From the NCBI GenBank assembly GCA_029060215.1, contig JAIDUK010000035.1, forward strand, positions 13,235-77,234: a DNA stretch of 64,000 nucleotides. Reading direction: 5' to 3'. Numbering within the stretch: the stretch's first letter is position 1; every line of letters starts with the position of its first letter. This DNA comes from Alistipes sp. (lineage in GTDB: Bacteria; Bacteroidota; Bacteroidia; Bacteroidales; Rikenellaceae). The notes beneath the pieces were generated by a model. It did not search any database. It was not told the DNA's origin and saw only the letters and a program-made list of their open reading frames with translations. Positions 1 through 64,000 of this stretch are shown in pieces. Made by a program: the position numbers and the translations under genes.

Positions 1-277
1 CGCCCGATGCGCGGCCGACATGCAGCAGTACTTGGCGGTTGGCCCATGCGAAGGGTACGGTGATGCGGGCCGTCAGGCGGTTGCCGTCGCGGGTCCATTC
101 GTCGAGCCGCGTGAAATAGCGGTTGTTGCGGCCCGTTGCCGCCGCCGCTTCTTCGCGGGTGGGGTAGCTTATCGCGGTTCCGCGCGGCAGTTCGAGCCCT
201 TGCGAGGGGGTGTATTCCTGTGCGCCGAGCGTGCCGCAGAGGGCCAGCGCCATCCATGCCGTAAGTATCTTGCGCAT
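1..277 (-). CDS. Secreted protein, truncated at the window edge; resembles a GH2-type N-terminal sugar-binding domain
   Basis: Not in the ORF track; translated by hand from ATG at 277: MRKILTAWMALALCGTLGAQEYTPSQG...ITVPFAWANRQVLLHVGRASG. Signal-peptide-like start; the VP..W..R.V.LH pattern recalls GH2 N-terminal domains. Confidence 0.6.
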   Translation of the reverse strand, partial: MRKILTAWMALALCGTLGAQEYTPSQGLELPRGTAISYPTREEAAAATGRNNRYFTRLDEWTRDGNRLTARITVPFAWANRQVLLHVGRASG

Positions 278-460
278 AATCGTCACTCTTGTCCCGGGGC
301 CGCAGCGCCCGGGCGGTTGATGGGACGAAGATACTTATTATTCGCCGAAAAGCGAAAGGTCGGGGGTGAAAAGTGCGTTTCGAACCCGGGCGGAGAAAAA
401 AATTATCGTTATCTTGCGCCTGCAAAATCGGCCCCTGCTATGGATTCTTCTCTTCCCGAC

Positions 461-913
461 ATGCCTGCGTTTCCGCGGCTCAACTTCCCGCCCGTGCGTC
501 TGCGGGCGCGTCGGCGCGGCGATGCGGTGGAGGTGTGGGACGGCCTGCGGGGCATCTATCTGGTGCTCACCCCCGAGGAGTGGGTGCGGCAGCATCTGAT
601 CGCCTACCTCGTCTCGGCTTGCGGCGTGCAGGCCAAGCGGGTGGTCGAGGAGTATGCCGTGGCGCTCAACGGGCAGCCTCAGCGGGCCGACGTCGTCGTC
701 GTGGGCGATCGGGCCGAGCCCTTGTTGCTGGCCGAGTGCAAGGCTCCCGACATCCCCATCGGCGAGCGTACGTTGGCGCAGGCCGTGCGTTACAATTCGG
801 TGCTCGGCGCGCGGTGGATCGTCCTCACCAACGGTTTGCGGCATTATTGCTGGGAGCGGCGCGACGGGCGCTACGTCCAGCTTTCAGGCTTCCCCGATCT
901 GGCTGCGCTATAG
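461..913 (+). CDS. Stand-alone type I restriction enzyme HsdR N-terminal domain protein (PD-(D/E)xK-like)
   Basis: TPEEWVRQH, RADVVV, LLAECKAP and QAVRYN motifs. Start more likely ATG 461 (or 440) than 20. Confidence 0.8.
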   Translation: MPAFPRLNFPPVRLRARRRGDAVEVWDGLRGIYLVLTPEEWVRQHLIAYLVSACGVQAKRVVEEYAVALNGQPQRADVVVVGDRAEPLLLAECKAPDIPIGERTLAQAVRYNSVLGARWIVLTNGLRHYCWERRDGRYVQLSGFPDLAAL

Positions 914-1651
914 ATTCTTGAAATTGGTGTCGATGTAGCGTTGGAACGCTTCTTTGTAGTTCTCGCCGATCGGCACATATTCCGTGTCGCTCAGGAAGAT
1001 ACGTCCCTTTACATAGGATTTGATGCACCGCAGGTTGACAATGTAGGAGCGGTGTACGCGCATGAATTGTTCGGAGGGCAGCGCTGTTTCCATGTTCTTG
1101 AGCCGGAAAAGCGTCGTGATGGCCGTGCCGTCGGCCAAGTGCATCCGTACGTATTCGCCCTCGCTTTCCAAGTAGACGATGTCGGCAATGCGCACCAGCG
1201 ACACCTTGTAGTCGGCTTTCACCGAGATGTATTCCTTGTCTTTGGGTTCCGCTTCGGAGGTCTCCCCCGGGGCGGCGTCGCGTTGGTTGCGGCGCAGTTC
1301 GTAGAGCGAGTTGGCCTTGGCCGCCGCCCGGCTGAAGTCGGAGAATCCGAAGGGTTTGAGCAGGTAGTCCACCGCATCGAGTTTGAATCCGTCGATGGCG
1401 TATTCCGAGTAGGCCGTGGTGAAGATCACCATCGGGCGTTCGGTGAGCGAGCGCACGAATTCCACGCCGTTCAGGTCGGGCATGTTGATGTCTACGAAGA
1501 TCAGGTCGACGGCTTGCGTGGCCAGCAGTTGCTGGGCTTCCAGTGCGTTGTTGCATGAGGCCGCCATTTGCAGGTAGGGGATCTTGGCTATGTAGGCCGC
1601 GATCTGGCGCAGGGCCAGCGGTTCGTCGTCGATGGCGATACACTTAAGCAT
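908..1651 (-). CDS. LytTR-family response regulator
   Basis: Receiver domain (IAIDDEPLA, FVDINMP, FTTAY, YLLKP) plus LytTR domain (FMRVHRSYIVN). Confidence 0.95.
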   Translation of the reverse strand: MLKCIAIDDEPLALRQIAAYIAKIPYLQMAASCNNALEAQQLLATQAVDLIFVDINMPDLNGVEFVRSLTERPMVIFTTAYSEYAIDGFKLDAVDYLLKPFGFSDFSRAAAKANSLYELRRNQRDAAPGETSEAEPKDKEYISVKADYKVSLVRIADIVYLESEGEYVRMHLADGTAITTLFRLKNMETALPSEQFMRVHRSYIVNLRCIKSYVKGRIFLSDTEYVPIGENYKEAFQRYIDTNFKNL

Positions 1652-2696
1652 GGAGTGCAGGGATTACGAGTTCAACGGTGTAGGTGTCGGCTTCTTCGCG
1701 GATGTCGAGCGTGTAGCCCTTGTGGCCGTAGATCAGTTCGAGGCGTTTGTGCACGTTCTCCAGTCCGATTCCCGCTTTGTGGCGCACGTCGCGCGAGGAG
1801 TGGCGGCTGTTGACGATCGTCGCCAGCACCTTGTCGTCGTCGTAGCCCACCCGCAGGTGGATGAACGACGGGCGGTTGTAGCTCACCCCGTGTTTGAAGG
1901 CATTTTCCACAAAGACGATCAGCAGCAGCGGCGGTATCGACACCGCAGCCGACAGGTCGCGCGGATACTCCACCCGGATGTCGATGGCGTCGGTGTAGCG
2001 GATGCGCATCAGTTCGATGTAGTTCATCAGGAACTGCATGTCGTGTTCGAGCGAGATGCGTTCGCGGCCCGAATCGTAGAGTACGTAGCGCATCATCTTC
2101 GAGAGTTCGATCACGGTGTTCTTGGCGTATTCGGGGTCGATGTCGATGAGCGCATGGATGTTGTTGAGCGTGTTCATGAAGAAGTGCGGGTTGATCTGGT
2201 ACTTCAGGTAGTCCATCTCGGCCTGCAAGTTCTGTTGTTTGAGCGCTTCCATGTGTTGTTCGTCGCGGATCGACTGGTACATGAGTTTGATGCCCGAGTT
2301 GGCGCCGTTCATGAAGAGGGCCAGCACCACGTTCCAGTACATCTCCAGATTGGAGAACGACACGCCGCGCAGTTCTCCGCCCGGCGGCGGCACGGCGTTG
2401 GGCAGGTCGGTGAAGAAGTAGACCGGGGTGAAGACGCCCAGTATCAGCAGGAGGTTGCCCGCTATGTACTTCCAATATTTGTGGCGGAGCATGTAGCGCG
2501 GCGCCAGCACCGTGTTGTGGACGATGAAGATGAGCAGATAGGGGGCGACCTGCCGCCATGCGATCAGCACGTTTTCGATGCTCACATGCAGTTCGGCCAT
2601 CATCTGCGAGTTGAGCACCGGCACCAGAATGATCGCCGACCACACCATCACATAGAGCAGGTTCTCGCCTATGGCTTGTTTTTTCTGTATTTTCAT
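1644..2696 (-). CDS. LytS/YehU-type sensor histidine kinase
   Basis: N-terminal TM helices, LKYQINPHFFMNTLNNI, LSKMMRYVL, FVENAFKHG, GIGLENV. Start MKIQKK at 2696; overlaps the LytTR gene. Confidence 0.93.
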   Translation of the reverse strand: MKIQKKQAIGENLLYVMVWSAIILVPVLNSQMMAELHVSIENVLIAWRQVAPYLLIFIVHNTVLAPRYMLRHKYWKYIAGNLLLILGVFTPVYFFTDLPNAVPPPGGELRGVSFSNLEMYWNVVLALFMNGANSGIKLMYQSIRDEQHMEALKQQNLQAEMDYLKYQINPHFFMNTLNNIHALIDIDPEYAKNTVIELSKMMRYVLYDSGRERISLEHDMQFLMNYIELMRIRYTDAIDIRVEYPRDLSAAVSIPPLLLIVFVENAFKHGVSYNRPSFIHLRVGYDDDKVLATIVNSRHSSRDVRHKAGIGLENVHKRLELIYGHKGYTLDIREEADTYTVELVIPALHA

Positions 2697-2734
2697 GTCG
2701 TAAAGGTAGCAAAAAAGTCGGTTGTGCGGCGGCC

Positions 2735-4003
2735 TCAGTTTTTCAGACAGCCTATCGGCACCACCAGCACTCCGTCGTCGCGCCGGTAGGCGAATTCTCC
2801 GCCCGTCAGAACCATCAGGAACGAGGGTTCGCCCATCTTCTCGGTGTTCACCCGGCCGGCCAGCGTCAGCAGATGCCCGGCGGCTTCCTCGATCTGGCGG
2901 TTGCCCAGTTTCACTTCCACCGCCGCCCAGCGGCCGTCGTGCAGGTGTATGATCATGTCGGCTTCCAGCCCCGTTTTGTCGCGGTAGTGGAATACTTCGC
3001 CGTCGTTGTCCTGTGCGTAGATGCGTATGTCGCGGGCGCACAGCGATTCGAACAGGAAGCCGAACGTCTCGAAGTCGTCGAGCAGTTCGTCGGGCGAGGT
3101 GCGCATGACCGCCGTGGCGATCGACGGGTCTACGAAATGGCGTTTCTGCGCGGTGCGGATGGCGGTTTTCGAGCGCAGCGAGGGTTGCCATGCCGGCATG
3201 TCTTCCACTACGAATATCCGGCGCAGGGCGTTCAGATAGCCCGCAAGCGTCTTTTCCGAAATCGTCATGTCGTTGGCTTCCACATCGGCTTTGATGGTCT
3301 GCGCCGTGGCCATCGTCGCTACGTTGCGGGCCAGCGAGCGCAGCAGCATGCGCACCCGTTCGGGGTTCTTTTCGGTGCCGTCGACCCGTTGCACGTCCAT
3401 GTTGATCACCGCTTCCACATAGTTGGTCGCCATGCGCAGGGCCGCAGGGCCCCCGGTTTTCACGGCCGCCGGCCAGCCGCCGCGGCAGATGGCATGGGCA
3501 ATGCGTTCGATGGTCAGTTCGCTCGCGCCTTCGATTTCCCGGTTGCCGTCGAAAAGTTCTTTCAGCGACACCGTGCCGTTCGATTCCAGCGATTCGTACA
3601 GGCTCATCGGGCGCATCAGCATGCGCGATATGCGGCCCGTGCCCGTGTGCGCCGTCGCGCCGTCGGTCGGTACGGCCGAGCCCGTCAGCAGAAATTGGCC
3701 CATCGCGTCGCGGCGGTCCACCTCGAAGCGGACGGCGTCCCACAGTACGGGCGCCATCTGCCATTCGTCGATCAGCCGCGGCGTCGCGCCTTTCAGCAGC
3801 AGCGAGGGTTTCGTGTCGGCCAAGTTCAGATAGGCGCTCGCTTTGTCGGGGTCTTGCATGTAGAGTACGCTGCGGGCCGCCCGGTGGGCCGTGCTGGTCT
3901 TGCCGCACCACTTGGCGCCTTCGATCAGTACCGCGCCCGCCGCACCGAGTTCGCGTTGCAGTACGTTGTCCGATATGCGGTGCAGATAGTTGGTTTGTTT
4001 CAT
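2735..4003 (-). CDS. AAA+ ATPase (AAA_14-like) with C-terminal DUF4143-like nuclease-fold domain
   Basis: Walker A GAKWCGKTS, Walker B LIDEWQ, FLLTGS, GGWP, KRHFVDPS, EADMII...AVEVKLG. Confidence 0.88.
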   Translation of the reverse strand: MKQTNYLHRISDNVLQRELGAAGAVLIEGAKWCGKTSTAHRAARSVLYMQDPDKASAYLNLADTKPSLLLKGATPRLIDEWQMAPVLWDAVRFEVDRRDAMGQFLLTGSAVPTDGATAHTGTGRISRMLMRPMSLYESLESNGTVSLKELFDGNREIEGASELTIERIAHAICRGGWPAAVKTGGPAALRMATNYVEAVINMDVQRVDGTEKNPERVRMLLRSLARNVATMATAQTIKADVEANDMTISEKTLAGYLNALRRIFVVEDMPAWQPSLRSKTAIRTAQKRHFVDPSIATAVMRTSPDELLDDFETFGFLFESLCARDIRIYAQDNDGEVFHYRDKTGLEADMIIHLHDGRWAAVEVKLGNRQIEEAAGHLLTLAGRVNTEKMGEPSFLMVLTGGEFAYRRDDGVLVVPIGCLKN

Positions 4004-4103
4004 GGTGTTTCTGCCTTGTCGTGCCGGGGCGTTGTGCAGACGTCTCCGCAGCCCGTTTATCCTTGGTTTTCTGGGGCAAATATAGTTATTATTTCGTCCC
4101 CTG

Positions 4104-4111
4104 CAAATATA
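4104..4111 (-). promoter_or_regulatory. Bacteroidota sigma-A -7 element (TAtaTTTG) for the AAA ATPase gene
   Basis: CAAATATA on + equals TATATTTG on -, about 100 bp upstream of ATG 4003. Confidence 0.6.
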
Positions 4112-4200
4112 ATTCCCGATTTTGGCGCTATTTTATTCCCAATTTTGGCATTGAATAATTCCCGATTTTGGCGCCATTTTACTCCCTGTTTTGGCGTTTT
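4112..4200. repeat. Four tandem 23-bp imperfect repeats, core A(T/C)TCCC..TTTTGGC
   Basis: Cores start at 4112, 4135, 4158 and 4181, an exact 23-bp period. Confidence 0.85.
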
Positions 4201-4228
4201 TGCAGTCGGCAGATTGCGGTCTCGGCAC

Positions 4229-4261
4229 AAAAATCCCCCGCTGCGGTTGTTGCGGCGGGGG
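4229..4261 (-). terminator. Intrinsic terminator after the acyl-CoA ligase gene
   Basis: GC stem-loop followed by a T run on the - strand, about 20 bp past the stop at 4283. Confidence 0.7.
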
Positions 4262-4282
4262 TGTGCAGGCGGTCGCGGGGCT

Positions 4283-5983
4283 TTATTTCCCCAGCACCGA
4301 CGTGGTGTACAGATAGCGTTTGATGCTGCGCTTGGGGGTCTTTTCGAATTCGGTGGGGTAGAGTACGATCTCCGACACCCGTTCGTAGGCCGCCAGCTGC
4401 GCGTTCAGTTCTTCCAGATTGTTCTGCATGATGCCCGGCAGTTCGTCCTTGTCCACGCCTTCGTTTTCGGCTTGTTCGTAGTCGGGGACCACCAGCGCCC
4501 GCAGGCGGCCGTTGCCCACATCGATTACCAGTGATTCGAGCACCATATACATGTTGTTCAGCTTGTCTTCGATTTCTTCCGGGTAGATGTTCTGCCCGTT
4601 GCCCGAAAGTATCATCGTCTTCGAGCGGCCGCGGATGTAGAGTGTGCCGTCGGGGTCCATCGTGCCCATGTCGCCCGTGTGCAGCCAGCCCTCGGCGTCC
4701 AGTACCTTCTGCGTGTCCGCCTCGTTTTTGTAGTAGCCTTCCATCACATGTTCGCCGCGCACCAGTATCTCGCCCGCCGTGCGTTCCGGGTCGGGCGAAT
4801 CGATCCGCACTTCGAGCAGATTCTTCAGGTAGGTGCCGCACGAGCCTGCTTTGAATTCGTTGTCCGGGGCAAAACTGATAAGCGGCGCGCATTCGGTCAT
4901 GCCGTAGCCGATCGTGATCGGGAATTTGATCTTCATCAGGAACGCTTCGGTCTCCTGATTCATCGGCGCGCCGCCCACGATGAATATCGATACGTTGCCT
5001 CCGAACGCATCCATCAGTTTCTTGCGGATGACCGAGTATATCGCCGCGTTGACCAGCGGAATCTTCACCGCCAAGCTCATCGGCCCTTTTTCCAGCAGCG
5101 GCAGCACTTGTTTGCGGTAGACTTTCTCCAGTATCATCGGCACGCAGCAGATGATCGTCGGGCGCACTACCGACATCGCTTCTATGAGTATCTTCGGCGA
5201 GGGGATGCGTCCCAGCAGCGTGATGTGTCCTCCTACGGCCAGCGGGGCCAGAAAGTCGAAGGCACAGCCGTAGGCATGGGCCAGCGGCAGGAACGAGAGG
5301 GTCCGGCCGCCTTTCTGGAAGTAGCGCAGCCCCGTCTGGGTGTTCACTGCTTCCTTGGCGAACAGTACGTTGCCCGTCAGGTTGTTCACCGTCAGCATCA
5401 CCCCTTTCGAGTAGCCCGTCGTGCCCGAGGTGTAGTTCAGCAGCGTCACCCGGTCGTTGGGGATTTCCGGGTATTTGATGTCGTTGATGCTGAATCCCCG
5501 CGGGTATTTGGCCCGGTAGTTCTTCAGTATGTCGCGTTGGAACTTGGTCAGCGACTTGCCTTCGCGTTCGTAGATCGTTCGGAAATCCGTCAGCGAGAAT
5601 ACCGCTTCGATCTGGCGGATTTGTTCTTCTTCGATCACATCCCAGAAGTTGTCGCTCAGGAACAGCAGGCGGCTCTCCGAGTGGTTGATGATGTGGATTA
5701 CATCGTTAGGCGTGAAGTCTTGCAGGATCGGTACTATGACCGCCCCATAGGTGATCGTGCCTATGTAGGTGATGCACCAGCGGGGGTTGTTGCGGCCGAT
5801 GAGCGCTATCTTGTCGCCTTGTTTGACGCCCGCTTTCTTGAACAGCAGGTGGAGTTTGGCTATCTCCTTGGCCATTTCGTAGTACGAGAAGGTCTCGCCG
5901 TTGAAATAGTCGGTCAGCGCCGGCATCTCGCGGTTTTCACGGAAGCTCGCTTCGTAGATTTTCAGTAGGTTTTCCTGTAACAT
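4283..5983 (-). CDS. Long-chain fatty acid-CoA ligase (AMP-binding)
   Basis: YTSGTTGYSKG, GYGMTE, GWLHTGDMG, YIRGRSK adenylate-forming motifs. Confidence 0.93.
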   Translation of the reverse strand: MLQENLLKIYEASFRENREMPALTDYFNGETFSYYEMAKEIAKLHLLFKKAGVKQGDKIALIGRNNPRWCITYIGTITYGAVIVPILQDFTPNDVIHIINHSESRLLFLSDNFWDVIEEEQIRQIEAVFSLTDFRTIYEREGKSLTKFQRDILKNYRAKYPRGFSINDIKYPEIPNDRVTLLNYTSGTTGYSKGVMLTVNNLTGNVLFAKEAVNTQTGLRYFQKGGRTLSFLPLAHAYGCAFDFLAPLAVGGHITLLGRIPSPKILIEAMSVVRPTIICCVPMILEKVYRKQVLPLLEKGPMSLAVKIPLVNAAIYSVIRKKLMDAFGGNVSIFIVGGAPMNQETEAFLMKIKFPITIGYGMTECAPLISFAPDNEFKAGSCGTYLKNLLEVRIDSPDPERTAGEILVRGEHVMEGYYKNEADTQKVLDAEGWLHTGDMGTMDPDGTLYIRGRSKTMILSGNGQNIYPEEIEDKLNNMYMVLESLVIDVGNGRLRALVVPDYEQAENEGVDKDELPGIMQNNLEELNAQLAAYERVSEIVLYPTEFEKTPKRSIKRYLYTTSVLGK

Positions 5984-6056
5984 AACGTGGAGTTCTTGCG
6001 CGCAAAAACCGGACCGGACGAATCATGCCGCGCGGCCTCGTGGAGTATGCGCCGGG

Positions 6057-6752
6057 CTATTTTCGGTCCGTGCCGTCGTTTTTCGGCGCCGCGCCGTCGG
6101 TTCGGGTGCGGCGGGGTTTCCAGATGTGGATTTTCGATTCGGTGCCTTTGCGCAGGCGTTTGATGTTCTTGCGATGGGTCACGATCAGCAGGATCGCTAT
6201 CACGAACGAGAATACCACGAAGGCTTTCGAGCCGTTGACTTTGGGCGATATCAGTGTGAATACCGGGAAGCAGCAGCCCGCAATCATCGACGAGAGCGAT
6301 ACGTAGTGCGAAATCATCAGCACCACGATCCACACTCCGAAGCAGAGCAGCGCCGCCGGGGGGTAGATGCCCGTCACGGCTCCTACCAGCGTCGCCACGC
6401 CTTTGCCGCCGCGGAATCCCGCGAAAACAGGGAATATGTGGCCCAGCACGGCCGCTACTACGGCTCCGATCTTCAGGTTGATGATGTCGTTCTGGCCGAT
6501 CAGAACATCGTATTGCATCAGTTCGATGATCGTCACCGCGACGAATCCTTTCAGGAAGTCCAGTGCGAATACCGGGGCTGCGGCCCGGCGGCCCAGTACG
6601 CGCAGCATGTTGGTCGTTCCGGCGTTCTTGCTCCCGTGTTCGCGGATGTCTATGCCGTAGTACTTCTTGCCGATCCACACGGCGCTCGGTATCGAGCCCA
6701 GCAGATAGGCAAGTACGATCATCGTCGTGGCGGTATAAATCGTTAGTATCAT
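6057..6752 (-). CDS. plsY: Glycerol-3-phosphate acyltransferase PlsY
   Basis: YLLGSIPS, GSKNAGTTN, DFLKG, GHIFP, FRGGKGVAT, HRKNIKRL. Start at 6752. Confidence 0.95.
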   Translation of the reverse strand: MILTIYTATTMIVLAYLLGSIPSAVWIGKKYYGIDIREHGSKNAGTTNMLRVLGRRAAAPVFALDFLKGFVAVTIIELMQYDVLIGQNDIINLKIGAVVAAVLGHIFPVFAGFRGGKGVATLVGAVTGIYPPAALLCFGVWIVVLMISHYVSLSSMIAGCCFPVFTLISPKVNGSKAFVVFSFVIAILLIVTHRKNIKRLRKGTESKIHIWKPRRTRTDGAAPKNDGTDRK

Positions 6753-6860
6753 GGTCTGTTCGGTATGGTTCGTTATGCAAATATAGCCAAAATTTTCATA
6801 TTCGGACATTTCGGCATAAAAATCGGACGAGTTGAACAGGATTTGCCTTAAGGCGAGGAT

Positions 6861-6986
6861 TAATGAATAATTAATAAGGAATAGGGAATAATTGTTTTCG
6901 GGCCTGAGGTCAATTATTCATTGCGTCCGCGGCTCTCGGTCCGAAGTTAATTTTCTCCCACCCTCAGCGTAGTTAATTATTCATTA
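6861..6986. mobile_element. MITE-like AT-rich element with 14-bp terminal inverted repeats
   Basis: TAATGAATAATTAA (6861-6874) and its exact reverse complement (6973-6986); the internal hairpin recurs inverted at 33403-33452. Confidence 0.5.
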
Positions 6987-7019
6987 TCAACTATTCATCA
7001 TTCACTGGCTCCCAGCCCC

Positions 7020-7270
7020 GTCATTGCGAGCGAGTATAACGAGCGTGGCAATCTGAACAAACCACTGCGGCTTTCCGAAGCACCCGTTTTCTCGTCCGTT
7101 ATCGCAAGGCCCTTGCCCTCGCAAAGGCTACGTTATCGCACAGTGCACAACATCAAAGAGTCCGCCCCGTCATTGCAAGGCGCCCAGCCCTCTCCCGTCA
7201 TTGCGGGCGTAGTGTTGAAGCCCCCTCGTCATTGCGAGCGAATGCAATGAGCGTGGCAATCTGAACAAAG
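7020..7270. repeat. REP-like cluster (GTCATTGCGAG...TGGCAATC hairpins)
   Basis: Full units at 7020-7061 and 7228-7269 plus partial units between them. Confidence 0.85.
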
Positions 7271-7374
7271 CGTTATTGCTTTCCCAAGCACCCGCTCTTC
7301 TGCAAAACGTTGTTGCGAAGACCGCCGCGCAGCAGCAAAAATCGATTTTTCATTCTTCATTTTTCATTTTTAAT

Positions 7375-7382
7375 TATCTTTG
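7375..7382 (+). promoter_or_regulatory. -7 promoter element (TAtcTTTG) for thiL
   Basis: Consensus TAnnTTTG ending 6 nt before ATG 7389. Confidence 0.55.
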
Positions 7383-7388
7383 TTCGCC

Positions 7389-8327
7389 ATGACCGAATTC
7401 GGATTCATAGAGACCATCCGCACGCTGTGCGCCGACCTGCCGCTGGGCGGCTTCGAGGGCATCGGCGACGACTGCGCCGTGTTGCCGCTCGGCAACGGCG
7501 AATCGTTGGTATTCACAACCGACCTGCTGACCGAAGGGGTGCATTTCCTGCGCGGGGCCACCTCGCCCGAGGAGTTGGGCGGCAAGGCCTTGGCGGTCAA
7601 CCTGAGCGATGTGGCCGCCATGGGAGCCCGTCCGGTGGCCACCCTGCTGTCGTTGTCGCTGCCCGCAGATGCCACCGACGACTGGGCCGCCCGTTTCATG
7701 CAGGGCTACCACGCGTTGTCGGCCCGCTGCGGCGCGGCGCTCGTCGGCGGCGACACCACCCGCTCGCAAACGGGCATCACGATCAACGTGACGGCCATCG
7801 GGCGGGCGAAAGATGCCCATCTGAAACGCCGCAGCGCAGCACGCCCGGGCGACATCCTGTTGGTGACGGACCCGCTGGGCGCATCGGGCGCCGGACTGCG
7901 CGACATCCTCGCCGGGAACTTCGGCACCCCGCTGGCCGCGCTCCACCGCAATCCGCTGCCGCAGGTCGAGGAGGGGCTGTGGCTCGGCATGCGTCCCGAG
8001 GTGCATGCGATGATGGACCTTTCGGACGGGCTGGCGTCGGACGTGCGCCGGATCATGGAACAATCGGGGGTAGGCACGGCCATCGAGCTGACGCAGATAC
8101 CCGTGGCCGAGGGCAGCGACCTGCGCACGGCCGCCTGCGGGGGCGAAGACTACAAACTATTGCTGACGGCGGCTCCCGAAGCGGCAGAACGGCTCGCAAC
8201 CGATTTCCGCAAGCGGTTCGGCCGGACGCTCTACCCGATAGGCCGCGTCGAAGCCGGAAACGGCCTGCGCTGGCTGGACCGAGGAACGGAAACGCAACTC
8301 GATTGGCAGGGATTCACCCACTATTGA
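7389..8327 (+). CDS. thiL: Thiamine-monophosphate kinase
   Basis: MTEFGFI, GIGDDCAVL, VNLSDVAAMG, GGDTT, MDLSDGLASD, GGEDYKLL. Confidence 0.95.
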   Translation: MTEFGFIETIRTLCADLPLGGFEGIGDDCAVLPLGNGESLVFTTDLLTEGVHFLRGATSPEELGGKALAVNLSDVAAMGARPVATLLSLSLPADATDDWAARFMQGYHALSARCGAALVGGDTTRSQTGITINVTAIGRAKDAHLKRRSAARPGDILLVTDPLGASGAGLRDILAGNFGTPLAALHRNPLPQVEEGLWLGMRPEVHAMMDLSDGLASDVRRIMEQSGVGTAIELTQIPVAEGSDLRTAACGGEDYKLLLTAAPEAAERLATDFRKRFGRTLYPIGRVEAGNGLRWLDRGTETQLDWQGFTHY

Positions 8328-8408
8328 CCCGCCCGGCAACCGCATCGCAAACCTCTGCGACAACTACCCCTTGCGCATCCGGGCACAAACACACCCGCCC
8401 GAACAAAC

Positions 8409-8436
8409 AAAAGCCCCGTTTCTAACGGGGCTCTTC
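8409..8436. terminator. Probable bidirectional terminator between thiL and the FtsB-like gene
   Basis: Stem AGCCCCGTT/AACGGGGCT with an A run on the left, overlapping the convergent stop codon. Confidence 0.65.
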
Positions 8437-8703
8437 AATGATGTATACATGGTCGTCGGGACGCCGCATCCGGAAATGCTCGCGGGCGTACTCCTCCAAA
8501 TATTCGTCGTAGCGAAGCTGCCGGAGCAGCAGGCTGTCGGCGGTGATTTTGGCCTGAAAGGCGGTCTTCTGTCGGTTCAGCGCGTTGATCTGCCGTTGGA
8601 TCCGGATGGCATGGACGACGTTGCGCCCCACGACGAACAGCGTGAAGACGACGATCAGCAACGTGGCGGCGATCCAGAATCTTTTGACCAAACGGGCATC
8701 CAT
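8422..8703 (-). CDS. Septum formation initiator (FtsB/DivIC-like) protein
   Basis: One TM helix, coiled coil, EEYAREHFRMRRPDDHVYII. Start MDARL at 8703. Confidence 0.75.
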   Translation of the reverse strand: MDARLVKRFWIAATLLIVVFTLFVVGRNVVHAIRIQRQINALNRQKTAFQAKITADSLLLRQLRYDEYLEEYAREHFRMRRPDDHVYIIEEPR

Positions 8704-8710
8704 GCGGCAA

Positions 8711-9346
8711 TCAGGGTATCTGCATGTATTTGTGGGTCTGAACGGAGACGTTCCAGCGCGGGTGGGCCTTGACATACTCCACAATGGCGGGCATCGCCTG
8801 TTCGGCGACGCTCCACTCGGGCTGAAGATAGAGCAGGCATTCCCCGCCGACGCGCGCGGCGTTCTGTTCGGCCCACTCGAAATCCTCTTCGCATCCGACT
8901 ACCACCTTCAGTTCGTGCGCACGGGCAAAAGCCTCGTCCAGCGGCGGACGGCGGCGCTTGGGCGAAAGACACACCCAGTCGAAACGCCCGCTGAAAGGAT
9001 GCGAGCCCGAAGTTTCGAGGTGGATGCGCAACCCCTCGGCAGTCAAAACCTCGGTCAAGGGCCCCAAAGGGCGGAGCAGCGGTTCGCCGCCCGTGACCAC
9101 GACCGTCCGGGCACCGGACGCCACCACGCGCGCCGCGATCTCCTCCACCCCCACGGGCGGAAAGAGCGACGGGTTCCACGCATATTTGGCGTCGCACCAG
9201 CCGCACCCGACGTCGCACCCGCCCAGCCGGACGAAGTAGGCGGGCGTACCGGCATAGCGGCCCTCCCCCTGCACGGTGTAGAAGTCCTCGGCGACGGGCA
9301 GCATCCGCCCGCCCTCGAACGACGCGTTGTCGGCTGCTGCGGCCAT
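8711..9346 (-). CDS. queE: 7-carboxy-7-deazaguanine synthase (radical SAM)
   Basis: FYTVQGEG, FVRLGGCDVGCGWCD, VVTGGEP, SVQTHK. Confidence 0.93.
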   Translation of the reverse strand: MAAAADNASFEGGRMLPVAEDFYTVQGEGRYAGTPAYFVRLGGCDVGCGWCDAKYAWNPSLFPPVGVEEIAARVVASGARTVVVTGGEPLLRPLGPLTEVLTAEGLRIHLETSGSHPFSGRFDWVCLSPKRRRPPLDEAFARAHELKVVVGCEEDFEWAEQNAARVGGECLLYLQPEWSVAEQAMPAIVEYVKAHPRWNVSVQTHKYMQIP

Positions 9347-9888
9347 CAGTCGGTGACGACGTAAATGTCTTTCAAACTGCGCCCCAGCTGGTCGTAGTCG
9401 AGCCCGTAGCCGACGATGAACTCGTTGCCGATCTCCATGGCGCGGTACTCGATGGGCCGCTGCTTGCGGTAGGAGCCGGGTTTGAAGAAGAGCGTGCAGA
9501 CGGCGATGCTCGCGGGTTTGCGGGCTTCGAGGTCGCGGACCATGTGTTCGATCGATTCTCCCGTGTCGACGATGTCCTCGACGATGATGACGTGGCGCCC
9601 CTCGATGGAGTTGTTGAGCCCCAGCAGGCTCTTGACCTCGCCGGTCGAGGAAGTACCCTCGTAGGACGAGAGCTTGACGAACGAGAGTTCGTTGTTGAAT
9701 TCGATCTTCTTGATCAGATCGCTCATGAACATGAACGAGCCGTTCAGCACGCCGACGAACAGCGGGGTTTCCTTGTCGGCATAATCGCGGTTGATGCGCC
9801 GGGCCACGTCGCTCACGGCCTCGTCGATCTTCTCGGCAGGGATCATGATGCGGAACTTCTTGTCGTGAAGCTGTATGATTTCCTTCAT
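9346..9888 (-). CDS. hpt: Hypoxanthine phosphoribosyltransferase
   Basis: GVLNGSFMFMSDL, VIIVEDIVDTG, FIVGYGLDY. Confidence 0.95.
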   Translation of the reverse strand: MKEIIQLHDKKFRIMIPAEKIDEAVSDVARRINRDYADKETPLFVGVLNGSFMFMSDLIKKIEFNNELSFVKLSSYEGTSSTGEVKSLLGLNNSIEGRHVIIVEDIVDTGESIEHMVRDLEARKPASIAVCTLFFKPGSYRKQRPIEYRAMEIGNEFIVGYGLDYDQLGRSLKDIYVVTD

Positions 9889-9964
9889 GGGGTCAGAATT
9901 TGTTTCTGCAAAAATAACGAATTGCGCGTAAGAAACGCAAGTTCGGACAGAAAAAATAATAAGG

Positions 9965-10920
9965 GAAAAGATTCTTCGCCGCCTGCGGTTCCTCAGAATG
10001 ACAAAAAGAGGGTTTCTCAGAATGACGGTCGGGTGGTCGGATGGCGGTGGGTTTTGTTCGGATTGCCACGCTCGTTGTACTCGCTCGCAATGACAGAGGG
10101 TAGCAGTATGTCATTCTGAACGCAGTGAAGAATCTGCTTTTGTTGGAAAAACCAGATTCTTCGTCAAGGCGATGCCTTTTCCTCAGAATGACAAAAGGAG
10201 CGAAGAGTGACATGGCGGCTGGGCTCCTCAGAATGACAAAAGGAGCGAAGAATGATGTGGCTGGGTTTCTCAGAATGACAGAGAGCCGCAGCATGTCATG
10301 TTGAACGAAGTGAAACATCTGTGGACATTGGATTCTTGACTGCGTTGCGCTCCTCGCAATGACGGTTAGGTGGTCGGATGGCGGTGGGTTTTGTTCGGAT
10401 TGCCACGTCGCTGCGCTTCTCGCAATGACACAGAGCAGCAGCATGTCATGTTGAACGTAGTGAAACATCTGTATAGTTTGTTCGGTTATAGATTCTTCGC
10501 TATTGCTCAGAATGACGTAGTGAGTTGGGCTCCTCAGAATGACAAAAGGAGTTCAGAAGACAGGGCGAGGGCTCCGCAGAATGACAAGAGGAGCGAAGAA
10601 TGACATGGCGGCTGGGCTCATCAGAATGATACAAGGCAGCAGTATGTCATGTTGAACGAAGTGAAACATCTGTGGACATAGGATTCTCGACTGCGCTGCG
10701 CTCCTCGCAATGACGATGCTGTGGAACAGATTCTTCGCTGCGCTCAGAATGACAGAGGAAGAAGTTTGGAATGACAAATGGTGGGGACTGAATGCCGATT
10801 AAAACGATTTATCACGCAGCTAAAACGTTTTAATCGACGCTTGTGCCGAGCAGGAGCAAAGTTCACTTCTCACATTTCACCTTTCACTTTCCACTTTTCA
10901 CCTTTAACCTTCCACCTGAA
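9965..10920. repeat. Large mosaic REP-like cluster (three GTCAT-tagged hairpin types, a 14-mer hairpin and a heptamer tract)
   Basis: More than ten (C)AGAATGAC/GTCATTCT units, several GCAATGAC units, and GTCATGTTGAACG(A/T)AGTGAAACATCT three times. Confidence 0.9.
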
Positions 10921-10995
10921 AAAAATATTCGTCCCGGGAGCAATCCCCCGGGACGAAATATTCGGAAAGCGCGGATGCGCCCGATTGTCGGGACG

Positions 10996-11574
10996 CTACA
11001 CGAGCCCCGAGAAACCCATGAACGCCATGGCGAGGATGCCTGCCGTAATCAGGGCGATGGGAATTCCCTTGAACGCCTTGGGCACGTCCTCGAAATCGAG
11101 CCGCTCGCGGATACCGGCGAAGAGTACCAGAGCAAGGGCGAACCCGACAGCCGTAGCCACGGAGTAGGTGACGCTTTGCAAGAGGTCGAACTTCTTCTGA
11201 ATCATCAGAATAGCCACACCCAGCACGGCGCAGTTGGTCGTGATCAGGGGCAGGAAGATGCCGAGCGCCTGATAGAGCGAGGGCGACAGTTTCTTGAGGA
11301 TGATTTCGACCATCTGCACCAGCGCCGCGATGACGAGGATGAAGACGATGGTCTGCATATAAACGATGTCGAGCGGCACGAGCACGTAGGTCTGGATCAA
11401 CCAAGCCACTACGGCGGCGATGGCCATGACGAAAGTTACGGCCGCCCCCATGCCCAGCGAAGTCTCGACCTTCGACGACACGCCCAAGAAGGGGCAGATG
11501 CCGAGGAATTGCGCCAGCACGACGTTGTTGACGAAGATGGCGCCGATGATGATTGCGAAATAGGAAAGCTCCAT
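10996..11574 (-). CDS. rnfA: Rnf electron transport complex subunit A
   Basis: [34 protein letters not shown]. Confidence 0.95.
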
Positions 11575-11576
11575 AA

Positions 11577-12161
11577 CTATCTTTTGGCTAATTTATTGAA
11601 CAGAACCATGAGGTAACCGAGCACGAGGAAGGCACCCGGCGCGAGGACGAAGATCAGGGGCGTGAAGTCCGAAATCCCGAAGCTCCAGCCGAAGATCGAA
11701 CCGCTGCCCAGAATCTCGCGCACGGCGCCGATGACCGTCAGCGACAGGGTGAAGCCCAGCCCGATGCCCACGCCGTCGAGCACCGAATCGAACGCCGAAT
11801 TCTTCGAAGCGAAGGCCTCGGCGCGTCCGAGGATGATGCAGTTGACGACGATCAGCGGGATGAAGACGCCCAGCGACGCGTAGAGCGCCGGAACGAACGC
11901 CTGCATCAGCATCTGGATGATGGTGACGAACGATGCGATGATGACGATGAACGCCGGGATGCGCACCTTGTCGGGGATGATGTTCTTCACGAGCGAAATC
12001 ACCAGATTCGACATGATCAGCACGGCCATCGTGGCCAGCCCCATGCCCATGCCGTTCTCGGCCGAAGTGGTGGTGCCCAGCGTGGGGCACATGCCCAGCA
12101 CCAGCACGAACGTGGGGTTGTTCTTGACGATGCCGCTCAATATGATATTCAACTTATTCAT
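11577..12161 (-). CDS. rnfE: Rnf complex subunit E
   Basis: [47 protein letters not shown]. Start MNKLN at 12161. Confidence 0.95.
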
Positions 12162-12804
12162 TCTGACCTCCTTCCTGAGCCTCGGGCTCGCTGGTGCGGG
12201 TGGCGCCCGATGCCGCGTCGGCCGGGACTTCGCCCGTCGAAACGCTTTGGAAAGCCATCCATGCACGGTTGATCGCGTCGACATAGGCGCGCGACGAAAT
12301 GGTGGCGGCGGTCAGCGCATCGACATCGCCGCCGTCCTTGGTGACGGCCAGCTTGCCGCCCACGAGTTTCTTTTGTTCGAGCTGCTGCCCCTTGATGCTG
12401 TTGATCAGCGGGTTGCCCTCGTCGGCCATCTTGGTGCCCAGCCCCGGGGTCTCGGTCTGCCGCAGCACGTTGACGTTGATGACTTCGCCCGCGGGGGTGA
12501 AGCCGACCATCAGGCTCACGGGACCGCCGAAACCTTGTTCGGAGAGGGTCTCGACCGCATAGCCCACGGTAATGCCGTCCTGCGAGGCAGTGTGGACCGT
12601 GATGGTCATGCCGTCGATGAGCAGTTCATCGCTTACCGTCTCGTCGAATGCGGGCAGCACTTCGTTGAGAGCCGCGGTCTTGGCGGCCTGCTCGGCCTGC
12701 GCGATGGGTTCCAGCGTAATCATGTTGACTACGCCGACACCCGCCGAAGCCACGAGCGTAATGCCCAGCAGCACGGCCGTCATGTTGAGAAGCGTACTTT
12801 TCAT
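12154..12804 (-). CDS. rnfG: Rnf complex subunit G
   Basis: ETPGLG and the FMN-binding DALTAATISSRA motif. Start MKSTL at 12804. Confidence 0.93.
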   Translation of the reverse strand: MKSTLLNMTAVLLGITLVASAGVGVVNMITLEPIAQAEQAAKTAALNEVLPAFDETVSDELLIDGMTITVHTASQDGITVGYAVETLSEQGFGGPVSLMVGFTPAGEVINVNVLRQTETPGLGTKMADEGNPLINSIKGQQLEQKKLVGGKLAVTKDGGDVDALTAATISSRAYVDAINRAWMAFQSVSTGEVPADAASGATRTSEPEAQEGGQNE

Positions 12805-12818
12805 AATGCCGGTCCTCC

Positions 12819-13778
12819 TTATTTCACGCCGAAGCGCTTGGGTTTGACATACTTGTTGATCAGGGGCACGGTCGAGTTCATGATCAGGATCGCGAACGAC
12901 ATGCCCTCGGGGTAGGCGCCCCACAGGCGGATGCACATGGTGATGGCTCCGATGCCGATGGCGAAGAGCACACCGCCGCGCACGGTCATGGGCGACGTAG
13001 AGTAGTCCGTGGCCATGAATATGGCGCCCAGCATCGCACCGCCGGCCAGTACATGGAACAGCGGGAACTGCCACAGGGCGGCTTCTTCAGCACCGCGGCT
13101 CAGCGCCACGACAAAAGCGAAGACGGCCATCGTGAAGAGCACCGTGACGGGGATATGCCACGTAATGACCTGCCGCCACAAGAGGTAGACGAATCCGGCG
13201 AGCAAGGCCAGCGCGGCCACTTCGCCCAGCGAACCGGGCATATTGCCCAGCAGCAGATCCTGCACGCCGAGAATATCGGCGGCGGCTCCGTGTTTGACGG
13301 CTGCCAGCGGCGTTGCGCCCGACAGGGCGTCGAGCCCCTCGACCTCGGGGAACGCGGTCATCTGCACCGGATAGGCGATCAGCAGGAAGACGCGGCCCAC
13401 CAACGCAGGGTTGAAGGGGTTCTTGCCCAAGCCGCCGAAAGTCATCTTGGCGATGGCGATGGCAACGAAAGCGCCCATGACGACGATCCACCACGGAATC
13501 GACGCGGGCAGGTTGAACGCCAGCAGCACACCCGTGACGACGGCCGACCAGTTGCCGACCGTGGGTTTGCCGCCCACCAAAAAACGCTGGATGAGATACT
13601 CGAACCCCACGCACGAGAGCACCGAAAGGGCCGTGACGCAGAGCACGCTCCAGCCGAAGACGACCGTCGAGACGATCAGCGCCGGCACGAGCGCAATGAC
13701 GACGTCGCGCATGATCCGGGCCGTGGAGTGCGAAGTCTGCACGTGCGGAGCGGGGGCGACGATAAGTTTGTTAGCCAT
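12819..13778 (-). CDS. rnfD: Rnf complex subunit D
   Basis: APAPHV, FGGLGKNPFNPALVGR, DALSGATPL, FMATDYSTSP, YPEGMSFAIL. Confidence 0.95.
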   Translation of the reverse strand: MANKLIVAPAPHVQTSHSTARIMRDVVIALVPALIVSTVVFGWSVLCVTALSVLSCVGFEYLIQRFLVGGKPTVGNWSAVVTGVLLAFNLPASIPWWIVVMGAFVAIAIAKMTFGGLGKNPFNPALVGRVFLLIAYPVQMTAFPEVEGLDALSGATPLAAVKHGAAADILGVQDLLLGNMPGSLGEVAALALLAGFVYLLWRQVITWHIPVTVLFTMAVFAFVVALSRGAEEAALWQFPLFHVLAGGAMLGAIFMATDYSTSPMTVRGGVLFAIGIGAITMCIRLWGAYPEGMSFAILIMNSTVPLINKYVKPKRFGVK

Positions 13779-13812
13779 GTTTATTGTTGTTTTTCTGACT
13801 GCATGTGTTGAA

Positions 13813-15162
13813 CTACTTCTTGGGGGCTGCCGCCGCGGCGCGTTGGCGGATGATGCCCATGACGGTCTGCTTGCCCAGCCGGATCCAGTCGAGCAGGGGC
13901 AGGTACGACGGGCACGTCGACTGGCAGCAGCCGCACTCGATGCACGAGGTGATCATCTGCTCCTCGAGGGTCTCCCAGCCCTTCTTCTGGGTCGTCTTCG
14001 AGAGGAAATAGGGTTCCAGCCCCATCGGGCAGGCGGCCACGCACTTGGCGCATTTGATGCACTGCGAGGCTTCGCGGCGCACGGCGTCGCGGCCGCTGAG
14101 GACGGTGATTCCCGAGCAGCCCTTCGTCACAGGCGAGCCGAGTTCGATCATGGCGCGGCCCATCATGGGTCCGCCGTTGATGACCTTGCCGGCGTCGGCG
14201 GGCAGACCTCCCGCAGCGTCGATGAGCGCCTGAACGGGCGTGCCCATGCGCGTCAGCAGGTTCTTGGGTTCCTTGACGCTCTTGCCCGTGATCGTCACCA
14301 CGCGTTCGATCAGCGGTTTGTTCTTCTGCACGGCCTGATAGACCGCAAAGGTGGTCGATGCGTTGCAGACCACGGCGCCCACGTCGATGGGCAGTGCGGG
14401 CGGGGGCGGTACCTGACGGCCCGTCACGGCTGCTATCAGCTGTTTTTCACCGCCTTGCGGGTAGCGTACTTTCAGGGGCACCACCTCTACACCGTGGTAT
14501 TCCTTGACAAGTTTCGAGAGGTGTGCAATGGCGTCGGGTTTGTTGTTCTCGATGCCGATGAACGCACGGTCGACACCGATGGCTTTCATCAGAATCGATA
14601 CGCCGACAACCAGTTCCTCGCCGTGCTCCAGCATCGTCCGATGGTCCGACGTGAGGTAGGGTTCGCATTCTACGCCGTTGATTATCAGCGCTTCGGCTTT
14701 CTTGCCCGGAGGGATCGACAGTTTTACATGCGCGGGGAACGTCGCTCCGCCCATGCCCACAATGCCGGCATCCTTGATCTTGGCAATGATCTCTTCGGCC
14801 GAGAGCGTGCATTCTTTCACGAGCGTCTCCGAGCGGTCGATGCCTTCGGCCCATTCGTCGCCCTCGCGCTGGATGGTGATCATCATCTGGCGCAGGCCTT
14901 GTCCGTTGGGTTGCATGTCCACAGCCGTCACCGTGCCCGATATGGGCGAGTGGATGTTGGCCGACATGAAGCTGCCCGCCTCGGCTATGAGCTGTCCGGT
15001 GAGCACCTTGTCGCCCTTGGCTACCTTGGCCACGGCAGGCGCACCGATATGCTGGGCCAGCGGAATCATCACCTTATCGGGCAGCGGAAGCACCTCGACG
15101 GGCTTGCCGCAGCTCAGTTTGTTTTCCGACGGATGAACTCCGCCCATTGGAAATGTTTTCAT
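13813..15162 (-). CDS. rnfC: Rnf complex subunit C
   Basis: QHIGAPA, GIVGMGGATFP, ECEPYLTSD, YPQGGEKQL, two 4Fe-4S motifs. Confidence 0.95.
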   Translation of the reverse strand: MKTFPMGGVHPSENKLSCGKPVEVLPLPDKVMIPLAQHIGAPAVAKVAKGDKVLTGQLIAEAGSFMSANIHSPISGTVTAVDMQPNGQGLRQMMITIQREGDEWAEGIDRSETLVKECTLSAEEIIAKIKDAGIVGMGGATFPAHVKLSIPPGKKAEALIINGVECEPYLTSDHRTMLEHGEELVVGVSILMKAIGVDRAFIGIENNKPDAIAHLSKLVKEYHGVEVVPLKVRYPQGGEKQLIAAVTGRQVPPPPALPIDVGAVVCNASTTFAVYQAVQKNKPLIERVVTITGKSVKEPKNLLTRMGTPVQALIDAAGGLPADAGKVINGGPMMGRAMIELGSPVTKGCSGITVLSGRDAVRREASQCIKCAKCVAACPMGLEPYFLSKTTQKKGWETLEEQMITSCIECGCCQSTCPSYLPLLDWIRLGKQTVMGIIRQRAAAAAPKK

Positions 15163-15328
15163 AGGTATCTATCCTTTCTTCTTTGTACCGGAGGCGTTTC
15201 CGGTCCGAGTCCGCAGTTCCCGGGCGTTGGCGCCCTTCTCGCAGGGCGTCGTCCCGTTTCTTCTGGCGGGGGTTCGCCGCCGCGGCTCGACCGGCACGGC
15301 CGGTCCTCAGTACATGGTTGAACGATTC

Positions 15329-16360
15329 TTATTCGGCCTTGGGCGTTTCCTCGGCAGGTGCTTCCGCTGCGGTCTTGGCTTTTGCGGCGGCCGGTTTGGC
15401 GGTTGCCTTGGGAGCCTTTTCCGCCGCCGGTTTGGCCGGAGCTTTCTCAGCCGCAGGCTTGGCGGGTGCTTCCGCGGCTGCCTTGGCAGGAGTTTCGGCG
15501 GCCGGTTTGGCAGGAGCTGCCGGAGCCTTGGGCTCTTTGGGCAGGGGTTCCATGTTCACCAGCTTGATGGCACCCGTCGGGCATTCGTTGACGCACTTGC
15601 GGCAGAGCTTGCACTTCTGCGGATCGATGTAGGCAAGGTTGTTCTCGACCGTAATGGCTCCGAACGCGCACGCCTTCTCGCACTTGCCGCAGCCGATGCA
15701 CCCGGCCTTGCAGGCCTTCATCACCGCAGCGCCCTTTTCTTTCGACACGCACGATACATACACTGCACGGTCCTTGGGCCATTTCTTGCGCAGTTCGATG
15801 ATCCCCTTGGGGCAGGCTTTCACACAGGCTCCGCAGGCGGTGCACTTCTCGGGGTCGACCACCGGCAGACCCGTTTCGGGGTCTACGGCAATGGCTCCGA
15901 ACGCGCACACCGTCGCACAGTCGCCGAAGCCCAGACAGCCGAACGTGCAGCCCGTCTCGCCCGCATAGAGCGACGAAGCCACGGCGCACGACCGGGCCCC
16001 GTTGTATTCGTTGGTGCGGGGACGCTTGGCGCAGGTGCCGCCGCAGCGGACCGTTGCGGTCTGCGGTTCCTTTTCGGCGGCCGCCTTGCCCAGATAGGCC
16101 GCGATGGCCTTCATGCAGTCGCCGCCGCCCACCGGGCAGAAGAGCGCCGAGATGTCGTCGTTCTTGACCAGCGCATCGGCCATGCCGCGGCATCCTGCGA
16201 AACCGCAGCCTCCGCAATTGGCACCGGGCAGCATCTTCTCCACCTCGTCTATGCGCGGGTCCTCTTCGACGCGGAATTTCTGCGCCACGAAGTAGAGGAT
16301 CACGGCGGCAAGCACCCCGAGGACGCAAAGCGTCAGGATGGTGTAAAGTAATACTTCCAT
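15329..16360 (-). CDS. rnfB: Rnf complex subunit B with Ala/Pro/Lys-rich tail
   Basis: LPGANCGGCGFAGC, CPVGG, multiple CxxCxxCxxxC motifs. Confidence 0.93.
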   Translation of the reverse strand: MEVLLYTILTLCVLGVLAAVILYFVAQKFRVEEDPRIDEVEKMLPGANCGGCGFAGCRGMADALVKNDDISALFCPVGGGDCMKAIAAYLGKAAAEKEPQTATVRCGGTCAKRPRTNEYNGARSCAVASSLYAGETGCTFGCLGFGDCATVCAFGAIAVDPETGLPVVDPEKCTACGACVKACPKGIIELRKKWPKDRAVYVSCVSKEKGAAVMKACKAGCIGCGKCEKACAFGAITVENNLAYIDPQKCKLCRKCVNECPTGAIKLVNMEPLPKEPKAPAAPAKPAAETPAKAAAEAPAKPAAEKAPAKPAAEKAPKATAKPAAAKAKTAAEAPAEETPKAE

Positions 16361-16779
16361 TAGTTTTTAGTTATTGTAAATTGAATTGTGTGTTCGATTC
16401 TGCGGCGGAAAAGCCACAATACCATATAATATAGGACCACGGCCGCCAGCGAGACCAGCGCTCCGCGGCCCTCGCTCCACCCGGCAACGCCGATAGTGAG
16501 CCCCAGCGCAGCCAGCAGGACCGCCAGCGCCCCGCCGTAGGCCAGCGCTACCGACAGCATCCCCGCCCGGCGCCGGATCCCCACGGTCACCGCATCGCCC
16601 GGTTCGAAGCGCGCCGCATCGGCCGCGGCCACTTCCACCATCTTCTCCTGCGTCTCGGCCAGTCCGCACGCTTGCCGCGCGCTGCACGTTCCGCAGGCGC
16701 TGTGCGAGGTGATCCGCACGAAGACCTTGCCGCCCTCCGCACGCTCCACCGTGCCGCTATGCTCGATCAGTTCCGCCAC
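16360..16779 (-). CDS. RseC/MucC-family (SoxR reducing system) membrane protein
   Basis: IEHSGTV, SACGTCSARQAC, two TM helices; lies directly upstream of rnfB. Confidence 0.85.
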   Translation of the reverse strand: MAELIEHSGTVERAEGGKVFVRITSHSACGTCSARQACGLAETQEKMVEVAAADAARFEPGDAVTVGIRRRAGMLSVALAYGGALAVLLAALGLTIGVAGWSEGRGALVSLAAVVLYYMVLWLFRRRIEHTIQFTITKN

Positions 16780-16782
16780 GGC

Positions 16783-18360
16783 TCAGTCTCCGTATTTGTT
16801 GGTCAGAGGCATCAGCCGTTCATGGCCGAACGAGCAGGCCGACAGGCGCAGCACGGGCGGAAACTGGTAGCGTTTCTTCTCGTTGCGCATGATCATGCCG
16901 TGGATCTTCTCCACCACTTGGGAGTCGAACCCGGCGTTGATGATCTCCTCGCGGTGCTGCCCCTCTTCGATCATGCGGAACAGAATGGCGTCGACCACCT
17001 CGTAGGGCGGCAGTATGTCGGTGTCCTTTTGCCCGGGGTGCAGTTCGGACGAGGGTTCTTTCTTGAGTATGTTCTCGGGTATGGGGTCGCCCTGCGTACG
17101 GTTGATGTAGCGGGCTATGTCGTAGATTTCGCCTTTGTAGAGGTCGCCCGTAGGGCTGAAAGCCCCGGCCGTATCGCCGTAGAGGGTGCAGAACCCGAGG
17201 GCGTTCTCGCTCTTGTTGGACGAGTTGAGCAGGATATGGTCGGTCTTGTTCTGCAAGGCCATCAGCAGCACCGTGCGGATGCGGGTCTGGATGTTCTCTT
17301 CCGTGGCGTCGAACTCCGTGCCGCCGATCACGGGTTTGAGCGTGTCGGTGACGGTGCCGTAGATCTCCGAGATAGGGATGACGTCGTAGCGGATGCCCAG
17401 CCGTTCGGCCAGTTCCTTGGCATCTTCGACCGAATCGTCCGGCGAGAAAGGCGAGGGCATCAGCAGCGCCCTGACATTCTCCTTGCCCAGCGCATCGGCG
17501 GCCAGACACGCCACCACAGCCGAATCGATGCCGCCCGAAAGACCTATGCAGGCTTTCTCGTAGCCGTTCTTGCGGAAGAAATCGCGCAGCCCGCACCGTG
17601 CGGCCGCATAGACCATCCGCGTGCGGTCGCCCGACGAGGGGATGGTCACGGGTTCGCCCTTGGCTTCGGTGTCGAAAATCCGGAAATCCTCCTCGAAACT
17701 CTTCAGCATCATGACCAGTTCGCCGCGGTTGTTGAACGCTCCGGACGTCCCGTCGTAGACGATCTCCGTGGAGCCGCCCACCTGATTGACCAGCACGAGG
17801 TTCTTGCCCTCGACGAACGAGAGGTTGCGCATCATCTCGTAGCGGCGGGTCATGGTGCCCTTGCCGTACTTGCGGGCGTTGATCGAGACGACGGTCTCCA
17901 CCGAGCGGTCGAAATCGTGTTCGCGGCTCAGGTCGTCGCCCACGATGACGGCGCATTTGTGGCCCTTGACGGTCACATATTCGAAGCCCTTGGATGGTAC
18001 CAGAAATCCCATCTCGCGACGGGCCGTGATGTATTTCTTGCCTACATACCGCAGCACCTTGCGGTCTTGGATGAGCGCTGCGGCACTCACCGTGCCTTCG
18101 GCCGTGAGCAGAGGAAGCCCCACGATGGCGGCTATGCCGTCGCAGCACGAGGCTATTTCGACCAGCGCCTCCTCGCACAATTCCAGAAAGGTAGTCTTAC
18201 GCAGCAAATCGAAACCCGGCGTCCCGCTCAGCGCCTGCTCGGCGAAGACCACCAGATCCGCGTTTTCGGCTTTCGCTTTGTTGATCGCATCGATGATTTT
18301 CGAGGCATTGCCGTCTACATCGCCGACGGTATAATTCAACTGGGCTATAGCGATTTTCAT
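16783..18360 (-). CDS. nadE: NAD+ synthase with N-terminal nitrilase-like domain
   Basis: MKIAIAQLN, GLSGGIDSAV, ENIQTRIR, NKSENALGFCTLYGD, PSSELHPGQKD. Confidence 0.93.
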   Translation of the reverse strand: MKIAIAQLNYTVGDVDGNASKIIDAINKAKAENADLVVFAEQALSGTPGFDLLRKTTFLELCEEALVEIASCCDGIAAIVGLPLLTAEGTVSAAALIQDRKVLRYVGKKYITARREMGFLVPSKGFEYVTVKGHKCAVIVGDDLSREHDFDRSVETVVSINARKYGKGTMTRRYEMMRNLSFVEGKNLVLVNQVGGSTEIVYDGTSGAFNNRGELVMMLKSFEEDFRIFDTEAKGEPVTIPSSGDRTRMVYAAARCGLRDFFRKNGYEKACIGLSGGIDSAVVACLAADALGKENVRALLMPSPFSPDDSVEDAKELAERLGIRYDVIPISEIYGTVTDTLKPVIGGTEFDATEENIQTRIRTVLLMALQNKTDHILLNSSNKSENALGFCTLYGDTAGAFSPTGDLYKGEIYDIARYINRTQGDPIPENILKKEPSSELHPGQKDTDILPPYEVVDAILFRMIEEGQHREEIINAGFDSQVVEKIHGMIMRNEKKRYQFPPVLRLSACSFGHERLMPLTNKYGD

Positions 18361-18496
18361 CTATGGTAAATTAAGTCCGGAACTACAACTCCGCAAAGTT
18401 AACGATTATTTGCAAAAGTCGGAAACATTTTCCATTTAATAAATCTACATGCCCGCACGGACCGCAACATAGCAGCAATGAATAGTCGGGTTCCCA

Positions 18497-19060
18497 AAAG
18501 TGAAAAGTGAAATGTGAAAGTGAGAGGTGAAAGGTGAAAGGTGAAAGGTGAAAGTGAAAAGTTATATGTGAAAGGTGGAAAGTGAAAGTGAGAAGTGGAA
18601 AGTGAAAGGTGTCTTGTCATTCTTCACTCCTTTTGTCATTCTGAGGAAAGGCATCGCCTTGACGAAGAATCCGTTTTTCCAACAAAGCAGTTGTTTCACT
18701 GCGTTCAGAATGACATACTGCTGCCCTCTGTCATTGCGAGGAGCGCAGCGAAGAATCTGGTCCGCAGCATCGTCATTGCGAGCGAGTATAACGAGCGTGG
18801 CAATCCGAACAAAACCCACTGCCATCCGACCGCCTGACCGGCATTCTAAGAAACCCGCTCTGTCATTCCGAGAACCCCAGTCAGTCATGTCATTCTTCGC
18901 TCCTCTTGTCATTCTGAGCCCCCCCCCTTGTCATTCTGAGCGCAGCGAAGAATCCGTTTTTCAACAAAGCAGATTCTTCACTTCGTTCAGAATGACATCC
19001 GCTTCCCCTCTCGGACCCTGCCGGGGCGGTCGCGCCATAAGCACGAGCCGGGCGAACCGA
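18497..19060. repeat. GTGAAA(A/G) heptamer tract followed by a mosaic REP-like cluster
   Basis: Tandem GAAAAGT/GAAAGGT units at 18497-18609, then GTCATTCTGAG and GTCATTGCGAG units; modules shared with the 10 kb and 27.5 kb clusters. Confidence 0.9.
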
Positions 19061-19250
19061 AAATTATCCGGACGGCAAAACGACGATTCATTACACCTTA
19101 TCGAATGATTCATTCGGTTTCGGGGCCAGCCGAAACGCCCTTTGCTGCTAAAACGTTTTAACTCGCCTTTCGCTTCGGGCTCTCGGAAAAGCAGACAGCC
19201 GAAACCCCAGCAAGGGTTCCGGCTGTCGAAACGTTCCGCCGAGCAGGCGG

Positions 19251-20012
19251 TTATTCCTGCGCAGGCTCGGGGTCGGCAACGAGGATGCGGCCGCAGTATT
19301 CGCAGATGATAATCTTCTTGCCCTGCCGAATGTCGACCTGACGCTGGGGCGGGATGCGGTTGAAGCAGCCGCCGCAGGCATCGCGCTTGACCGTCACGAC
19401 GGCCAGTCCGTTGTGGACGTTGCGGCGGATGCGTTCGTAGGCCACCAGCAGCCGTTCGTCGATCTTGGCACGGATCTTCTCGGCCTGCGCGCCGAACTCG
19501 GCCACCTGCGGCGCGGTCTCGGCTTCGATGCCTTCCAGTTCGCTCTTCTTGGCTTCCAGATCGGCGGCGCGTTCGCGGCCCGAAGCCTCGGCTTCTTCCA
19601 GCAGCGTTTTCTTGCTCTTGACGCCGGCGGCATACTCCTTCAGGCGCTTCTCGGCCAGTTCGATCTCCAGCTCCTGATACTCGATCTCCTTGGTGATGGC
19701 GTCGAACTCGCGGTTGTTGCGCACGTTGTTCTGCTGCTCCTTGTAGTTGGCGATCATGATCTTGGCCTGATCGGTCTCGCGCTTGCGCTGCTTGGTCAGG
19801 GCGTTGAGCTCCTCGATCTCGGCGTTGATCTTGTCGATACGGGTCTGCATGCCCGCCATCTCGTCCTCGAGGTCCTGCACCTCCAGCGGCAGATCGCCCT
19901 TGACCTTGTTGATCTCGTCGATCCTGCTGTCGATACGCTGCAACTCGTAGAGCGCCAGAATCTTCTCCTGCATCGAGTAATCGGCCTCGGCAGCTTTCTT
20001 CTGTGTAGCCAT
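19251..20012 (-). CDS. Coiled-coil protein with C4 zinc-ribbon (DUF164-like)
   Basis: Long coiled coil, RNNREFDAITKEIE, ACGGCF...ICEYCGRIL. Start MATQKK at 20012. Confidence 0.88.
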   Translation of the reverse strand: MATQKKAAEADYSMQEKILALYELQRIDSRIDEINKVKGDLPLEVQDLEDEMAGMQTRIDKINAEIEELNALTKQRKRETDQAKIMIANYKEQQNNVRNNREFDAITKEIEYQELEIELAEKRLKEYAAGVKSKKTLLEEAEASGRERAADLEAKKSELEGIEAETAPQVAEFGAQAEKIRAKIDERLLVAYERIRRNVHNGLAVVTVKRDACGGCFNRIPPQRQVDIRQGKKIIICEYCGRILVADPEPAQE

Positions 20013-20035
20013 ATGTTGTATGATTTTGAACCTAA

Positions 20036-20821
20036 TTAAACCCAATAGTTCACCGGATTGCGTGCGTGCGCGCTCCTGCGGAGCGCAAAGGTAAGCAAAT
20101 TTTTCGACAAAACATCATCGAGCAGACGAATTGCGCAATATTCGCTCTCGAAATGGCCCGCGTCGGCCACCGTGAGGGCCGAATCGGGGGTCATGAAATC
20201 GTTGTACTTCAGGTCGGCCGTGAGGTAGAAATCGGCTCCGGCGGCCCGGGCCGCCCCGATGAGCGAAGCCCCCGCCCCGGTGCAGACGGCCACACGGCGC
20301 ACCTCGTCGCGGACGATGTCGCTGTGGCGGATCACCCGGGCGCCCAACGTCCTCTGGATCAGCCGCATGAAATCGACCGTAGCCACGGGTGCGGCCAGTT
20401 CGCCGACCACACCGAAGCCCACCTTGCCGTCGGCGTCAGCGGGTTCCAGCACCCGCAGCCGCTCCACTCCCAGCTGCCCGGCCAAGTACCAGCTCATCCC
20501 GCCGGGCGCACTGTCGAGGTTGGTGTGGCAGGCATAGAGCGCAATGCCGCGGCGGATGGCCCGTTCGACGCACCGCTGCACCATGTCGGCCGAGTTAAAA
20601 CGTTTTAGCGCATGGAAAACCACCGGATGATGCGCGATGATCAGGTCGCAGCCCTCGCGCTCGGCTTCGTCCATTACCTCGTCGGTGACGTCGACGGCCA
20701 GCAGGGCTGCATGCACCTCGTCGTCGGGACGTCCGACGATCAGCCCGGCGTTGTCGTAGGATGCCTGCCACGCAAGCGGCGCGAAACGTTCGATGACGTC
20801 GGTTATTTCCTTGATTCTCAT
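20036..20821 (-). CDS. Nif3-like dinuclear metal centre protein
   Basis: YDNAGLIVG, IIAHHPVVF, YACHTNLD, DAGHFESE. Confidence 0.92.
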   Translation of the reverse strand: MRIKEITDVIERFAPLAWQASYDNAGLIVGRPDDEVHAALLAVDVTDEVMDEAEREGCDLIIAHHPVVFHALKRFNSADMVQRCVERAIRRGIALYACHTNLDSAPGGMSWYLAGQLGVERLRVLEPADADGKVGFGVVGELAAPVATVDFMRLIQRTLGARVIRHSDIVRDEVRRVAVCTGAGASLIGAARAAGADFYLTADLKYNDFMTPDSALTVADAGHFESEYCAIRLLDDVLSKNLLTFALRRSAHARNPVNYWV

Positions 20822-20860
20822 TTCGGATATGTGCTCGGCGCCGTCCCCACCCGCTCCGGG

Positions 20861-21676
20861 TCAGAACAGCGATTGTTCGTAAAAGGCGAAAAGTTCCTTG
20901 TTCTCGCCATCCTCGGCCTTGCGGCGGGGACGGCGGGGCGCCCGGGGCTTCTTCTCCGCCGGGGTTTCGGGCGCATCGTCGGGCTCGATCTTCACCACGG
21001 CCTTGCGGCGCGGGCGGGATTCCGATTCGACAGCCGGGGCCTCGATGCCTGCAATATCTTCGGGAGCAGCAACTCCCACCACGCCCGCAACATCCTCCGG
21101 CTCTGCGATTTCCATAGTTTGTTCGGGTTCCGCAGCATCGCCCGCAACGTTCGCCGGCGCAGATGCAGGTTCGGATGCAGGCGCAGGGTCGACAGGGACA
21201 GCCGTTTCGGCCGCCCCGGCCGCATTGGCCTTCCGGACATCGGCCGCAACCGCCGCATCGGTCTCCCGGACATCGGCAGGCGCGGCGAACTCCGCGGCTT
21301 CGGCGGCGAAATCATCGACGGCGACGACCCCCTCGCCGCCCGTCTTGAGGTCCTCGCGCACCTCGACCAGCAGCGCCCGGATATGCCGCAGGCGGGTCAT
21401 CAGCTCGGCTTCGCGCTTGATTTCGTCGCCGGGACCGCCCGCTGCGCGGCGCTTCATAGCCTTTTTGGCCCCCTCGAGGGTCATACCGCGCTCCTTGACC
21501 AGATGGTAGATCACTTTCAGGTTCTCCACATCCTGCGGCGAAAAGAGCCGGTTGCCCTTCTTGTTGCGCTTGGGCTTGAGAATGCTGAACTGCGAATCCC
21601 AGTGGCGGATGAGCGACGTCTTCACGTCGAACATCTCGGCCACCTCGCCCATCGAATAAAATAGTTTCTCAGCCAT
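20861..21676 (-). CDS. MerR-family HTH regulator with long low-complexity C-terminus
   Basis: KLFYSMGEVAEMFDVKTSLIRHWDSQF...GNRLF...GMTLEGAKK. Confidence 0.85.
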   Translation of the reverse strand: MAEKLFYSMGEVAEMFDVKTSLIRHWDSQFSILKPKRNKKGNRLFSPQDVENLKVIYHLVKERGMTLEGAKKAMKRRAAGGPGDEIKREAELMTRLRHIRALLVEVREDLKTGGEGVVAVDDFAAEAAEFAAPADVRETDAAVAADVRKANAAGAAETAVPVDPAPASEPASAPANVAGDAAEPEQTMEIAEPEDVAGVVGVAAPEDIAGIEAPAVESESRPRRKAVVKIEPDDAPETPAEKKPRAPRRPRRKAEDGENKELFAFYEQSLF

Positions 21677-21805
21677 ATTGTCGTTCAATTGCTTTTATAA
21701 CCCGTGTTGCAAAAACATATTCGTCGTTCCAGCCGCTCCGAGCGGGCTTTCCCCGCTGCCATTTTGGAGAAGTCATAAGCCCCGGCGAAGAATGGCAGAA
21801 TCATA

Positions 21806-22023
21806 GATTCTTAACTGCGCTGCGCTCCTCGCAATGACGATGCTGAGAACAGATTCTTCGCTGCGCTCAGAATGACAGAGGGATGGGACTGAATGCCGAT
21901 TAAAACGATTTATTACGCAGCTAAAACGTTTTAATCGACGTTTGTGCCTTCTTGCCGTTTATCTCTCACTTCTCACTTCTCACTTTCCACCTTTCACTTT
22001 TAACTTTTCACCTTTCACTTTTC
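21806..22023. repeat. Composite REP / 14-mer hairpin / heptamer element, near copy of 10682-10918
   Basis: Same module order and near-identical sequence to the 10.7 kb copy. Confidence 0.88.
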
Positions 22024-23390
22024 AAAATCCTCAGCGAAGCAGGATAGAGGTTGTTCACCCGGCCGCCGATGCGTTTGGCGAAGCCCAGCGCACGCCCCTC
22101 GCAGCAGATCAGGTTCATCCCCTCGGCCAATGCGTCGGGCCGCACCTCGGCCTTGCGCAGGTAATCGACGGCTCGCTCCGGATCGAACTCCGCCGCAGGC
22201 ACCGCCGAGCGGTCGAGCCCGGCAAAAAAAGCCAGCGCGGGGTCGGGTTTGAGCCGCCCCTTGAACAACTGCCCCATCGCCACGCCCGAGCAGATGACGG
22301 GCAGCACCTCGGAGAGCGTCCGCACGGCATCGGCCTGTGCGGCGGGCCAGCCGTAGAACGTGTCGCCGATGGCTGCGAAGCGCATCGCGGCAGGCTCCTG
22401 CACCCACCGGCCCAACTCGGCCACGGCGCTCTTGTCGGCCTGCCCGAAGAGCGTCCGGCGGGCCTTGGGGCTGCGCATCCGGGCGTCGAGCTCCGGATCC
22501 TTGCAGGCCACGGCAGCGAAAAAGCCCTCGCCGCAAGCCCGGTGCGGAAAAAAGCGGTAGGTACGGAACGCCCCGACCCGCCCGCAGACGATGCCCCATT
22601 CTGACCCAACCTCGGGCACGGGGGCCTCGGCCGCTTCGTCGCCCGCCCACGCGAGCATCCGTTCGAGCGAACCTTCGTCCTCGTCGCGGTTGAAGGTGCA
22701 GGTGCTGTATATCAACCGGCCGCCGGGTTTCAGCGCCCGCCATGCTTCGCGCAGAATGGCGTCCTGCCGCGCGGCGCACACCCGGACGCTGCTCTCGCTC
22801 CACTCGCCGCGCGAAGCGGGGTCCTTGCGGAACATCCCCTCGCCCGAACACGGCGCGTCGACGGCCACGACGTCGAACCAATTCTCCAACTCGCCCAACG
22901 CCTTGGGCTCGCAGGCGGTGACCGCCACGTTGCCTGTGCCCCATTTACGGACGTTGTCGGCCAGCACCGAAGCGCGGCGGCGGTCGATCTCGTTGGCCAC
23001 GACCAACCCCTCGGGGCCCGCGAGCGAGGCATACAAAGTCGTCTTGCCGCCGGGAGCGGCGCAAAGGTCGAGCACGCGTCGGCCGGCGAGGTCGCCCGCC
23101 AACAACCCGACGAACTGCGAAGCGGCTTCCTGCACGTAATAAGCCCCGGCATGGAACGCCGGGTCGAACGTAAACTGCGGCCGCGCGCCCAGATACCACC
23201 CGTCGGCGCACCACGGCACCTGCCCGACGGCACCCAACCGCTGCGACAGAACCACGGCGTCGCCGCACTTGGCGGGATTCAGCCGGATGCTCACGGGCGG
23301 CACGCTGTCGAGCGCTGCGCAAAGCGCGGCCCCCTCTTCGGGCCCGAGGTCGCGGGCGACGCGCCCGACGAAAGCGACGGGAAGCTCCAT
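22008..23390 (-). CDS. RsmB/NOP2-family (RsmF-like) RNA cytosine methyltransferase
   Basis: YYVQEAASQ, LDLCAAPGGKT, VDAPCSGEGMFRK, YSTCTF. Start MELPV at 23390. Confidence 0.92.
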   Translation of the reverse strand: MELPVAFVGRVARDLGPEEGAALCAALDSVPPVSIRLNPAKCGDAVVLSQRLGAVGQVPWCADGWYLGARPQFTFDPAFHAGAYYVQEAASQFVGLLAGDLAGRRVLDLCAAPGGKTTLYASLAGPEGLVVANEIDRRRASVLADNVRKWGTGNVAVTACEPKALGELENWFDVVAVDAPCSGEGMFRKDPASRGEWSESSVRVCAARQDAILREAWRALKPGGRLIYSTCTFNRDEDEGSLERMLAWAGDEAAEAPVPEVGSEWGIVCGRVGAFRTYRFFPHRACGEGFFAAVACKDPELDARMRSPKARRTLFGQADKSAVAELGRWVQEPAAMRFAAIGDTFYGWPAAQADAVRTLSEVLPVICSGVAMGQLFKGRLKPDPALAFFAGLDRSAVPAAEFDPERAVDYLRKAEVRPDALAEGMNLICCEGRALGFAKRIGGRVNNLYPASLRILKSER

Positions 23391-23391
23391 G

Positions 23392-24003
23392 CTATTTGAC
23401 CCCGAGGGCGTCGATGCGGGCGCAGATCCGCTCGAACACGGCGGCATCCGAGACGAAATCCTCGTGGTCCTTGTCGATCACGAGCATGTCGCCCTCGTAG
23501 ATATGGTCGATCCAATGGTTGTACTTGTTGTTGAGCCGCCGCAGGTAAGCCTCGTCGATGTTCATCTCGTAATCGCGCCCGCGCTTGCGGATCTGCGAAA
23601 TGAGCGTCGGAACGCTGGCCTTGAGGTAGATCAGCAGGTCGGGCCGCGGAATCAAAGTGGTGATCAACCGGAAAATCTTCATGTAAGTCTCGATGTCGCG
23701 CGACGACATGAGCCCCATTTCATGCAGGTTGTCGGCGAAGATGTGGGCGTCCTCGTAGATGGTCCTGTCTTGGAAGATGATCCCCGCCCGACTGTCGTCG
23801 AGCATCTCCATGGTCTGCTGGATCCGGCTCCCGAGGAACGAAATCTGAAGGTTGAACGACCAACGGTTCATGTCGTTGTAGAAGTCGCCTATGTAAGGAT
23901 TGTCGCTCTCCTCGTAATAGGCTTTGGCGCTGTAGCGCTCGGTCAGCATTTGGGTCAGCGTGGTCTTCCCGCTTCCGATGTTTCCGGCAATGGCAATATA
24001 CAT
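23392..24003 (-). CDS. Deoxynucleoside kinase
   Basis: IAGNIGSGKTT, FQDRTIYED, PDLLIYL. Confidence 0.92.
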   Translation of the reverse strand: MYIAIAGNIGSGKTTLTQMLTERYSAKAYYEESDNPYIGDFYNDMNRWSFNLQISFLGSRIQQTMEMLDDSRAGIIFQDRTIYEDAHIFADNLHEMGLMSSRDIETYMKIFRLITTLIPRPDLLIYLKASVPTLISQIRKRGRDYEMNIDEAYLRRLNNKYNHWIDHIYEGDMLVIDKDHEDFVSDAAVFERICARIDALGVK

Positions 24004-24079
24004 TATAATTAAGAATTAAAATCCAAAATCATGCAGCGGCGTTCGGGCGGCCCGTTGCGGGAACCTTTCGGGCCGGACC

Positions 24080-25558
24080 TCAAACCCGAGCCCTCTCCGC
24101 CATGAACGCGTGCAGGTCGTCGGCCACGCGGCGGTCGTTGACCAACCGCGGCACCTTGTTCTTGCCCCGGGCCCGCATCCAAGCCAAGAACGTACCGGGC
24201 TCGACGAGCGTGAGGTGCTGGCGCTCGAGGGTGGTCTGGCGCTTGGCATCGTAGTCGGAATTGACGCTGCGCAACGCCCGGTCGAGCTCCCCGGCGAAAA
24301 GCTCCGCATCGGCGGGCATGCGCTCGAACTCCACGAACCACTCGTGGGCGCCCCGCTCGCTGAGCGACATGTAGAGCGGCGCCACGCTGTACTCGGCGAC
24401 GAGGGCCCCCGATGCGGCGCAAGCCGCGGCCAAGGCCCGGTCGGCGTTGTCGACGATGAGCTCCTCGCCGAAGACGTTGATATACTGCCTTGTACGCCCG
24501 GCGAAACGGATGCGGTAGGGGTCGGTCGAAGTGAACTCGACGCGGTCGCCGATCTCGTAGCGCCACAGACCGTTGTCGGAAGTGACGAGCATGGCGTAGC
24601 TCCGCCCTTTCTCGACCCCCTCCAACGGCACGACGCAATCGCCGTCGCGGAACTCGAAGTAAGTACCGTAGTCGAGCATCAACAACATGTCGTCGCGCTG
24701 CGGATCGTCGGCCAAGGCGAAGAACCCCTCGGAAGCGTTGTAAGTCTCCATGTAACGCATGCCGGACGAAGGGATCAAGGCCTCGAACGACCGGCGGTAG
24801 GGGGCGAACTCGACGCCCCCGTGGGCGAAGAGCTCCAGATCGGGCCACACCTCCAAGAGGTTGCTTTTGCCGGTGAACTCCAACACGCGCCGCATGAGGG
24901 CGAGGTTCCACGAAGGCACCCCGGCGAAAGCCACGATATGCTGGCCTGCGCACTCGCGGGCGATGGCCTCGGCCTTGCGGTCGAAATCGGGGATGGTCGC
25001 CGTGGCGCTGCGGGGAGCCCGGATCCAACGGCTGACGAACGCCGTTTCGCGGATCAGAATGGCGGAAAGGTCGCCCACGAGATTGCGCCCCTCGCGGCGG
25101 CACGAACCGCCCAAAGTGAGGGTCTTGCCGTCGAAGAGCCGGGTCCGGGGATCGGCCGAAGCGACGAGCGTCGCCAAATCGCGCATGCCGAGCGTATGGT
25201 TTTTCCAAAGCGACTCGCGGGTGACGGGGATATACTTGCTGCGGTCGGAAGTGGTGCCCGACGACCGGGCGAAGAGGTCGACCCGGCCGGGAGCGGCGAC
25301 GTCGCGCTCGCCGTCGAGCATACGGCCGATCCACGGCTTGAAGGTCTCGTAATCGAAGACGGGCACGGCGGCGCGGAACTGCTCGGGCGTGCGGACCTCC
25401 GACAACCCGAACTGCCGGCCCAACGCCGTACGGCGGCCCCGCTCCAACGCCATGCGGAACATCCGCTCCTGCGTCTGGGCGGGGCAGCGGCGGAACCGGT
25501 CGATGGCCCGCGCGCGGCGCGAAAACCAAGCCCTGCATATGGAACTGCGCAATGACAC
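24080..25558 (-). CDS. GH3 (auxin-responsive promoter) family acyl-adenylate-type protein
   Basis: FARSSGTTSDRSKYIP, YMETYNASEGFF, NGLWRYEIGD, INVFGEELI, KVPRL. Confidence 0.88.
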   Translation of the reverse strand: MSLRSSICRAWFSRRARAIDRFRRCPAQTQERMFRMALERGRRTALGRQFGLSEVRTPEQFRAAVPVFDYETFKPWIGRMLDGERDVAAPGRVDLFARSSGTTSDRSKYIPVTRESLWKNHTLGMRDLATLVASADPRTRLFDGKTLTLGGSCRREGRNLVGDLSAILIRETAFVSRWIRAPRSATATIPDFDRKAEAIARECAGQHIVAFAGVPSWNLALMRRVLEFTGKSNLLEVWPDLELFAHGGVEFAPYRRSFEALIPSSGMRYMETYNASEGFFALADDPQRDDMLLMLDYGTYFEFRDGDCVVPLEGVEKGRSYAMLVTSDNGLWRYEIGDRVEFTSTDPYRIRFAGRTRQYINVFGEELIVDNADRALAAACAASGALVAEYSVAPLYMSLSERGAHEWFVEFERMPADAELFAGELDRALRSVNSDYDAKRQTTLERQHLTLVEPGTFLAWMRARGKNKVPRLVNDRRVADDLHAFMAERARV

Positions 25559-25571
25559 CTCTGCTGCTATG

Positions 25572-26912
25572 CTAATTGAAGAAATAACCTACCTTGCTCA
25601 CCGATGCGGGCATGGCGAAGATCACCACCCGGTCGTAGGGGTTGACCTCCATGTTGCCCACGGCGATGAAAGCCTTGTCGCCGCGGACGATGCCCCCGAC
25701 GATGACATCCTCGGGAAGCCCCCAATCGCGGATGCGCGCCTTGGTGGCGGGCGAATTGGGCTTGACGATGAACTCCAGCACCTCGGCCTCGCTGCCGGTG
25801 AGGCACTTGATGGCCTGCACGTCGGTGGACATGGTGAAGCGGAAGATGTTGGACGCCGTGACGAGCTTCTTGTTGATGATCGTGTCGATGCCGATCGACT
25901 CGGCGAGGTCGATGTAATTGAGGTTCTCGACCTCGGCGATGACCTTCTTGACCCCCATCTGCCGGGCGAGCATGGCGGCCAGAATATTGGTCTCGCTGCG
26001 CCCGGTGACGGCCACGAAGGCATCCATGTTGGCCAGACCCTCCTCGAGCATGGCCTCGGTATTGCGCCCGTCCTCGTTGATGATGAGCGTCTTGTCGAGC
26101 ATCTCGGCGAGCTTGTAGGCCTTGTCGGCGCTGTAATCGACCAACTTGATGTTGACCTCGTTCTGCAACTCGGCGGCGATGCGGATGCCGATGCGCGACC
26201 CGCCGAGGATCATCATGTTCTTGATCTCGACGTTGGTGCGCCCGGAGAACTCCATCACCTCGGCCACGGCATCCTGCCGGGCGATGATGTAGACCACGTC
26301 GCCCTCCATGAGCCGCTCGCCGCTGCGGGGGATGATGGTCTGCCCGCTGCGGGTGACGGCGACGGTGCGGTAACCGGGCGACGCGTCGCTGTCGTCGGGC
26401 AGCCCGAGCTCGCTGCCGATGAGCGGCGAAGCCGCCTCGAGCCGGAAGACGACCAGCGAGAGCTTGCCGCTCGAAAAATCGACGTACTCGGTGGAAGCCG
26501 TATGCCCCAACAGGTTGATGACCTCGCGGGCGGCGACCTTCTCGGGGTAGAAGAGGTAATCGATGCCCATGTCGATGAAGACCTCCTTGTTGTTGGGCTC
26601 GAGGTACTCGTTGTTGTCGATGCGGGCGATGGACTTGCGCGCCCCGAGCTTCTTGGCGAGCATGGCGGCGACGATGTTGTCGTTCTCCTCGTGGTTGACG
26701 GCGATGAAGAGATCGCACCGCCGCACGGCCGCGCGGCGAAGCACGGCGAAGGTGGTGGAATCGCCCTCGACGGTGATGACGTCGGCCAGACTGCCCACCT
26801 CCGAGAGGAGCTTCTGGTCGCTGTCGACGATGGTGATGTCGTGGCCGTGGCCGCTCAACATCCGGGCCAGATGGCTGCCCATCTCGCCCGCACCCGCTAT
26901 CACGATTTTCAT
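25572..26912 (-). CDS. trkA: Trk K+ uptake regulatory subunit
   Basis: MKIVIAGAGEMG and a second RCK domain (ILGGSRIG). Start at 26912. Confidence 0.93.
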   Translation of the reverse strand: MKIVIAGAGEMGSHLARMLSGHGHDITIVDSDQKLLSEVGSLADVITVEGDSTTFAVLRRAAVRRCDLFIAVNHEENDNIVAAMLAKKLGARKSIARIDNNEYLEPNNKEVFIDMGIDYLFYPEKVAAREVINLLGHTASTEYVDFSSGKLSLVVFRLEAASPLIGSELGLPDDSDASPGYRTVAVTRSGQTIIPRSGERLMEGDVVYIIARQDAVAEVMEFSGRTNVEIKNMMILGGSRIGIRIAAELQNEVNIKLVDYSADKAYKLAEMLDKTLIINEDGRNTEAMLEEGLANMDAFVAVTGRSETNILAAMLARQMGVKKVIAEVENLNYIDLAESIGIDTIINKKLVTASNIFRFTMSTDVQAIKCLTGSEAEVLEFIVKPNSPATKARIRDWGLPEDVIVGGIVRGDKAFIAVGNMEVNPYDRVVIFAMPASVSKVGYFFN

Positions 26913-26980
26913 GCGCTGCTTCTGTTCAGGCCCGGCCGAACCCCGTCGGCTCCGCACGGACACGATTTTGCAATTTATCT

Positions 26981-27000
26981 GACAAATGTATACATTTGTC
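26981..27000. promoter_or_regulatory. Perfect 20-bp palindrome made of two back-to-back -7 promoter elements
   Basis: GACAAATGTATACATTTGTC gives TAcaTTTG on both strands between divergent genes. Confidence 0.65.
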
Positions 27001-27039
27001 GGCGAAAGCCAAAATTTCGGCAGCTAAAAATCCAATATT

Positions 27040-27300
27040 ATGCCAACGTGGACGATCGTCGTACTTTGCGCAGCGGGAGCCGTGGGGTTTTTCGTACTGG
27101 GCATGTCGCTGACCCTGATGATCAAGGGCCATCCCATCGACTCCGAAATCTCGACCAACAAGAACATGCAGCGGCTGGGGATCAAATGCGCCGTGCAGGA
27201 GACCCGCGAAGCCGACGGCACGGCCGACTGCGCCCCCGACACGGCGCAACCGGGCTGCACGGGTAACTGCGGCGCCTGCGACATACAGCACAAGGAATAG
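27040..27300 (+). CDS. Small membrane protein with Cys-rich C-terminus
   Basis: N-terminal TM helix, NKNMQRLGIKCA, GCTGNCGAC; -7 element upstream. Confidence 0.7.
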   Translation: MPTWTIVVLCAAGAVGFFVLGMSLTLMIKGHPIDSEISTNKNMQRLGIKCAVQETREADGTADCAPDTAQPGCTGNCGACDIQHKE

Positions 27301-27329
27301 CGAAGGGATTGCATCCGGGCCGCTTATCA

Positions 27330-27775
27330 TTCCACCGCCGTTTTCCGGGCCCTCTGCTGCCATTCTGCGGAGCCCTCGCCCTGTCTTCTGAACTCCTTTT
27401 GCCATTCTGAGGAGCCCAGCCCGCCACGTCATTCTGAGCGATAGCGAAGAATCTATAACCGAACAAACTATACAGATGTTTCACTACGTTCAACATGACA
27501 TACTGCCGCTCTGTGTCATTCTGAAGGGCCCAGCTCACTACGTCATTCTGAGCGATAGCGAAGAATCTATAACTGAACAAACTATACAGATGTTTCACTA
27601 CGTTCAACATGACATACTACGACCCTTTTGTCATTCTGAGGAAAAGGCATCGCCTTGACGAAGAATCCGTTTTCCAACAAAGCAGATTCTTCACTTCGTT
27701 CAGAATGACATCCGCCGCAGCCGCTGGCGGACCCGGCCGGGATGGTCGCGCCATAAGCACGAGCCGGGCGCCGTG
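27330..27775. repeat. Mosaic REP-like cluster with an internal direct duplication
   Basis: An approximately 80-bp block (GTCATTCTGAGCGATAGCGAAGAATCT...AACATGACATACT) occurs twice and also inverted near 10440-10520. Confidence 0.88.
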
Positions 27776-27941
27776 TATTACTTAGTCTTGTCTTGCTAAA
27801 ACGTTTTAGCGGGACGAGCCGTGCGAACCGCGGAAAATCGAACTGAAGGACGGGCGGGGAGCCGAGGAAAACCGGGCTGCGGGAAACAAAAAACAGCGGC
27901 CGGGAAACCGGCCGCCGTAGAATCGGAAAGACCCCAGCCTG

Positions 27942-28403
27942 CTAAATCAGCAAAGTACCGTCGGGCAGGATGTCGATCTCCGTATCCCGGTCGGAAGCGG
28001 GGTTGTCCAACTCGAAACGGTACCACTCGCGCGCAGGGCTCGCATAATGATCGACCTCGTCGATCCTCCAAGTCCCGTACTGCGACGCGCGCAACGCATC
28101 CAATACGACGGCCGGGACGTCGCTCGAACGGATCTCGGTTTTGGTCTCCACCCACTGGTCGGCCGTGTCGAAACGCACCTCGCGCACGGTAGTGCCGTCG
28201 ACGATCTCGACCTCGAGCGAATAGAACGGATTGCGCTCGCGCTCGCCCCCGACGATGCGGGCGCCGGGATACTGCTGCGCGATGAACTCGGTCACGGCCT
28301 GCGGAAGCTGCCGGGGAAGCAGATGCTCGTCGTGGTCGTCGCTGCAAGCCCACATGGCTCCGGCTGCAAAGAACGCCAAGAGCCCGATTGCAAATTTTTT
28401 CAT
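27942..28403 (-). CDS. PepSY-like (BLIP-like) periplasmic lipoprotein
   Basis: Lipobox MWAC-SDD; two repeats of the LP.AV..FI...YPG / VP..V...L...Y type. Confidence 0.75.
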   Translation of the reverse strand: MKKFAIGLLAFFAAGAMWACSDDHDEHLLPRQLPQAVTEFIAQQYPGARIVGGERERNPFYSLEVEIVDGTTVREVRFDTADQWVETKTEIRSSDVPAVVLDALRASQYGTWRIDEVDHYASPAREWYRFELDNPASDRDTEIDILPDGTLLI

Positions 28404-28491
28404 GTTGTAGATTCGTTATGGTTGATCCGGAATCCTATCAAAAAAGCGGCCGTTCGTCCCGGACATGGCGGACGGGGTTTGCTAAAACGTT

Positions 28492-29928
<1,437 letters not shown>

Positions 29929-29939
29929 GTGTCTTTATA

Positions 29940-31364
29940 TTATTTTGTATTAGATTCTTCGCTGCGCTCAGAATGACGGCACGAATGCCATGTCGGACAA
30001 AAAGAATTGCCCCCGGCGACTTCCTCGCCGAACAAAGTGGCCGAGGTGCAGCCGGTGATGCGGACGCGGACGTAATCGCCGACGCTATGCGCGCCGCGGT
30101 CGAAGACCACGACCTTGTTCTGCGACGTACGCCCGGAGAGCTGGCCCGGGTCGCGCTTGGAAACGCCCTCGACCAAGACCTCGAACTCCTTGCCGACGTC
30201 GCGCAGGTAACTTTGGCGCCCGAGCTCATTCTGCAAGGCGATGATCTCCTGCAAACGCCGCGACTTGACCTCGTCGGGCACGTCGTCGGGCAAGTGCTTG
30301 GAAGCGAACGTCCCGGGCCGCTCGGAATACTTGAACATGAAGGCGAAGTCGTAACCGACCTCGCGCATGAGCGAAAGGGTCTGGGCATGCTCCTCCTCGG
30401 TCTCGCCCGAGAAACCGGCGATGAGGTCGGTGGTGATGCCGCAATCGGGCAAGTAACGCCGGATGGCGGCGATGCGGCCGAGGTACCATTCGCGCGAATA
30501 CTTGCGGTTCATACGCTCGAGCATGGACGAAGCACCCGACTGGGCCGGCAGGTGGATCGACCGGCAGATGTTGGGCATGGAAGCCATGACCTCCAACAAC
30601 TTGTCGCTCATGTCCTTGGGATGCGACGTGGCGAACCGGACGCGCAAGAGGGGCGAAACCTCGGCTGTGAGCCGCACGAGCTCGGGAAAATCGACCTCAC
30701 CGGCGCAGTAGGAATTGACGTTCTGCCCGAGGAGCGTGACCTCGCGGTAACCGTTGTCGAAGAGCGAACGCACCTCGGCGAGGATCGTCTGAGGATCGCG
30801 GCTCCGCTCGCGGCCGCGGGTATAGGGCACGACGCAGTAAGAACAGAAATTGTTGCAGCCGCGCATGATAGAGACGAAAGCACTGACGCCGTTCTTATCG
30901 AGCCGCACGGGGGCGATCTCGGCGTAAGTCTCCTCGGAAGAGAGCAGGACGTTGACCCCCTTGCCGCCCGCCTCGGCCTCGCGGACGAGCCGCGGCAGAT
31001 CGCGGTAAGCATCGGGACCGGCGACGATGTCGACCCCCGAAGGGCCCTCGGTGAGCTTCTCCCGGAGCCGCTCGGCCATGCACCCGATGATGCCGACCAA
31101 CAACGAAGGCTTGTTTTTCTTCAACCGCCGCATCTCGGCCAAACGCCCCCAGATACGCTGCTCGGCGTTGTCGCGGATGGAACAAGTATTGATGAGGATG
31201 ACATCGGCCTCGTCGGGCCGCTCGGTATAGGTATAACCCTCCTGCTGCATGACCGAAACGACGATCTCGGAATCGCCGACGTTCATCTGGCAACCGTAGG
31301 TCTCGATGAAGAGCCTGCGGCCGCCACCCGGAAGGGGACGCAACGTATTTATACTAAGGTTCAA
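29940..31364 (-). CDS. miaB: tRNA-2-methylthio-N6-dimethylallyladenosine synthase
   Basis: ETYGCQMN, NTCSIRDNAE, MRGCNNFCSYCVVP, TRAM domain. Start uncertain; TTG at 31364 is plausible, and the ORF extension beyond it is repeat-derived. Confidence 0.92.
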   Translation of the reverse strand: MNLSINTLRPLPGGGRRLFIETYGCQMNVGDSEIVVSVMQQEGYTYTERPDEADVILINTCSIRDNAEQRIWGRLAEMRRLKKNKPSLLVGIIGCMAERLREKLTEGPSGVDIVAGPDAYRDLPRLVREAEAGGKGVNVLLSSEETYAEIAPVRLDKNGVSAFVSIMRGCNNFCSYCVVPYTRGRERSRDPQTILAEVRSLFDNGYREVTLLGQNVNSYCAGEVDFPELVRLTAEVSPLLRVRFATSHPKDMSDKLLEVMASMPNICRSIHLPAQSGASSMLERMNRKYSREWYLGRIAAIRRYLPDCGITTDLIAGFSGETEEEHAQTLSLMREVGYDFAFMFKYSERPGTFASKHLPDDVPDEVKSRRLQEIIALQNELGRQSYLRDVGKEFEVLVEGVSKRDPGQLSGRTSQNKVVVFDRGAHSVGDYVRVRITGCTSATLFGEEVAGGNSFCPTWHSCRHSERSEESNTK

Positions 31365-31530
31365 GGTGGAAAGTGAAAAGTGGAAAGTGAAAAGTGAAAA
31401 GTGAAAAGTGAAAAGTGAAAGGAAGATCGAACGTTTTGACAGATTCTTCGCTACGCTCAGAATGACATATTTTGTTCGGAAATCTTGCTCAGAATGACAT
31501 ATCTTGCTCGGAATATCTTGTTCGGAATGA
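31365..31530. repeat. GTGAAAA heptamer tract plus REP-like units
   Basis: Near-perfect (GTGAAAA)n at 31365-31422, then AGATTCTTCGCTACGCTCAGAATGAC and degenerate GAATGAC units. Confidence 0.88.
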
Positions 31531-31542
31531 CACGCGGCCGCG

Positions 31543-32532
31543 CTATTCGGCCTGAATCTCGTTCTTGTCGGGGAACTGCTTGAAGCCCTCGCCGAAAGTC
31601 TCGTAGGCATCGGTGACGACGACGAAAGCCCGCGGGTCGATCTCCTTGATCTTGTGCTGGACCTGCCGGACCTCCTTGCGGCTGACGACGAGGAAAATCA
31701 TGTCGCGGACGGTGTCGGTATACATACCCCTCGACTTGATATAGGTAGCGCTGCGGTCCAAATCCTCGATGATGAACTTCTTGAGGGGATCGTGGTGGTC
31801 GCTGATGATGAACAACAACTTATCGTACGACGCGCCGTCGAGCATATAAGCCACGACGCGCGACGAAGCGTAGATCATGAGCAACGAATAGAGCGTGAGC
31901 ATCCACCCGCTGGAGGAAGCCTCGCCCGTACCGAGCCCGAACCCGATGACGGCCAGACCGGAGAGGACGACGAACCCGTCGGCGAGGAAGATGCCGGAGG
32001 AGAACTTGATGCCGCAGAACTTCTGCAACAACATGCCGACGATGTCGGTGCCGCCGGTGGTGGCCTGCTGCCGCACGACGATGCCCTGCCCGACGCCGAC
32101 CAGAACGGCCCCCATGATACAAGTGAGCAACAAATCGTTGGAGAGGTCGAGGTGCCCGCCCAACAACAAGGCGGGGTCGAGCGACCGCACGGCCTCCTCG
32201 GACGGATAGACCAACCGGGTGAGGATGTTCATGAAACCCGGGGTATAGAGCGCTGCGGCGACGGTGCGCGCCCCGAACTGCCCGCCGAAGACCAACAAGG
32301 CGGTGAACATCAACGGCACGTCGAACATGTAGCCGAACGTACCGACCTGAACGGACGGGAAAATGTTGTGCAGCACGATACCCATGCCGTAGACCCCGCC
32401 GGGCACGAAATTATAGGGATTGATGAAGAGCACGAAACCGGCGCCCATGATCGAGCAACCCAGAAAAATCAGTACCCACGAGCGCCACCACGCCCACGAA
32501 CGCATCGGCTTGAGCAAAGTTCCAGCATTCAT
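31543..32532 (-). CDS. YitT-family membrane protein
   Basis: FVPGGVYG, ATTGGTDIV, RSATY...GMYT, IDPRAFVVV. Start MNAGT at 32532. Confidence 0.88.
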   Translation of the reverse strand: MNAGTLLKPMRSWAWWRSWVLIFLGCSIMGAGFVLFINPYNFVPGGVYGMGIVLHNIFPSVQVGTFGYMFDVPLMFTALLVFGGQFGARTVAAALYTPGFMNILTRLVYPSEEAVRSLDPALLLGGHLDLSNDLLLTCIMGAVLVGVGQGIVVRQQATTGGTDIVGMLLQKFCGIKFSSGIFLADGFVVLSGLAVIGFGLGTGEASSSGWMLTLYSLLMIYASSRVVAYMLDGASYDKLLFIISDHHDPLKKFIIEDLDRSATYIKSRGMYTDTVRDMIFLVVSRKEVRQVQHKIKEIDPRAFVVVTDAYETFGEGFKQFPDKNEIQAE

Positions 32533-32749
32533 AATGATTGCAGTTTTCAGAGAGACAAAGGTAGTGCAAGCCGAGCGGAAAAGCAAACGGAGTGTGCGAT
32601 TATTGAAACTCCAACTCATAAAATCCGGCTCTTAGCCGGACAAGCCGAGAACAATGCAATGACGTAGCCTTTGCGTGTTTGTCCGGCTTGCGGGAAATGA
32701 TATTGCGGGGCTATTCATCTGCGGCGGCTGGGGCCGGACGCATCGGAGA

Positions 32750-33452
32750 TGCGGGCCGCCGCAGATGGCAACGCAGGGTGTTGCAAGCAAACCTACGTCC
32801 GGCATCGCGAGGAGCTGAAAGCGCTGGCGAAGCTATTTTCTCTCCGTCATCGCGAGGCATCACAGATGCCGTGGCGATCTGAACAAGAACAACAACTGGG
32901 CGGTTATGATTGAAACAAAGATGATCCGTTTTATTTAGGATGTTCTGTTTTGTTCAGATTGCCACGCTCGTTACACTCGCTCGCAATGACGTAGCTTTTG
33001 CGCAGTGCCCGGCCCTGTTGCCACAGATGGTAACGCAGAGCGTTGCGAACGATCTTACGTCCGTCATCGAGCGTTGAAGAAGTTGTATTTCTCTCCGTCA
33101 TCGCGAGGCATCGCAGATGCCGTGGCGATCTGAACAAGAACAACGACCGGGCGGATTGATTGAAACAAAGATGATCCGTTTTTTTAGGATGTTCTGTTTT
33201 ATTCAGATTGCCACGCTCGTTACACTCGCTCGCAATGACGAGGGTGGGTGGACTGCGCGCTTTGCAATGACGGGAGATTCTTCGGAAAGCAACAAGGGTT
33301 TATTCAGATTGCCACGGGCCTGACGGCCCTCGCAATGACGGGAGAGAAGCTGTGCACCTCGCAATGACGGGGCCGGAAACCAATGAATGATGAATAATTA
33401 ATAATGAATAATTGACCTCAGACCGAAAAACAATTATTCTCTATTCATTATT
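32750..33452. repeat. Tandem 251-bp REP-doublet units plus an AT-rich hairpin
   Basis: CTCTCCGTCATCGCGAGG block at 32840 and 33091; inverted GCAATGAC partners end at 32990 and 33239. Confidence 0.88.
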
Positions 33453-33540
33453 CCGTGCCTTTGCGATTATGATTTGTGGTTTGCTTGCGTTATCTTTGTG
33501 GCCGAATTGGCCCGGGGAGCCCCGGGCTGTGTGCGAAGCT

Positions 33541-33987
33541 ATGAAGATATTGATTCTCAACGGTCCGAACCTCAATCTGCAAGGGCGGCGCGAAACGTCG
33601 GTCTACGGGACGCAGCCGTTCGGCGAGTTTTTCGCCGCGTTGCAGGCGCGTTATCCGCAGCTGGAGTTGGCCTATTTCCAGTCCAACATCGAGGGCGAGC
33701 TTATCGATGCCGTGCAGCAGGCCGAGGGGCGTTTCGACGGCGTGGTGTTCAATGCGGGCGGCTACACCCATACCTCCGTCGCCCTGCGCGATGCTGTGGC
33801 CGCAGTGGGGGTGCCTGTGGTCGAGGTGCATATTTCGTCGATTCTGGCCCGCGAGGAGTTCCGCCATGTTTCGCTGCTCGCCCCCGTGGCCGTGGGTTCC
33901 ATCATGGGTTTCGGGCTCGATTCCTACAGGCTCGGCATCGAGGCCCTGCTCCTGCGGGCCGGGGCATCGGCTTTGCAACATGATTGA
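33541..33987 (+). CDS. aroQ: Type II 3-dehydroquinate dehydratase
   Basis: LNGPNLNLQG, FQSNIEGELID, NAGGYTHTSVALRDA, EVHISSI..RE.FRH. Confidence 0.95.
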   Translation: MKILILNGPNLNLQGRRETSVYGTQPFGEFFAALQARYPQLELAYFQSNIEGELIDAVQQAEGRFDGVVFNAGGYTHTSVALRDAVAAVGVPVVEVHISSILAREEFRHVSLLAPVAVGSIMGFGLDSYRLGIEALLLRAGASALQHD

Positions 33988-34013
33988 TTCTTCTATAGAA
34001 AATATTATATATT

Positions 34014-35489
34014 ATGGATAAGTTGAAAAAGACTAAGATCGTCGCCACCATGTCGGATTTCCGTTGTACGGAGGAGTTCGTCCGGCAGCTGGCCGACGCA
34101 GGCATGGACGTGGTGCGCATCAATTCGGCGCATGTCACCCTCGAAGGGGCTTCGCAGATCGTGGAGACGGTCCACAAGGTCGATCCCGCCATTCCGGTGA
34201 TGATCGACACCAAGGGGCCCGAAATCCGTGTCACGACCCTTGCCGAGGAGTTCGGCGAGCGCATCGAGTTCAAGGCGGGCGACCGTGTGGCGGTGCGAGG
34301 CTCCGACGGTTCGGACGCCACCACGCGCGAGGTCGTCTACATGAACGTGCCCGGCATCGTAGCCGACATCCCTGTGGGGGCACGGATGCTCATCGCCGAC
34401 GGCGAGGTCGAGCTGCGCGTGGTCGGGAAGTCGGAGACGGAGCTCACCTGCGAATTCGTCGGCGACGGGGCCTTGCGTTCGCGCAAGAGCGTCAATGTCC
34501 CCGGTGTGTCGGTCGACCTGCCGTCGGTGACCGACAAGGACCGGCGGTTCATCGAGTGGGCCATATCGCACGACGTCGATTTCATCGCCCACTCGTTCGT
34601 GCGCTCGGTGCGCGACTTGCAGGCCGTGCAGGCCATTCTCGACACCCACGGCAGCCCGATCAAGATCATCTCCAAGATCGAGAATCAGGAGGGGCTCGAC
34701 AACATCGACGAGATCATCGAGGCTTCGTACGGCATCATGGTCGCCCGCGGCGATCTGGGCGTGGAGCTTCCCGCCGAGGCGATTCCCAACACCCAGCGGC
34801 GCATCGTCGAGAAGTGCATTGCCGCCAAGCGCCCGGTCATCATCGCCACGCAGATGCTCTATTCGATGGTCCGCAATCCGCGTCCCACGCGGGCCGAGGT
34901 GAGCGACGTGGCGAGCGCCATCTACGAGCGCGTCGACGCCGTGATGCTCAGCGACGAGACCGCCGTGGGCGATTATCCTGCCGAGGCGGTGGCCACCATG
35001 GCCCGCATCGCCCGTGAGATCGAGCGCGACGAGAACCATTTCAAGCCCATGGTCGACATCAACATGATTTCGGTCAACCACGAGATTACGGCCCAGCTCG
35101 CCCGGTCGGCCGTGCGGGCTTCCACCAACCTGCCGATCCGCTACGTCGTCCTCGACACCAAGACCGGACGTACGGGGCGTTATCTGGCGGCTTTCCGCGG
35201 GCACAATACGGTCGTGGCGGTTTGCTATCAGCTTCATGCACAGCGTATTCTGGCTCTTTCGTACGGCGTCGTGCCCATCTTGCGCAAGCAGGAGCTGGGC
35301 GACCGCTACCACTTCCTGACGGACGCCATGGAGGTCATCGAGCAGAAGGGCAGCCTCGCCGACAGCGATCTGCTGGCCATCGTCGGCGGCAGTTTCGGGC
35401 CCGACGGCGGTGCTTCCTACGTCGAGATAGCCGACGTGAAGCGGATCCGCGAACGCAACGCGAACAGCGGCGGTTGTTCAACCCTTTGA
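34014..35489 (+). CDS. pyk: Pyruvate kinase
   Basis: KTKIVAT, DTKGPEIR, IISKIEN, MVARGDLGVE, ATQML, DAVMLSDETA. Confidence 0.96.
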   Translation: MDKLKKTKIVATMSDFRCTEEFVRQLADAGMDVVRINSAHVTLEGASQIVETVHKVDPAIPVMIDTKGPEIRVTTLAEEFGERIEFKAGDRVAVRGSDGSDATTREVVYMNVPGIVADIPVGARMLIADGEVELRVVGKSETELTCEFVGDGALRSRKSVNVPGVSVDLPSVTDKDRRFIEWAISHDVDFIAHSFVRSVRDLQAVQAILDTHGSPIKIISKIENQEGLDNIDEIIEASYGIMVARGDLGVELPAEAIPNTQRRIVEKCIAAKRPVIIATQMLYSMVRNPRPTRAEVSDVASAIYERVDAVMLSDETAVGDYPAEAVATMARIAREIERDENHFKPMVDINMISVNHEITAQLARSAVRASTNLPIRYVVLDTKTGRTGRYLAAFRGHNTVVAVCYQLHAQRILALSYGVVPILRKQELGDRYHFLTDAMEVIEQKGSLADSDLLAIVGGSFGPDGGASYVEIADVKRIRERNANSGGCSTL

Positions 35490-35493
35490 CACC

Positions 35494-36945
35494 TTGGCGG
35501 GCGAGTTGAAAGAGCGCGTCGCGCGGGGCGTGGCATGGTCGATCGCCGAAAAGATCGGCACGACGCTTCTCCAGACGGGGGTGTCGATCGTCGTGTTGCG
35601 GCTGTTGATGCCCGACGATTTCGGCGTCGTGGCCATCCTCACGGCTTTCGCCGCGGTGGCCGCAACGGTGGTCGACAGCGGGTTTTCGCAGGCCCTGATC
35701 CGCAAGGCCGAGCCTTCGGACGAGGATTACCGGTCGGTCTTTCTTTTCAATATCGGGGTCTCGGCGGTGCTCTACGGCTTGCTCGCGGCTTTGTCGCCCC
35801 TCGTTGCGGAGTATTACGACATGCCTGTCCTTGAGCAGGTCGCACCGGTATTCTTCCTGCTTCTGCCTGCCAATGCGCTCTGCGTCATCCAGCACACCAT
35901 CTTCACCCGGCGCTTCCGCTTCGCCTTGTTGTCGAAGGTCACATTCGCCGCGTCGTTCGTGAGCGGGTGCGCCGCCGTGCTGCTGGCGTTGGCCGGGTGC
36001 GGGGTCTGGAGCTTGGTTGCGCAGCGGGTGTTGCAGATGGCCGTGCGGGCCTTGCTGCTGTGGCGGCTCAGCGACTGGCGGCCCCGGCGTCGGGGCGGAC
36101 CGGCGTTCGTCTCCTTGCGCGAAATGGCGCCGTTCAGCTTCAGCCTGCTGGCCACCGACCTGATTTCGGCCCTCTACAACAAGATTCCCCAACTCTGCAT
36201 CGGCAAGCTCTGGCCGGCCGATACGCTCGGCTATTTCGATCAGGCGCTCAAGCTCAAGGACCTGCCTGCGACCTCGGTCATGACGGCCGTGCAGGGGGTG
36301 ACCTATCCCGCGTTCTCCAAAATCGCCGCCGACGGACGGAAGTTCGCCGAGAGTTTCCGGCAGGTGACGATGGTCGTCGCCTATGCCATGTTTCCCGTCA
36401 TGCTCGGGCTCTCGGCCGCGGCGCACGACCTCTTTGCCGTGCTCTTGGGCGAGAAGTGGATGCCGACGGTCCCTTATTTCGAGGCGGTCTGTCTGGCCGG
36501 GCTTTTCTATCCGGTGGCCATGGTGGCCTACAACGTGATGAAGACCGGGTGCAGCGGGCGGACCATCGTCCGGCTGGAGATTTTCAAGAAGTGCATCATG
36601 ACGGTCATCCTCGTCGTGACGCTCCCCCGCAGCGTGCAGGCCGTCGTGTGGGGGCTGGTCCTTTTCGCCGCCTGCGAAATGGCGGTCAACGTGGGGGCTG
36701 CCCTGCGTGCGGTGCCGCTCTCCGGTTGGCGGCTGGCGCGGACCCTGCTGCCGGTGGCTTTGATTTCGGGGGCCATGTACGGGGTTGTCCGTGCGGTGGC
36801 CGGGGCCCCGATCGAGCCGGTCGGCCTGCGGCTTCTGCTGGAAATAGCCGGTGGGGCAGGGGCCTACCTGCTGCTCTCGCTTCTCTTCCGGCCGGAGGCT
36901 TTTGCGGAGATGCTCTCTATCGTCCGCCGACAGCTCCGGGCATAG
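35494..36945 (+). CDS. Polysaccharide flippase (WzxC-like, MOP superfamily)
   Basis: RLLMPDDFGVV, DSGFSQALI, LGYFDQA, LLGEKW; multi-TM. Confidence 0.85.
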   Translation: MAGELKERVARGVAWSIAEKIGTTLLQTGVSIVVLRLLMPDDFGVVAILTAFAAVAATVVDSGFSQALIRKAEPSDEDYRSVFLFNIGVSAVLYGLLAALSPLVAEYYDMPVLEQVAPVFFLLLPANALCVIQHTIFTRRFRFALLSKVTFAASFVSGCAAVLLALAGCGVWSLVAQRVLQMAVRALLLWRLSDWRPRRRGGPAFVSLREMAPFSFSLLATDLISALYNKIPQLCIGKLWPADTLGYFDQALKLKDLPATSVMTAVQGVTYPAFSKIAADGRKFAESFRQVTMVVAYAMFPVMLGLSAAAHDLFAVLLGEKWMPTVPYFEAVCLAGLFYPVAMVAYNVMKTGCSGRTIVRLEIFKKCIMTVILVVTLPRSVQAVVWGLVLFAACEMAVNVGAALRAVPLSGWRLARTLLPVALISGAMYGVVRAVAGAPIEPVGLRLLLEIAGGAGAYLLLSLLFRPEAFAEMLSIVRRQLRA

Positions 36946-37220
36946 GCCGGGCCGGAGCGGCGAGAGCCTGTGCGCCCGGAAACGAACGGTGTGCGGATCG
37001 GTGTGCGAAACGGTGTGCGTCGGGCGGATCCGAAAAAGACTTAGCGTAAAAAAACGCTTTTTCCGGCCGGGCGGGAATCCTCTTGTTTTCTTCCTTGTTC
37101 ATCGATGCGGTTTTCGGGGCGGCGTGCCGCTCCGGATTCTTCGGCGCCCGGTTTTCCCGGTTGCGGCCCGGGCGTTCCCGCAGCTGCGTGCGCCGGGTCC
37201 GATGCGGTGGCTTTTGGGTT

Positions 37221-37290
37221 GCGATTTTCAATAAAATCGCCGGTGTGTGCGCACACACTTTGGATATTCGAAAAAATGTTCCTATGTTTG
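37221..37290 (+). promoter_or_regulatory. Promoter of the LacI-uxu locus with candidate operator palindromes
   Basis: TTTG at 37259-37262 and TAtgTTTG at 37283-37290 (20-nt spacing); palindromes GCGATTTT-CAAT-AAAATCGC (37221-37240) and GTGTGTGCGCACACAC (37243-37258). Confidence 0.7.
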
Positions 37291-37310
37291 TTCCGAGAGA
37301 AAACCCAAGC

Positions 37311-38384
37311 ATGAAGGACAAACTCAAGGAACACATTCGGATCGTGGACGTTGCCCGCATGGCCGGAGTTTCGGCCGGAACGGTCGACCGCGTGCTGCAC
37401 AACCGGGGCAAGGTCTCCGAGGAGAATTTGCGTAAAATACGCGAGGTGCTCGCCTCGGTCGACTACCGGCCCAATCTGGTGGCCCGGTCGCTGGCGTCGT
37501 GCCGCGAACGGACGCTGGCCGTCATCATCCCCGCCTACCGCGAGGACGATTACTGGGCCTATGTCGACGCCGGTATTTCGCGCGCCGCCGTGGGGGCCGA
37601 GCGTTTCAACGTGCGCGTGCGCCGGTTCTTCTTCGACCAGTACGACCATGCCACCTTCCTGAAGACGCTCGCCCGCGTACGCGACGAACATTTCGACGGC
37701 GTGCTGCTGGCCACGCTCTTTTCCGATTCGGTGGTCGACTACGCCCGCGAACTCGATGCCGAGGGCACGCCCTATGTCTTCGTCGACTCCAACATACCGG
37801 GGTGCAACCGGCTGGCCTATTTCGGCACTTCGTCGTTCGACGCCGGGGTAGTGGCGGCGCGCCTGCTCTCCGACCGCATCGCGCCGGAGGCCGACATTCT
37901 GGTGGGGAGCATCATCCACCGCGGCGACGGGGGCTCCAACCAGTGCCGCTGCCGCGAGATGGGTTTCCGCGACTACCTCGGCCGCGCGGGCTTCCGGGGC
38001 CGTCTGCTCGGGGCTTCGCTGCGGCTCGACGACGAGGGCTACAACCGCCGCGTGCTCGACGAACTGTTCGAGGAGAATCCCCGCATAGCCGGAGCCGTGA
38101 CCTTCAATTCGACTTGCTACATCCTTGCCAACTACCTCCGCTCGTCGGGCCACGACGGGGTGCGGCTCGTGGGCTACGACGTCATCCGCCGCAACCGCGA
38201 GATGCTCGAAGCCGGGGTGGTCACGGCGCTCGTGGCCCAGCGGCCCGCGGCGCAGGGATTCCACGGTGTGATGGCGCTCTGCGACATGCTGGTCAGCGGG
38301 CGCCGCGGCCCGTCCGACAACCTGATGCCCATCGACATCGTTTTTCGGGAAAACGTCCGTTTTTACAACAGTCATATCATCTAA
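37311..38384 (+). CDS. LacI-family transcriptional regulator (UxuR-like by context)
   Basis: IRIVDVARMAGVSAGTVDRVLHNRG HTH plus periplasmic-binding-type domain. Start at 37311. Confidence 0.9.
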   Translation: MKDKLKEHIRIVDVARMAGVSAGTVDRVLHNRGKVSEENLRKIREVLASVDYRPNLVARSLASCRERTLAVIIPAYREDDYWAYVDAGISRAAVGAERFNVRVRRFFFDQYDHATFLKTLARVRDEHFDGVLLATLFSDSVVDYARELDAEGTPYVFVDSNIPGCNRLAYFGTSSFDAGVVAARLLSDRIAPEADILVGSIIHRGDGGSNQCRCREMGFRDYLGRAGFRGRLLGASLRLDDEGYNRRVLDELFEENPRIAGAVTFNSTCYILANYLRSSGHDGVRLVGYDVIRRNREMLEAGVVTALVAQRPAAQGFHGVMALCDMLVSGRRGPSDNLMPIDIVFRENVRFYNSHII

Positions 38385-38387
38385 GTT

Positions 38388-39200
38388 ATGAAAAATCTTT
38401 TCGATATTTCCGGCAAAGTCGTCGTCGTCACGGGCGGCGCCGGTATCTTGGGCCGCAGCATCTGTCTCTACCTTGCAGAGCAGGGCGCCAAAGTCGCGGT
38501 CCTCGACCGCGACGAGAAGGCTGGCGGCGAGTTGGTCGCAGCCATTGGCAAGGAGGGCGGCGAGGCGCTGTTCCTTGCCACCGACGTGCTCGACCGGGCC
38601 GTATTGGAGCAGAACCGCGCCGATATTCTTGCCGCATACGGCTGCATCGACGTGCTGCTCAACGCTGCGGGCGGCAACATGGGCGGCGCTACGATCGCCC
38701 CCGACAAGTCGTTCCTCGATCTGGAGATCGACGCGTTCCGCAAGGTAGTCGACCTCAATCTGTTCGGCACGGTGCTTCCCACCACCGTTTTCGGCGAGGC
38801 CATGACCGAGCGCAAGAAAGGCGTCATCGTCAACTTCTGCTCCGAATCGGCGTTGCGGCCGCTCACGCGCGTGGTGGGTTACGGCGCCGCCAAGGCCGCC
38901 ATAGCCAATTACACCAAGTATATGGCTGCCGAACTGGCCACGAAGTTCAGCCCCGAGATGCGCGTCAACGCCATCGTGCCCGGGTTCCTGCTGACCAACC
39001 AGAACCGCACACTGCTCACCAACCCCGACGGCAGTTATACCGACCGGGCCAAGACGATCATCGCCCACACGCCTGCCGGACGTTTCGCCGAGCCCGAGGA
39101 GCTGCTGGGCACGATCCACTACCTCATCAGCGACGCTTCGTCGTTCGTGACGGGTGCGCTGGCCGTGGTCGACGGCGGGTTCGACGCGTTCTCGATTTAG
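38388..39200 (+). CDS. uxuB: SDR oxidoreductase, probable D-mannonate (fructuronate) oxidoreductase
   Basis: VTGGAGILG, NAAGGN, YGAAKAA, RVNAIVPGF; adjacent to uxuA. Confidence 0.82.
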   Translation: MKNLFDISGKVVVVTGGAGILGRSICLYLAEQGAKVAVLDRDEKAGGELVAAIGKEGGEALFLATDVLDRAVLEQNRADILAAYGCIDVLLNAAGGNMGGATIAPDKSFLDLEIDAFRKVVDLNLFGTVLPTTVFGEAMTERKKGVIVNFCSESALRPLTRVVGYGAAKAAIANYTKYMAAELATKFSPEMRVNAIVPGFLLTNQNRTLLTNPDGSYTDRAKTIIAHTPAGRFAEPEELLGTIHYLISDASSFVTGALAVVDGGFDAFSI

Positions 39201-39426
39201 TCTTCGGACAGGGATTCCGGCTCGATGCCGCAGCCGCGGCGGAGAACGGACTAAAAGCGCGAGCGGAGGGGCCGGTTTGCTTGCAAACCCGCGAATAGGC
39301 GCCCGGAGCCAGCGTTAGGCTGTTCGGAGCAGGCGAGGCATCTGCCGGAGAGTTTTTGGTACTTTTTGCGGAAAAAAGTACATAGTAAGAATTGATTGTA
39401 GGATAAAAAACGAAATAAGTTTTATC

Positions 39427-40605
39427 ATGTATTATTGCACCCAATCTTGGCGCTGGTACGGTCCCGACGACCCCGTATCGCTGGCCTACATCCGGCAGGC
39501 GGGCGCCACCGACATCGTCCACGCGCTGCACCATGTGCCCAACGGCGAGGTGTGGCCCGTCGACGAAATCCGCCGCCGCCAGCAGCTCATCGCCGAGGCC
39601 GGGCTCCGGTGGTCGGTGGTCGAAAGCGTGCCCGTCCACGAACATATCAAGACCCGTTCGGGCGATTTCCGCCGCTACATCGACAACTACAAGCAGTCGA
39701 TCCGCAACCTTGCCGCCTGCGGCATCCGGACCGTCACCTACAACTTCATGCCCGTGCTCGACTGGACGCGGACCGATCTGGCCTTTGCCGTGGGCGACGG
39801 CTCCCGGGCCCTGCGTTTCGAGCGGGCGGCCTTCATGGCTTTCGACCTCTTCATTCTGAAGCGTCCGGCCGCCGAACAGGAATATTCCGACGCCGAAAAA
39901 GCGGTGGCCGAAGCCCGGTTTGCGCGAATGGACGAGTTTGAAAAAGAACTGCTTACGCGCAACATGATCGCCGGGCTGCCGGGCGCCGAAGAGAGCTTCA
40001 CGCTCGAGGAGTTCCGCCGCGAACTCGACCGCTACAAAGAGATCGACGCCGAAACCTTGCGCAGCAACCTTGTGGCGTTCCTGCGCGAAGTATGTCCCGT
40101 GGCCGACGAAGCGGGGGTCGTGCTGGTCATCCATCCCGACGACCCGCCCTGCTCCATTCTCGGCCTGCCGCGCATCCTCTCCACTGCCGAGGATTTCCGC
40201 AAACTCATCGCCGCCGTGCCCAACCCGTCCAACGGTCTGTGTCTCTGCACCGGGTCGTTCGGCGTGCGCGCCGACAACGATCTGCCCGCCATGATGCGCG
40301 AGTTCGGCGACCGCGTGGGCTTCGTCCATCTGCGCTCCACGCAGCGCGATGCCGAAGGCAATTTCTTCGAAGCCAACCACTTGGAAGGCGACGTGCCCAT
40401 GTTCGAAGTGATGCGGGCGCTGCTCGAAATCCAACAGCGGCAGGGGCGGTCGATCCCCATGCGGCCCGACCACGGCCACCAGATGTGCGACGACCTCGGC
40501 CGCCGGTCCAACCCCGGCTATTCGTGCTACGGGCGCCTGCGGGGGCTCGCCGAACTGCGGGGGCTGGAGCAGGGCATAGCCCGGGCGTTGTTCGCCGACA
40601 GATAA
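39427..40605 (+). CDS. uxuA: Mannonate dehydratase
   Basis: [57 protein letters not shown]. Confidence 0.96.
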
Positions 40606-40640
40606 CCCGACTACACACACCAACCTAAATATCAACCTTT

Positions 40641-43600
40641 ATGAAGAAACTATTGACGCAACTCCATTCGCAGTGGCTGCTCCTTGCGGGGCTCGTGCTG
40701 CTGCTTCCGGGGCTTGCCCGGGCGCAAAGTGCCGGGGGGGGAATTTTGCCTTCTCCGGGGCGGTTTACGCTGACGGCGAGCCTCTGATCGGCGCTTCGAT
40801 CGCCGAGCCCGGTACGCCCAACGGCACCGTTTCGGGGGCTGGCGGCGAGTTCCAGCTCCGCGTGTCGAAGCGCGGCGCCGAGGTGCAGGTGTCGTTCATC
40901 GGCTACCAGACCCGCACCGTGCGGGCGCAGGCCGAGCACCTGCGCATCGATCTGGTGGCCGACGCCCAGCAGATCGACGAAGTGATGGTCGTGGCCTACG
41001 GCACCATGAAGAAACGCGACATCACGGGCGCCGTCACCTCGCTCTCCGAAGAGGCTATCGAACGCAAGATGGCTTCCAACGTCTTCGAAGCCATGCAGGG
41101 TCAGGTGGCCGGTGTCCACATCACCGCCGGTTCGGGCCAGCCCGGCGAGACCGCCACGGTCAACGTGCGCGGTATCTCCACTTTCTCGGCCGAGGGGGTC
41201 AAGCCCCTGTTCGTTGTCGACGGCATCCCCATGGAGGACATCGACGGCATCAACACCTCGGACATCCTTTCGGTCGAGGTGCTCAAGGACGCCGCGTCGG
41301 CCGCCATGTACGGTTCGCGCTCGGCCAACGGTGTCTTCATCATCACCACCAAGGGCGGTTCGGCCAGCGCGCCCCGCGTCGAGGTGAAGTACTACCATTC
41401 GTGGGGCAAGCTCTCCCACAAACTCGCGCAGGCCACCCGCGCCGACCGCCGCAACTACGACCTCAAGCGCCGCGCCTACCTCCTCGAGAACAAGATCGGC
41501 TCGCCCGACGAGAGCTACATGATCATTCAGGACTCGCTCAACGCCTCGTTCAACATCGACAACGACTATCAGGACATTCTGTTCCAGTGGGGGCAGAAGG
41601 ATCAGGTCGACCTGAGCGTTTCGGGCGGTTCCGACAAAATCAAGTACTACGGCTCCACGGGCTACTACAACGAGCGCGGCATCGTGCCCAACACCGGGTT
41701 CCAGCGCCTGACGGCCCGCATCAACGCCGACTACAACGCCAACCGCTGGCTCACGCTCCACAGCCGCGTGTCGCTGGGCTATTCGCAGAAGAACGGCATC
41801 AACGAGGGGCAGCTCATGACCGCCATGCTCTCGCGGCGCCCCTACTTCAACCTCTACTATCCAGACGGGTCGCTCGCGGGCGTCTTCCAAGGGCAGAAAT
41901 CCCCGCTGGCGCAGGTGAAGTACACCACCGACCGCACCGAGTATTACAAGGTCAACTTCTATCAGGGATTCGAGGTCAAGCTGGCCAAGGGGCTCACCTT
42001 CTCCACCAACATCAACGCCAACCTCTACCTCGACAAGCGGCGCCGCGTCTATCCCAGCATGATCACCGACGAGTGGCAGAAGAGCAATACGGGCTACTCC
42101 AACGACAACCTCAACTGGAACTGGCTCAACGAAAACGTCCTGACCTATAAGAATTCGTGGGGCGGCCACAACTTCACCGCCATGGCCGGTTTCAGCGAGC
42201 AGCAGTGGCGTTACGACCGCAACGTCCTGTCGGGCATCAATTCGTCGTCCGACTTCCTGACCACTATGAACGCGTTCTCGGCCAACCTCGTTCTCTCCGA
42301 GACCGGGGCTTGGCAGCAGAACCACGCCATGGCGTCGTTCTTCGCCCGCGTCAACTACGATTACAAGTCGCGCTATCTGGTGCAGGCCACCCTTCGCCGC
42401 GACGGGTCGTCGCGCTTCTCCAAGGAGAACCGCTGGGGCAACTTCCCCTCGGTGTCGGCCGCATGGCGCATCTCCGACGAGCCGTTCATGAAGTTCTCGC
42501 GCCGCGTGCTCGACGACGCCAAGGTGCGTGTGAGCTGGGGCATCACGGGCAACGAGCAGATCGGCAACTACGACTACCTCTATTCCTACGCTACGGGCGA
42601 CATCTACGACGGCATCGGCGGCGTCTATCCCGCACGGCTCGCCGTCGACAACCTGCGCTGGGAGGAGACCCGCCAGACCGACGTGGGTCTCGACCTGAGT
42701 TTCTTCGGGCAGCGGCTCACCCTCACGGCCGACTACTACGACAAGTATACCGACGGTCTGCTGGCCAACCTCGAACTGCCCAAGGAGTCGGGTTTCGACC
42801 GCATGCGCACCAACATCGGCGAGGTCCGCAACCGCGGTTTCGAGCTCACCGTGGCCGGCGATCTGGTGCGGACCCGCGACTTCCGCTGGAACGCGTCGTT
42901 CAACATCTCGCGCAACTGGAACAGCATCGAGCGGCTCTCCACCGGCGAGCCCTACCTTGAGGGCGACCTGTGGTGGATGCAGGAGGGCGGTTCGATCGGC
43001 GACTTCTACGGCTACCGCCAGCTGGGCATCTTCCGCTACGACGAGTCCAACGCCTTCACGCCCGACACGTGGCAGCAGCTCACGCCCGTCTTCGAGGGCG
43101 GCGAGTTCCGCGGCTACACGCTCAACGGCGCGGCCTACACCGGCGACGTGGTGCAGAAGAAGCTGCCCAACGGCAAGCCTTTCCGCGGCGGCGACGTCAA
43201 CTGGGACGAAGCGCCCGGCGCCCGCGACGGGGTCATCGACGAGAACGACCGCATGGTCCTCGGCAACGCCCTGCCCACCTACACCGGAGGTCTCTCCACG
43301 ACGTTCACCTACAAGAACCTGTCGCTCTTCGTCTCGTTCTACTATTCGTTCGGCGCCAAGATCTACAACGACGCCGAGCACCAGCGCAACATGTTCAAGT
43401 ATTCGTCCACGACCCCTTCGCCCCACGTCATCAACAACATCTGGGTGCATCAGGGCGACGAGGCGCTCTACCCGCGGCCCTACAACGACGAGTACAACAA
43501 CGCGCGCTACGCCAATTCGTTCTACCTCGAAAAGGGCGACTTCATCCGCTTGCAGAACGTGCGTCTGAGCTACGACCTGCCCGAGCGGTGGCTCAAGTCC

Positions 43601-43774
43601 GTGCGCATCAAGTCGCTGCAAGTCTATTTCTTCGCCAACAACCCCCTCACATGGACCGCCTACAGCGGTTACGATCCCGAATTCTCGTCGTCCAACCCGC
43701 TGCAAATCGGCAAGGACACCTACCGCTATCCCCACAAGCGCGAATTCGGCGTGGGTCTGAACGTCAAATTTTAA
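40641..43774 (+). CDS. SusC-like TonB-dependent receptor, frameshifted at G8 (40734-40741) as sequenced
   Basis: ATG 40641 frame encodes a signal peptide and stops at 40785-40787; the main frame carries VAYG, LFVVDG, EVLKDAASAAMYGSRSANGVFIITTK and ends in NVKF. Confidence 0.88.
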
Positions 43775-43787
43775 CCGATTTACCGTC

Positions 43788-45233
43788 ATGAAAAAACATA
43801 TCGTCATCCTCGCCGCCGTTTGTCTCTCGGCTTCGCTTGCCGGGTGCGAGTCGTTCCTCGACGAGCAGCCCGTCAGCGAGGTGCCCGCGGGCAGCATGTG
43901 GCAGACTTCGCGCGACGCCAAGGCCGGGGTCAGCCAGATCTACGGTTTCTTCCGCACCGCCATGCGCGAGAATTACTTCTATTGGGGCGAGTTCCGTTCC
44001 GACAACCTTTCGCCCGGCGCTTCGTCGGCCGCCGACCAGCAGCGCGTCATCGACAACCAGCTCACCACCGACCACCGGTGCACCCGCTGGACCGACCTCT
44101 ACAAGGTCATCAATCAGGCCAACCTCTGCATCCGCCACCTGCCCGGCATCGACACGCCGTCGGTGGCCGAGCGCGACGACCTGCTCGGACAGGCCTACGG
44201 CATGCGCGCCTTGGCCTATCTCTACGCCGTGCGGGTGTGGGGCGACGTGCCCCTGTTCGTCGAGCCCAACGAGGAGTACAGCGACGCCATCTACCGCGAG
44301 CGCACCGACCGCGAATACATCCTGCGCGAGGTCATCCTCGAAGACCTCCGCAAGGCCGAGGGGCTCATCGACCGCACCAAGAACAAGGAGCGCAAACGCA
44401 TCTCCATCTACGGCGTGTGGGCCGTCATGGCCGACGCCTACATGTGGCTGGGCGAGTACAGCCTTGCCGACCAGACCATCGAGAAGATGAAGAACGACGC
44501 GTCGTTCATGGCTTTCGAGCCCGGCATCGACACTTGGAAGAAGATGTTCACCGAGGAGCTCAACGGCAAGGCCAGCGACAACACCCCCGAGAACGACGAT
44601 TATTCGACCAAGGAGTTCATCTTCGTCATCCATTTCAACATGGACGAGGTCGGCACCAACGGTTTCAGCTACATGTACCAGTGGTTCACCGGGTCGGGCA
44701 ACCGCGCCGGGGTCGTCTCCGAAACCCTGCGCAACAAGTTCGACCGCGCCGCCGACCTGCGCTTCCCGCTCGTGACCAAGGAGTATCAGGCCGGTTGGGA
44801 GATGCGCAAATACATCTCGGGCGACATTTCGTCCACGCTCAACAAGACTTGTCAGGTGGCCTATCCCGTCTACCGCTATTCCGACATGCTGCTTTTGCAG
44901 GCCGAGGCGCTGGCCCGGCTGAGCAAGTGGGAGGAGGCGCTCGATCTGGTCAAGCTCGTCCGCACGCGCGCCGGGCTCGACACTCCGCAGGCGTCGGACT
45001 TCGCCACCGAGGACGAGCTGGTCGACTTCATCCTCGACGAGCGGCAGCGCGAACTCCTCGGCGAGGGGCGCCGGTGGTTCGACCTCGTGCGCACCGGACG
45101 CTGGAAGAGCGTCATGGGGCCCATCAACGGGTGCAGCGAGGACGGCAACGAGTTCTTCCCCATCCACTATTCGCACCTCGACCAGAACAAGGCGCTCAGA
45201 CAGAACGCCTACTATGCCCAGAATCAGGAATAA
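43788..45233 (+). CDS. SusD/RagB-family lipoprotein
   Basis: Lipobox LAGC, RALAYLYAVRVWGDVP, YRYSDMLLLQAEAL, ERQRELLGEGRRWFDLVR. Confidence 0.93.
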   Translation: MKKHIVILAAVCLSASLAGCESFLDEQPVSEVPAGSMWQTSRDAKAGVSQIYGFFRTAMRENYFYWGEFRSDNLSPGASSAADQQRVIDNQLTTDHRCTRWTDLYKVINQANLCIRHLPGIDTPSVAERDDLLGQAYGMRALAYLYAVRVWGDVPLFVEPNEEYSDAIYRERTDREYILREVILEDLRKAEGLIDRTKNKERKRISIYGVWAVMADAYMWLGEYSLADQTIEKMKNDASFMAFEPGIDTWKKMFTEELNGKASDNTPENDDYSTKEFIFVIHFNMDEVGTNGFSYMYQWFTGSGNRAGVVSETLRNKFDRAADLRFPLVTKEYQAGWEMRKYISGDISSTLNKTCQVAYPVYRYSDMLLLQAEALARLSKWEEALDLVKLVRTRAGLDTPQASDFATEDELVDFILDERQRELLGEGRRWFDLVRTGRWKSVMGPINGCSEDGNEFFPIHYSHLDQNKALRQNAYYAQNQE

Positions 45234-45255
45234 ATCCTCTAAAAAAAGCCAAGTT

Positions 45256-45858
45256 ATGTTCAAGCATATCGTTCTTAAGTTGTCGCTGCTGGCGCTCGTC
45301 GTTTCGGCCGGGTGCAGCGACATGAAGTTGCAGACCGACGCCGACTACGACGCTTCGGTGCTCGATCCCCGCGTCGACATGACGGCGTGGGAGTGGATCG
45401 AGACGCGCCCCGACCTCTTTTCCAAGTTCATGGCGGCCGTCGAGATGGCCGGCATGAAGGAGTATTACACCCAGACCGGGCATCCCTACACGTTCCTCGT
45501 GCTGACCGACACCGCCATGAACAATTTCGTCGGGTCGCAGAACGTCTCTTCGCTCGAGGAGTGTTCGGCCGAGAGCGTGCGCAACCTCTTGCTCTACCAC
45601 ATCGTCGACGGTGTCTACAGCAGTTACGGCGATCTGCCCGTCGAGCCCATCTTCGTGCTCACGCTCCGGCGCGGCGAGCAGGGGTTGATGACCATGCTCA
45701 CGCGCAAGAACCCGTGGATGGCCGACGCCGGAAAGATCGTGGTCAACGACACGGGCAGCAACGGTTCCTCGCCCATGCGGCTGGCCGTCAGCTCCAACAT
45801 CATACCCACCAACGGCGTCGTGCACGTCTTCGAGAACTATTGTTATTACAAGAAGTAG
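45256..45858 (+). CDS. Fasciclin (FAS1) domain lipoprotein
   Basis: Lipobox SAGC, YTFLVLTD, LLYHIV, IPTNGVVHV. Confidence 0.82.
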   Translation: MFKHIVLKLSLLALVVSAGCSDMKLQTDADYDASVLDPRVDMTAWEWIETRPDLFSKFMAAVEMAGMKEYYTQTGHPYTFLVLTDTAMNNFVGSQNVSSLEECSAESVRNLLLYHIVDGVYSSYGDLPVEPIFVLTLRRGEQGLMTMLTRKNPWMADAGKIVVNDTGSNGSSPMRLAVSSNIIPTNGVVHVFENYCYYKK

Positions 45859-45887
45859 GCGCGTCCCACCTTAAAACCGAATTCCTT

Positions 45888-47450
45888 ATGAACAAGCATT
45901 TAATCATATCCTTGCTGGCATGGTGCTTCGCCGCCGTGTCGCTGGCGGCCTGTTCCGACGACGAGGGGCTCGACCCCTCGGCCGCCAAGCCCGTCGTGGC
46001 CTATCCCTACGACACGCTCGTGGCCGACCTCAACATGGTCGACAACCTGCCCGTCATCGCCGTCGTCAAGTCCGAGACCGGGTTGCGCAGCGTCTCGCTC
46101 TCGATCCGCACCGCCGAGGGCGGCGAGGTGCCCGTGACGACCGTCACCGAGTTCTTCGACCGCAACAGCTACAGCCTTGCCGAGTCGATTGCCTACAAGG
46201 CCGATTACGTGGCGGCCGTCGTTGCAGCCGTCGATTTGCTCGGGCGTTCGGCCGAGGCCGAGCTGCCCATCGAGATCGTCGACATCGTCGAGCCCCCGCA
46301 GATCGTCTTCACGCCCGAGAGTTGGACCTACGACGAGACCGTGGGCGGCGACTTGCCTAATACCCATTTCGTCGTCACCAGCGAAGTGGCGCTCAAGAGC
46401 ATCGAGATGTTCCGCGTCTCCACCGAGGGGCAGACCCAGTACGGCGGTACCGTCACGGGCGGCGATACTGATCCGTGGGTGCGTTACGAGTTCGACGCAC
46501 TGATTGCCTACGGCGAGAACGACCGCGGTTTCCGCGTGCGGGCCGTCGACAGCTACGATCAGGTGCGCATCGTCTCGCTCCCTGTCAAGTATAAGACCGT
46601 GCCGCCGCCCACCGTCACGCCGGCCACCGAAACTATCGTCGCCGAGCGCGACGAAAGCAAGGCCGTGGCGTTGGACATCGAGTCCATGGCCGGGGTGGTC
46701 AAGGTTGAGTTGTTCCTGCGCAAGGGTAAGACGGTCGCTTCCGAGCCCGTGTTGACGAAAACCTATGCCGAGAAGCTCAACAAGCTCGCTTTCGCCGAGC
46801 AGATTGAGTTTACCGATGACGTTTCCGGCGTCCGGGCCGTCGTCACCGACAATGTCGGCCGTTCGTCGACCGTCGACATCAAGGCTATCGTCGGCATGGA
46901 GTTCGTCGAGGATGCGATAATCGGGTCCATAGGCTTTACCGATGGAAATGCCTCTCAGCCGGGTGTCTATTCGCTCTTCTCGCTCAAGTATATGACCACC
47001 TTGCCTATGACCGAGGTGCTTGATAATGCTACTTCCACAAGCGCCGACGTGGACATTTGCTACTACAACATGAGTAACAAGACCTTCCGCATCTACTCTC
47101 CCGACGGCGAAAAGAAAAGCGAGTATAAGGTGGCGGACGGGCGTACGCTGAGCAATCTTCCGGCAGCCGTTCTGACCCGCTACCAGCTTCGCAACGACAT
47201 CGACTTCGACAGCGCTACGGTCGCAACGATCTCCGAGCAGGTCATTGCCGGGCAGTTGACTTCGTCCAGAATTGATGCGAACGTCGGCGACGTGATCGCT
47301 TTCAAGACCGGCGGTAAGTCATCTGCTGGGGGTAACAGGGTCGGTATTCTCAAGGTGGTGAACATCGTGTCGTATACGACCGAAACGGGTGCTGCGAAAG
47401 ATACCCAGAAGTCTACGGTCACCGTCGCCATCAAGTTTCCCAAGCAGTAG
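45888..47450 (+). CDS. Multidomain surface lipoprotein (putative surface glycan-binding protein)
   Basis: Lipobox LAAC-SDD, repeated beta-rich Ig-like modules, position after SusD. Start at 45888. Confidence 0.75.
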   Translation: MNKHLIISLLAWCFAAVSLAACSDDEGLDPSAAKPVVAYPYDTLVADLNMVDNLPVIAVVKSETGLRSVSLSIRTAEGGEVPVTTVTEFFDRNSYSLAESIAYKADYVAAVVAAVDLLGRSAEAELPIEIVDIVEPPQIVFTPESWTYDETVGGDLPNTHFVVTSEVALKSIEMFRVSTEGQTQYGGTVTGGDTDPWVRYEFDALIAYGENDRGFRVRAVDSYDQVRIVSLPVKYKTVPPPTVTPATETIVAERDESKAVALDIESMAGVVKVELFLRKGKTVASEPVLTKTYAEKLNKLAFAEQIEFTDDVSGVRAVVTDNVGRSSTVDIKAIVGMEFVEDAIIGSIGFTDGNASQPGVYSLFSLKYMTTLPMTEVLDNATSTSADVDICYYNMSNKTFRIYSPDGEKKSEYKVADGRTLSNLPAAVLTRYQLRNDIDFDSATVATISEQVIAGQLTSSRIDANVGDVIAFKTGGKSSAGGNRVGILKVVNIVSYTTETGAAKDTQKSTVTVAIKFPKQ

Positions 47451-47462
47451 CAAGTAGTTTTT

Positions 47463-47507
47463 CGGGATTCTCCGGGTCCGCAGGGACCCGGGGATTCCCC
47501 GTTTTTT
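47463..47507 (+). terminator. Internal PUL stem-loop/terminator
   Basis: Long stem around a GCAG loop followed by TTTTTT, between the lipoprotein and enzyme genes. Confidence 0.65.
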
Positions 47508-47523
47508 CCCGATTTCGTTTCGT

Positions 47524-49329
47524 ATGAATCCTTTCCGCCTGCTTTTGTTGCCCGCGCTTTGCGGCGTTTTGTCCCTCTCGGCCCAGAACGGCAAGAAAGT
47601 CTACGCCGACTACCACGGCGTGCGCTATACGCGCGCCCACGACGGCAAGCTGGGCCGTTGGGAGATGCACGCCGATACGCACAAGTCGGCCACGGGCCGC
47701 CAGCGGCTTTGCTACAACGCCGATTTTTGCGATTCGCTCGGGCGCCGCGACCTCGCTGCCGTGGCTTCTCCCGCCATCGGCATGCAGTCCGACCTCGACC
47801 CCCACGCCATCGAGTACCGGATCCTCGCGGCCAAGACCGCCGGGATCGACGGCTTCTTCGTCGAGTGGGGTTTCATGGGCCACGAGAACGACCTTTTGCT
47901 CCGCGCCATGCAGCCCGTCGCCGCCAAGTACGGTTTCGAGATCGGCGTCAATTGGTGCGACGGCTGGCTCTACTACGATTGGATCACGCGCCTGCACCCG
48001 CATATCGTCACCCGCGAGCAGAAGACCGACCACTACGCCCGGTGTTACCAGTATCTGGTCGACAGCGTCCTTTCCGGTCCCACCGCGCCCCGCGTCGGCG
48101 GGCGGCCCGTCTTCTACCTCTTCGGGCCCGGGGCTTCGCCCGAGGAGTATGCCCGCGCCGTGGCGCAGGTCCGTTTCCCCGAGGGGGAGCCGCGTCCCGT
48201 CGTCCTGCGGCGGTGGGCCGAGTGGGGCAGGCTCGTCGGCGACCGTTACGAGCCCGTGCGGTGGAGCCCCGACATCGAGGCTTGGCGCAGGCTCGGGGCG
48301 GTTCCCGCTCCGTGGCTGCCCGCCCGCGTCCGGCCCCGCGACGAAGCCCATGCCGAGTGGGACCATTGGGCTTCGCCCGACGACTGCGTCGAGTTCATGA
48401 AGCCGTTCCGCGATTCGGTGTGGCTCGCTTCCGACCCCGCCTACAGCGTCAAGGCCGGTTTCGTCGCTCCCGGTATGGACAACCGCGGGTGCGCAGGGTG
48501 GGGGGCTCAGCATTTCTACCTCATCCCCCGCGACGGGGGCCGCACCTACGAGCGGCTGTGGCGGTTTTGTCTGGATTCGCGCGACAGTCTCGACATGGTT
48601 TTCATCGCTTCGTGGAGCGATTATACCGAGGGCCACGAGATCGAGCCCACGCTCGAAAACGGCGACCGCGAGTTGCGCACCACGCTGCGCTGCGCTGCGG
48701 CGTTCAAGGGCGTCGTTCCCGATTCTTCCGGTCTGGAGTTGCCCGCGCGGCTTTTTGCAGCCCGGAAGCGCGGGGTTTTGCTCGCCGCCGCCCGGCGCAA
48801 GACCGCCGGAGCCGATGCCTTGCTCGACCGCGCCGCTCTGAGCATCGCCCGCGCCGATTACGCCGATGCCCGGCAGTCGCTTGCCGAGGCCGAAGCTGCT
48901 CTTGGGGCATTGGAGAAGGGTTTGAAAGCCCGTTCCCTCGACCTCGCCGAATCAGACTTGCGTTTCAGCCGCGAGCCTTTGCACGGGGTTCGGAGCGCCG
49001 ATCCCGAGTTGAAGGTTTACTTCCCCGCGTGGGCGCTCGGGCCGTTGATGACCGCCCGCACCCATTCCGGTTGCCTCGAATTCGAGTTCTTCGACGGTGC
49101 TCCCGACGAGCGTTTCGCTTTCGTCTATTCGCGTACCGACCGCGCCCCCAAGGAGTTGTTCGCCACCGTGGCCAAGTTCCCCACCGGCGGTTCCGGCCGT
49201 TGGAAGCGCGTGCGCGTCGAGCTGGCTCCCGGCAACGTGCTCTACGACATGGGTTCCAACTTCACCTTCATGTTCAAGGGGCCCGTTCGGGTGCGCAACG
49301 TTTCGTTCCACTATACTTTGTTCCGATGA
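47524..49329 (+). CDS. Secreted GH71/GH99-like glycoside hydrolase
   Basis: Signal peptide; GIDGFFVEW, PVFYLF, PGMDNRG and IASWSDYTEGHEIEP resemble GH99-like barrel motifs. Confidence 0.6.
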   Translation: MNPFRLLLLPALCGVLSLSAQNGKKVYADYHGVRYTRAHDGKLGRWEMHADTHKSATGRQRLCYNADFCDSLGRRDLAAVASPAIGMQSDLDPHAIEYRILAAKTAGIDGFFVEWGFMGHENDLLLRAMQPVAAKYGFEIGVNWCDGWLYYDWITRLHPHIVTREQKTDHYARCYQYLVDSVLSGPTAPRVGGRPVFYLFGPGASPEEYARAVAQVRFPEGEPRPVVLRRWAEWGRLVGDRYEPVRWSPDIEAWRRLGAVPAPWLPARVRPRDEAHAEWDHWASPDDCVEFMKPFRDSVWLASDPAYSVKAGFVAPGMDNRGCAGWGAQHFYLIPRDGGRTYERLWRFCLDSRDSLDMVFIASWSDYTEGHEIEPTLENGDRELRTTLRCAAAFKGVVPDSSGLELPARLFAARKRGVLLAAARRKTAGADALLDRAALSIARADYADARQSLAEAEAALGALEKGLKARSLDLAESDLRFSREPLHGVRSADPELKVYFPAWALGPLMTARTHSGCLEFEFFDGAPDERFAFVYSRTDRAPKELFATVAKFPTGGSGRWKRVRVELAPGNVLYDMGSNFTFMFKGPVRVRNVSFHYTLFR

Positions 49330-51680
49330 CCTGCAAAGCATTCCTTTTCGCCGCGGCTTTTCTCGCCTGCGCTTGCGGCGGCCCCCGCCGCGACGGCAAT
49401 ACGTTCCGGTTCGACGACCGGGGTATGGCCTGCGCCGTCGAATTCCGGTCCGGGAGGGCCGTGCGCATCCTCGTGCGGCCCGACAGCGCCCGGCTCGTCA
49501 CCCGCAGGCTCGTCACCGTCCCTGCTGACGCTCCCGTCGACGTGCGGTGCCGTTCCGACAGGGAGGGTTATCTGTTCCGTACTTCGCAGTTGGAGGTCCG
49601 CTACGACCGTGCGTCGGGGCGTTTCTCGTTCTTCGATCCCGCTTCCGAGCAGCCCTTGCTCGAAGAGGACGCGCGCTCGCTCGTGCCCGACACCGTCGGC
49701 GGCGAGGCTTGTTATGCCGTCGCGCAGTCGTTCCGCACTTCGCCCGACGAATCGCTCTTCGGGCTCGGGCAGTACCGCACCGGGCGCGTCGACCATAAGC
49801 GCGATACGGTGCTGCTCTTGCAGGCCAACAAGGAGATCGCCAACCCCTGCCTCGTCTCGTCGCGCGGTTACGGCTTGTTGTGGGACAATTATTCGGCCTC
49901 CGAGTTCCGCGACGGCGGCGACCGCTTCGAGTTCGTCTCCGAGGTGGGCGATGCCGTCGACTACTGGTTCGTGCGCGGCGACGACCCGGCCGATTGCGTG
50001 CGCGGCTACCGCGAGCTCACCGGGGCCGCTTCGCTGCCGCCCAAATGGGTCTTCGGCTTCTGGCAGTCGCGCGAGCGCTACAAGTCGTTCGACGAGCTCG
50101 AAAGCGTCGTGCAGGAGTTCCGCAGGCGGCGCATTCCCCTCGACGTCATCGTGCAGGACTGGGAGTATTGGGGCGACAGGCCGCAGTGGAATGCCCTCGG
50201 GTGGGATTCCGTGCGTTTTCCCGACCCCGCCGCCCGCATCGACCGCCTGCACAGGCATTACGGCGTCCGGCTCATGCTTTCGGTCTGGCCCGGGTTCGGG
50301 CCGCAGACGGCCGTTTACCGCGAGTTGGAGCAGGCCGGGGCGTTGTTCGACGAGCCTACGTGGGCCGGTTACAAGGTTTTCGACGCCTTCGATTCCGTGG
50401 GCCGCGACATCGTTTGGCGCCACTTCAGCCGCGGGCTCCTCTCTACCGGGGTCGACGGTTGGTGGATGGACGCCACCGAGCCCTCGTTCCGCGAGGGATT
50501 CACCCAGCGGCGGCAGGAGGCGCGTTCCAAGGCGGCCGGGCAGACCGCTTGGGGGCCTTTCCACCGCTACCTCAACGCCTATTCGCTCGTCTGGATGGCC
50601 GACCTCTACGGCCGCCTGCGCGCCGCGCAGCCCGATCGCAGACCTTTCCTCTTCACCCGGTCGGCTTTCGCCGGGCAGCAGCGCTTCGGCACCGCCGTCT
50701 GGTCGGGCGACGTCGTCGCTTCGTGGGACAGTTTCCGGCGGCAGCTCGCCGCCGGGGCGGGGCTCTCAGCTTCGGGTTTTCCGTGGTGGACTTTCGATGC
50801 GGGCGGGTTCTTCGTCAGCACCAACGGCGGACCCTATCCCCGCGGTCTGGCCGACCCCGACTACCTCGACCTCTACGCCCGCTGGTTCCAGTTCGCGGCG
50901 TTCCTGCCCATCTTCCGCGCCCACGGCACCGACGTGCCGCGCGAGCCGTGGCAGTTCGGCGGCGAGCAGAGCCTCTTCTACCGCAACCAGCTCAAGTACA
51001 TCGACCTGCGTTACCGCCTGATGCCTTTCATCTACTCCGCCGCCCGCCGCGTCGCCGCCGAGGACGCGTCCATGTTCGAGCCCCTCGGCATGGCTTTTCC
51101 CGCCGACCGTGCCGTCGCCGCGGCCGACGATTCCTACCTCTTCGGCGGGGCGCTGCTCGTGCGGCCCGTCTTCCGCCCCATGCCTGCCGGAGCCCGGCAG
51201 CAGCAGGTCGCCACCTTGTTGCCGCGCCACGAGGGGGCGTGGTGGTACGATTTCTTCACGGGTCGGGCTCACCGCGGCGGCGCATGCGTCGCCAAGGCTT
51301 GCGACCTCACCGAGTTGCCCCTCTATGTGCGCGGCGGCTCGATCGTGCCTCTCGGCGAGCCTAAGCAGTCCGTCATGGAGGGCCCCGACGAGCGGCTCGA
51401 AATCCGCATCTATGCCGGGGCCGACGCCCGTTTCGACCTCTACGACGATTCCGGCGACGGCTTCGGTTATCTCGACGGCCGCCATGCTCTTGTCCGTTTC
51501 GAGTGGGACGATGCCGCGTCCGTGCTGCGCATAGCCCGCCGCGAGGGGGCCTACGAGGGGATGGCTTGCGTGCAGGAGCTGACCCTGCGGCTGTTCCGCC
51601 CCGGCTGCGCTCCCGTCGTGCGGCAGGTCCGTTATTCCGGCGAGCCTTTGTCCGTTGCTTTTAACGATCCTATTTTATGA
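49326..51680 (+). CDS. GH31 alpha-glycosidase (alpha-xylosidase/glucosidase-like)
   Basis: GFWQSRERY, IVQDW, WWMDATEP, WSGDV, RWFQF...FRAHG. Start MTCKAF at 49326. Confidence 0.9.
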   Translation: MTCKAFLFAAAFLACACGGPRRDGNTFRFDDRGMACAVEFRSGRAVRILVRPDSARLVTRRLVTVPADAPVDVRCRSDREGYLFRTSQLEVRYDRASGRFSFFDPASEQPLLEEDARSLVPDTVGGEACYAVAQSFRTSPDESLFGLGQYRTGRVDHKRDTVLLLQANKEIANPCLVSSRGYGLLWDNYSASEFRDGGDRFEFVSEVGDAVDYWFVRGDDPADCVRGYRELTGAASLPPKWVFGFWQSRERYKSFDELESVVQEFRRRRIPLDVIVQDWEYWGDRPQWNALGWDSVRFPDPAARIDRLHRHYGVRLMLSVWPGFGPQTAVYRELEQAGALFDEPTWAGYKVFDAFDSVGRDIVWRHFSRGLLSTGVDGWWMDATEPSFREGFTQRRQEARSKAAGQTAWGPFHRYLNAYSLVWMADLYGRLRAAQPDRRPFLFTRSAFAGQQRFGTAVWSGDVVASWDSFRRQLAAGAGLSASGFPWWTFDAGGFFVSTNGGPYPRGLADPDYLDLYARWFQFAAFLPIFRAHGTDVPREPWQFGGEQSLFYRNQLKYIDLRYRLMPFIYSAARRVAAEDASMFEPLGMAFPADRAVAAADDSYLFGGALLVRPVFRPMPAGARQQQVATLLPRHEGAWWYDFFTGRAHRGGACVAKACDLTELPLYVRGGSIVPLGEPKQSVMEGPDERLEIRIYAGADARFDLYDDSGDGFGYLDGRHALVRFEWDDAASVLRIARREGAYEGMACVQELTLRLFRPGCAPVVRQVRYSGEPLSVAFNDPIL

Positions 51681-54307
51681 TACGATTCCTTTCCGTTCTG
51701 TTCTTCGCACTGATGCCGCTGGCGCCGCTCGCCGCCCGCGAGCGCTATACCATCAACGAGGCTTGGCGCTTCTCGAAAGGTTCGCCTTACGGGGCGTTCC
51801 TGCCCGGGGCCGACGATGCCGCGTGGGAGACGGTCGACATTCCCCACACGTGGAACGCCGCCGATGCCGACGACGACGAGCCCGGCTTCTATCGCGGCCC
51901 GGGGTGGTACCGCAAGCGTTTCTTCCTCTCCGAAGCCGCCGCGGCCGGGCAGGTCTACCTCTGTTTCGAGGGGGTCGACCAGTTCGCCTGCGTCTGGGTC
52001 AACGGCCATTTCGCCGGGAAGCATGCGGGCGGGTACACGCGTTTCGTCGTCGACATCACGCCGTTCGTCGCCCCGGGCGAGAACCTCGTGGCCGTCGAGG
52101 CCGACAACCGCCACGACCCCGACATGCCGCCCCTCTCGGCCGACTTCACCTTCTTCGGGGGCATCTACCGCGATGTCGGCCTTTTGCTCACCGATAAGAT
52201 CCACATCGCCCCCACCGACATGGCTTCTTCGGGCGTCTACCTCTCCACGCCCCGCGTCACGGCGCAGTCGGCCGAGGTCGACATCCGCACGCTGGTGGCC
52301 AACCGCTCCGGCCGCGAGGCCCGGGTGCGCGTCGAGCACCGCATCTTCGCCCCCGACGGTTCCGAGGCCGCCCGGGCGGAGCAGGAGTTTGTCGTTGCGC
52401 CCGGCCAGACCGCCGAGCCCCTTTGCCGGGGCATCCGCATTGCCGATCCGCAGCTGTGGGACCTCGACGCTCCCAACCTCTACCGTGTTCTCACGCGCAT
52501 AATCGACGCCGACGGCACCGAACTCGACTGCGTATCCGACCCGCTGGGGCTCCGGTGGTTCGAGTTCGATCCCGACAAGGGGTTCTCGCTCAACGGACGT
52601 CCGCGCAAACTGGTCGGCACCTGCCGCCATCAGGACTACGAAAGGCGCGGCTGGGCCCTCGCCGACGCCATGCACGAACGCGACATCCGCCTTTTGAAGC
52701 AGATGGGCGGCAATTTCCTGCGCGTTTCCCACTATCCGCAGGACCCCGTCGTGCTCGAAATGTGCGACAGGCTGGGCATTCTCGCGTCGGTCGAGATTCC
52801 CGTTGTCAACGCCGTCACCGAGAGCGACGCCTTCCTCGACAACTGCGTCCGCATGGTCCGCGAGATGATCCGGCAGGATTTCAACCACCCGTCGGTGATC
52901 ATTTGGGCCTACATGAACGAGGTCTTGCTTCGGCCGCCCTACAAGGATCCGGAGCGGCTGGCGACCTATTACAAGGCCGTCGAGCGCGTCGCCCGGGCCT
53001 TGGAGGATGCCGTGCGGGCCGAGGACCCCTCGCGCTATACCATGATGGCCTACCACAACGCGCCCGAAGCCTATGCCGCTGCCGGGCTCACCTGCATCCC
53101 CATGATTCAGGGCTGGAACCTCTATCAGGGGTGGTACGAAAAGGACATCACCCGGTTCGAGAAGATCCTCGACCGGCTCCACGCCGAGTATCCCGACAAG
53201 GTGCTGATGGTCACCGAGTACGGGGCCGACGTCGATCAGCGGGTCCACTCGTTCGCCCCCGAGCAGTTCGATTTTTCGCAGGAGTACGGGCTCGTCTATC
53301 ATCGGCATTACCTGCGCGAGATCATGCGGCGTCCGTTCGTCGCCGGGTCGTCGGTCTGGAACCTCAACAGCTTCTATTCCGAGCCGCGCGCCGACGCCGT
53401 GCCCCATGTCAACCTCAAGGGGCTCACCGGGCTCGACCGCGAACCCAAAGACACCTACCTTTTCTATAAGGCCCGGCTGGCCGGGCCGCAGCTGCTGATC
53501 GGCCATCGGCGCTGGGAGAACCGCGGCGGGGCCGACGACGGCCGGGGCCGCTCGACGCAGCCCGTTCCGGTCTTCTCCGACCGGCCGGCCGTCACGTTGT
53601 TCCACAACGGGCGCAAGCTCGCCACCAAGAAGCCCGAGGGCGGGGTGGCTATGTTCGACGTGCCGTTCGTCGACGGCGAAAACAGGCTCGTCGCCACGGC
53701 CGGGTCGCACACCGACGCCCTGACCGTCGATTTCCGCCTGATGAAGGCTTCGCCGCGCGAGTTCTCCGAGCTCTGCGTCATGTTGGGCTCGCCCCGCTAC
53801 TTCGACGACCGCACGGCCGGTACAGCGTGGATTCCCGAGCAGCCCTACAGCCCCGGCAGCTGGGGCTACGTCGGCGGACGTCCTCTGCGCCGCGAGGGTA
53901 CGGGGTGGCTCGGGTCGGCGGCCGACATCAAGGGCACCGACTGCAACGCCCTCTTCCAGACCCAGCGCGTCGGCATCGAGCAGTTCCGCGCCGACGTGCC
54001 CGACGGTACTTATTCCGTCTACTTCCATTGGGCCGAACTCGATGCCGAGGGCGAGCGCGAAGCCTTGGCCTACAACCTCGGGGCCGACGACGCCGGGACC
54101 TGTTACCGGGGGCGCCGTTTCGACGTGGCGATCAACGGTTCCAAACTGTTGGAGAATTTCTCCATCGCCGACGAAGCCGGGTTCGCCCGCGCCTTGGTCC
54201 GCAAGGCCGAGGTCGTGGTCCACGACGGGCAGGGCATCCGCATCGACTTTCTTCCCGTCGAGGGCGAACCCGTGCTGAACGCCATCCGCATCTACCGCAA
54301 CCATTGA
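51677..54307 (+). CDS. GH2 enzyme, probable beta-glucuronidase, with C-terminal malectin-like module
   Basis: RVSHYPQ, WAYMNE (acid/base), VTEYGAD (nucleophile), HVNLKGL (N-x-K-G motif associated with GUS enzymes), LFQTQR...HWAE...FDVAING. Confidence 0.85.
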   Translation: MIRFLSVLFFALMPLAPLAARERYTINEAWRFSKGSPYGAFLPGADDAAWETVDIPHTWNAADADDDEPGFYRGPGWYRKRFFLSEAAAAGQVYLCFEGVDQFACVWVNGHFAGKHAGGYTRFVVDITPFVAPGENLVAVEADNRHDPDMPPLSADFTFFGGIYRDVGLLLTDKIHIAPTDMASSGVYLSTPRVTAQSAEVDIRTLVANRSGREARVRVEHRIFAPDGSEAARAEQEFVVAPGQTAEPLCRGIRIADPQLWDLDAPNLYRVLTRIIDADGTELDCVSDPLGLRWFEFDPDKGFSLNGRPRKLVGTCRHQDYERRGWALADAMHERDIRLLKQMGGNFLRVSHYPQDPVVLEMCDRLGILASVEIPVVNAVTESDAFLDNCVRMVREMIRQDFNHPSVIIWAYMNEVLLRPPYKDPERLATYYKAVERVARALEDAVRAEDPSRYTMMAYHNAPEAYAAAGLTCIPMIQGWNLYQGWYEKDITRFEKILDRLHAEYPDKVLMVTEYGADVDQRVHSFAPEQFDFSQEYGLVYHRHYLREIMRRPFVAGSSVWNLNSFYSEPRADAVPHVNLKGLTGLDREPKDTYLFYKARLAGPQLLIGHRRWENRGGADDGRGRSTQPVPVFSDRPAVTLFHNGRKLATKKPEGGVAMFDVPFVDGENRLVATAGSHTDALTVDFRLMKASPREFSELCVMLGSPRYFDDRTAGTAWIPEQPYSPGSWGYVGGRPLRREGTGWLGSAADIKGTDCNALFQTQRVGIEQFRADVPDGTYSVYFHWAELDAEGEREALAYNLGADDAGTCYRGRRFDVAINGSKLLENFSIADEAGFARALVRKAEVVVHDGQGIRIDFLPVEGEPVLNAIRIYRNH

Positions 54308-54311
54308 CGCC

Positions 54312-55118
54312 ATGCGACGTTTCCTCTTCTTCGTTTTCGCTTGGTGCCTGCCCTCGGGGCTCGCCGCCCAGCCGCAGCGGTTGCAGATCGTGCTCTGCAT
54401 CGGGCAGTCCAACATGGCCGGGCGCGGGGCGTTCGACGCTGCTGCGCGCGATACCTTGCCCGGCGTCTTTCTGTTCAATGCCGACGGGTGTTTCGAACCT
54501 GCCGTCGAGCCTTTGAACCGTCATTCGTCGGTTCGCAAGGAGCTCTCCATGCAGCGCGTGGGGCCTGCGGGCAGTTTCGCCGCCGCCTTCGCCGCCGCGA
54601 CCGGGCGTCCCGTAGGGCTCGTCGTCAACGCGCGCGGCGGCAGTTCCATCGGCGAGTGGACAGGCTCCGACGGCCGCCTGCTCGATTCGGCGCTGGTCCG
54701 ACTGCGGGCTGCGCAGGAGTGGGGCGACGTGGTCGCCGTGTTGTGGCATCAGGGCGAAGCCGATGCCCGCCATCCGGAGCGCTACGAAGCCCGGTTGCGG
54801 GAGCTCGTCGGGCGCTTGCGTGCCGAAGTCGGTGACCCGCAGCTGCCGTTCGTCTTCGGCGAGATCGCCCGGTGGAACTGGACCGGGCGGCCCGAGGGTA
54901 CGGAGCCATTCAACGCCATGCTCCGCGCATTGCGGCTGCCTTATGCGGCCTGCGTTTCGTCCGAGGGCCTCGCACCCATGCGGGACGAGACCGATCCCCA
55001 TTTCTCGGCCGCCGGCCAGCGCGAACTGGGAGCCCGCTATGCTGCCGCGCTATTGCGGCTTCTGTCCGAAAACCAACAAAAAAACCAACGACAATATGAA
55101 CCTGTTAAAACGTTTTAG
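54312..55118 (+). CDS. SGNH acetyl esterase (SASA/CE6-like)
   Basis: CIGQSNMAGRG, ARGGSSI..W, WHQGEAD, D..HF. Confidence 0.85.
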   Translation: MRRFLFFVFAWCLPSGLAAQPQRLQIVLCIGQSNMAGRGAFDAAARDTLPGVFLFNADGCFEPAVEPLNRHSSVRKELSMQRVGPAGSFAAAFAAATGRPVGLVVNARGGSSIGEWTGSDGRLLDSALVRLRAAQEWGDVVAVLWHQGEADARHPERYEARLRELVGRLRAEVGDPQLPFVFGEIARWNWTGRPEGTEPFNAMLRALRLPYAACVSSEGLAPMRDETDPHFSAAGQRELGARYAAALLRLLSENQQKNQRQYEPVKTF

Positions 55119-55122
55119 CACC

Positions 55123-56724
55123 ATGAAGAAACCGATCCTTCCCATGCTTTGCGCGCTTTCCTGCGCGGCCCTTTTCGCCTGTGCCGACGACCCAGCCCCG
55201 GGCGCCGAAGAACGACCCGGACCCGGCGATCTGCCCGAATACACCTTCTCGCAGGTCGAATTCTGCCGACTGGTCAACGGCCAGTTCCGCGGCTGGACCG
55301 TTGCGGAGGCCATCGCCGGGGGCGAGATCGCCGACGCCACGCAGACCCGCACCGTGGAGGGCATGAACCGCTTCCGGCCTGTCGATTTCCATGTGGAAAC
55401 CCCGTGGGGCGGGCGGCTCGACGGCGGCGAACCTGTATCGGTGCGCGGCGCCGAGGGCTTTTTCCGGGTGGGCAAGGTCGACGGCCGCTGGTACTTCCTC
55501 GACCCCGACGGCGGGGCGGCGATTCTCCGCGGCACGCAACATGTCCATCCCTACGACATCGACGACGTACCCACGGCCGAACACGAGGCGGGCTACAAAG
55601 CCCGTTTTGCGTCCGACGCCGCATGGAGCGCCGAGACGGGCAACCTGCTTGCGGCCAACGGCTTCAACTACATCTCCTACGGAGCCAAGCGCATCGCCCG
55701 CTTCCCCGACGACATCCGCACCAACCTGCTTGCACCCGAACAAACGGTGCCCGGCTGCCTTACGGGCCGCCGCAAACTGGCCTACGGCGAGAACCTCTAC
55801 CTGCTGCGCACCTTCATGTGGGACATGACCACGAAGTTGGGCTATGACAAGAGTTTCGACACGGGCAAGTACAACCGGCTGGTGCTTGCCTTCGAACCCA
55901 AGTTCGAGGAATACATCGAGCAGCTGGCGCAGGAGAAATGCGCCCTGTTCCGCGACGACGAACATTTTGTCGGCTACTATCTGGACAACGAACTGCCTTT
56001 CGTGGCCTATGAGAACTCCAGCTCCACCCTCGGCATCGAACTCCGGCACTTCCTTTCGCTGCCCGACGACTACAGCGGAGCCCGCGACTTTGCGCAAGCC
56101 TTCATGACCCGCGAGGGGATCGCTTCGGAAGCCGCCATCACGGAAGTCCACCGCGAAAAATTCCGCGCCGAGGTGGCCGACCACTATTTCCGTGTCACGA
56201 CCGAAGCGGTCCGCAAAGCCGACCCCAACCACCTGATTCTGGGCGCGCGCCTGCACGACTGGAGCAAATATGCGCAGGGGATCGTGGAAGCCTGCGCCCG
56301 CTATTGCGACGTGGTGTCGCTCAACTACTATTCGCGCTGGCAACCCGAACCCGCCTACATGGACAACCTTGCGGCGTGGTGCGGCGAACGACCGTTCATC
56401 GTCTCCGAATTCTATGTCAAGGCGGCCGACGCCTCGTACAAGGGACGCCCCTATGTCAACACCGACGGCGGCGGCTGGCTGGTCCGCACCCAACGCAACC
56501 GCGGCGAATTCTACCAGAATTTCTGCCTGCGTCTGCTGGAGACGCGCCGCTGCGCGGGGTGGATGCACTTCGAATATGCCGACGGCTACAGCAGCGGCAA
56601 GGGCTCCAACAAAGGAGTGGTGTCGGTGGAATATCAACCCTATACCCAATATCTTGCGATGATGAAATCGCTGCACGACAACCTCTATGCGCTGGCATCC
56701 TACTACGATGCCGAAGAACGCTGA
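55123..56724 (+). CDS. Lipoprotein clan GH-A hydrolase, GH50/agarase-like
   Basis: Lipobox LFAC-ADD; GRWYFLDPDG, GYYLDNEL, DPNHLILGAR, FIVSEFY, GWMHFEY. Alternative start at 55096. Confidence 0.65.
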   Translation: MKKPILPMLCALSCAALFACADDPAPGAEERPGPGDLPEYTFSQVEFCRLVNGQFRGWTVAEAIAGGEIADATQTRTVEGMNRFRPVDFHVETPWGGRLDGGEPVSVRGAEGFFRVGKVDGRWYFLDPDGGAAILRGTQHVHPYDIDDVPTAEHEAGYKARFASDAAWSAETGNLLAANGFNYISYGAKRIARFPDDIRTNLLAPEQTVPGCLTGRRKLAYGENLYLLRTFMWDMTTKLGYDKSFDTGKYNRLVLAFEPKFEEYIEQLAQEKCALFRDDEHFVGYYLDNELPFVAYENSSSTLGIELRHFLSLPDDYSGARDFAQAFMTREGIASEAAITEVHREKFRAEVADHYFRVTTEAVRKADPNHLILGARLHDWSKYAQGIVEACARYCDVVSLNYYSRWQPEPAYMDNLAAWCGERPFIVSEFYVKAADASYKGRPYVNTDGGGWLVRTQRNRGEFYQNFCLRLLETRRCAGWMHFEYADGYSSGKGSNKGVVSVEYQPYTQYLAMMKSLHDNLYALASYYDAEER

Positions 56725-56792
56725 CCCATCCGGTGCCCCGAACGCGGAGCGGCCTGCGGTCCGGCGCAGTCGGACGACAGGCCGCGAAACGA

Positions 56793-56826
56793 GGCGGGCC
56801 GGGGATTTCCCCCGGCCCGCCTTTCT
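56793..56826. terminator. Terminator between the PUL and buk
   Basis: Stem GGCGGGCCGGGG/CCCCGGCCCGCC followed by TTTCT, between convergent genes. Confidence 0.75.
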
Positions 56827-56841
56827 AATTGGACGAAGCGA

Positions 56842-57915
56842 GTGCCGCTACATGTATTTCTTGGGCTCGATGATGCCGCGAAGCACCACCAACGCATTGA
56901 TGGCCAAGGCCTCCAACTCGTTCTCACCGGGGTAGACCGACACCGGAGCGATGAACGAACAACGCTGACGGATAGCCTCGACGATGGACTCGTTGTAAGC
57001 GATGCCGCCTGTCAACAAGACGCCGTCGACCTTTCCGGCCATGGCGGCCGCCATGGCGCCGATCTGCTTGGCAATGTTGTAACACATGGCGTCGAGCACC
57101 TTGGCGGCCCGCTGGTCGCCCTGCCCGATGCGCTCCATGACCTGAATCACGGAATTGGTGCCGAGCAACGCCACCAAACCGCCCTTGCTCGAAATGAACT
57201 TCAACAATTCGTCCTTGGTGTATTTGCCCGAAAAACAAACCTTGATCAACTCGGCCGAGGGGATGTTGCCTGCGCGATCGGGAGCGAACGGCCCGTCGCC
57301 GTCCAACGCGTTGTTCACGTCGACGATGCGCCCCTGCCGGTGGGCCGCCACGGAGATCCCGCCGCCCATGTGGGCCACGACGAGATTCGACTGCTCGTAG
57401 ACGAGACCCTTGCGCTGGCAATGCAAACGAGCGATGGCTTTCTGGTTGAGCGCGTGGAAGATGGGCTTGCGCGGGCACATCGGCATGCCGGTGATGCGGG
57501 CCACGTCGTCCATCTCATCCACCACGGGCGGGTCGGCAATGTAAGCCTTGACCTTGGCCATGTGGGCGATCTGTGCCGCGAGCAATCCGCCCAAATTGCA
57601 CGCGTGTTTCATCTGAGCGTTGCGCAAGTCGTAACGCATGCGCGAATTGACCTCGTAGACGCCTGCCGGCACGGGGCGGATCAAACCGCCGCGGCCGATG
57701 ACGGCCGACAACTCCTTGAGGTCGAAGCCATTGCTGCGCAGGCTTTCGAGGATCAGTCCGCGGCGCCAGTCGAGCTGGTCGATGACATCCGTAAAACGCG
57801 AAACCTCTTCGGTCGAGTGGCGCAACGTCAGTTCCAACAAAGGCTGCTCGTCGTCGTAGAGGGCGAGCTTCGTGGAAGTGGAGCCGGGATTCAAAGCTAA
57901 AATCTTGTAGCCCAT
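56842..57915 (-). CDS. buk: Butyrate kinase
   Basis: ILALNPGSTSTK, GRGGL, HACNLG, FHALNQKA, HMGGGIS, PGENELEAL. Start at 57915. Confidence 0.93.
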
Positions 57916-58052
57916 AAATGTCTCGGTTCTTGGGGGTGAGTGGTCCGGGTTTTCGGGGCCCGGGCGCCCGTTGCCGCACCGGTGCGGCGTCTGCGGCAGC
58001 GGCCGGGTTCCGACCGCAGAGGAAGGAACCCGGGGCAAACCGCAAACAACTC

Positions 58053-58958
58053 TTATTTGGCGGCCAAGCAGGCCAGCGCGATCGAATAGAGCTTGGTCTT
58101 GCTGCTGTCGCCGCGCGAGGTGAGCACGCACGGAACCTTGGTACCCATGACCATGGCGGCCAACTCGCCGCCGCACAAATGGGTGGTCGACTTGAAGAAG
58201 ACGTTGGCCGACTCGATGTTGGGGAAGAGCAGGCAATCGGGGTCTCCGGCCACGGCCGAACCCTTGACCTTCTTGTGCTCGGCGACCTCCTTGAACAAAG
58301 CCACGTCGAGCGACAACGGACCGTCGACGACGACGTTGCCCAACTGTCCGCGGTCGCCCATCTTGGCGAGCAACGCACCCTCCGACGAGGAGATCACGTT
58401 GGGCAGCACCTGCTCCGACGGAGCGATGCAAGCGATCTTCGGGGTCTTGATGCCCAACAAGTTGGCGGTCTGAGCCAGATAAGCGATCTGCTTCATCTTC
58501 TGCTTGAAATCGGGTAGGGGAATCACCGCCACGTCCGACATGATGAGCAACTTGTGGTAACAAGGCATCTCGGAGATCGACACGTGGCTCAACACGCCTT
58601 TCGGGGGGAAGAGACCCGCATCCTTGTTGAGAATCCCGCGCATGTACTTGTCGGTGGAGACCAAACCCTTCATGAGGACGTCGGCATTGCCTGCGACGAC
58701 GGCCGCCACGGCCTGCTGCACGCACTTCACGTCGCTTTTCTCGTCGACGATGTTGAAAGCCTTGATGTCGATGTTGTGCTCGCGGCACACCTGCTCGATG
58801 ACGGCCTTCTCGCCGAAGAGCGTAGGCTCTACCAAACCCTCCTTGTAGGCTTCGTAGACCGCTTCCAGTGTGTGCGAATCCTGACCGTAGGCCACGGCCA
58901 GCCGTTTGCGGCCCTTCTTTCTGGCCTCTTCGACGATTTCCGTAAGATGTTGAATCAT
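58053..58958 (-). CDS. ptb: Phosphate butyryl/acyltransferase
   Basis: LMKGLV, MSDVAVIP, VDGPLSLD, LFPNIESAN, LTSRGDS; lies next to buk. Confidence 0.85.
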   Translation of the reverse strand: MIQHLTEIVEEARKKGRKRLAVAYGQDSHTLEAVYEAYKEGLVEPTLFGEKAVIEQVCREHNIDIKAFNIVDEKSDVKCVQQAVAAVVAGNADVLMKGLVSTDKYMRGILNKDAGLFPPKGVLSHVSISEMPCYHKLLIMSDVAVIPLPDFKQKMKQIAYLAQTANLLGIKTPKIACIAPSEQVLPNVISSSEGALLAKMGDRGQLGNVVVDGPLSLDVALFKEVAEHKKVKGSAVAGDPDCLLFPNIESANVFFKSTTHLCGGELAAMVMGTKVPCVLTSRGDSSKTKLYSIALACLAAK

Positions 58959-59037
58959 GGTTGTTTGTTTTGGTTTTATGCCTTTGCCGGAACGATGCGA
59001 CCGGCGCAACAATTCATCGTTCGCTATTGATTATTCG

Positions 59038-60240
59038 TTATTTCACCAGATTGTATGTATCGGTGGCGATGACCAACTCCTCGTTGGTAGCCACGACGGC
59101 GACCTTCACCTTGGAATCAGCGGCCGAGAGGATCTTGTCCACCCCGCGGGCGCCGGCGTTGGCGCTCTTGTCGAAATGCACGCCCATGAACTCCAAACCC
59201 GAGCATACGGACTCGCGCATTTCGCACGAATTCTCGCCCACGCCGCCCGTGAAGACGATCAGGTCCACGCCGCCCATTTCGGCCGCGTATTCGCCGATGA
59301 ACTTCTTGATGCGATTGTAATACATGTCGCGCGCGAGGATGGCCCGCGGGTTGCCCTCGTTGTAAGCCCGGTCGATGTCGCGCATGTCGCTCGAAATACC
59401 GGTCAGACCCTGCACGCCCGACTTCTTGTTCATCATGGTCTCCAACTGGGCGTAGGTCATGCCCTCCTTTTCGCCGATGAAGGTGACGGCGCTGGCGTCC
59501 ACCTGCCCGCAACGGGTGCCCATGACCAATCCGTCGAGGGGCGAGAAACCCATCGAAGTGTCGAAAGAACGCCCGTTCACGACGGCAGTCACCGAACCGC
59601 CGTTGCCGATGTGGCAGGTGATGATCTTCGACCGGTCGAAATCGATGCCGGCCAACTCTGCGCCGGCGCGGGCGACGTACTTATGGCTCGTGCCGTGGAA
59701 CCCGTATTTGCGGACCCTGTATTTCTCGTAGTATTCGTAGGGCAGGGCATACATATAATTGACGGCCGGGATGGTCTGGTGGAACGACGTGTCGAACACC
59801 GTAGCCTGAGGCACGCCCGGCAACACCTGCTCGATGGCCCGGATGCCCTCCAGACTTGCGGGGTTGTGCAACGGAGCGATCTGGCACAACGAACGGATCT
59901 TCTCCTTGGTGTCTTCGTTGACCAGACAACTCTGGGGGAAGAACTCGCCGCCGTGGGCCACGCGGTGGCCTACGGCCTTGACCTCGTCCAACGACCCGAT
60001 GACCCCGTGCGCGGGGTCGGTCAGGGCCGCCATCACCAGTTCGATTCCCGTCGTGTGGTCGGGGATGGGGCGGTGCAGCTCGAAGGGCTCTTTGCCGACG
60101 GGTTTGTGCGTCAGGTCGCCTTCCGCCAGTCCGATACGTTCTACAAGACCTTTTGCGAGCAGTTTGCCCGATGCCGCTTCCATGTCGATCACCTGATATT
60201 TGATCGACGAGGAGCCGCAGTTGAGTACCAGTATTACCAT
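59038..60240 (-). CDS. ackA: Acetate kinase
   Basis: VLNCGSSSIKYQ, GHRVAHGG, APLHNP, FDTSFH, YGFHGTSH, TGGVGEN, ATNEELVIA. Confidence 0.96.
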   Translation of the reverse strand: MVILVLNCGSSSIKYQVIDMEAASGKLLAKGLVERIGLAEGDLTHKPVGKEPFELHRPIPDHTTGIELVMAALTDPAHGVIGSLDEVKAVGHRVAHGGEFFPQSCLVNEDTKEKIRSLCQIAPLHNPASLEGIRAIEQVLPGVPQATVFDTSFHQTIPAVNYMYALPYEYYEKYRVRKYGFHGTSHKYVARAGAELAGIDFDRSKIITCHIGNGGSVTAVVNGRSFDTSMGFSPLDGLVMGTRCGQVDASAVTFIGEKEGMTYAQLETMMNKKSGVQGLTGISSDMRDIDRAYNEGNPRAILARDMYYNRIKKFIGEYAAEMGGVDLIVFTGGVGENSCEMRESVCSGLEFMGVHFDKSANAGARGVDKILSAADSKVKVAVVATNEELVIATDTYNLVK

Positions 60241-60442
60241 TTTAAGTATGAATTGATAACGTTAAGAAACGAATGATAACATAAATGTAGGCAAATTTAT
60301 ACGATCGTGCAAATTTATGCAAAAAAATAGTTGCGGTCCGAAGAAATTTTGTTCGAACAGGCGGAAAAATTAGCGGATCGTGCGGAACGGGCGGCGGCAT
60401 GGGGCAGGCAGGGCGAACCGCGGGGCGGCAGCTGCCGCCCGC

Positions 60443-61108
60443 TCAGGGCTCGTAGCGGTAGCCGACCCCCTTGACCGTCGTGATGCGCCCTTCGCCGATC
60501 TTCTGCCGCAGCTTGCGGATGTGCACGTCGATCGTACGGTCGCCCACCACCACCTCGTGGCCCCAGATGCGGGCGTAGATCTCTTCGCGGGGAATCAACT
60601 TGCCGGGCGAGGAGATCAACAAATCCAAGAGGGCGAACTCCTTGCGCGGCAGGGTGATCTCGCGCTCGCCGCACCGCACCGTGTAACGCTCGCGGTCGAT
60701 GGCGATGGCGGTCTGCGGCGGAGCGGGCCGGGTCTCTATCCGGTTGAGAATCGCCTTGACCCGGCTCACCAAGAGCTTCATGCGGATGGGCTTGACCAAG
60801 TAATCGTCGGCACCGGCGCCGAACCCGGTCAACTGCTGCTCCTCCTCGCCCAAGGCGGACATGAACACCACGATCGTACTGCGCAAACGCGGGTCGCGGC
60901 GGATGGCCCGGCAAGTCTGGGCGCCGTCCATGACGGGCATCATCCGGTCCAACAGAATCAGGTGGGGACGGCAGCGGGCGGCCGTCTCCAACGCTTCGGC
61001 CCCGTTCGAGGCGGTGAACACCTCGTAGCCCTCGCGCAAGAGGTTGTAGCGGACGAATTCGAGGATGTCGGCTTCGTCGTCGACCAACAATATGCGATAT
61101 TTCGTCAT
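60443..61108 (-). CDS. OmpR/PhoB-family response regulator (no adjacent kinase)
   Basis: ILLVDDE, LLDRMMP, ADDYLVKP, RTIDVHIRKLR, TVKGVGYR. Confidence 0.92.
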   Translation of the reverse strand: MTKYRILLVDDEADILEFVRYNLLREGYEVFTASNGAEALETAARCRPHLILLDRMMPVMDGAQTCRAIRRDPRLRSTIVVFMSALGEEEQQLTGFGAGADDYLVKPIRMKLLVSRVKAILNRIETRPAPPQTAIAIDRERYTVRCGEREITLPRKEFALLDLLISSPGKLIPREEIYARIWGHEVVVGDRTIDVHIRKLRQKIGEGRITTVKGVGYRYEP

Positions 61109-61200
61109 CTTCGGTTTGCTTTGGTTCGTGCTGGCGGAAAGCACTTATGCGAAGATACGAATTTTCCCCGGAAATCGTGCGGCGGCATGGGAAAAATGGT

Positions 61201-61208
61201 TATATTTG
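61201..61208 (+). promoter_or_regulatory. -7 promoter element (TAtaTTTG) for the DUF349 gene
   Basis: Consensus match about 50 bp upstream of ATG 61258. Confidence 0.6.
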
Positions 61209-61257
61209 CAGGATTCCTCAGCCTTCGTGGCGAGGAGATTCCAAAAACGCTATCGAG

Positions 61258-63396
61258 ATGGCTACCGAAAATCCTGCTCTCCATGCTCCTGAGGAGCATG
61301 TCAGCCCTGCGGCTGAAGATGTTCTGAACGCTCCTGCGGCCGAATTGCAAAGCGAACCGGCCGCAGCCGAAACCGCTCCGGACGCACCGGAGACCCCTGC
61401 CGGCGCGACGCCGGGCGATGCGCCCGAACCGGAAGTGCCCGCCGCATCCGACGAGGATGCGCCTGCGGAGACCGACCCGGGAACGGCAGCGCGGCCCCGC
61501 CGTCCCCGGATCAAGGCCGAAGCGGCGGAAGCGGCGGGCGAGGAGCCGACGGCGCTGCCCGAAGTCGATTTCTCGGAAGAAGACGCCGCGCTGGCCGCGT
61601 TGCGTGCCGGGCTCGAAATCGAAGGCGAGACCGCCGAGGAGAACGAAGCCGGAGCACAGACCGCGGCGGGCGAGACGTTCGCTGGCAAAGACAAGGACGA
61701 ACTGCTTGCCATCTTCGCGCGGCTGCTCGGCGAACGGCCCGTGCAGACCCTCCGTCGCGATGTCGAAGCCCTGAAGATCGCCTTCTACCGGCTGCGCCGC
61801 GCCGAGGTCGAGACGGCCCGCCGTGCGTTCGTCGAATCGGGCGAACCCGAAGAGGCTTTCATGGCCCCTGTCGACGATGCCGAAACGCGGTTCAAGGAAC
61901 TTTTCAAGCAATACCGCACCCGCCGCGACGAATTCATTGCGGGGCTCGAAGCCGAACAGGAGAACAACCTGCGCGTAAAACTTGCCATCATCGACGAACT
62001 CCGCGAACTGGTGTCGTCCGACGAGACGCTCAACCATACCTTCACCAAGTTCCGCGAATTGCAGAACCGCTGGAAGGAGACCGGACTTGTGCCGCAGGCC
62101 AACGTCAAGGATCTGTGGGAGACCTACAATCTGCATGTCGAGAATTTCTACAATTTCATCAAGATCAACAAGGAACTGCGCGACCTCGACCTGAAGAAGA
62201 ATTACGAACGGAAGATCGCCCTCTGCGAACAAGCCGAAGCGCTGATGCTCGAAGCGTCGGTGGTGGAGGCGTTCCGCAAACTGCAAAAACTGCACGACGA
62301 ATGGCGCGAGACGGGTCCTGTGGCCAACGAATTCAAGGAGACCCTGTGGGAACGCTTCCGGGCGGCTTCCACCCGCATCAACAAACTGCATCAGGAGTAT
62401 TTCGAAAACCTCAAGGCCGAACAGCAGAAGAATCTCGAACTCAAGACCGAACTGTGCGCCGCCTGCGAGGAACTGCTCTCGCAACCCCTTTCTTCGCGCA
62501 AGGAATGGAACCGCGCCAGCGAACGCCTGCTGGCGATCCAACAGACGTGGAAGAGCATCGGGTTCGCCCCCAAGAAAGACAACACCCGCATCTACGAACG
62601 CTTCCGCACCGCCTGCGACAAGTTCTTCGACGCCAAGCGGCGTTTCTACGCCGGGCTGAAGACCGAGATGGAACATAACCTGCAACTCAAGAACGAACTG
62701 TGCGAAGCGGCCGAATCGCTGGCCGGCAGCGAAGAGTGGAAGAAGACCACCGACGAACTCATAGCCTTGCAGGCCCGCTGGCGGGAGATCGGCGTAGTGT
62801 CGCGCCGCCACTCGGATGCTGTCTGGAAACGCTTCCGCACGGCCTGCGACAAGTTCTTCGAACGCAAGAGCGCCCATTTCGCGTCGGTCGGCGGCGAACA
62901 CGAAGAGAATTTGCAGAAGAAACTCGCCTTGCTCGACGAGATGCAGGCGGCCGACATCGAACAAGGCGGTTTCGACCTGATCCGCGATTTCCAGCGGCGG
63001 TGGGGCGAGATCGGGTTCGTGCCCATCAAACACAAGGACGCCGTTCAGAAACGCTACAAAGAAGTGGTCGACGGACTGTTCCGCACGGTGCGAGGCTCCG
63101 AACGCGACCGGCAGATGGAGCGTTTCCGCGAGAAGCTCTCTTCGCTCAAGGCTGCGGGCGGCAACCGGCTGCGCTCCGAACGCGAGAAACTGGCGGGCCG
63201 CATCCGCCAACTGGAACAGGAAGCCGCGCAACTCGAAAACAACATCGGCTTCTTCGCCCGCTCCAAGGGGGCCGAGGCTTTGATTGCCGAAGTGAAGTCC
63301 AAGATCGAACGCCTGCACGACGAAATCGCAGCGGCGCTCGGGAAACTCCGCGAAATCGACCGGCAGGCCCGCGAGGAACAATCCGGCAACCGATAG
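61258..63396 (+). CDS. DUF349-repeat protein
   Basis: Repeated W...G.V......LW.RF..A...F modules; acidic low-complexity N-terminus. Confidence 0.85.
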
Positions 63397-63421
63397 AGAG
63401 AAACAAAGACAAACGATCCAT

Positions 63422-64000
<579 letters not shown>

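Follow-up and report, generated by a model that had tools for sequence, protein, structure and literature searches.

In Bifidobacterium, the LacI-family regulators RbsR2 and RbsR3 have the operator consensus TGATAAAACGTTTTATCA, whose core is identical to the palindrome TAAAACGTTTTA (PMC4746261), a sequence also noted as a Cra-like box (PMC4521459). These RbsR regulons comprise few promoter-proximal sites for ribose and nucleoside genes. Broader roles are found elsewhere in the family: CcpA of Firmicutes is a global regulator with more than 100 genomic cre sites, some of them intragenic roadblocks, and the pleiotropic Cra (FruR) of Enterobacteria uses tens of degenerate sites at central-carbon promoters, with a box (TGAAACGTTTCA) that has the same half-site architecture as TAAAACGTTTTA and differs by one base in each half-site. 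Palindromic sites in tens are also used by the chromosome organisers SlmA (TetR-family), Noc (ParB-like) and MatP, where palindromes of 12-16 bp (SBS, NBS and matS, respectively) are each served by a dedicated protein and are characteristically limited to, or kept out of, the Ter region, SlmA being a precedent for co-option within a transcription-factor family.

The Alistipes genome studied here (G000; 2.07 Mb in 46 unordered contigs) shares with the Bifidobacterium RbsR operators a palindrome of 18 bp that is built on the core TAAAACGTTTTA and has a CpG at its centre; its outer flanks read GC instead of GA/TC. In contrast to the RbsR regulons, it carries about 95 copies, mostly away from promoters and beside unrelated genes. 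Although this genome-wide repertoire is of the same type as CcpA/cre, the Alistipes (Bacteroidota) sites are nearly invariant, in contrast to the degenerate cre sites, and CcpA depends on HPr-Ser-P; nor do the Alistipes sites resemble the degenerate promoter sites of Cra.

The 12-mer core TAAAACGTTTTA occurs seven times in the window (the whole 64,000-nt stretch analysed) and 58 times in the genome, where approximately 0.01 copies are expected under a second-order Markov model. It is the top over-represented palindrome of the whole genome and appeared in none of 100 dinucleotide-preserving shuffles of the window. The seven positions given by the first-pass annotation (cores starting at 10821, 19149, 20596, 21922, 27797, 28483 and 55106) proved exact, and GC flanks the core on at least one side in all seven copies and on both sides at 27797; the 64% GC assumed there has to be replaced by 61.5% for the window and 59.5% for the genome. 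The parent palindrome of the core is the 18-bp TGCTAAAACGTTTTAGCA, with ~95 genomic copies when up to three mismatches are allowed. Its 16-mer GCTAAAACGTTTTAGC was counted 18, 26, 33 and 19 times at 0, 1, 2 and 3 mismatches, against expectations of 0.0002, 0.009, 0.22 and 3.4, respectively. Site information stops at 18 bp, the flanks further out being random, and amounts to ~30 bits, an overestimate because the site set was picked by similarity, versus the 14.7 bits required for locating the sites. A 14-mer form of the site reads GCTAAAATTTTAGC.

Genes were called with a dicodon model, for which unambiguous ORFs served as the training set and Pfam as the check; the copies of the window are listed with their host genes in Table 1. 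Several particulars of the first-pass annotation were borne out by this mapping: two copies, here identified as 10821 and 21922, come from a single duplicated element, a module of ~85 bp; copy 20596 lies inside the Nif3 gene; copies 28483 and 55106 overlap stop codons; and the 19 bases shared by copies 19149 and 20596 form inverted repeats (19147-19165 and 20591-20609). An invertible segment between the members of this inverted pair was rejected, since inversion would break Nif3. The PepSY-like gene is bracketed by copies 27795 and 28481, and 6 nt separate the end of the 55104 copy from the ATG of the following gene. Scans of the window with Rfam models and for tRNAs gave no matches.

Table 1. 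Predicted operator copies in the window and genes that host or overlap them.
Feature	Position	Strand	Setting
Predicted operator copy GCTAAAACGTTTTAAT	10819..10834 (core 10821-10832)		In duplicated repeat module, downstream of rnf operon terminator
Weaker tandem partner TAAAACGATTTA	10800..10811		21 bp centre to centre from 10821 copy, upstream side
Predicted operator copy GCTAAAACGTTTTAAC	19147..19162		Edge of 700-bp repeat mosaic
Copy GTTAAAACGTTTTAGC	20594..20609		Within Nif3 gene; codes for peptide LKRFN, conserved genus-wide
Predicted operator copy GCTAAAACGTTTTAAT	21920..21935		Duplicate of 10819 module; 234 bp upstream of MerR-family gene
Weaker tandem partner TAAAACGATTTA	21901..21912		21 bp from 21922 copy, upstream side
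Perfect 16-mer GCTAAAACGTTTTAGC	27795..27810		131 bp past 3' end of PepSY-like gene
Copy GCTAAAACGTTTTAAT	28481..28496		Contains DEAD-box helicase stop codon; ~80 bp upstream of PepSY-like gene
Copy GTTAAAACGTTTTAGC	55104..55119		Two-gene junction in polysaccharide-utilisation locus; overlaps esterase TAG stop
DUF34/NIF3 gene	20036..20821	-	Host of coding-region copy; PF01784, E 7e-72
DEAD-box helicase gene	28492..29928	-	Stop codon is the motif's first TAA
SASA-family carbohydrate esterase gene	54312..55118	+	TAG stop overlaps motif

A candidate binder is encoded outside the window, at C33:24646-25719, by a LacI-family gene divergent from an adjoining ribulokinase gene. Six motif sites cluster round this gene, one of them in its own promoter, between a -33 TTTG and a -7 TACCTTTG. 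The product passes the PF00356 cut-off with 53 bits, possesses a complete HTH and sugar-binding domain, and aligns full-length to models and structures of RbsR, FruR, CcpA and PurR. Its best NCBIfam matches are RbsR, FruR and CcpA; among solved structures, CcpA comes closest (E 8e-38). Nevertheless, the protein is not a CcpA equivalog (TIGR01481, 167.5 bits vs a cut-off of 442), nor does it reach an equivalog-level Cra/FruR match (NF008452, 167 bits vs a 385-bit cut-off). The combination of an HTH with a periplasmic-binding-protein fold, and of an own-locus site with a neighbouring pentose kinase, is shared with Bifidobacterium RbsR. Among the orthologues from G000, G023, G009, G030 and G025 (100-41% identity), a TAAAACGTTTTA-like site lies upstream of all five, and those of G000, G023, G009 and G030 have another directly after the stop codon. 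The A. muris orthologue (G058:C1:227187-228260) is 357 aa long; loop residue 29 is R in this protein and in that of G000, and E in that of G023. The core was present in three of the 24 same-genus genomes first sampled, and these are the only ones in which an orthologue reaches 59% identity or more; same-genus genomes devoid of the regulator gene contain 0-1 motif copies. As described for LacI/GalR operators, TGCTAAAACGTTTTAGCA is an inverted repeat within the 14-20-bp range with a central CpG, with a regulator in the same genome, an own-locus site conserved among orthologues, and co-occurrence of regulator and motif. Judged from these sequence features, the palindrome most likely serves this single LacI-family regulator as its operator. 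The first-pass annotation had recognised a LacI/CcpA-like AAACGTTT centre but preferred to read the motif as a genome-wide site; the likeness holds and its dismissal does not, and the genome-wide reading is upheld as well, with copies scattered over the genome and no promoter bias in this lineage.

The high copy number is a derived state. Only three of 376 genomes of the genus display the ~95-copy condition, namely G000, Alistipes muris DSM 112343 (G058) and one MAG (G071); in the sister species, G023, there are 11 copies. The increase falls between two splits, the one from G023 and the later one from A. muris. Extra copies were gained in two ways, by directed substitution and by carriage in intergenic repeat modules. 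Set against G023 and another 8-10 relatives, coding-region copies are derived (KRFC to KRFS, GPKSFY to GAKSFY, EKRFG to VKRFS), the substitutions that built them include amino acids conserved in all relatives, and they occupy only the stop-codon-free reading frames of the motif. Entry of a lineage-specific motif into genes through amino-acid changes and frame preference recalls the accommodation of USS/DUS in Pasteurellaceae and Neisseriaceae, and a DNA-uptake signal, one of the candidates first put forward, or a recombination-type signal, accumulated by molecular drive, would fit this cost. However, uptake sequences are non-palindromic and occur at ~1 per kb, whereas the Alistipes motif is a perfect palindrome, ~50-fold sparser (~1 copy per 22 kb; 58-96 copies in 2.07 Mb), and is found together with a LacI-family gene and that gene's predicted autoregulatory sites. 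To our knowledge, natural competence has not been reported in this group either, and an uptake signal appears extremely unlikely.

Comparison with A. muris, which covered 391 kb, revealed a G000 site at the orthologous place for all 21 A. muris sites, and an A. muris counterpart for 20 of the 25 mapped G000 sites. Intergenic sites are 94% identical between both species versus 62% for their flanks, and coding-region sites 98% versus 90%. The non-repeat sites thus stand as conserved islands at orthologous places, which points to a function for these copies. The constraint on coding copies envisaged in the first-pass annotation is found in most of them, which keep all 16 bases in A. muris, but not in the Nif3 copy, perfect in G000 only, with CTA replaced by CTG in G023 and with CTG plus TTC in A. 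muris. Three window copies are conserved: 28483 is unchanged, the 55104 copy is identical together with its flanks, and the counterpart of 27795 reads GTTAAAACGTTTTAGC. By contrast, the A. muris loci that correspond to the Nif3 copy and to the repeat-borne copies 19149 and 21922 do not conserve the site: one of these loci has neither the 700-bp mosaic nor the 19147 copy, and another is missing the 21920 copy; therefore, some copies may be neutral or recent.

The absence of repeat-borne copies from A. muris would also be expected of a selfish or structural repeat (REP/REPIN- or MITE-like), spread by a transposase and forming an RNA hairpin at gene ends, in which case the likeness to LacI operators would be coincidental. 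Indeed, ~29 copies sit within longer repeat families, 14 of them in RT-7-like RNA elements, many copies are found at gene 3' ends or in convergent regions, and the 18-mer as RNA can fold into a hairpin of ~-6 kcal/mol, a value too weak to favour an RNA-hairpin reading. Nevertheless, flanks are unique for 55 of the 96 copies, and spread by way of longer repeats only was rejected on this ground; the copies are not confined to repeat clusters, and such confinement was what the first-pass annotation had named as adverse to its proposal. Insertion as the source of copies was also discarded, the G023 alignments showing substitution or replacement and no clean insertions, and the coding-region copies in particular arose by substitution. 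Moreover, the variable insertion places and longer hairpin unit typical of REP/REPIN were not found in the comparison with A. muris, where copies hold orthologous places and conservation does not extend past 18 bp. Site variation acts at the level of sequence, with no compensatory changes, and the motif is linked to the regulator gene in five genomes. All this makes a selfish repeat very improbable.

Regarding placement, none of 29 site-gene pairs showed overlap of the site with a strict TAnnTTTG -7 box, and sites were more numerous in convergent intergenic regions (12 vs 8.1 expected) and scarcer in divergent ones (4 vs 10.2 expected), so neither result supports a classical promoter-occlusion regulon. 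Genes downstream of sites are heterogeneous (ParB, Rho, GlyRS, GluRS, SOD, EtfA, HutH, RsmG), and a sugar-metabolism theme was looked for among the adjoining genes and not found. Gene 3' ends and operon junctions with sites nearby include etfB/etfA, parA/parB and helicase/PepSY. Since most sites lie off promoters and beside unrelated housekeeping genes, action as a network is likelier than control of sugar operons. The same distribution might suggest that co-option has made a chromosome organiser of the LacI-family protein, with sites that mark territory rather than control genes: a long, near-perfect palindrome of high information content is conserved between species at ~75 separate loci on nearly all large contigs, with no promoter bias and with heterogeneous neighbours. 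We consider such a role unlikely. The regulator's sugar-binding domain is intact and its gene still adjoins ribulokinase, whereas SlmA, Noc and MatP belong to other protein families; dispersion is just mildly non-Poisson (variance-to-mean ratio of 1.46, over 46 contigs in which ori/ter order is unreadable); and we know of no tie between LacI-family proteins and the division or segregation machinery. A parS site, another of the candidates initially listed, is excluded because the genome has a separate parS-like site (TGTTCCACGTGGAACA, at C30:115462); the motif also differs from the parS consensus TGTTNCACGTGAAACA.

Taken as a whole, it is probable that the palindrome is a LacI-family operator which was amplified in a small Alistipes clade, and whose sites have been kept by selection as a genome-wide binding network. 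A dimer of the regulator would bind each palindrome across the central CpG, and where two sites are spaced 21-22 bp apart, both dimers would sit on one helix face. The ancestor of G000, A. muris and the MAG saw near-consensus operators increase from ~10-20, the state of G023, to ~95, as point substitutions perfected existing look-alikes, some of them changing amino acids inside genes, and intergenic repeat modules carried in further copies. Purifying selection would since then have kept the non-repeat copies, which are therefore predicted to be functional protein-binding sites. The resulting network would respond to a ligand and might influence transcription across the genome as a roadblock, insulator or loop anchor instead of through classical sugar-operon control. 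Motif identity, the tie between regulator and motif, the derived state and the conservation are shown by the sequences; binding, the ligand and the transcriptional effect are predictions. Several observations count against this explanation: the placement of the expanded sites is not that of classical operators, with more sites than expected in convergent regions and fewer in divergent ones; the genes downstream are heterogeneous; the excess of the overestimated ~30 bits over 14.7 is atypical for a regulon at equilibrium; and A. muris lacks the Nif3 site and the repeat-borne copies 19149 and 21922. It is also possible, if rather doubtful, that a sugar repressor of the LacI family was recruited to bind DNA genome-wide, as an insulator, roadblock or nucleoid organiser, with selection for ~95 predicted high-affinity palindromes overriding otherwise invariant housekeeping residues, and that the palindromes also became part of a dispersed RT-7-like RNA element, at the apex of its stem.

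No published description of this operator amplification was found in the literature; the kind of site, a LacI-type operator, is already known, and what is new is the amplified variant. It provides an unusually clean natural case of the site repertoire of a local transcription factor exploding and then freezing, made clean by its clear timing, an identifiable candidate binder, interspecies footprints and a visible amino-acid cost at conserved positions. Few global regulators have been described in Bacteroidota, a phylum of the gut. Because these sites are also present in a cultured member, A. muris DSM 112343, the questions raised here are directly addressable, and the system offers a testable model of how global regulators or nucleoid-associated proteins may arise from local regulators.

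The 12-bp core TAAAACGTTTTA was found at all seven window positions reported by the first-pass annotation (see table), each copy being part of the GC-flanked 14-mer on one or other strand; none of 100 dinucleotide-preserving shuffles contained it. Further details of that reading also held, including the 19 bases that the copies at 19147 and 20591 share in inverted orientation, the location of one copy within the Nif3 gene, the overlap with the stop codons of the helicase and esterase genes, and the duplicated module common to 10821 and 21922. Genome-wide, 58 exact cores were detected in an assembly of 2.07 Mb (46 contigs, 59.5% GC), of which the window is C29:13235-77234, and in an unbiased census under a second-order Markov model the core was by far the most over-represented palindrome (58 vs. 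approximately 0.01 expected). The 16-mer GCTAAAACGTTTTAGC occurs 18, 26, 33, and 19 times with 0, 1, 2, and 3 mismatches, respectively, against 0.0002, 0.009, 0.22, and 3.4 expected, with no excess left at 4 mismatches. The motif extends beyond repeat clusters, with 55 copies in unique flanks vs. approximately 29 that have longer common flanks. In the former, 70% of the half-sites have T as the base before the 16-mer, and no sequence information was detected outside 18 bp; thus, the unit is the 18-bp palindrome TGCTAAAACGTTTTAGCA. The nominal information content of the sites, approximately 30 bits although inflated by the manner of site selection, clearly exceeds the 14.7 bits needed.

Three LacI-family genes are present in the genome, and one of them, located outside the window beside a ribulokinase gene scoring above the NCBIfam cut-off, is surrounded by six motif copies within 3.4 kb. 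It encodes a full-length family member whose best NCBIfam matches are RbsR, FruR, Cra, and CcpA, all sub-threshold, CcpA being the closest solved structure. In a search of 40 relatives, orthologues were found within the genus only in the sister species G023 (82% identity) and in two further Alistipes, G009 (68%) and G007 (59%), and outside it in two other families (48 and 41%). Among 24 same-genus genomes sampled, exactly these three hold the core, which is missing from the other 21. In addition, a TAAAACGTTTTA-like site lies 60-100 bp upstream of the regulator orthologue in the genome under study, G023, G009, and the relatives G030 and G025, and a second site directly follows its stop codon in all of these except G025. 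The same 12-bp core forms the operator consensus of Bifidobacterium RbsR2/RbsR3, TGATAAAACGTTTTATCA (PMC4746261), and is mentioned elsewhere as a Cra-like box (PMC4521459). Because the sites cluster at the regulator, gene and core co-occur, and published family operators share the core, we conclude that the motif is the predicted cognate operator of this regulator, whose physical binding we infer; the resemblance to LacI/CcpA operators remarked on initially is thereby substantiated. A second LacI-family gene, within the window at the head of a uronate/polysaccharide-utilization locus, has no copy of the palindrome nearby, and presumably uses another operator.

The high-copy state was found in only 3 of the 376 genomes of the genus: the one under study, Alistipes muris DSM 112343, and Mgla_MAG_48-bin_32, a half-complete MAG of 1.0 Mb, with 72, 42, and 28 strand hits of the 14-mer, respectively. 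The latter two each share approximately 86% nucleotide identity with the first. The sister species, compared as a whole genome, shows a median ortholog identity of 85% (amino acids) and contains 11 exact cores, most of them in the form TTAAAACGTTTTAA; only approximately 10-12 of the 96 sites of the genome under study are matched there at orthologous positions. The recognition helix of the regulator is identical in the genome under study, the sister species, and A. muris; the subsequent loop has Arg29 in the two expanded genomes vs. Glu in the sister species, a residue that might, speculatively, be a candidate cause of the TT to GC flank shift.

Within 391 kb of A. muris sampled, each of the 21 sites matched an orthologously placed site in the genome under study, and 20 of the 25 mapped sites of the latter had a counterpart in A. 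muris. Window copies 27797, 28483, and 55106 are conserved in A. muris. A scan of public collections added ten further sites, eight of them orthologous. In anchored alignments, intergenic sites showed 94% identity between both species vs. 62% for the ±40-bp flanks, several of which could not be aligned. These orthologous positions and conserved islands imply that the expansion is older than the split of these species and that the non-repeat copies have been kept by purifying selection ever since.

Codon alignments indicated that the uniquely flanked copies inside genes were created through clustered substitutions, several of them non-synonymous, and only in the two reading frames without the TAA and TAG of the motif. 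Peptides with already core-like codons, for example KRF or KTFY, were the precursors. In a TonB-dependent receptor gene, AAG GCT GGG CGT TTC ACA became AAG CTA AAA CGT TTT AGC. In an RlmD-like methyltransferase, KRFC became KRFS through an operator copy that spans the codon: the Cys conserved in 9 of 9 relatives examined is Ser in both the genome under study and A. muris. This gene contains another copy, which changed a conserved Pro to Ala. Among the amino-acid changes observed are GPKSFY to GAKSFY and EKRFG to VKRFS. Coding-region sites as a group showed 98% identity with A. muris vs. 90% in flanks; the Nif3 copy is the weakest case among the copies inside genes. Its LKRFN peptide is conserved genus-wide with freely varying codons, and the full set of matching synonymous choices occurs only in the genome under study, the sister species being one off and A. 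muris two off.

Fourteen repeat-borne copies form the apex of one stem in a dispersed element matching Rfam RT-7 (RF03028) below the gathering score (E-values 6e-19 to 2e-4), present in at least 13 copies adjoining unrelated housekeeping genes (RNase R, UvrB, MnmG, Der). Per element, two operator-like palindromes 21-22 bp apart make up this apex. Approximately 14 of these elements occur in the sister species, where the apex differs; in five arranged in tandem, an A/T-rich near-palindrome (TGCAAAAACTTTTGC type) replaces the operator. Further repeat-borne copies, including 10821 and 21922, are carried by a module that precedes a GTGAAAN heptamer array; these two and 19149 are missing from the orthologous A. 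muris locus. Such arrays directly adjoin repeat mosaics and, at two loci, a tandem operator pair. The mosaics, dense in hairpin modules tagged with TCAGAATGACA or GTCATTCTGAG, occupy intergenic regions up to approximately 1.1 kb and turn over quickly, since one of 700 bp is missing in A. muris. A REP/MITE identity for the operator copies is contradicted by their orthologous positions and substitution origin.

Locations of motif copies and associated features (genome under study unless indicated)
Feature	Location	Detail
Core copies in window	10821, 19149, 20596, 21922, 27797, 28483, 55106	
LacI-family regulator gene	C33:24646-25719	
Motif copy	upstream of regulator gene	between -33 TTTG and -7 TACCTTTG
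Motif copy	3 nt from ATG of ribulokinase gene	gene divergent to regulator
Two motif copies	upstream of next gene downstream of regulator	
Second LacI-family gene	window 37311-38384	
RlmD-like methyltransferase gene	C37:9792-11210	
Sites matched in sister species	regulator locus; etfB/etfA junction; 3' ends of folD, ruvC; Nif3; one more	junction of 13 bp
RT-7-like elements	loci L123-L134, e.g., C25:16331-16623, C28:14243-14486, C22:673-874	outside window
Tandem RT-7-like elements	G023:C2:263388-265600	sister species
GTGAAAN (or complement) arrays	window 18496-18611, 10862-10917, 21966-22024, 31366-31420	8-17 copies
Hairpin-module mosaics	window 9965-10800, 18600-19010, 21790-21890, 27403-27618	
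Mosaic missing in A. muris	window 18483-19186	orthologous locus G058:C8:54853-57400
parS-like palindrome	C30:115462-115477	TGTTCCACGTGGAACA, directly after mnmG (gidA)

With gene calls from a custom caller, validated by Pfam for the window and selected genes, the sites proved strongly intergenic: 73 of the 96 are located at gene edges or outside genes, and 87% of the genome is coding. Eight sites contain a stop codon and five end at most 15 nt from a start codon. The sites have no preference for promoters: leaving aside the RT-7 copies, 28, 12, and 4 sites lie in tandem, convergent, and divergent spacers, respectively, vs. 25.6, 8.1, and 10.2 expected, and no overlap with a strict TAnnTTTG -7 box was seen in any of 29 site-gene pairs. 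Adjoining genes have unrelated housekeeping functions (parB, rho, glyS, gltX, sod, etfA, hutH, rsmG, and an NrtR/AraR-type regulator), and several genes have a site on either side, namely the regulator gene, the PepSY-like gene of the window, and rsmG. Tandem pairs are spaced by 21-22 bp, that is, two helical turns. An RNA-hairpin role is weak (-6 kcal/mol, no covariation). The evidence speaks against two identities proposed at the outset: a parS-like site, excluded by a separate parS-like palindrome distinct from the operator motif, and a DNA-uptake signal, contradicted by density, symmetry, and the regulator link. The sites might also serve an architectural function comparable to SlmA/Noc.

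LacI-family operators are a known kind of motif; the roughly ten-fold, lineage-specific amplification of this one into conserved, promoter-independent, and coding-altering copies is new to us, and a literature search found no description of it. The best reading of the expanded sites is that they may constitute a ligand-responsive, genome-wide binding network, in which they would serve as roadblocks, insulators, or loop anchors.

Follow-up and report, generated by a model that had tools for sequence, protein, structure and literature searches.

A conserved PUL in Alistipes and other Bacteroidota with a predicted role in glucuronic acid harvest from a heteroglycan

In a stretch of 64,000 nucleotides from Alistipes sp. 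(hereafter the window), an initial annotation had described a single co-directional gene run. An ORF check and profile searches of the window recovered 12 of the 12 noted genes, all on the forward strand between 37311 and 56724 and each where it had been placed. The locus comprises the following features:

37243..37258, no strand: perfect 16-bp palindrome GTGTGTGCGCACACAC, 53 bp 5' of the LacI ATG
37311..38384, + strand: LacI-family regulator with HTH and periplasmic-binding-protein-like sensor (PF00356, PF13407)
38388..39200, + strand: SDR-type D-mannonate oxidoreductase, UxuB function (NCBIfam NF006132, 353.9 bits vs. a cut-off of 281)
39427..40605, + strand: D-mannonate dehydratase UxuA (PF03786, 431 bits; TIGR00695, 562.7 bits vs. 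a cut-off of 199.6)
40641..43774, + strand: SusC-like TonB-dependent transporter with Plug, CarboxypepD_reg and barrel domains; the body reads from 40673
43788..45233, + strand: SusD-like lipoprotein (PF07980, PF14322)
45256..45858, + strand: fasciclin-domain lipoprotein, lipobox SAGC (PF02469)
45888..47450, + strand: 520-aa lipoprotein (LAAC-SDDE) with tandem Ig-like β-sandwiches and a C-terminal domain
47489..47511, + strand: terminator-like hairpin, CGGGGATTCCCCG then a T-run, dividing the transport half from the enzyme half of the locus; weak evidence, as terminator-like sites are no commoner than in shuffled sequence
47524..49329, + strand: GH99-like ('GH71/99-like') enzyme (PF16317, 23.6 bits; PF14307, 24.5 bits; both under cut-off)
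49326..51680, + strand: GH31 lipoprotein of the α-xylosidase clade, without PA14 insert (PF01055, 304 bits)
51677..54307, + strand: GH2 β-glucuronidase with GH2 N, middle and C domains, DUF4982 and a malectin-like C-terminal domain
54312..55118, + strand: SASA-family SGNH carbohydrate O-acetylesterase (PF03629, 173 bits; motif GQS33N)
55096..56724, + strand: GH50-like lipoprotein (LFAC-ADD, acidic export-signal-like start), no Pfam match

The locus is self-contained, with housekeeping genes on both flanks: aroQ, pyruvate kinase and a Wzx-like flippase form the upstream border, and butyrate kinase, phosphotransbutyrylase and acetate kinase lie on the opposite strand at the downstream border. 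No uronate transporter gene is encoded within it. The subcellular locations given below follow a by-eye reading of N-termini.

Chance does not account for the arrangement, because 16 further loci, distributed over at least six genera, show the same order of genes. Synteny extends over Alistipes spp., other Rikenellaceae, Coprobacter fastidiosus, a Prevotella MAG, Mariniphaga anaerophila and Niabella drilacis, and the carriers are gut, soil and marine Bacteroidota. Comparative genomics delimits an invariant core of SusCD, the two lipoproteins, the GH99-like enzyme and GH2, with GH31, SASA and the GH50-like protein as accessory members. SusD shares 61-92% identity with its counterparts in orthologous loci, other orders included, and the fasciclin lipoprotein gene adjoins it in 15 of 17 other loci. 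The 520-aa lipoprotein has no match in Pfam or NCBIfam; its all-β AlphaFold2 model (pLDDT 81.8) retrieved only generic multi-Ig/MG-domain matches with Foldseek, and orthologs occur in every PUL copy, that of Niabella included. Both the fasciclin and the 520-aa lipoprotein are probable surface glycan-binding proteins. In the minimal loci (L015, L016, L024) the GH99-like enzyme and GH2 are the only enzymes kept, and from this gene content the two would appear to form the indispensable enzyme pair.

In the case of SusC, the gene listed in the initial annotation is present, but the assembled sequence does not encode it intact. Translation truly starts at the ATG at 40641, and the signal peptide is thrown out of frame with the body by a run of eight G (G8, 40734-40741); the frame from this ATG ends in a stop after 48 codons. 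The tract occupies identical Gly-Gly-Gly codons in eight of the nine Alistipes loci, with lengths of 8, 9 and 11 and single-G steps. Six Alistipes orthologs carry an in-frame G9 tract, that of A. muris is G11 and out of frame, and in L006 the tract is interrupted. Since SusC is frameshifted both here and in A. muris, the locus may have fallen silent or be undergoing decay. A rival reading is that the locus of this strain is a decaying and non-functional remnant, with a frameshift that stems from a fixed inactivating mutation or from misassembly and does not represent a regulated switch. The early stop is in line with such a remnant, as is A. muris, where the out-of-frame tract coincides with the apparent loss of most of the SASA gene. 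Yet the remaining eleven genes of the window locus are intact with their catalytic residues kept, and single-G length changes at shared codons are the signature of slipped-strand variation, unlike random decay. We regard a remnant as unlikely. Judging from the tract and its relatives, G8 most likely represents a phase-variable state that switches the SusC frame off.

The LacI regulator is the sole copy in the genome and has no equivalog in the NCBIfam profile search; its gene is syntenic in L002, L004, L005, L011, L015 and L016. The 16-bp palindrome, just downstream of which lies a TAnnTTTG-like -7 element (TATGTTTG), occurs once in the 2.07-Mb genome when up to two mismatches are allowed. Orthologous loci carry it as well: an identical or near-identical palindrome (at most two mismatches) stands 5' of LacI or SusC in L009, L010, L011, L012, L015, L016 and Coprobacter L022/L023. 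Kept across genera, it marks the promoter region and is a candidate operator of the locus. Its position and conservation suggest that the LacI-family repressor probably binds there, and this repressor would sense a GlcA-derived metabolite.

In GH2, the NxKG motif noted earlier is indeed present (N579-L-K581-G), the catalytic glutamates are E415 and E514, and E415, E514, N579 and K581 are conserved in 16 of 16 orthologs. N579 and K581 are the equivalents of N566 and K568 of E. coli GUS, which touch the GlcA carboxylate (PMC6351562). PDB matches comprise 8DHL (644 bits), 6D50 and 5UJ6 (639 and 634 bits) and 6ED1 (567 bits), representing GUS L2 of T. forsythia, GUS of B. uniformis and GUS of B. 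dorei, respectively (PMC10162664, PMC6351562). The window GH2 aligns with these solved enzymes over its full length, including the C-terminal carbohydrate-binding-type domain, and shares with them the two catalytic Glu and the N-x-K motif for carboxylate binding. However, of the three PUL GH2s tested (window, Coprobacter, Prevotella), none matches a solved enzyme exactly, and all three lie at roughly equal distance from these. A target containing β-GlcA, as originally proposed, is thus backed by a GUS-clade GH2 with N-x-K as well as by the catabolic genes, given that the genome's sole uxuA and sole D-mannonate-oxidoreductase-type SDR are both located inside the locus. In three Rikenellaceae lineages, this SDR and uxuA are both linked with the PUL. 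The gene for uronate isomerase (uxaC) is absent from the window, as had been observed, and its single genome copy resides on a different contig; the uronate pathway is therefore complete. XylA and an Eda-like gene are likewise present in the genome outside the locus.

GH2 might instead salvage glucuronides of small-molecule or host origin (conjugates of bile, drugs or steroids, or glycosaminoglycan ends), with its neighbors belonging to an unrelated neutral-glycan PUL. Related GUS enzymes, such as those of B. uniformis, B. dorei and T. forsythia, have been studied on small glucuronides and chondroitin oligosaccharides (PMC10162664, PMC6351562). Such independence is difficult to reconcile with a GH2 gene whose neighbor is the GH99-like one in 16 of 17 other loci that span three orders and are governed by several regulatory systems, and with the 4-bp overlaps (ATGA) at both ends of the GH31 gene. 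The malectin-like C-terminal module of GH2 also suggests a glycan substrate, and we consider pure scavenging highly improbable. The reading that we prefer places GH2 in a concerted attack on a β-GlcA-containing heteroglycan.

The second core enzyme is more divergent. In the GH99-like protein, a type-I signal peptide precedes the (β/α)8 catalytic domain, from which a helical linker leads to a C-terminal jelly-roll; AlphaFold2 modeled the protein with a pLDDT of 91.9. Foldseek ranks BxGH99, BtGH99 and MANEA first (target TM of about 0.7, 14-16% identity), followed by GH71, and hhalign against bona fide GH99 gives 89% probability with D366/E369 aligned to the GH99 catalytic pair. The motif SWSD366-Y-T-E369-GHEIEP stands where GH99 has SFNEWHEGTQIEP; both D366 and E369 are invariant among the orthologs. 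The fold and the aligned signature segment, in which the second catalytic Glu and the subsequent G-x-x-I-E-P are retained, are thus shared with BtGH99, BxGH99 and human MANEA. The window enzyme differs from them by its low identity, under the Pfam GH99 cut-off, by an invariant Asp at the position of the first catalytic Glu, by about 230 additional C-terminal residues forming the linker and jelly-roll, and by its gene partners, which are GUS and GH31 and not the mannan enzymes GH76, GH92 and GH125. Its bond specificity and endo-action are guesses.

Based on this fold, the target could be a glucurono-mannan-type polymer (fungal, plant, yeast or diatom), either an α-mannan with β-GlcA or an alternating GlcA-Man backbone. 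The GH99-like protein would then be a true endo-α-mannosidase that releases GlcA-capped manno-oligosaccharides, which GH2 uncaps. All nearest folds are indeed GH99 endo-α-1,2-mannosidases/mannanases, the catalytic acidic pair is kept as D/E, the minimal loci hold just the GH99-like enzyme and GUS, and carriers from soil and marine sediment as well as gut are in keeping with a fungal or plant polymer of wide occurrence. On the other hand, no version of the locus contains an exo-α-mannosidase (GH92, GH38, GH125), identity to GH99 is about 15%, and an alternating β-GlcA-(1,2)-α-Man backbone blocks mannose O2, which does not permit the 2-OH-assisted mechanism of GH99. In addition, xylose in glucuronoxylomannan is β-linked, leaving a GH31 α-xylosidase without a role in known glucuronoxylomannans. 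A glucurono-mannan thus appears rather doubtful as the target. It is essentially the suggestion of the initial annotation, whose 'capsule/EPS or fungal glucuronomannan' is one among several possibilities.

The accessory enzymes add to the picture of a heteroglycan with an α-linked neutral sugar. GH31, the only GH31 of the genome, carries its catalytic residues in WWMDATEP (D382) and WSGD (D462). Its PDB matches 7KMP (478 bits), 5JOU and 2XVG (441 bits) are all α-xylosidases, and the next non-xylosidase follows at 195 bits; it scores 217.8 bits against the NCBIfam α-xylosidase equivalog, below the cut-off of 606. The catalytic and N-/C-terminal β-domains of CjXyl31A (2XVG), BoGH31A (5JOU) and the Xanthomonas enzyme (7KMP) align over residues 41-777, with common WWMDAxEP and WSGD motifs, whereas the PA14 insert, at about residues 240-398 in 7KMP, is missing. 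In CjXyl31A, this insert reportedly lengthens the aglycone-binding site. A specificity for α-xylosyl or closely related residues is plausible on these alignments, the best matches having about 45% identity. Unlike xyloglucan-type systems, the locus has no xyloglucanase, GH5/GH9 or GH95. The α-linked neutral sugar of the initial annotation remains plausible, with GH31 nearest to α-xylosidases and the GH99-like fold being that of endo-α-mannosidases, as does an O-acetylated target in view of the SASA esterase. The GH50-like protein matches 5T3B (BpGH50; E = 9e-48) and GH50 agarases (1e-16 to 1e-19). Similarity to BpGH50 (Bacple_01683), from the porphyran PUL of Bacteroides plebeius, covers the catalytic half, including both clan GH-A glutamates (E299 in DNE and E438 in SEF, kept in 10 orthologs), while the N-terminal half is not alignable and the window locus lacks any agarase, porphyranase or sulfatase. 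For BpGH50 itself, no specificity has been demonstrated (bioRxiv 10.1101/2023.03.30.534863).

The combination of α-xylosidase and β-glucuronidase also evokes matriglycan, a Xyl-GlcA repeat ([-3Xyl-α1,3-GlcA-β1-]n), or a microbial analog of it. A GH99/GH71-like endo-α-xylosidase-like depolymerase would then be assisted by GH31 and GH2 as alternating exo-enzymes. An α-xylosidase together with a β-glucuronidase is reportedly the very pair with which matriglycan has been digested in experiments (PMC10518772). GH99-like and GH2 alone would be enough if the endo-enzyme frees GlcA-Xyl disaccharides, the genome encodes XylA, and many carriers are animal-gut bacteria. Nevertheless, carriers of the locus include Mariniphaga, from tidal-flat sediment, and further Bacteroidota from outside the gut, several loci are devoid of GH31, and neither the acetylesterase nor the GH50-like protein has a role on matriglycan. 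An α-xyloside, moreover, cannot use the neighboring-group mechanism of GH99, and a literature search found no connection between Bacteroidota and matriglycan. We therefore judge a matriglycan-type target to be quite improbable.

We propose, with a probability of about 0.65, that the locus represents a conserved Bacteroidota PUL type that harvests GlcA from a heteroglycan of β-GlcA and an α-linked neutral sugar. SusD and the fasciclin and tandem-Ig lipoproteins would bind the glycan at the cell surface, where the GH50-like lipoprotein, whose lipidated Cys is followed by two acidic residues, may make the first cuts outside the cell, and fragments would be imported via SusC. In the periplasm, the SASA esterase would remove O-acetyl groups, the signal-peptide-bearing GH99-like enzyme would cut internal α-linkages, the PA14-less GH31 would remove α-xylosyl (or closely related) caps and GH2 would free β-GlcA. 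GH31, SASA and the GH50-like protein presumably handle decorations or variants of the glycan. The released GlcA would be isomerized by UxaC, encoded outside the locus, and pass via the SDR-type mannonate oxidoreductase and UxuA to the KDG pathway, so that the monosaccharide product enters the standard route of hexuronate catabolism (UxaC-UxuB-UxuA).

As had been anticipated, comparison with the literature found no match to a characterized PUL. We see the locus as a good lead for enzyme discovery and not as a new kind of system. Indeed, it resembles canonical Bacteroides PULs (Sus paradigm) in its SusC/SusD pair, surface lipoproteins and periplasmic glycosidases. It differs by the catabolic genes fused to the PUL, by the poly-G tract in SusC and by a LacI-type regulator with a dedicated palindrome in place of HTCS, SusR or ECF. 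In the related loci of Mariniphaga and Prevotella, regulation is of the ECF/anti-sigma type.

Twelve genes on the forward strand at 37311-56724, delimited by an ORF listing and third-position GC filtering in a high-GC window (~62%), form a polysaccharide utilization locus (PUL) of a known kind, with standard logic. The initial annotation had named a LacI regulator, a uxuB-like gene (here an SDR), UxuA, a SusC/D pair, two lipoproteins and five enzymes, and profile searches bear out each of these.

Genes of the PUL (window coordinates, strand, product and supporting match)
37311-38384, +, LacI regulator; PF00356, PF13407
38388-39200, +, SDR; NCBIfam D-mannonate oxidoreductase model, 353.9 bits against a cut-off of 281
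39427-40605, +, UxuA; TIGR00695, 562.7 bits
40641-43774, +, SusC; Plug, barrel and CarboxypepD_reg domains
43788-45233, +, SusD; PF07980, PF14322
45256-45858, +, fasciclin lipoprotein; PF02469
45888-47450, +, 520-aa lipoprotein; no family match in Pfam or NCBIfam
47524-49329, +, GH99-like protein; GH99 and WbsX matches, sub-threshold only
49326-51680, +, GH31; PF01055, 304 bits
51677-54307, +, GH2; GH2 domains, DUF4982, malectin
54312-55118, +, SASA esterase; PF03629, 173 bits
55096-56724, +, GH50-like protein; no Pfam match, E = 9e-48 to BpGH50 (5T3B)

By their profile domains, a susC-like gene adjoins a susD-like gene, and the GH99-like, GH31, GH2, SASA and GH50-like genes lie on the same strand together with the LacI regulator. 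The enzyme half is tightly packed, as indicated by ATGA overlaps at the GH99-like/GH31 and GH31/GH2 junctions. Housekeeping genes occupy both flanks (aroQ, pyruvate kinase and a Wzx-type flippase on the 5' side; buk, ptb and ackA on the opposite strand on the 3' side), and the locus was thus correctly described as self-contained. The 3' genes encode butyrate kinase, phosphotransbutyrylase and acetate kinase and form a cluster on the reverse strand at 56848-60240, directly 3' of the PUL. In an NCBIfam profile search, the GH99-like, fasciclin, 520-aa lipoprotein, SASA and GH50-like proteins were left without a family. The host assembly measures 2.07 Mb in 46 contigs and is 98% complete; over the locus, Alistipes muris DSM 112343 shares 77-95% protein identity with the window.

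The transporter gene is not intact in this assembly. From the SusC ATG at 40641, a run of eight G residues (G8) at 40734-40741 leads to a stop after 48 codons, so that the signal peptide and the barrel are read in different frames (40641-40787). The tract falls on the same Gly-Gly-Gly codons in the orthologues: six Alistipes orthologues carry an in-frame G9 and are intact, A. muris carries an out-of-frame G11 and one tract is interrupted. Tract length therefore varies among close relatives and toggles the frame (G8 off, G11 off, G9 on). Such a pattern fits slipped-strand phase variation, and SusC is probably a phase-variable transporter.

The closest characterized relatives of the GH2 enzyme are all β-glucuronidases (GUS). 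Over its whole length it can be aligned with T. forsythia GUS L2 (8DHL, 644 bits), with two entries for B. uniformis GUS (6D50, 639 bits; 5UJ6, 634 bits) and with B. dorei GUS (6ED1, 567 bits), identified as named GUS enzymes in PMC10162664 and PMC6351562. The catalytic Glu pair is present as E415 (in MNE) and E514 (in TEYG). The NxKG-type motif noticed at the outset is found as N579-L-K581 and aligns with INNKG of 8DHL; in E. coli GUS, N566 and K568 contact the glucuronate carboxylate (PMC6351562). E415, E514, N579 and K581 are kept in all 16 orthologues. The top NCBIfam match, 'beta-glucuronidase LacZ4', scores under the model cut-off. Judged by these alignments, the GH2 is a GUS-clade, putative β-glucuronidase. 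A test of whether the solved GUS structures are themselves products of this PUL type was negative: the Coprobacter and Prevotella GH2s are no closer to the PDB entries than the window GH2.

A link with glucuronate catabolism is apparent in the genome as a whole. As reported earlier, uxaC is missing from the window; a copy is found on contig C21 (664 bits). With UxaC, the UxuB-type SDR, UxuA and a probable KDPG aldolase (only probable, since the Eda-like protein, at 143.8 bits, falls short of the cut-off of 156), the glucuronate isomerase pathway is encoded as far as these four enzymes go, and so is XylA. The genes for uxuA, LacI, GH31, GH99-like, SASA and GH50-like proteins are single-copy in the genome, which has ~14 SusC genes. 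Because uxuA occurs once and the locus SDR is the only paralogue of the D-mannonate oxidoreductase type, glucuronate catabolism is physically tied to the PUL. Galacturonate was rejected as the target, as the linked genes are uxuA/uxuB and not uxaA/uxaB.

The most unusual component of the locus is the GH99-like protein. Its relatives are named 'glycoside hydrolase family 71/99-like' by NCBI, and its score against PF16317 (Pfam GH99) is 23.6 bits, below the gathering threshold of 33. The protein belongs to a length class of ~600 aa; judged by eye, its N-terminus looks like a type-I signal peptide, and a jelly-roll follows at the C-terminus. Its confident AlphaFold2 model (pLDDT 91.9) adopts the GH99 (β/α)8 fold: the best Foldseek matches are all GH99 endo-α-mannosidases (BxGH99, BtGH99 and MANEA; E ~3e-13, target TM 0.66-0.72) at 14-16% identity, followed by 5NGW and GH71. 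An alignment of 19 family sequences contains the invariant block SWSD-Y-TEGHEIEP, which hhalign places opposite SFNEWHEGTQIEP of a bona fide GH99 from a Bacteroidales genome with 89% probability. By this alignment, the GH99 catalytic Glu pair (E333/E336 of BxGH99, in N-E-W-H-E-G) corresponds to D366/E369 (S-D366-Y-T-E369-G). The E-x-x-E pair of GH99 is thus absent, and Asp replaces the first Glu in every family member (19/19) and at every locus (16/16). The family is small, as only 72 clusters among 1.84 billion 50%-identity representatives match at E ≤ 1e-30.

Comparison of orthologous loci in other genomes separates an invariant core, formed by the transport/binding set, the GH99-like protein and the GH2, from accessory GH31, SASA and GH50-like enzymes. 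The order SusC-SusD-fasciclin-lipoprotein-GH99-like-GH31-GH2-SASA-GH50-like recurs in eight Alistipes loci and in another Rikenellaceae genus (L017). In Coprobacter fastidiosus and in Mariniphaga anaerophila the GH50-like gene is missing from the locus, and a second GH99-like paralogue is present, whose match to a T9SS C-terminal sorting domain is weak and sub-threshold. Niabella drilacis has the order lipoprotein-SusCD-GH2-GH99-like-GH31. In two low-GC Rikenellaceae genomes (L015, L016) the enzymes are reduced to the GH99-like protein and GH2, and these are also the only recognizable enzymes in the locus of a Prevotella MAG. The latter, minimal locus has a DUF6528 protein (473 bits) between the lipoprotein and GH99-like genes (L024:9024-9977). 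An orphan GH99-like gene, 65% identical, is present without a surrounding PUL at L014:7599-9533; its neighbours are housekeeping genes (LpxB, a metallo-β-lactamase-fold protein and a tRNA methyltransferase).

SusC and SusD share 58-69% identity between Alistipes and the Coprobacter, Prevotella and Mariniphaga loci (L007, L022 and L024 against the window), and the enzymes, at 48-56%, fall below this. The degree of SusC/SusD conservation across genera argues for one shared ligand. That the transporter pair is more alike than the enzymes suggests either that the ligand constrains it strongly or that the locus has been transferred horizontally. The locus is rare and patchy: it occurs in 12 of 201 Rikenellaceae genomes, a count that includes the window's own, and the GH99-like gene was detected in 0 of 400 other randomly drawn Bacteroidota genomes with a filter whose sensitivity at ~45% identity is uncertain.

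By sequence, the GH31 is a member of the α-xylosidase clade. Three α-xylosidases lead its PDB ranking (7KMP, 478 bits; 5JOU and 2XVG, 441 bits), MeXyl31 comes next with 260 bits and the best-placed non-xylosidase reaches 195 bits, and its catalytic Asp residues D382 (WWMDATEP) and D462 (WSGD) align with those of 7KMP and 5JOU. It misses the NCBIfam α-xylosidase equivalog NF007940 (217.8 against 606 bits). The GH31 has no counterpart of the PA14 insert found in xyloglucan-active enzymes of the Xyl31A type: the alignment skips from residue 240 to 398 of 7KMP, and the protein counts 784 aa versus 955-1020 aa. Lacking both this insert and an endo-xyloglucanase, the locus was rejected as a xyloglucan PUL. 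The GH50-like lipoprotein is similar to BpGH50 (9e-48) and Aga50D (4BQ2, 1e-19) and keeps both clan GH-A glutamates (E299, E438), yet the specificity of BpGH50, its nearest solved relative, is undemonstrated. An agar or porphyran PUL was likewise rejected, as there is neither an agarase nor a sulfatase. The SASA/SGNH esterase matches PF03629 above threshold and has its S33 in a GQSN motif. In A. muris (L002:16779-17129) only ~350 bp separate GH2 from the GH50-like gene, versus an 800-bp SASA gene elsewhere; the esterase appears truncated there, with a residual match spanning the catalytic Ser region. The model of the 520-aa lipoprotein shows tandem Ig-like sandwiches with generic Ig/macroglobulin-domain matches only in Foldseek, an architecture typical of surface glycan-binding proteins.

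We propose that the glycan would be bound at the cell surface by SusD, the fasciclin protein and the tandem-Ig lipoprotein. The GH50-like lipoprotein, whose acidic C-A-D-D start resembles the Bacteroidetes surface-export signal, would make the first cleavage; in taxa devoid of it, the secreted GH99-like paralogue may take over this step. Fragments would be imported via SusC. In the periplasm, SASA would deacetylate them, the GH99-like enzyme would cut internal α-linkages, GH31 would trim α-Xyl and GH2 would free β-GlcA, which UxaC, the SDR and UxuA would successively convert to KDG in the cytoplasm. Two candidate polymers can be weighed against this scheme. A GlcA-decorated or GlcA-alternating α-mannan agrees with the GH99 fold, but leaves the α-xylosidase unexplained and would be degraded here with no exo-mannosidases. 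A Xyl-GlcA repeat agrees neatly with the enzyme trio, whereas the esterase and the environmental distribution do not agree with it. In the most far-reaching reading, which we hold tentatively at a probability of roughly 0.3, the GH71/99-like proteins constitute a new GH family or subfamily with a D-x-x-E pair and a specificity absent from GH99 and GH71. Together with the β-glucuronidase they would form a two-enzyme core that fully depolymerizes a disaccharide-repeat uronic glycan (e.g., a matriglycan-like Xyl-GlcA or a Man-GlcA polymer), the use of which by gut and soil Bacteroidota is unrecognized, and in Alistipes the poly-G tract in SusC would switch access to it.

PULs are well known and thousands are still unassigned. 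In line with the original statement that the gene combination could not be matched to a characterized PUL, we found no counterpart in the searchable literature, and 'uncharacterized' is meant provisionally. Three features are new here: a divergent GH99-clan enzyme (D-x-x-E) and a GUS-clade GH2 form a conserved pair, uxuAB are joined to the PUL under a LacI/palindrome system, and SusC has a poly-G tract. The core, made up of a GH99-like protein whose catalytic pair is altered and a GUS-clade GH2, is unusually clean and common to gut, soil and marine Bacteroidota. It is therefore a tractable starting point for finding a new glycosidase specificity and for learning which polysaccharide is the natural substrate of 'polysaccharide-type' microbial β-glucuronidases; work on these enzymes has otherwise mainly concerned the reactivation of drugs and hormones. 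There are two cultured carriers, A. muris DSM 112343 and C. fastidiosus NSB1, and the candidate operator and poly-G switch provide direct handles on regulation. The finding is a solid, testable lead for enzyme discovery and no surprise to specialists; if the target were a host-type Xyl-GlcA or GlcA-capped glycan, it would also bear on host glycan foraging.

Regulation differs among the lineages. LacI-uxuB-uxuA is joined to the PUL in three Rikenellaceae lineages, and ECF/anti-sigma regulation takes the place of LacI in the Mariniphaga and Prevotella loci. Scans for sigma-70 promoters and terminators gave no enrichment over shuffled sequence. A perfect 16-bp palindrome, GTGTGTGCGCACACAC, is located at 37243-37258, 53 bp 5' of the LacI ATG, and is directly followed by a TAnnTTTG-like element. 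It occurs only once in the genome, even with two mismatches allowed. Six further Rikenellaceae loci and Coprobacter have it as well, 5' of either LacI or SusC (positions include L009:3437, L011:19628, L012:3484, L015:16427, L016:16429 and L022:653). With a chance expectation of ~5e-3 per 20-kb locus, it represents a conserved cis-element, most simply read as a candidate LacI operator. In a larger Alistipes genome (L009:1-3600), a divergently transcribed GH3 gene and the tail of an HTCS-like (Reg_prop) gene take the place of LacI-uxuBA, and the palindrome lies within the shared intergenic region. In C. fastidiosus (L022:1-957), ~950 bp 5' of SusC are devoid of any ORF of at least 60 aa and include a variant of the palindrome; this stretch could serve as a long leader or in some other regulatory role.

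Follow-up and report, generated by a model that had tools for sequence, protein, structure and literature searches.

A candidate poly-G translational ON/OFF switch in the SusC gene of a glucuronide-type polysaccharide utilization locus in mouse-gut Alistipes

The glucuronide-type locus and the reading frames of its SusC gene

The DNA analyzed here is a stretch of 64,000 nt (C29:13235-77234; hereafter the window) from an Alistipes genome of 2.07 Mb in 46 contigs with 60% GC, whose nearest named relative is Alistipes muris DSM 112343; the SusC proteins of the two are 95% identical. The gene order in Table 1 was obtained from our own gene calls together with family scans, and the locus that it describes is a polysaccharide utilization locus (PUL) linked to glucuronate catabolism, i.e., a glucuronide-type PUL. 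The susD start lies 13 nt past the susC stop. The sole Bacteroidetes-type promoter (TTTG, 20 nt, TATGTTTG) precedes lacI, with its -7 box at 37283, and a search for a promoter motif in the 35-nt gap between uxuA and susC found none. Because the gap is this short and free of a promoter motif, and because the only promoter box stands before lacI, susC is probably co-transcribed with the genes upstream of it, such that lacI, uxuB, uxuA, and susC would share one operon.

Table 1. Features of the locus, in window coordinates
Feature	Position	Strand	Basis or remark
LacI-family regulator	37311-38384	+	
D-mannonate oxidoreductase UxuB	38388-39200	+	NF006132, above cut-off
Mannonate dehydratase UxuA	39427-40605	+	
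SusC start codon and 28-residue signal peptide MKKLLTQLHSQWLLLAGLVLLLPGLARA	40641..40724	+	frame 0, read directly from sequence
Candidate switch tract, G8 homopolymer	40734..40741	+	exact run length read in window
SusC/RagA TonB-dependent transporter body, 1010 codons, intact	40742..43774	+	-1 frame relative to ATG; Pfam
Premature TGA closing the signal-peptide frame in the G8 state	40785..40787	+	after 48 codons
SusD-family lipoprotein	43788..45233	+	Pfam SusD-like_3 (PF14322), SusD_RagB (PF07980)
Fasciclin-domain protein	45256-45858	+	
Two proteins without assigned family	45888-47450, 47524-49329	+	
GH31	49326-51680	+	
GH2 with malectin domain	51713-54307	+	best NCBIfam match beta-glucuronidase LacZ4, below model cut-off

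Translation from the ATG in the window gives MKKLLTQLHSQWLLLAGLVLLLPGLARA-QSAGGG up to the run of eight G, which is found 93 nt into the ORF, where a linker connects the cleavage site of the signal peptide to the first CarboxypepD_reg strand. Past the run, the ATG frame continues as ILPSPGRFTLTASL and then reaches the premature TGA. The long SusC frame spans 40673..43774, but its real coding begins at 40742 with NFAFSGAVYADGEPLIGA; the VAAPCGARAAASGACPGAKCRGG that this frame encodes 5′ of the tract is not a signal peptide. In a frame simulation, adding one G (or removing two) joins the signal peptide to the receptor body. The gene is ON with G9, in which case the tract codes for Gly-Gly-Gly, and it is OFF with G8, G10, or G11, so a change of a single base in the tract converts a 48-codon stub into a 1044-aa protein or the reverse. 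The first-pass annotation had reported the G8 run and the stop after 48 codons, and had proposed that 9 (or 6) G would restore the receptor frame. Its coordinates and frame logic are all correct, and restoration of the frame is borne out both by the simulation and by the fused 1044-aa SusC, which is present in other samples as a real gene with the same N-terminus (L021, L025, and others). It had also judged the remainder of susC to be intact and the region free of general decay, and the 1010-codon body is indeed identical to that of the ON alleles.

The receptor body contains the Pfam domains CarbopepD_reg_2 (PF13715), Plug (PF07715), and TonB_dep_Rec_b-barrel (PF00593), and an ON allele of the gene (L021:853-3987) scores above the cut-offs of both TIGR04056 (839.6 bits; cut-off 368.25) and the SusC signature TIGR04057 (53 bits; cut-off 46.2). 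The features of the SusC family are thus found together, i.e., a signal peptide, a CarboxypepD_reg-like domain, a Plug, a 22-strand barrel, and SusD directly 3′. The focal gene also has what is expected of a contingency locus, namely a repeat of hypermutable length (7-8 or more G/C) placed where its length alters expression.

An invertible promoter is the other kind of switch that we considered for this locus. A search for good inverted repeats around the promoter, covering 36.5-41.5 kb, returned just imperfect pairs of 14-28 nt (71-93%), none of which brackets a promoter. Invertase-type phase variation has a promoter or gene segment between good inverted repeats, usually close to a recombinase, and no segment bracketed in this manner was found at the locus. 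With no suitable inverted repeats and no promoter motif in the gap between uxuA and susC, we rejected an invertible-promoter switch.

Poly-G tracts in this genome and across Alistipes

In this genome, the number of G/C runs falls about 16-fold per added base, from 2034 of length 5 to 135 of length 6 and 9 of length 7, and extrapolation of this decay gives expected counts of about 0.5 at length 8 and about 0.03 at length 9. The exact runs observed are 7 of length 8, 54 of length 9, one of length 10, and one of length 11; two poly-C runs that exceed these lengths, both at the ends of contigs, are artefacts of two-color Illumina chemistry. Since runs of length 8 and 9 far exceed the extrapolated decay, the focal tract belongs to a class beyond chance.

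The class is concentrated in intergenic regions and promoters and at gene 5′ ends. We called genes with a crude caller based on GC3 and codon usage, trained on ORFs with GC3 above 0.78, which gave 1652 genes and 85% coding DNA. By these calls, 41 of the 64 runs of length 8 or more (64%) are intergenic in a genome that is about 85% coding, and 13 of the 23 coding tracts fall in the first 12% of their gene. In at least five cases, an intergenic tract is flanked by a -33-like TTTG on one side and a TAnnTTTG -7 box on the other, and the spacer measures 17-22 nt. Three lipoprotein genes (C11:9342, C28:18638, and C44:29030) carry a tract adjoining the lipobox. One of these, C28:18638, is out of frame (OFF) at G9 and yet has this length in every one of the eight samples, which shows that not every tract varies on the sampled timescale.

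TonB-dependent receptor genes are prominent among the genes that carry a tract, with 7 of about 17 having one in the first ~110 codons. The position of the tract differs from receptor to receptor, being after the signal peptide, inside the signal peptide, or in CarboxypepD_reg loops, and this difference among paralogues argues for repeated independent gain of tracts. Five of the seven receptor tracts are in frame, and all five are of length 9; the two that are out of frame are the focal gene (G8) and the SusC-like gene C44:41150 (G10). The latter is also G10 and OFF in the same-species assembly SRR14411252, where it is split into products of 84 and 904 aa, and it is G9 and ON, with an intact product of 979 aa, in the same-species assembly ERZ14208471.

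Campylobacter is not known to have MutS or MutL. In the present genome, MutS (MutS1) and MutL are both present and intact, so, unlike in Campylobacter, instability of these tracts would come about without help from the loss of mismatch repair.

The class extends beyond this genome. We concatenated 28 tract regions as a query against A. muris and MGBC116833, in both of which tracts are retained at orthologous sites despite flanks that are 73-91% identical; the retained tracts are mostly G9, with some G10/G11 and some interrupted. Of 41 Alistipes genomes sampled, 40 contain exact-G9 runs (median about 20), and two single-contig Alistipes genomes have 124 and 100 of them. As shown in Table 2, G9 is more common than G8 or G10 in each genome listed, and it is the commonest length in all of the Alistipes genomes checked, including complete ones, and for this reason the peak at length 9 is not an artefact of the present assembly. 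A technical cap at nine G was likewise rejected, since G10 and G11 occur in this and sister assemblies and complete genomes also peak at 9. In 70 genomes from 70 other Bacteroidales families, the median number of such runs is about 2 and the maximum is 24.

Table 2. Exact G/C runs of length 8 to 10 in Alistipes genomes
Genome	Length 8	Length 9	Length 10
This genome	7	54	1
G004	40	124	2
G011	16	100	9
G030	7	65	12
G033	48	159	6

Tract length among samples and species

The first-pass annotation had suggested comparing tract length among other strains, and had reasoned that a tract fixed across populations would speak against phase variation. Contigs of the same species were identified through exact matches to the UxuA, SusD, and full-length SusC proteins. 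Three other assemblies of the species (ERZ14208438, ERZ14208471, and SRR14411252) all have G9, with SusC called at 1044 aa in each, and two of the three have no mismatch to the window over 4-9 kb, the tract being the sole difference. Among the same-species contigs, L020, L021, and L025 are those that align to the window with no mismatches, over 4.2-9.4 kb, and with a single gap, which is the tract. The length is therefore polymorphic rather than fixed while the flanks are otherwise identical, and among clonal samples, A. muris, and sister species it takes the values 8, 9, 10, and 11. Variation of tract length among close strains with otherwise identical flanks is what is expected of a contingency locus.

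The species' G8 allele was found in this assembly alone. Exact look-ups of the two OFF products, i.e., a 1033-aa product from a GTG start and the 48-aa stub, returned no record, and a scan of JGI metagenomes with the exact flanks of the species returned no match. The lack of a record of the OFF products, the G9 in all three other assemblies, and the poly-C artefacts at contig ends that point to two-color chemistry would all fit a consensus or assembly miscall in which the true tract is G9 and the sampled population has the gene ON, with the locus perhaps still hypermutable. We regard such a miscall as unlikely. Over a same-species alignment of about 70 kb, indels are confined to poly-G tracts apart from one A-run in a diverged strain, and so the assembly is not generally prone to homopolymer errors; on the same evidence we rejected general assembly noise as the source of the difference. 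The same assembly also contains 54 other tracts that were assembled as G9, and OFF lengths occur at the orthologous site in four independent assemblies, including that of an isolate sequenced at 62x coverage with G11. A miscall of the focal G8 would in any case leave the nature of the locus unaltered.

The orthologous SusC gene in nine other Alistipes species has the tract at a common offset, +88 to +93 from the ATG. Five of these species (L002, L003, L004, L005, and L007) have G9 and are ON with ORFs of 1043-1046 aa. Three are OFF, one Alistipes MAG with G8 (L006), another with G10 (L010), and the A. muris DSM 112343 isolate with G11 at the 62x coverage given above (L001). In the remaining species, also an Alistipes MAG (L013), the tract is interrupted as GGGGAGGAGGG, which makes it a stable (locked) ON allele. 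A perfect tract is thus kept in 9 of 10 Alistipes species when the host is included, and the tract is absent from orthologues in other genera (62-65% identity). A further allele came from a scan of JGI metagenomes with degenerate flanks, which found one A. muris-like contig (L064) that is 99.1% identical to the A. muris isolate over 6.4 kb and whose sole gap is the tract, with G8 instead of G11. The 13 homopolymer alleles sampled in all are 8 ON and 5 OFF, and the OFF alleles, of three lengths (8, 10, and 11), come from four lineages or more.

Homopolymers are hot spots for indels anywhere, and five OFF alleles among 13 is a high frequency. Both points are compatible with recent plain loss of function at a mutational hot spot, where the tract is fragile, no switch is maintained, and the OFF alleles are decaying. 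This explanation appears very improbable, because none of the five OFF alleles has a second lesion, and the receptor body in the window is identical to that of ON alleles. Maintenance of the tract itself points the same way. GGG makes up 19% of Gly codons in this genome, and three consecutive GGG codons kept across many species despite this bias are not neutral; moreover, the repeated gain of tracts at different positions in paralogous SusC genes, and a tract class that is sharp at G9 with no decaying tail, are not what fragile and decaying sequences would give.

RNA polymerase is known to slip on long homopolymers in bacteria, and G8 could in principle still be decoded to full-length SusC by such slippage or by ribosomal frameshifting, giving a leaky OFF state or control of dosage, but we give this hardly any credence, since the in-frame G9 is the commonest length in relatives, as ordinary decoding predicts, and OFF lengths of 8, 10, and 11 would demand slippage in both directions.

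The G8 in the window is thus probably due neither to decay nor to an assembly error. The candidate slipped-strand phase variation put forward in the first-pass annotation gains support from a polymorphic tract that is the sole indel in kilobases of flank, from the intact gene, and from the genome-wide class of G9 tracts.

Proposed switch and its relation to known systems

The tract, its frame logic, its length polymorphism in otherwise identical DNA, its conservation across species, and its membership of the G9 class are observed, and with these in hand we consider it highly probable, judging from sequence comparisons, that the simple-sequence repeat formed by the G tract at 40734-40741 is hypermutable and switches translation of SusC ON and OFF in the glucuronide-type PUL of an Alistipes from the mouse gut that is close to A. 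muris. In the mechanism that we propose, slipped-strand mispairing in replication would add or remove a G, and the change in tract length may be reversible within a lineage. With G9, the signal peptide would be aligned with the receptor frame and the 1044-aa receptor made. With G8 (as assembled), G10, or G11, translation would end after 48-50 codons.

A switch placed behind lacI-uxuB-uxuA would uncouple expression of the importer in the outer membrane from that of the catabolic genes, whose products are cytoplasmic. In the OFF state, the 3-kb untranslated susC message would probably lower expression of susD and the downstream glycosidases by polarity, and the loss of import may also keep inducer from the cytoplasmic LacI-type sensor. 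Phage, antibody or other immunity, and nutrient bet-hedging are candidates for the selective agent.

The haemoglobin receptors HmbR and HpuAB of Neisseria meningitidis have a poly-G tract inside the ORF (PMC3786947). As in the proposed SusC switch, these are TonB-dependent receptors that are turned ON and OFF by the length of a coding poly-G tract, with mismatch repair present and with lengths that vary among isolates. HmbR and HpuAB are iron/haem receptors of a pathogen, whereas the gene described here belongs to a gut commensal of the Bacteroidales and codes for a glycan importer of the SusC/RagA type at the head of a PUL, and, unlike in HmbR and HpuAB, the switch would lie in an operon behind catabolic genes and would probably drag SusD and the glycosidases along with it. 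In Haemophilus influenzae, the haemoglobin-haptoglobin receptors hgpA/B/C have CCAA repeats just past the signal peptide. The likeness there is in the repeat placed directly after the signal-peptide coding sequence of a TonB-dependent receptor and in the several paralogues that are switched independently; the hgpA/B/C repeat is a tetranucleotide rather than a homopolymer, and the phylum and the substrate differ.

The phasome of Campylobacter jejuni NCTC11168 has 29 tracts of at least 7 G/C (PMC4965091, PMC6321876). Like it, the Alistipes genome has many poly-G/C tracts that are distinct from the background and that affect surface structures. The Alistipes tracts are more numerous: the 2.07-Mb genome studied here has 63 that are at least 8 nt long, and a complete genome of 3.3 Mb has 166 in the range 8-10. 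Unlike in the C. jejuni phasome, roughly two thirds of the tracts in this genome lie between genes, several of them between Bacteroidetes -33 and -7 boxes, which is the layout of Neisseria promoter-spacer switches.

In the bacterial order itself, site-specific DNA inversion is described as the means by which SusC/SusD undergo phase variation in Bacteroides fragilis and B. thetaiotaomicron (Nakayama-Imaohji 2009, cited in PMC11868660 and PMC12632263). The inversion systems and the present locus have in common the class of target (SusC/SusD outer-membrane pairs), the order, and the presumed purpose; they differ in that the present locus would be switched by a homopolymer frameshift, with no flanking inverted repeats or invertible promoter. 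A 2025 review of phase variation gives switching by inversion alone for the Bacteroidales, with no repeat-based switching in the order (PMC11868660), and a 2025 review of model Bacteroidales likewise describes inversion-based switching alone (PMC12632263). Our search of the literature found no report of phase variation through poly-G, homopolymer, or SSR tracts, either in Alistipes or in SusC genes. The mechanism is a classic one, and the host order and the target are new.

The focal tract is one of about 60 in its genome and part of a pattern found across the genus. We think it rather probable that the genus Alistipes has a large poly-G phasome despite being proficient in mismatch repair, with tens to more than 150 G9-centered tracts per genome. 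Such tracts would place about 40% of the SusC-like receptors, several lipoproteins, and many promoters under independent control, the promoters through tracts between the -33 TTTG and the -7 TAnnTTTG. Multi-locus repeat phasomes seem to be confined to pathogens (PMC11868660). If true, an Alistipes phasome would be a counter-example to multi-locus repeat phase variation as a pathogen trait (PMC11868660), and it would constitute a second, inversion-independent layer of phase variation in the Bacteroidales.

If the tracts switch, a single Alistipes strain would be a mixture of cells with differing sets of glycan importers and surface lipoproteins, with a bearing on response to diet, on escape from phage and IgA, and on strain engraftment. 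In the annotation of MAGs, a SusC that appears "frameshifted" at a G run would then be neither a pseudogene nor a sequence to be silently "polished" to G9. Since A. muris is cultured, Alistipes would also provide a tractable commensal model of contingency loci.

The second tract in the window and its repeat family

In addition to the G8 tract of the SusC gene, the window contains a second poly-G/C tract, an intergenic C9 run that is flanked on both sides by copies of the 10-mer CAGAATGACA. This 10-mer occurs 19 times in the window versus 0.12 expected, and its copies are clustered and intergenic, forming part of longer GATTCTTCG...CTCAGAATGACA units. Across the genome, clusters of the CAGAATGACA type enclose several G9 tracts.

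Positions of the second tract, its flanking repeat and the candidate promoter-spacer tracts
Feature	Position	Strand	Location
C9 run	18919-18927 (C29:32153)	+	window, intergenic
CAGAATGACA occurrences	9994-10754, 18634-18997, 21868, 27514-27710, 31458-31499		window
G9 tracts in putative promoter spacers	C11:44055, C13:1924, C30:11982, C30:154949, C40:37083, C28:13308, C43:27415		other contigs of the genome

Tract length in two genes outside the window

A second SusC-like gene with a poly-G tract is found at C44:41150 (loci L055 and L056), where the tract is positioned inside the CarboxypepD_reg domain and two ADP-ribosylglycohydrolase-family genes are present in the same PUL. Its tract is G10 (OFF) in the Alistipes genome under study and in sample SRR14411252, and G9 (ON), encoding 979 aa, in ERZ14208471.

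The BACON-domain lipoprotein gene at C28:18638 (loci L057-L063) also carries a poly-G tract. A perfect lipoprotein signal peptide exists solely in its G10 frame; nevertheless, the tract is G9, the OFF length, in the genome under study and in 7/7 other samples.

Strand distribution and contig starts

In the complete Alistipes genome G004, the strand carrying the G-run switches at ~1.1 Mb and again at ~2.25 Mb. Because the same replication strand holds the G in ~80% of the listed tracts, the pattern suggests a replichore or gene-orientation bias. The poly-C at two contig starts, C32:1-73 (73 bases) and C33:1-18 (18 bases), was rejected as biology, being typical of two-colour Illumina poly-G artefacts.

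Tracts upstream of genes

At C12:65253, a 771-aa gene has a G9/C9 tract just 6 nt 5′ of its ATG; this tract falls in the ribosome-binding region, outside both ORF and promoter spacer.

Seven G9 tracts have a −33-like TTTG on one side and a TAnnTTTG −7 box on the other, the two motifs being separated by a 17-22 nt spacer. Those on C11 and C13 belong to a repeated promoter-bearing element, many copies of which are found in the related genomes A. muris and MGBC116833, matched at positions 5385-5490 of the concatenated tract-region query. All seven tracts are candidate promoter-strength switches.
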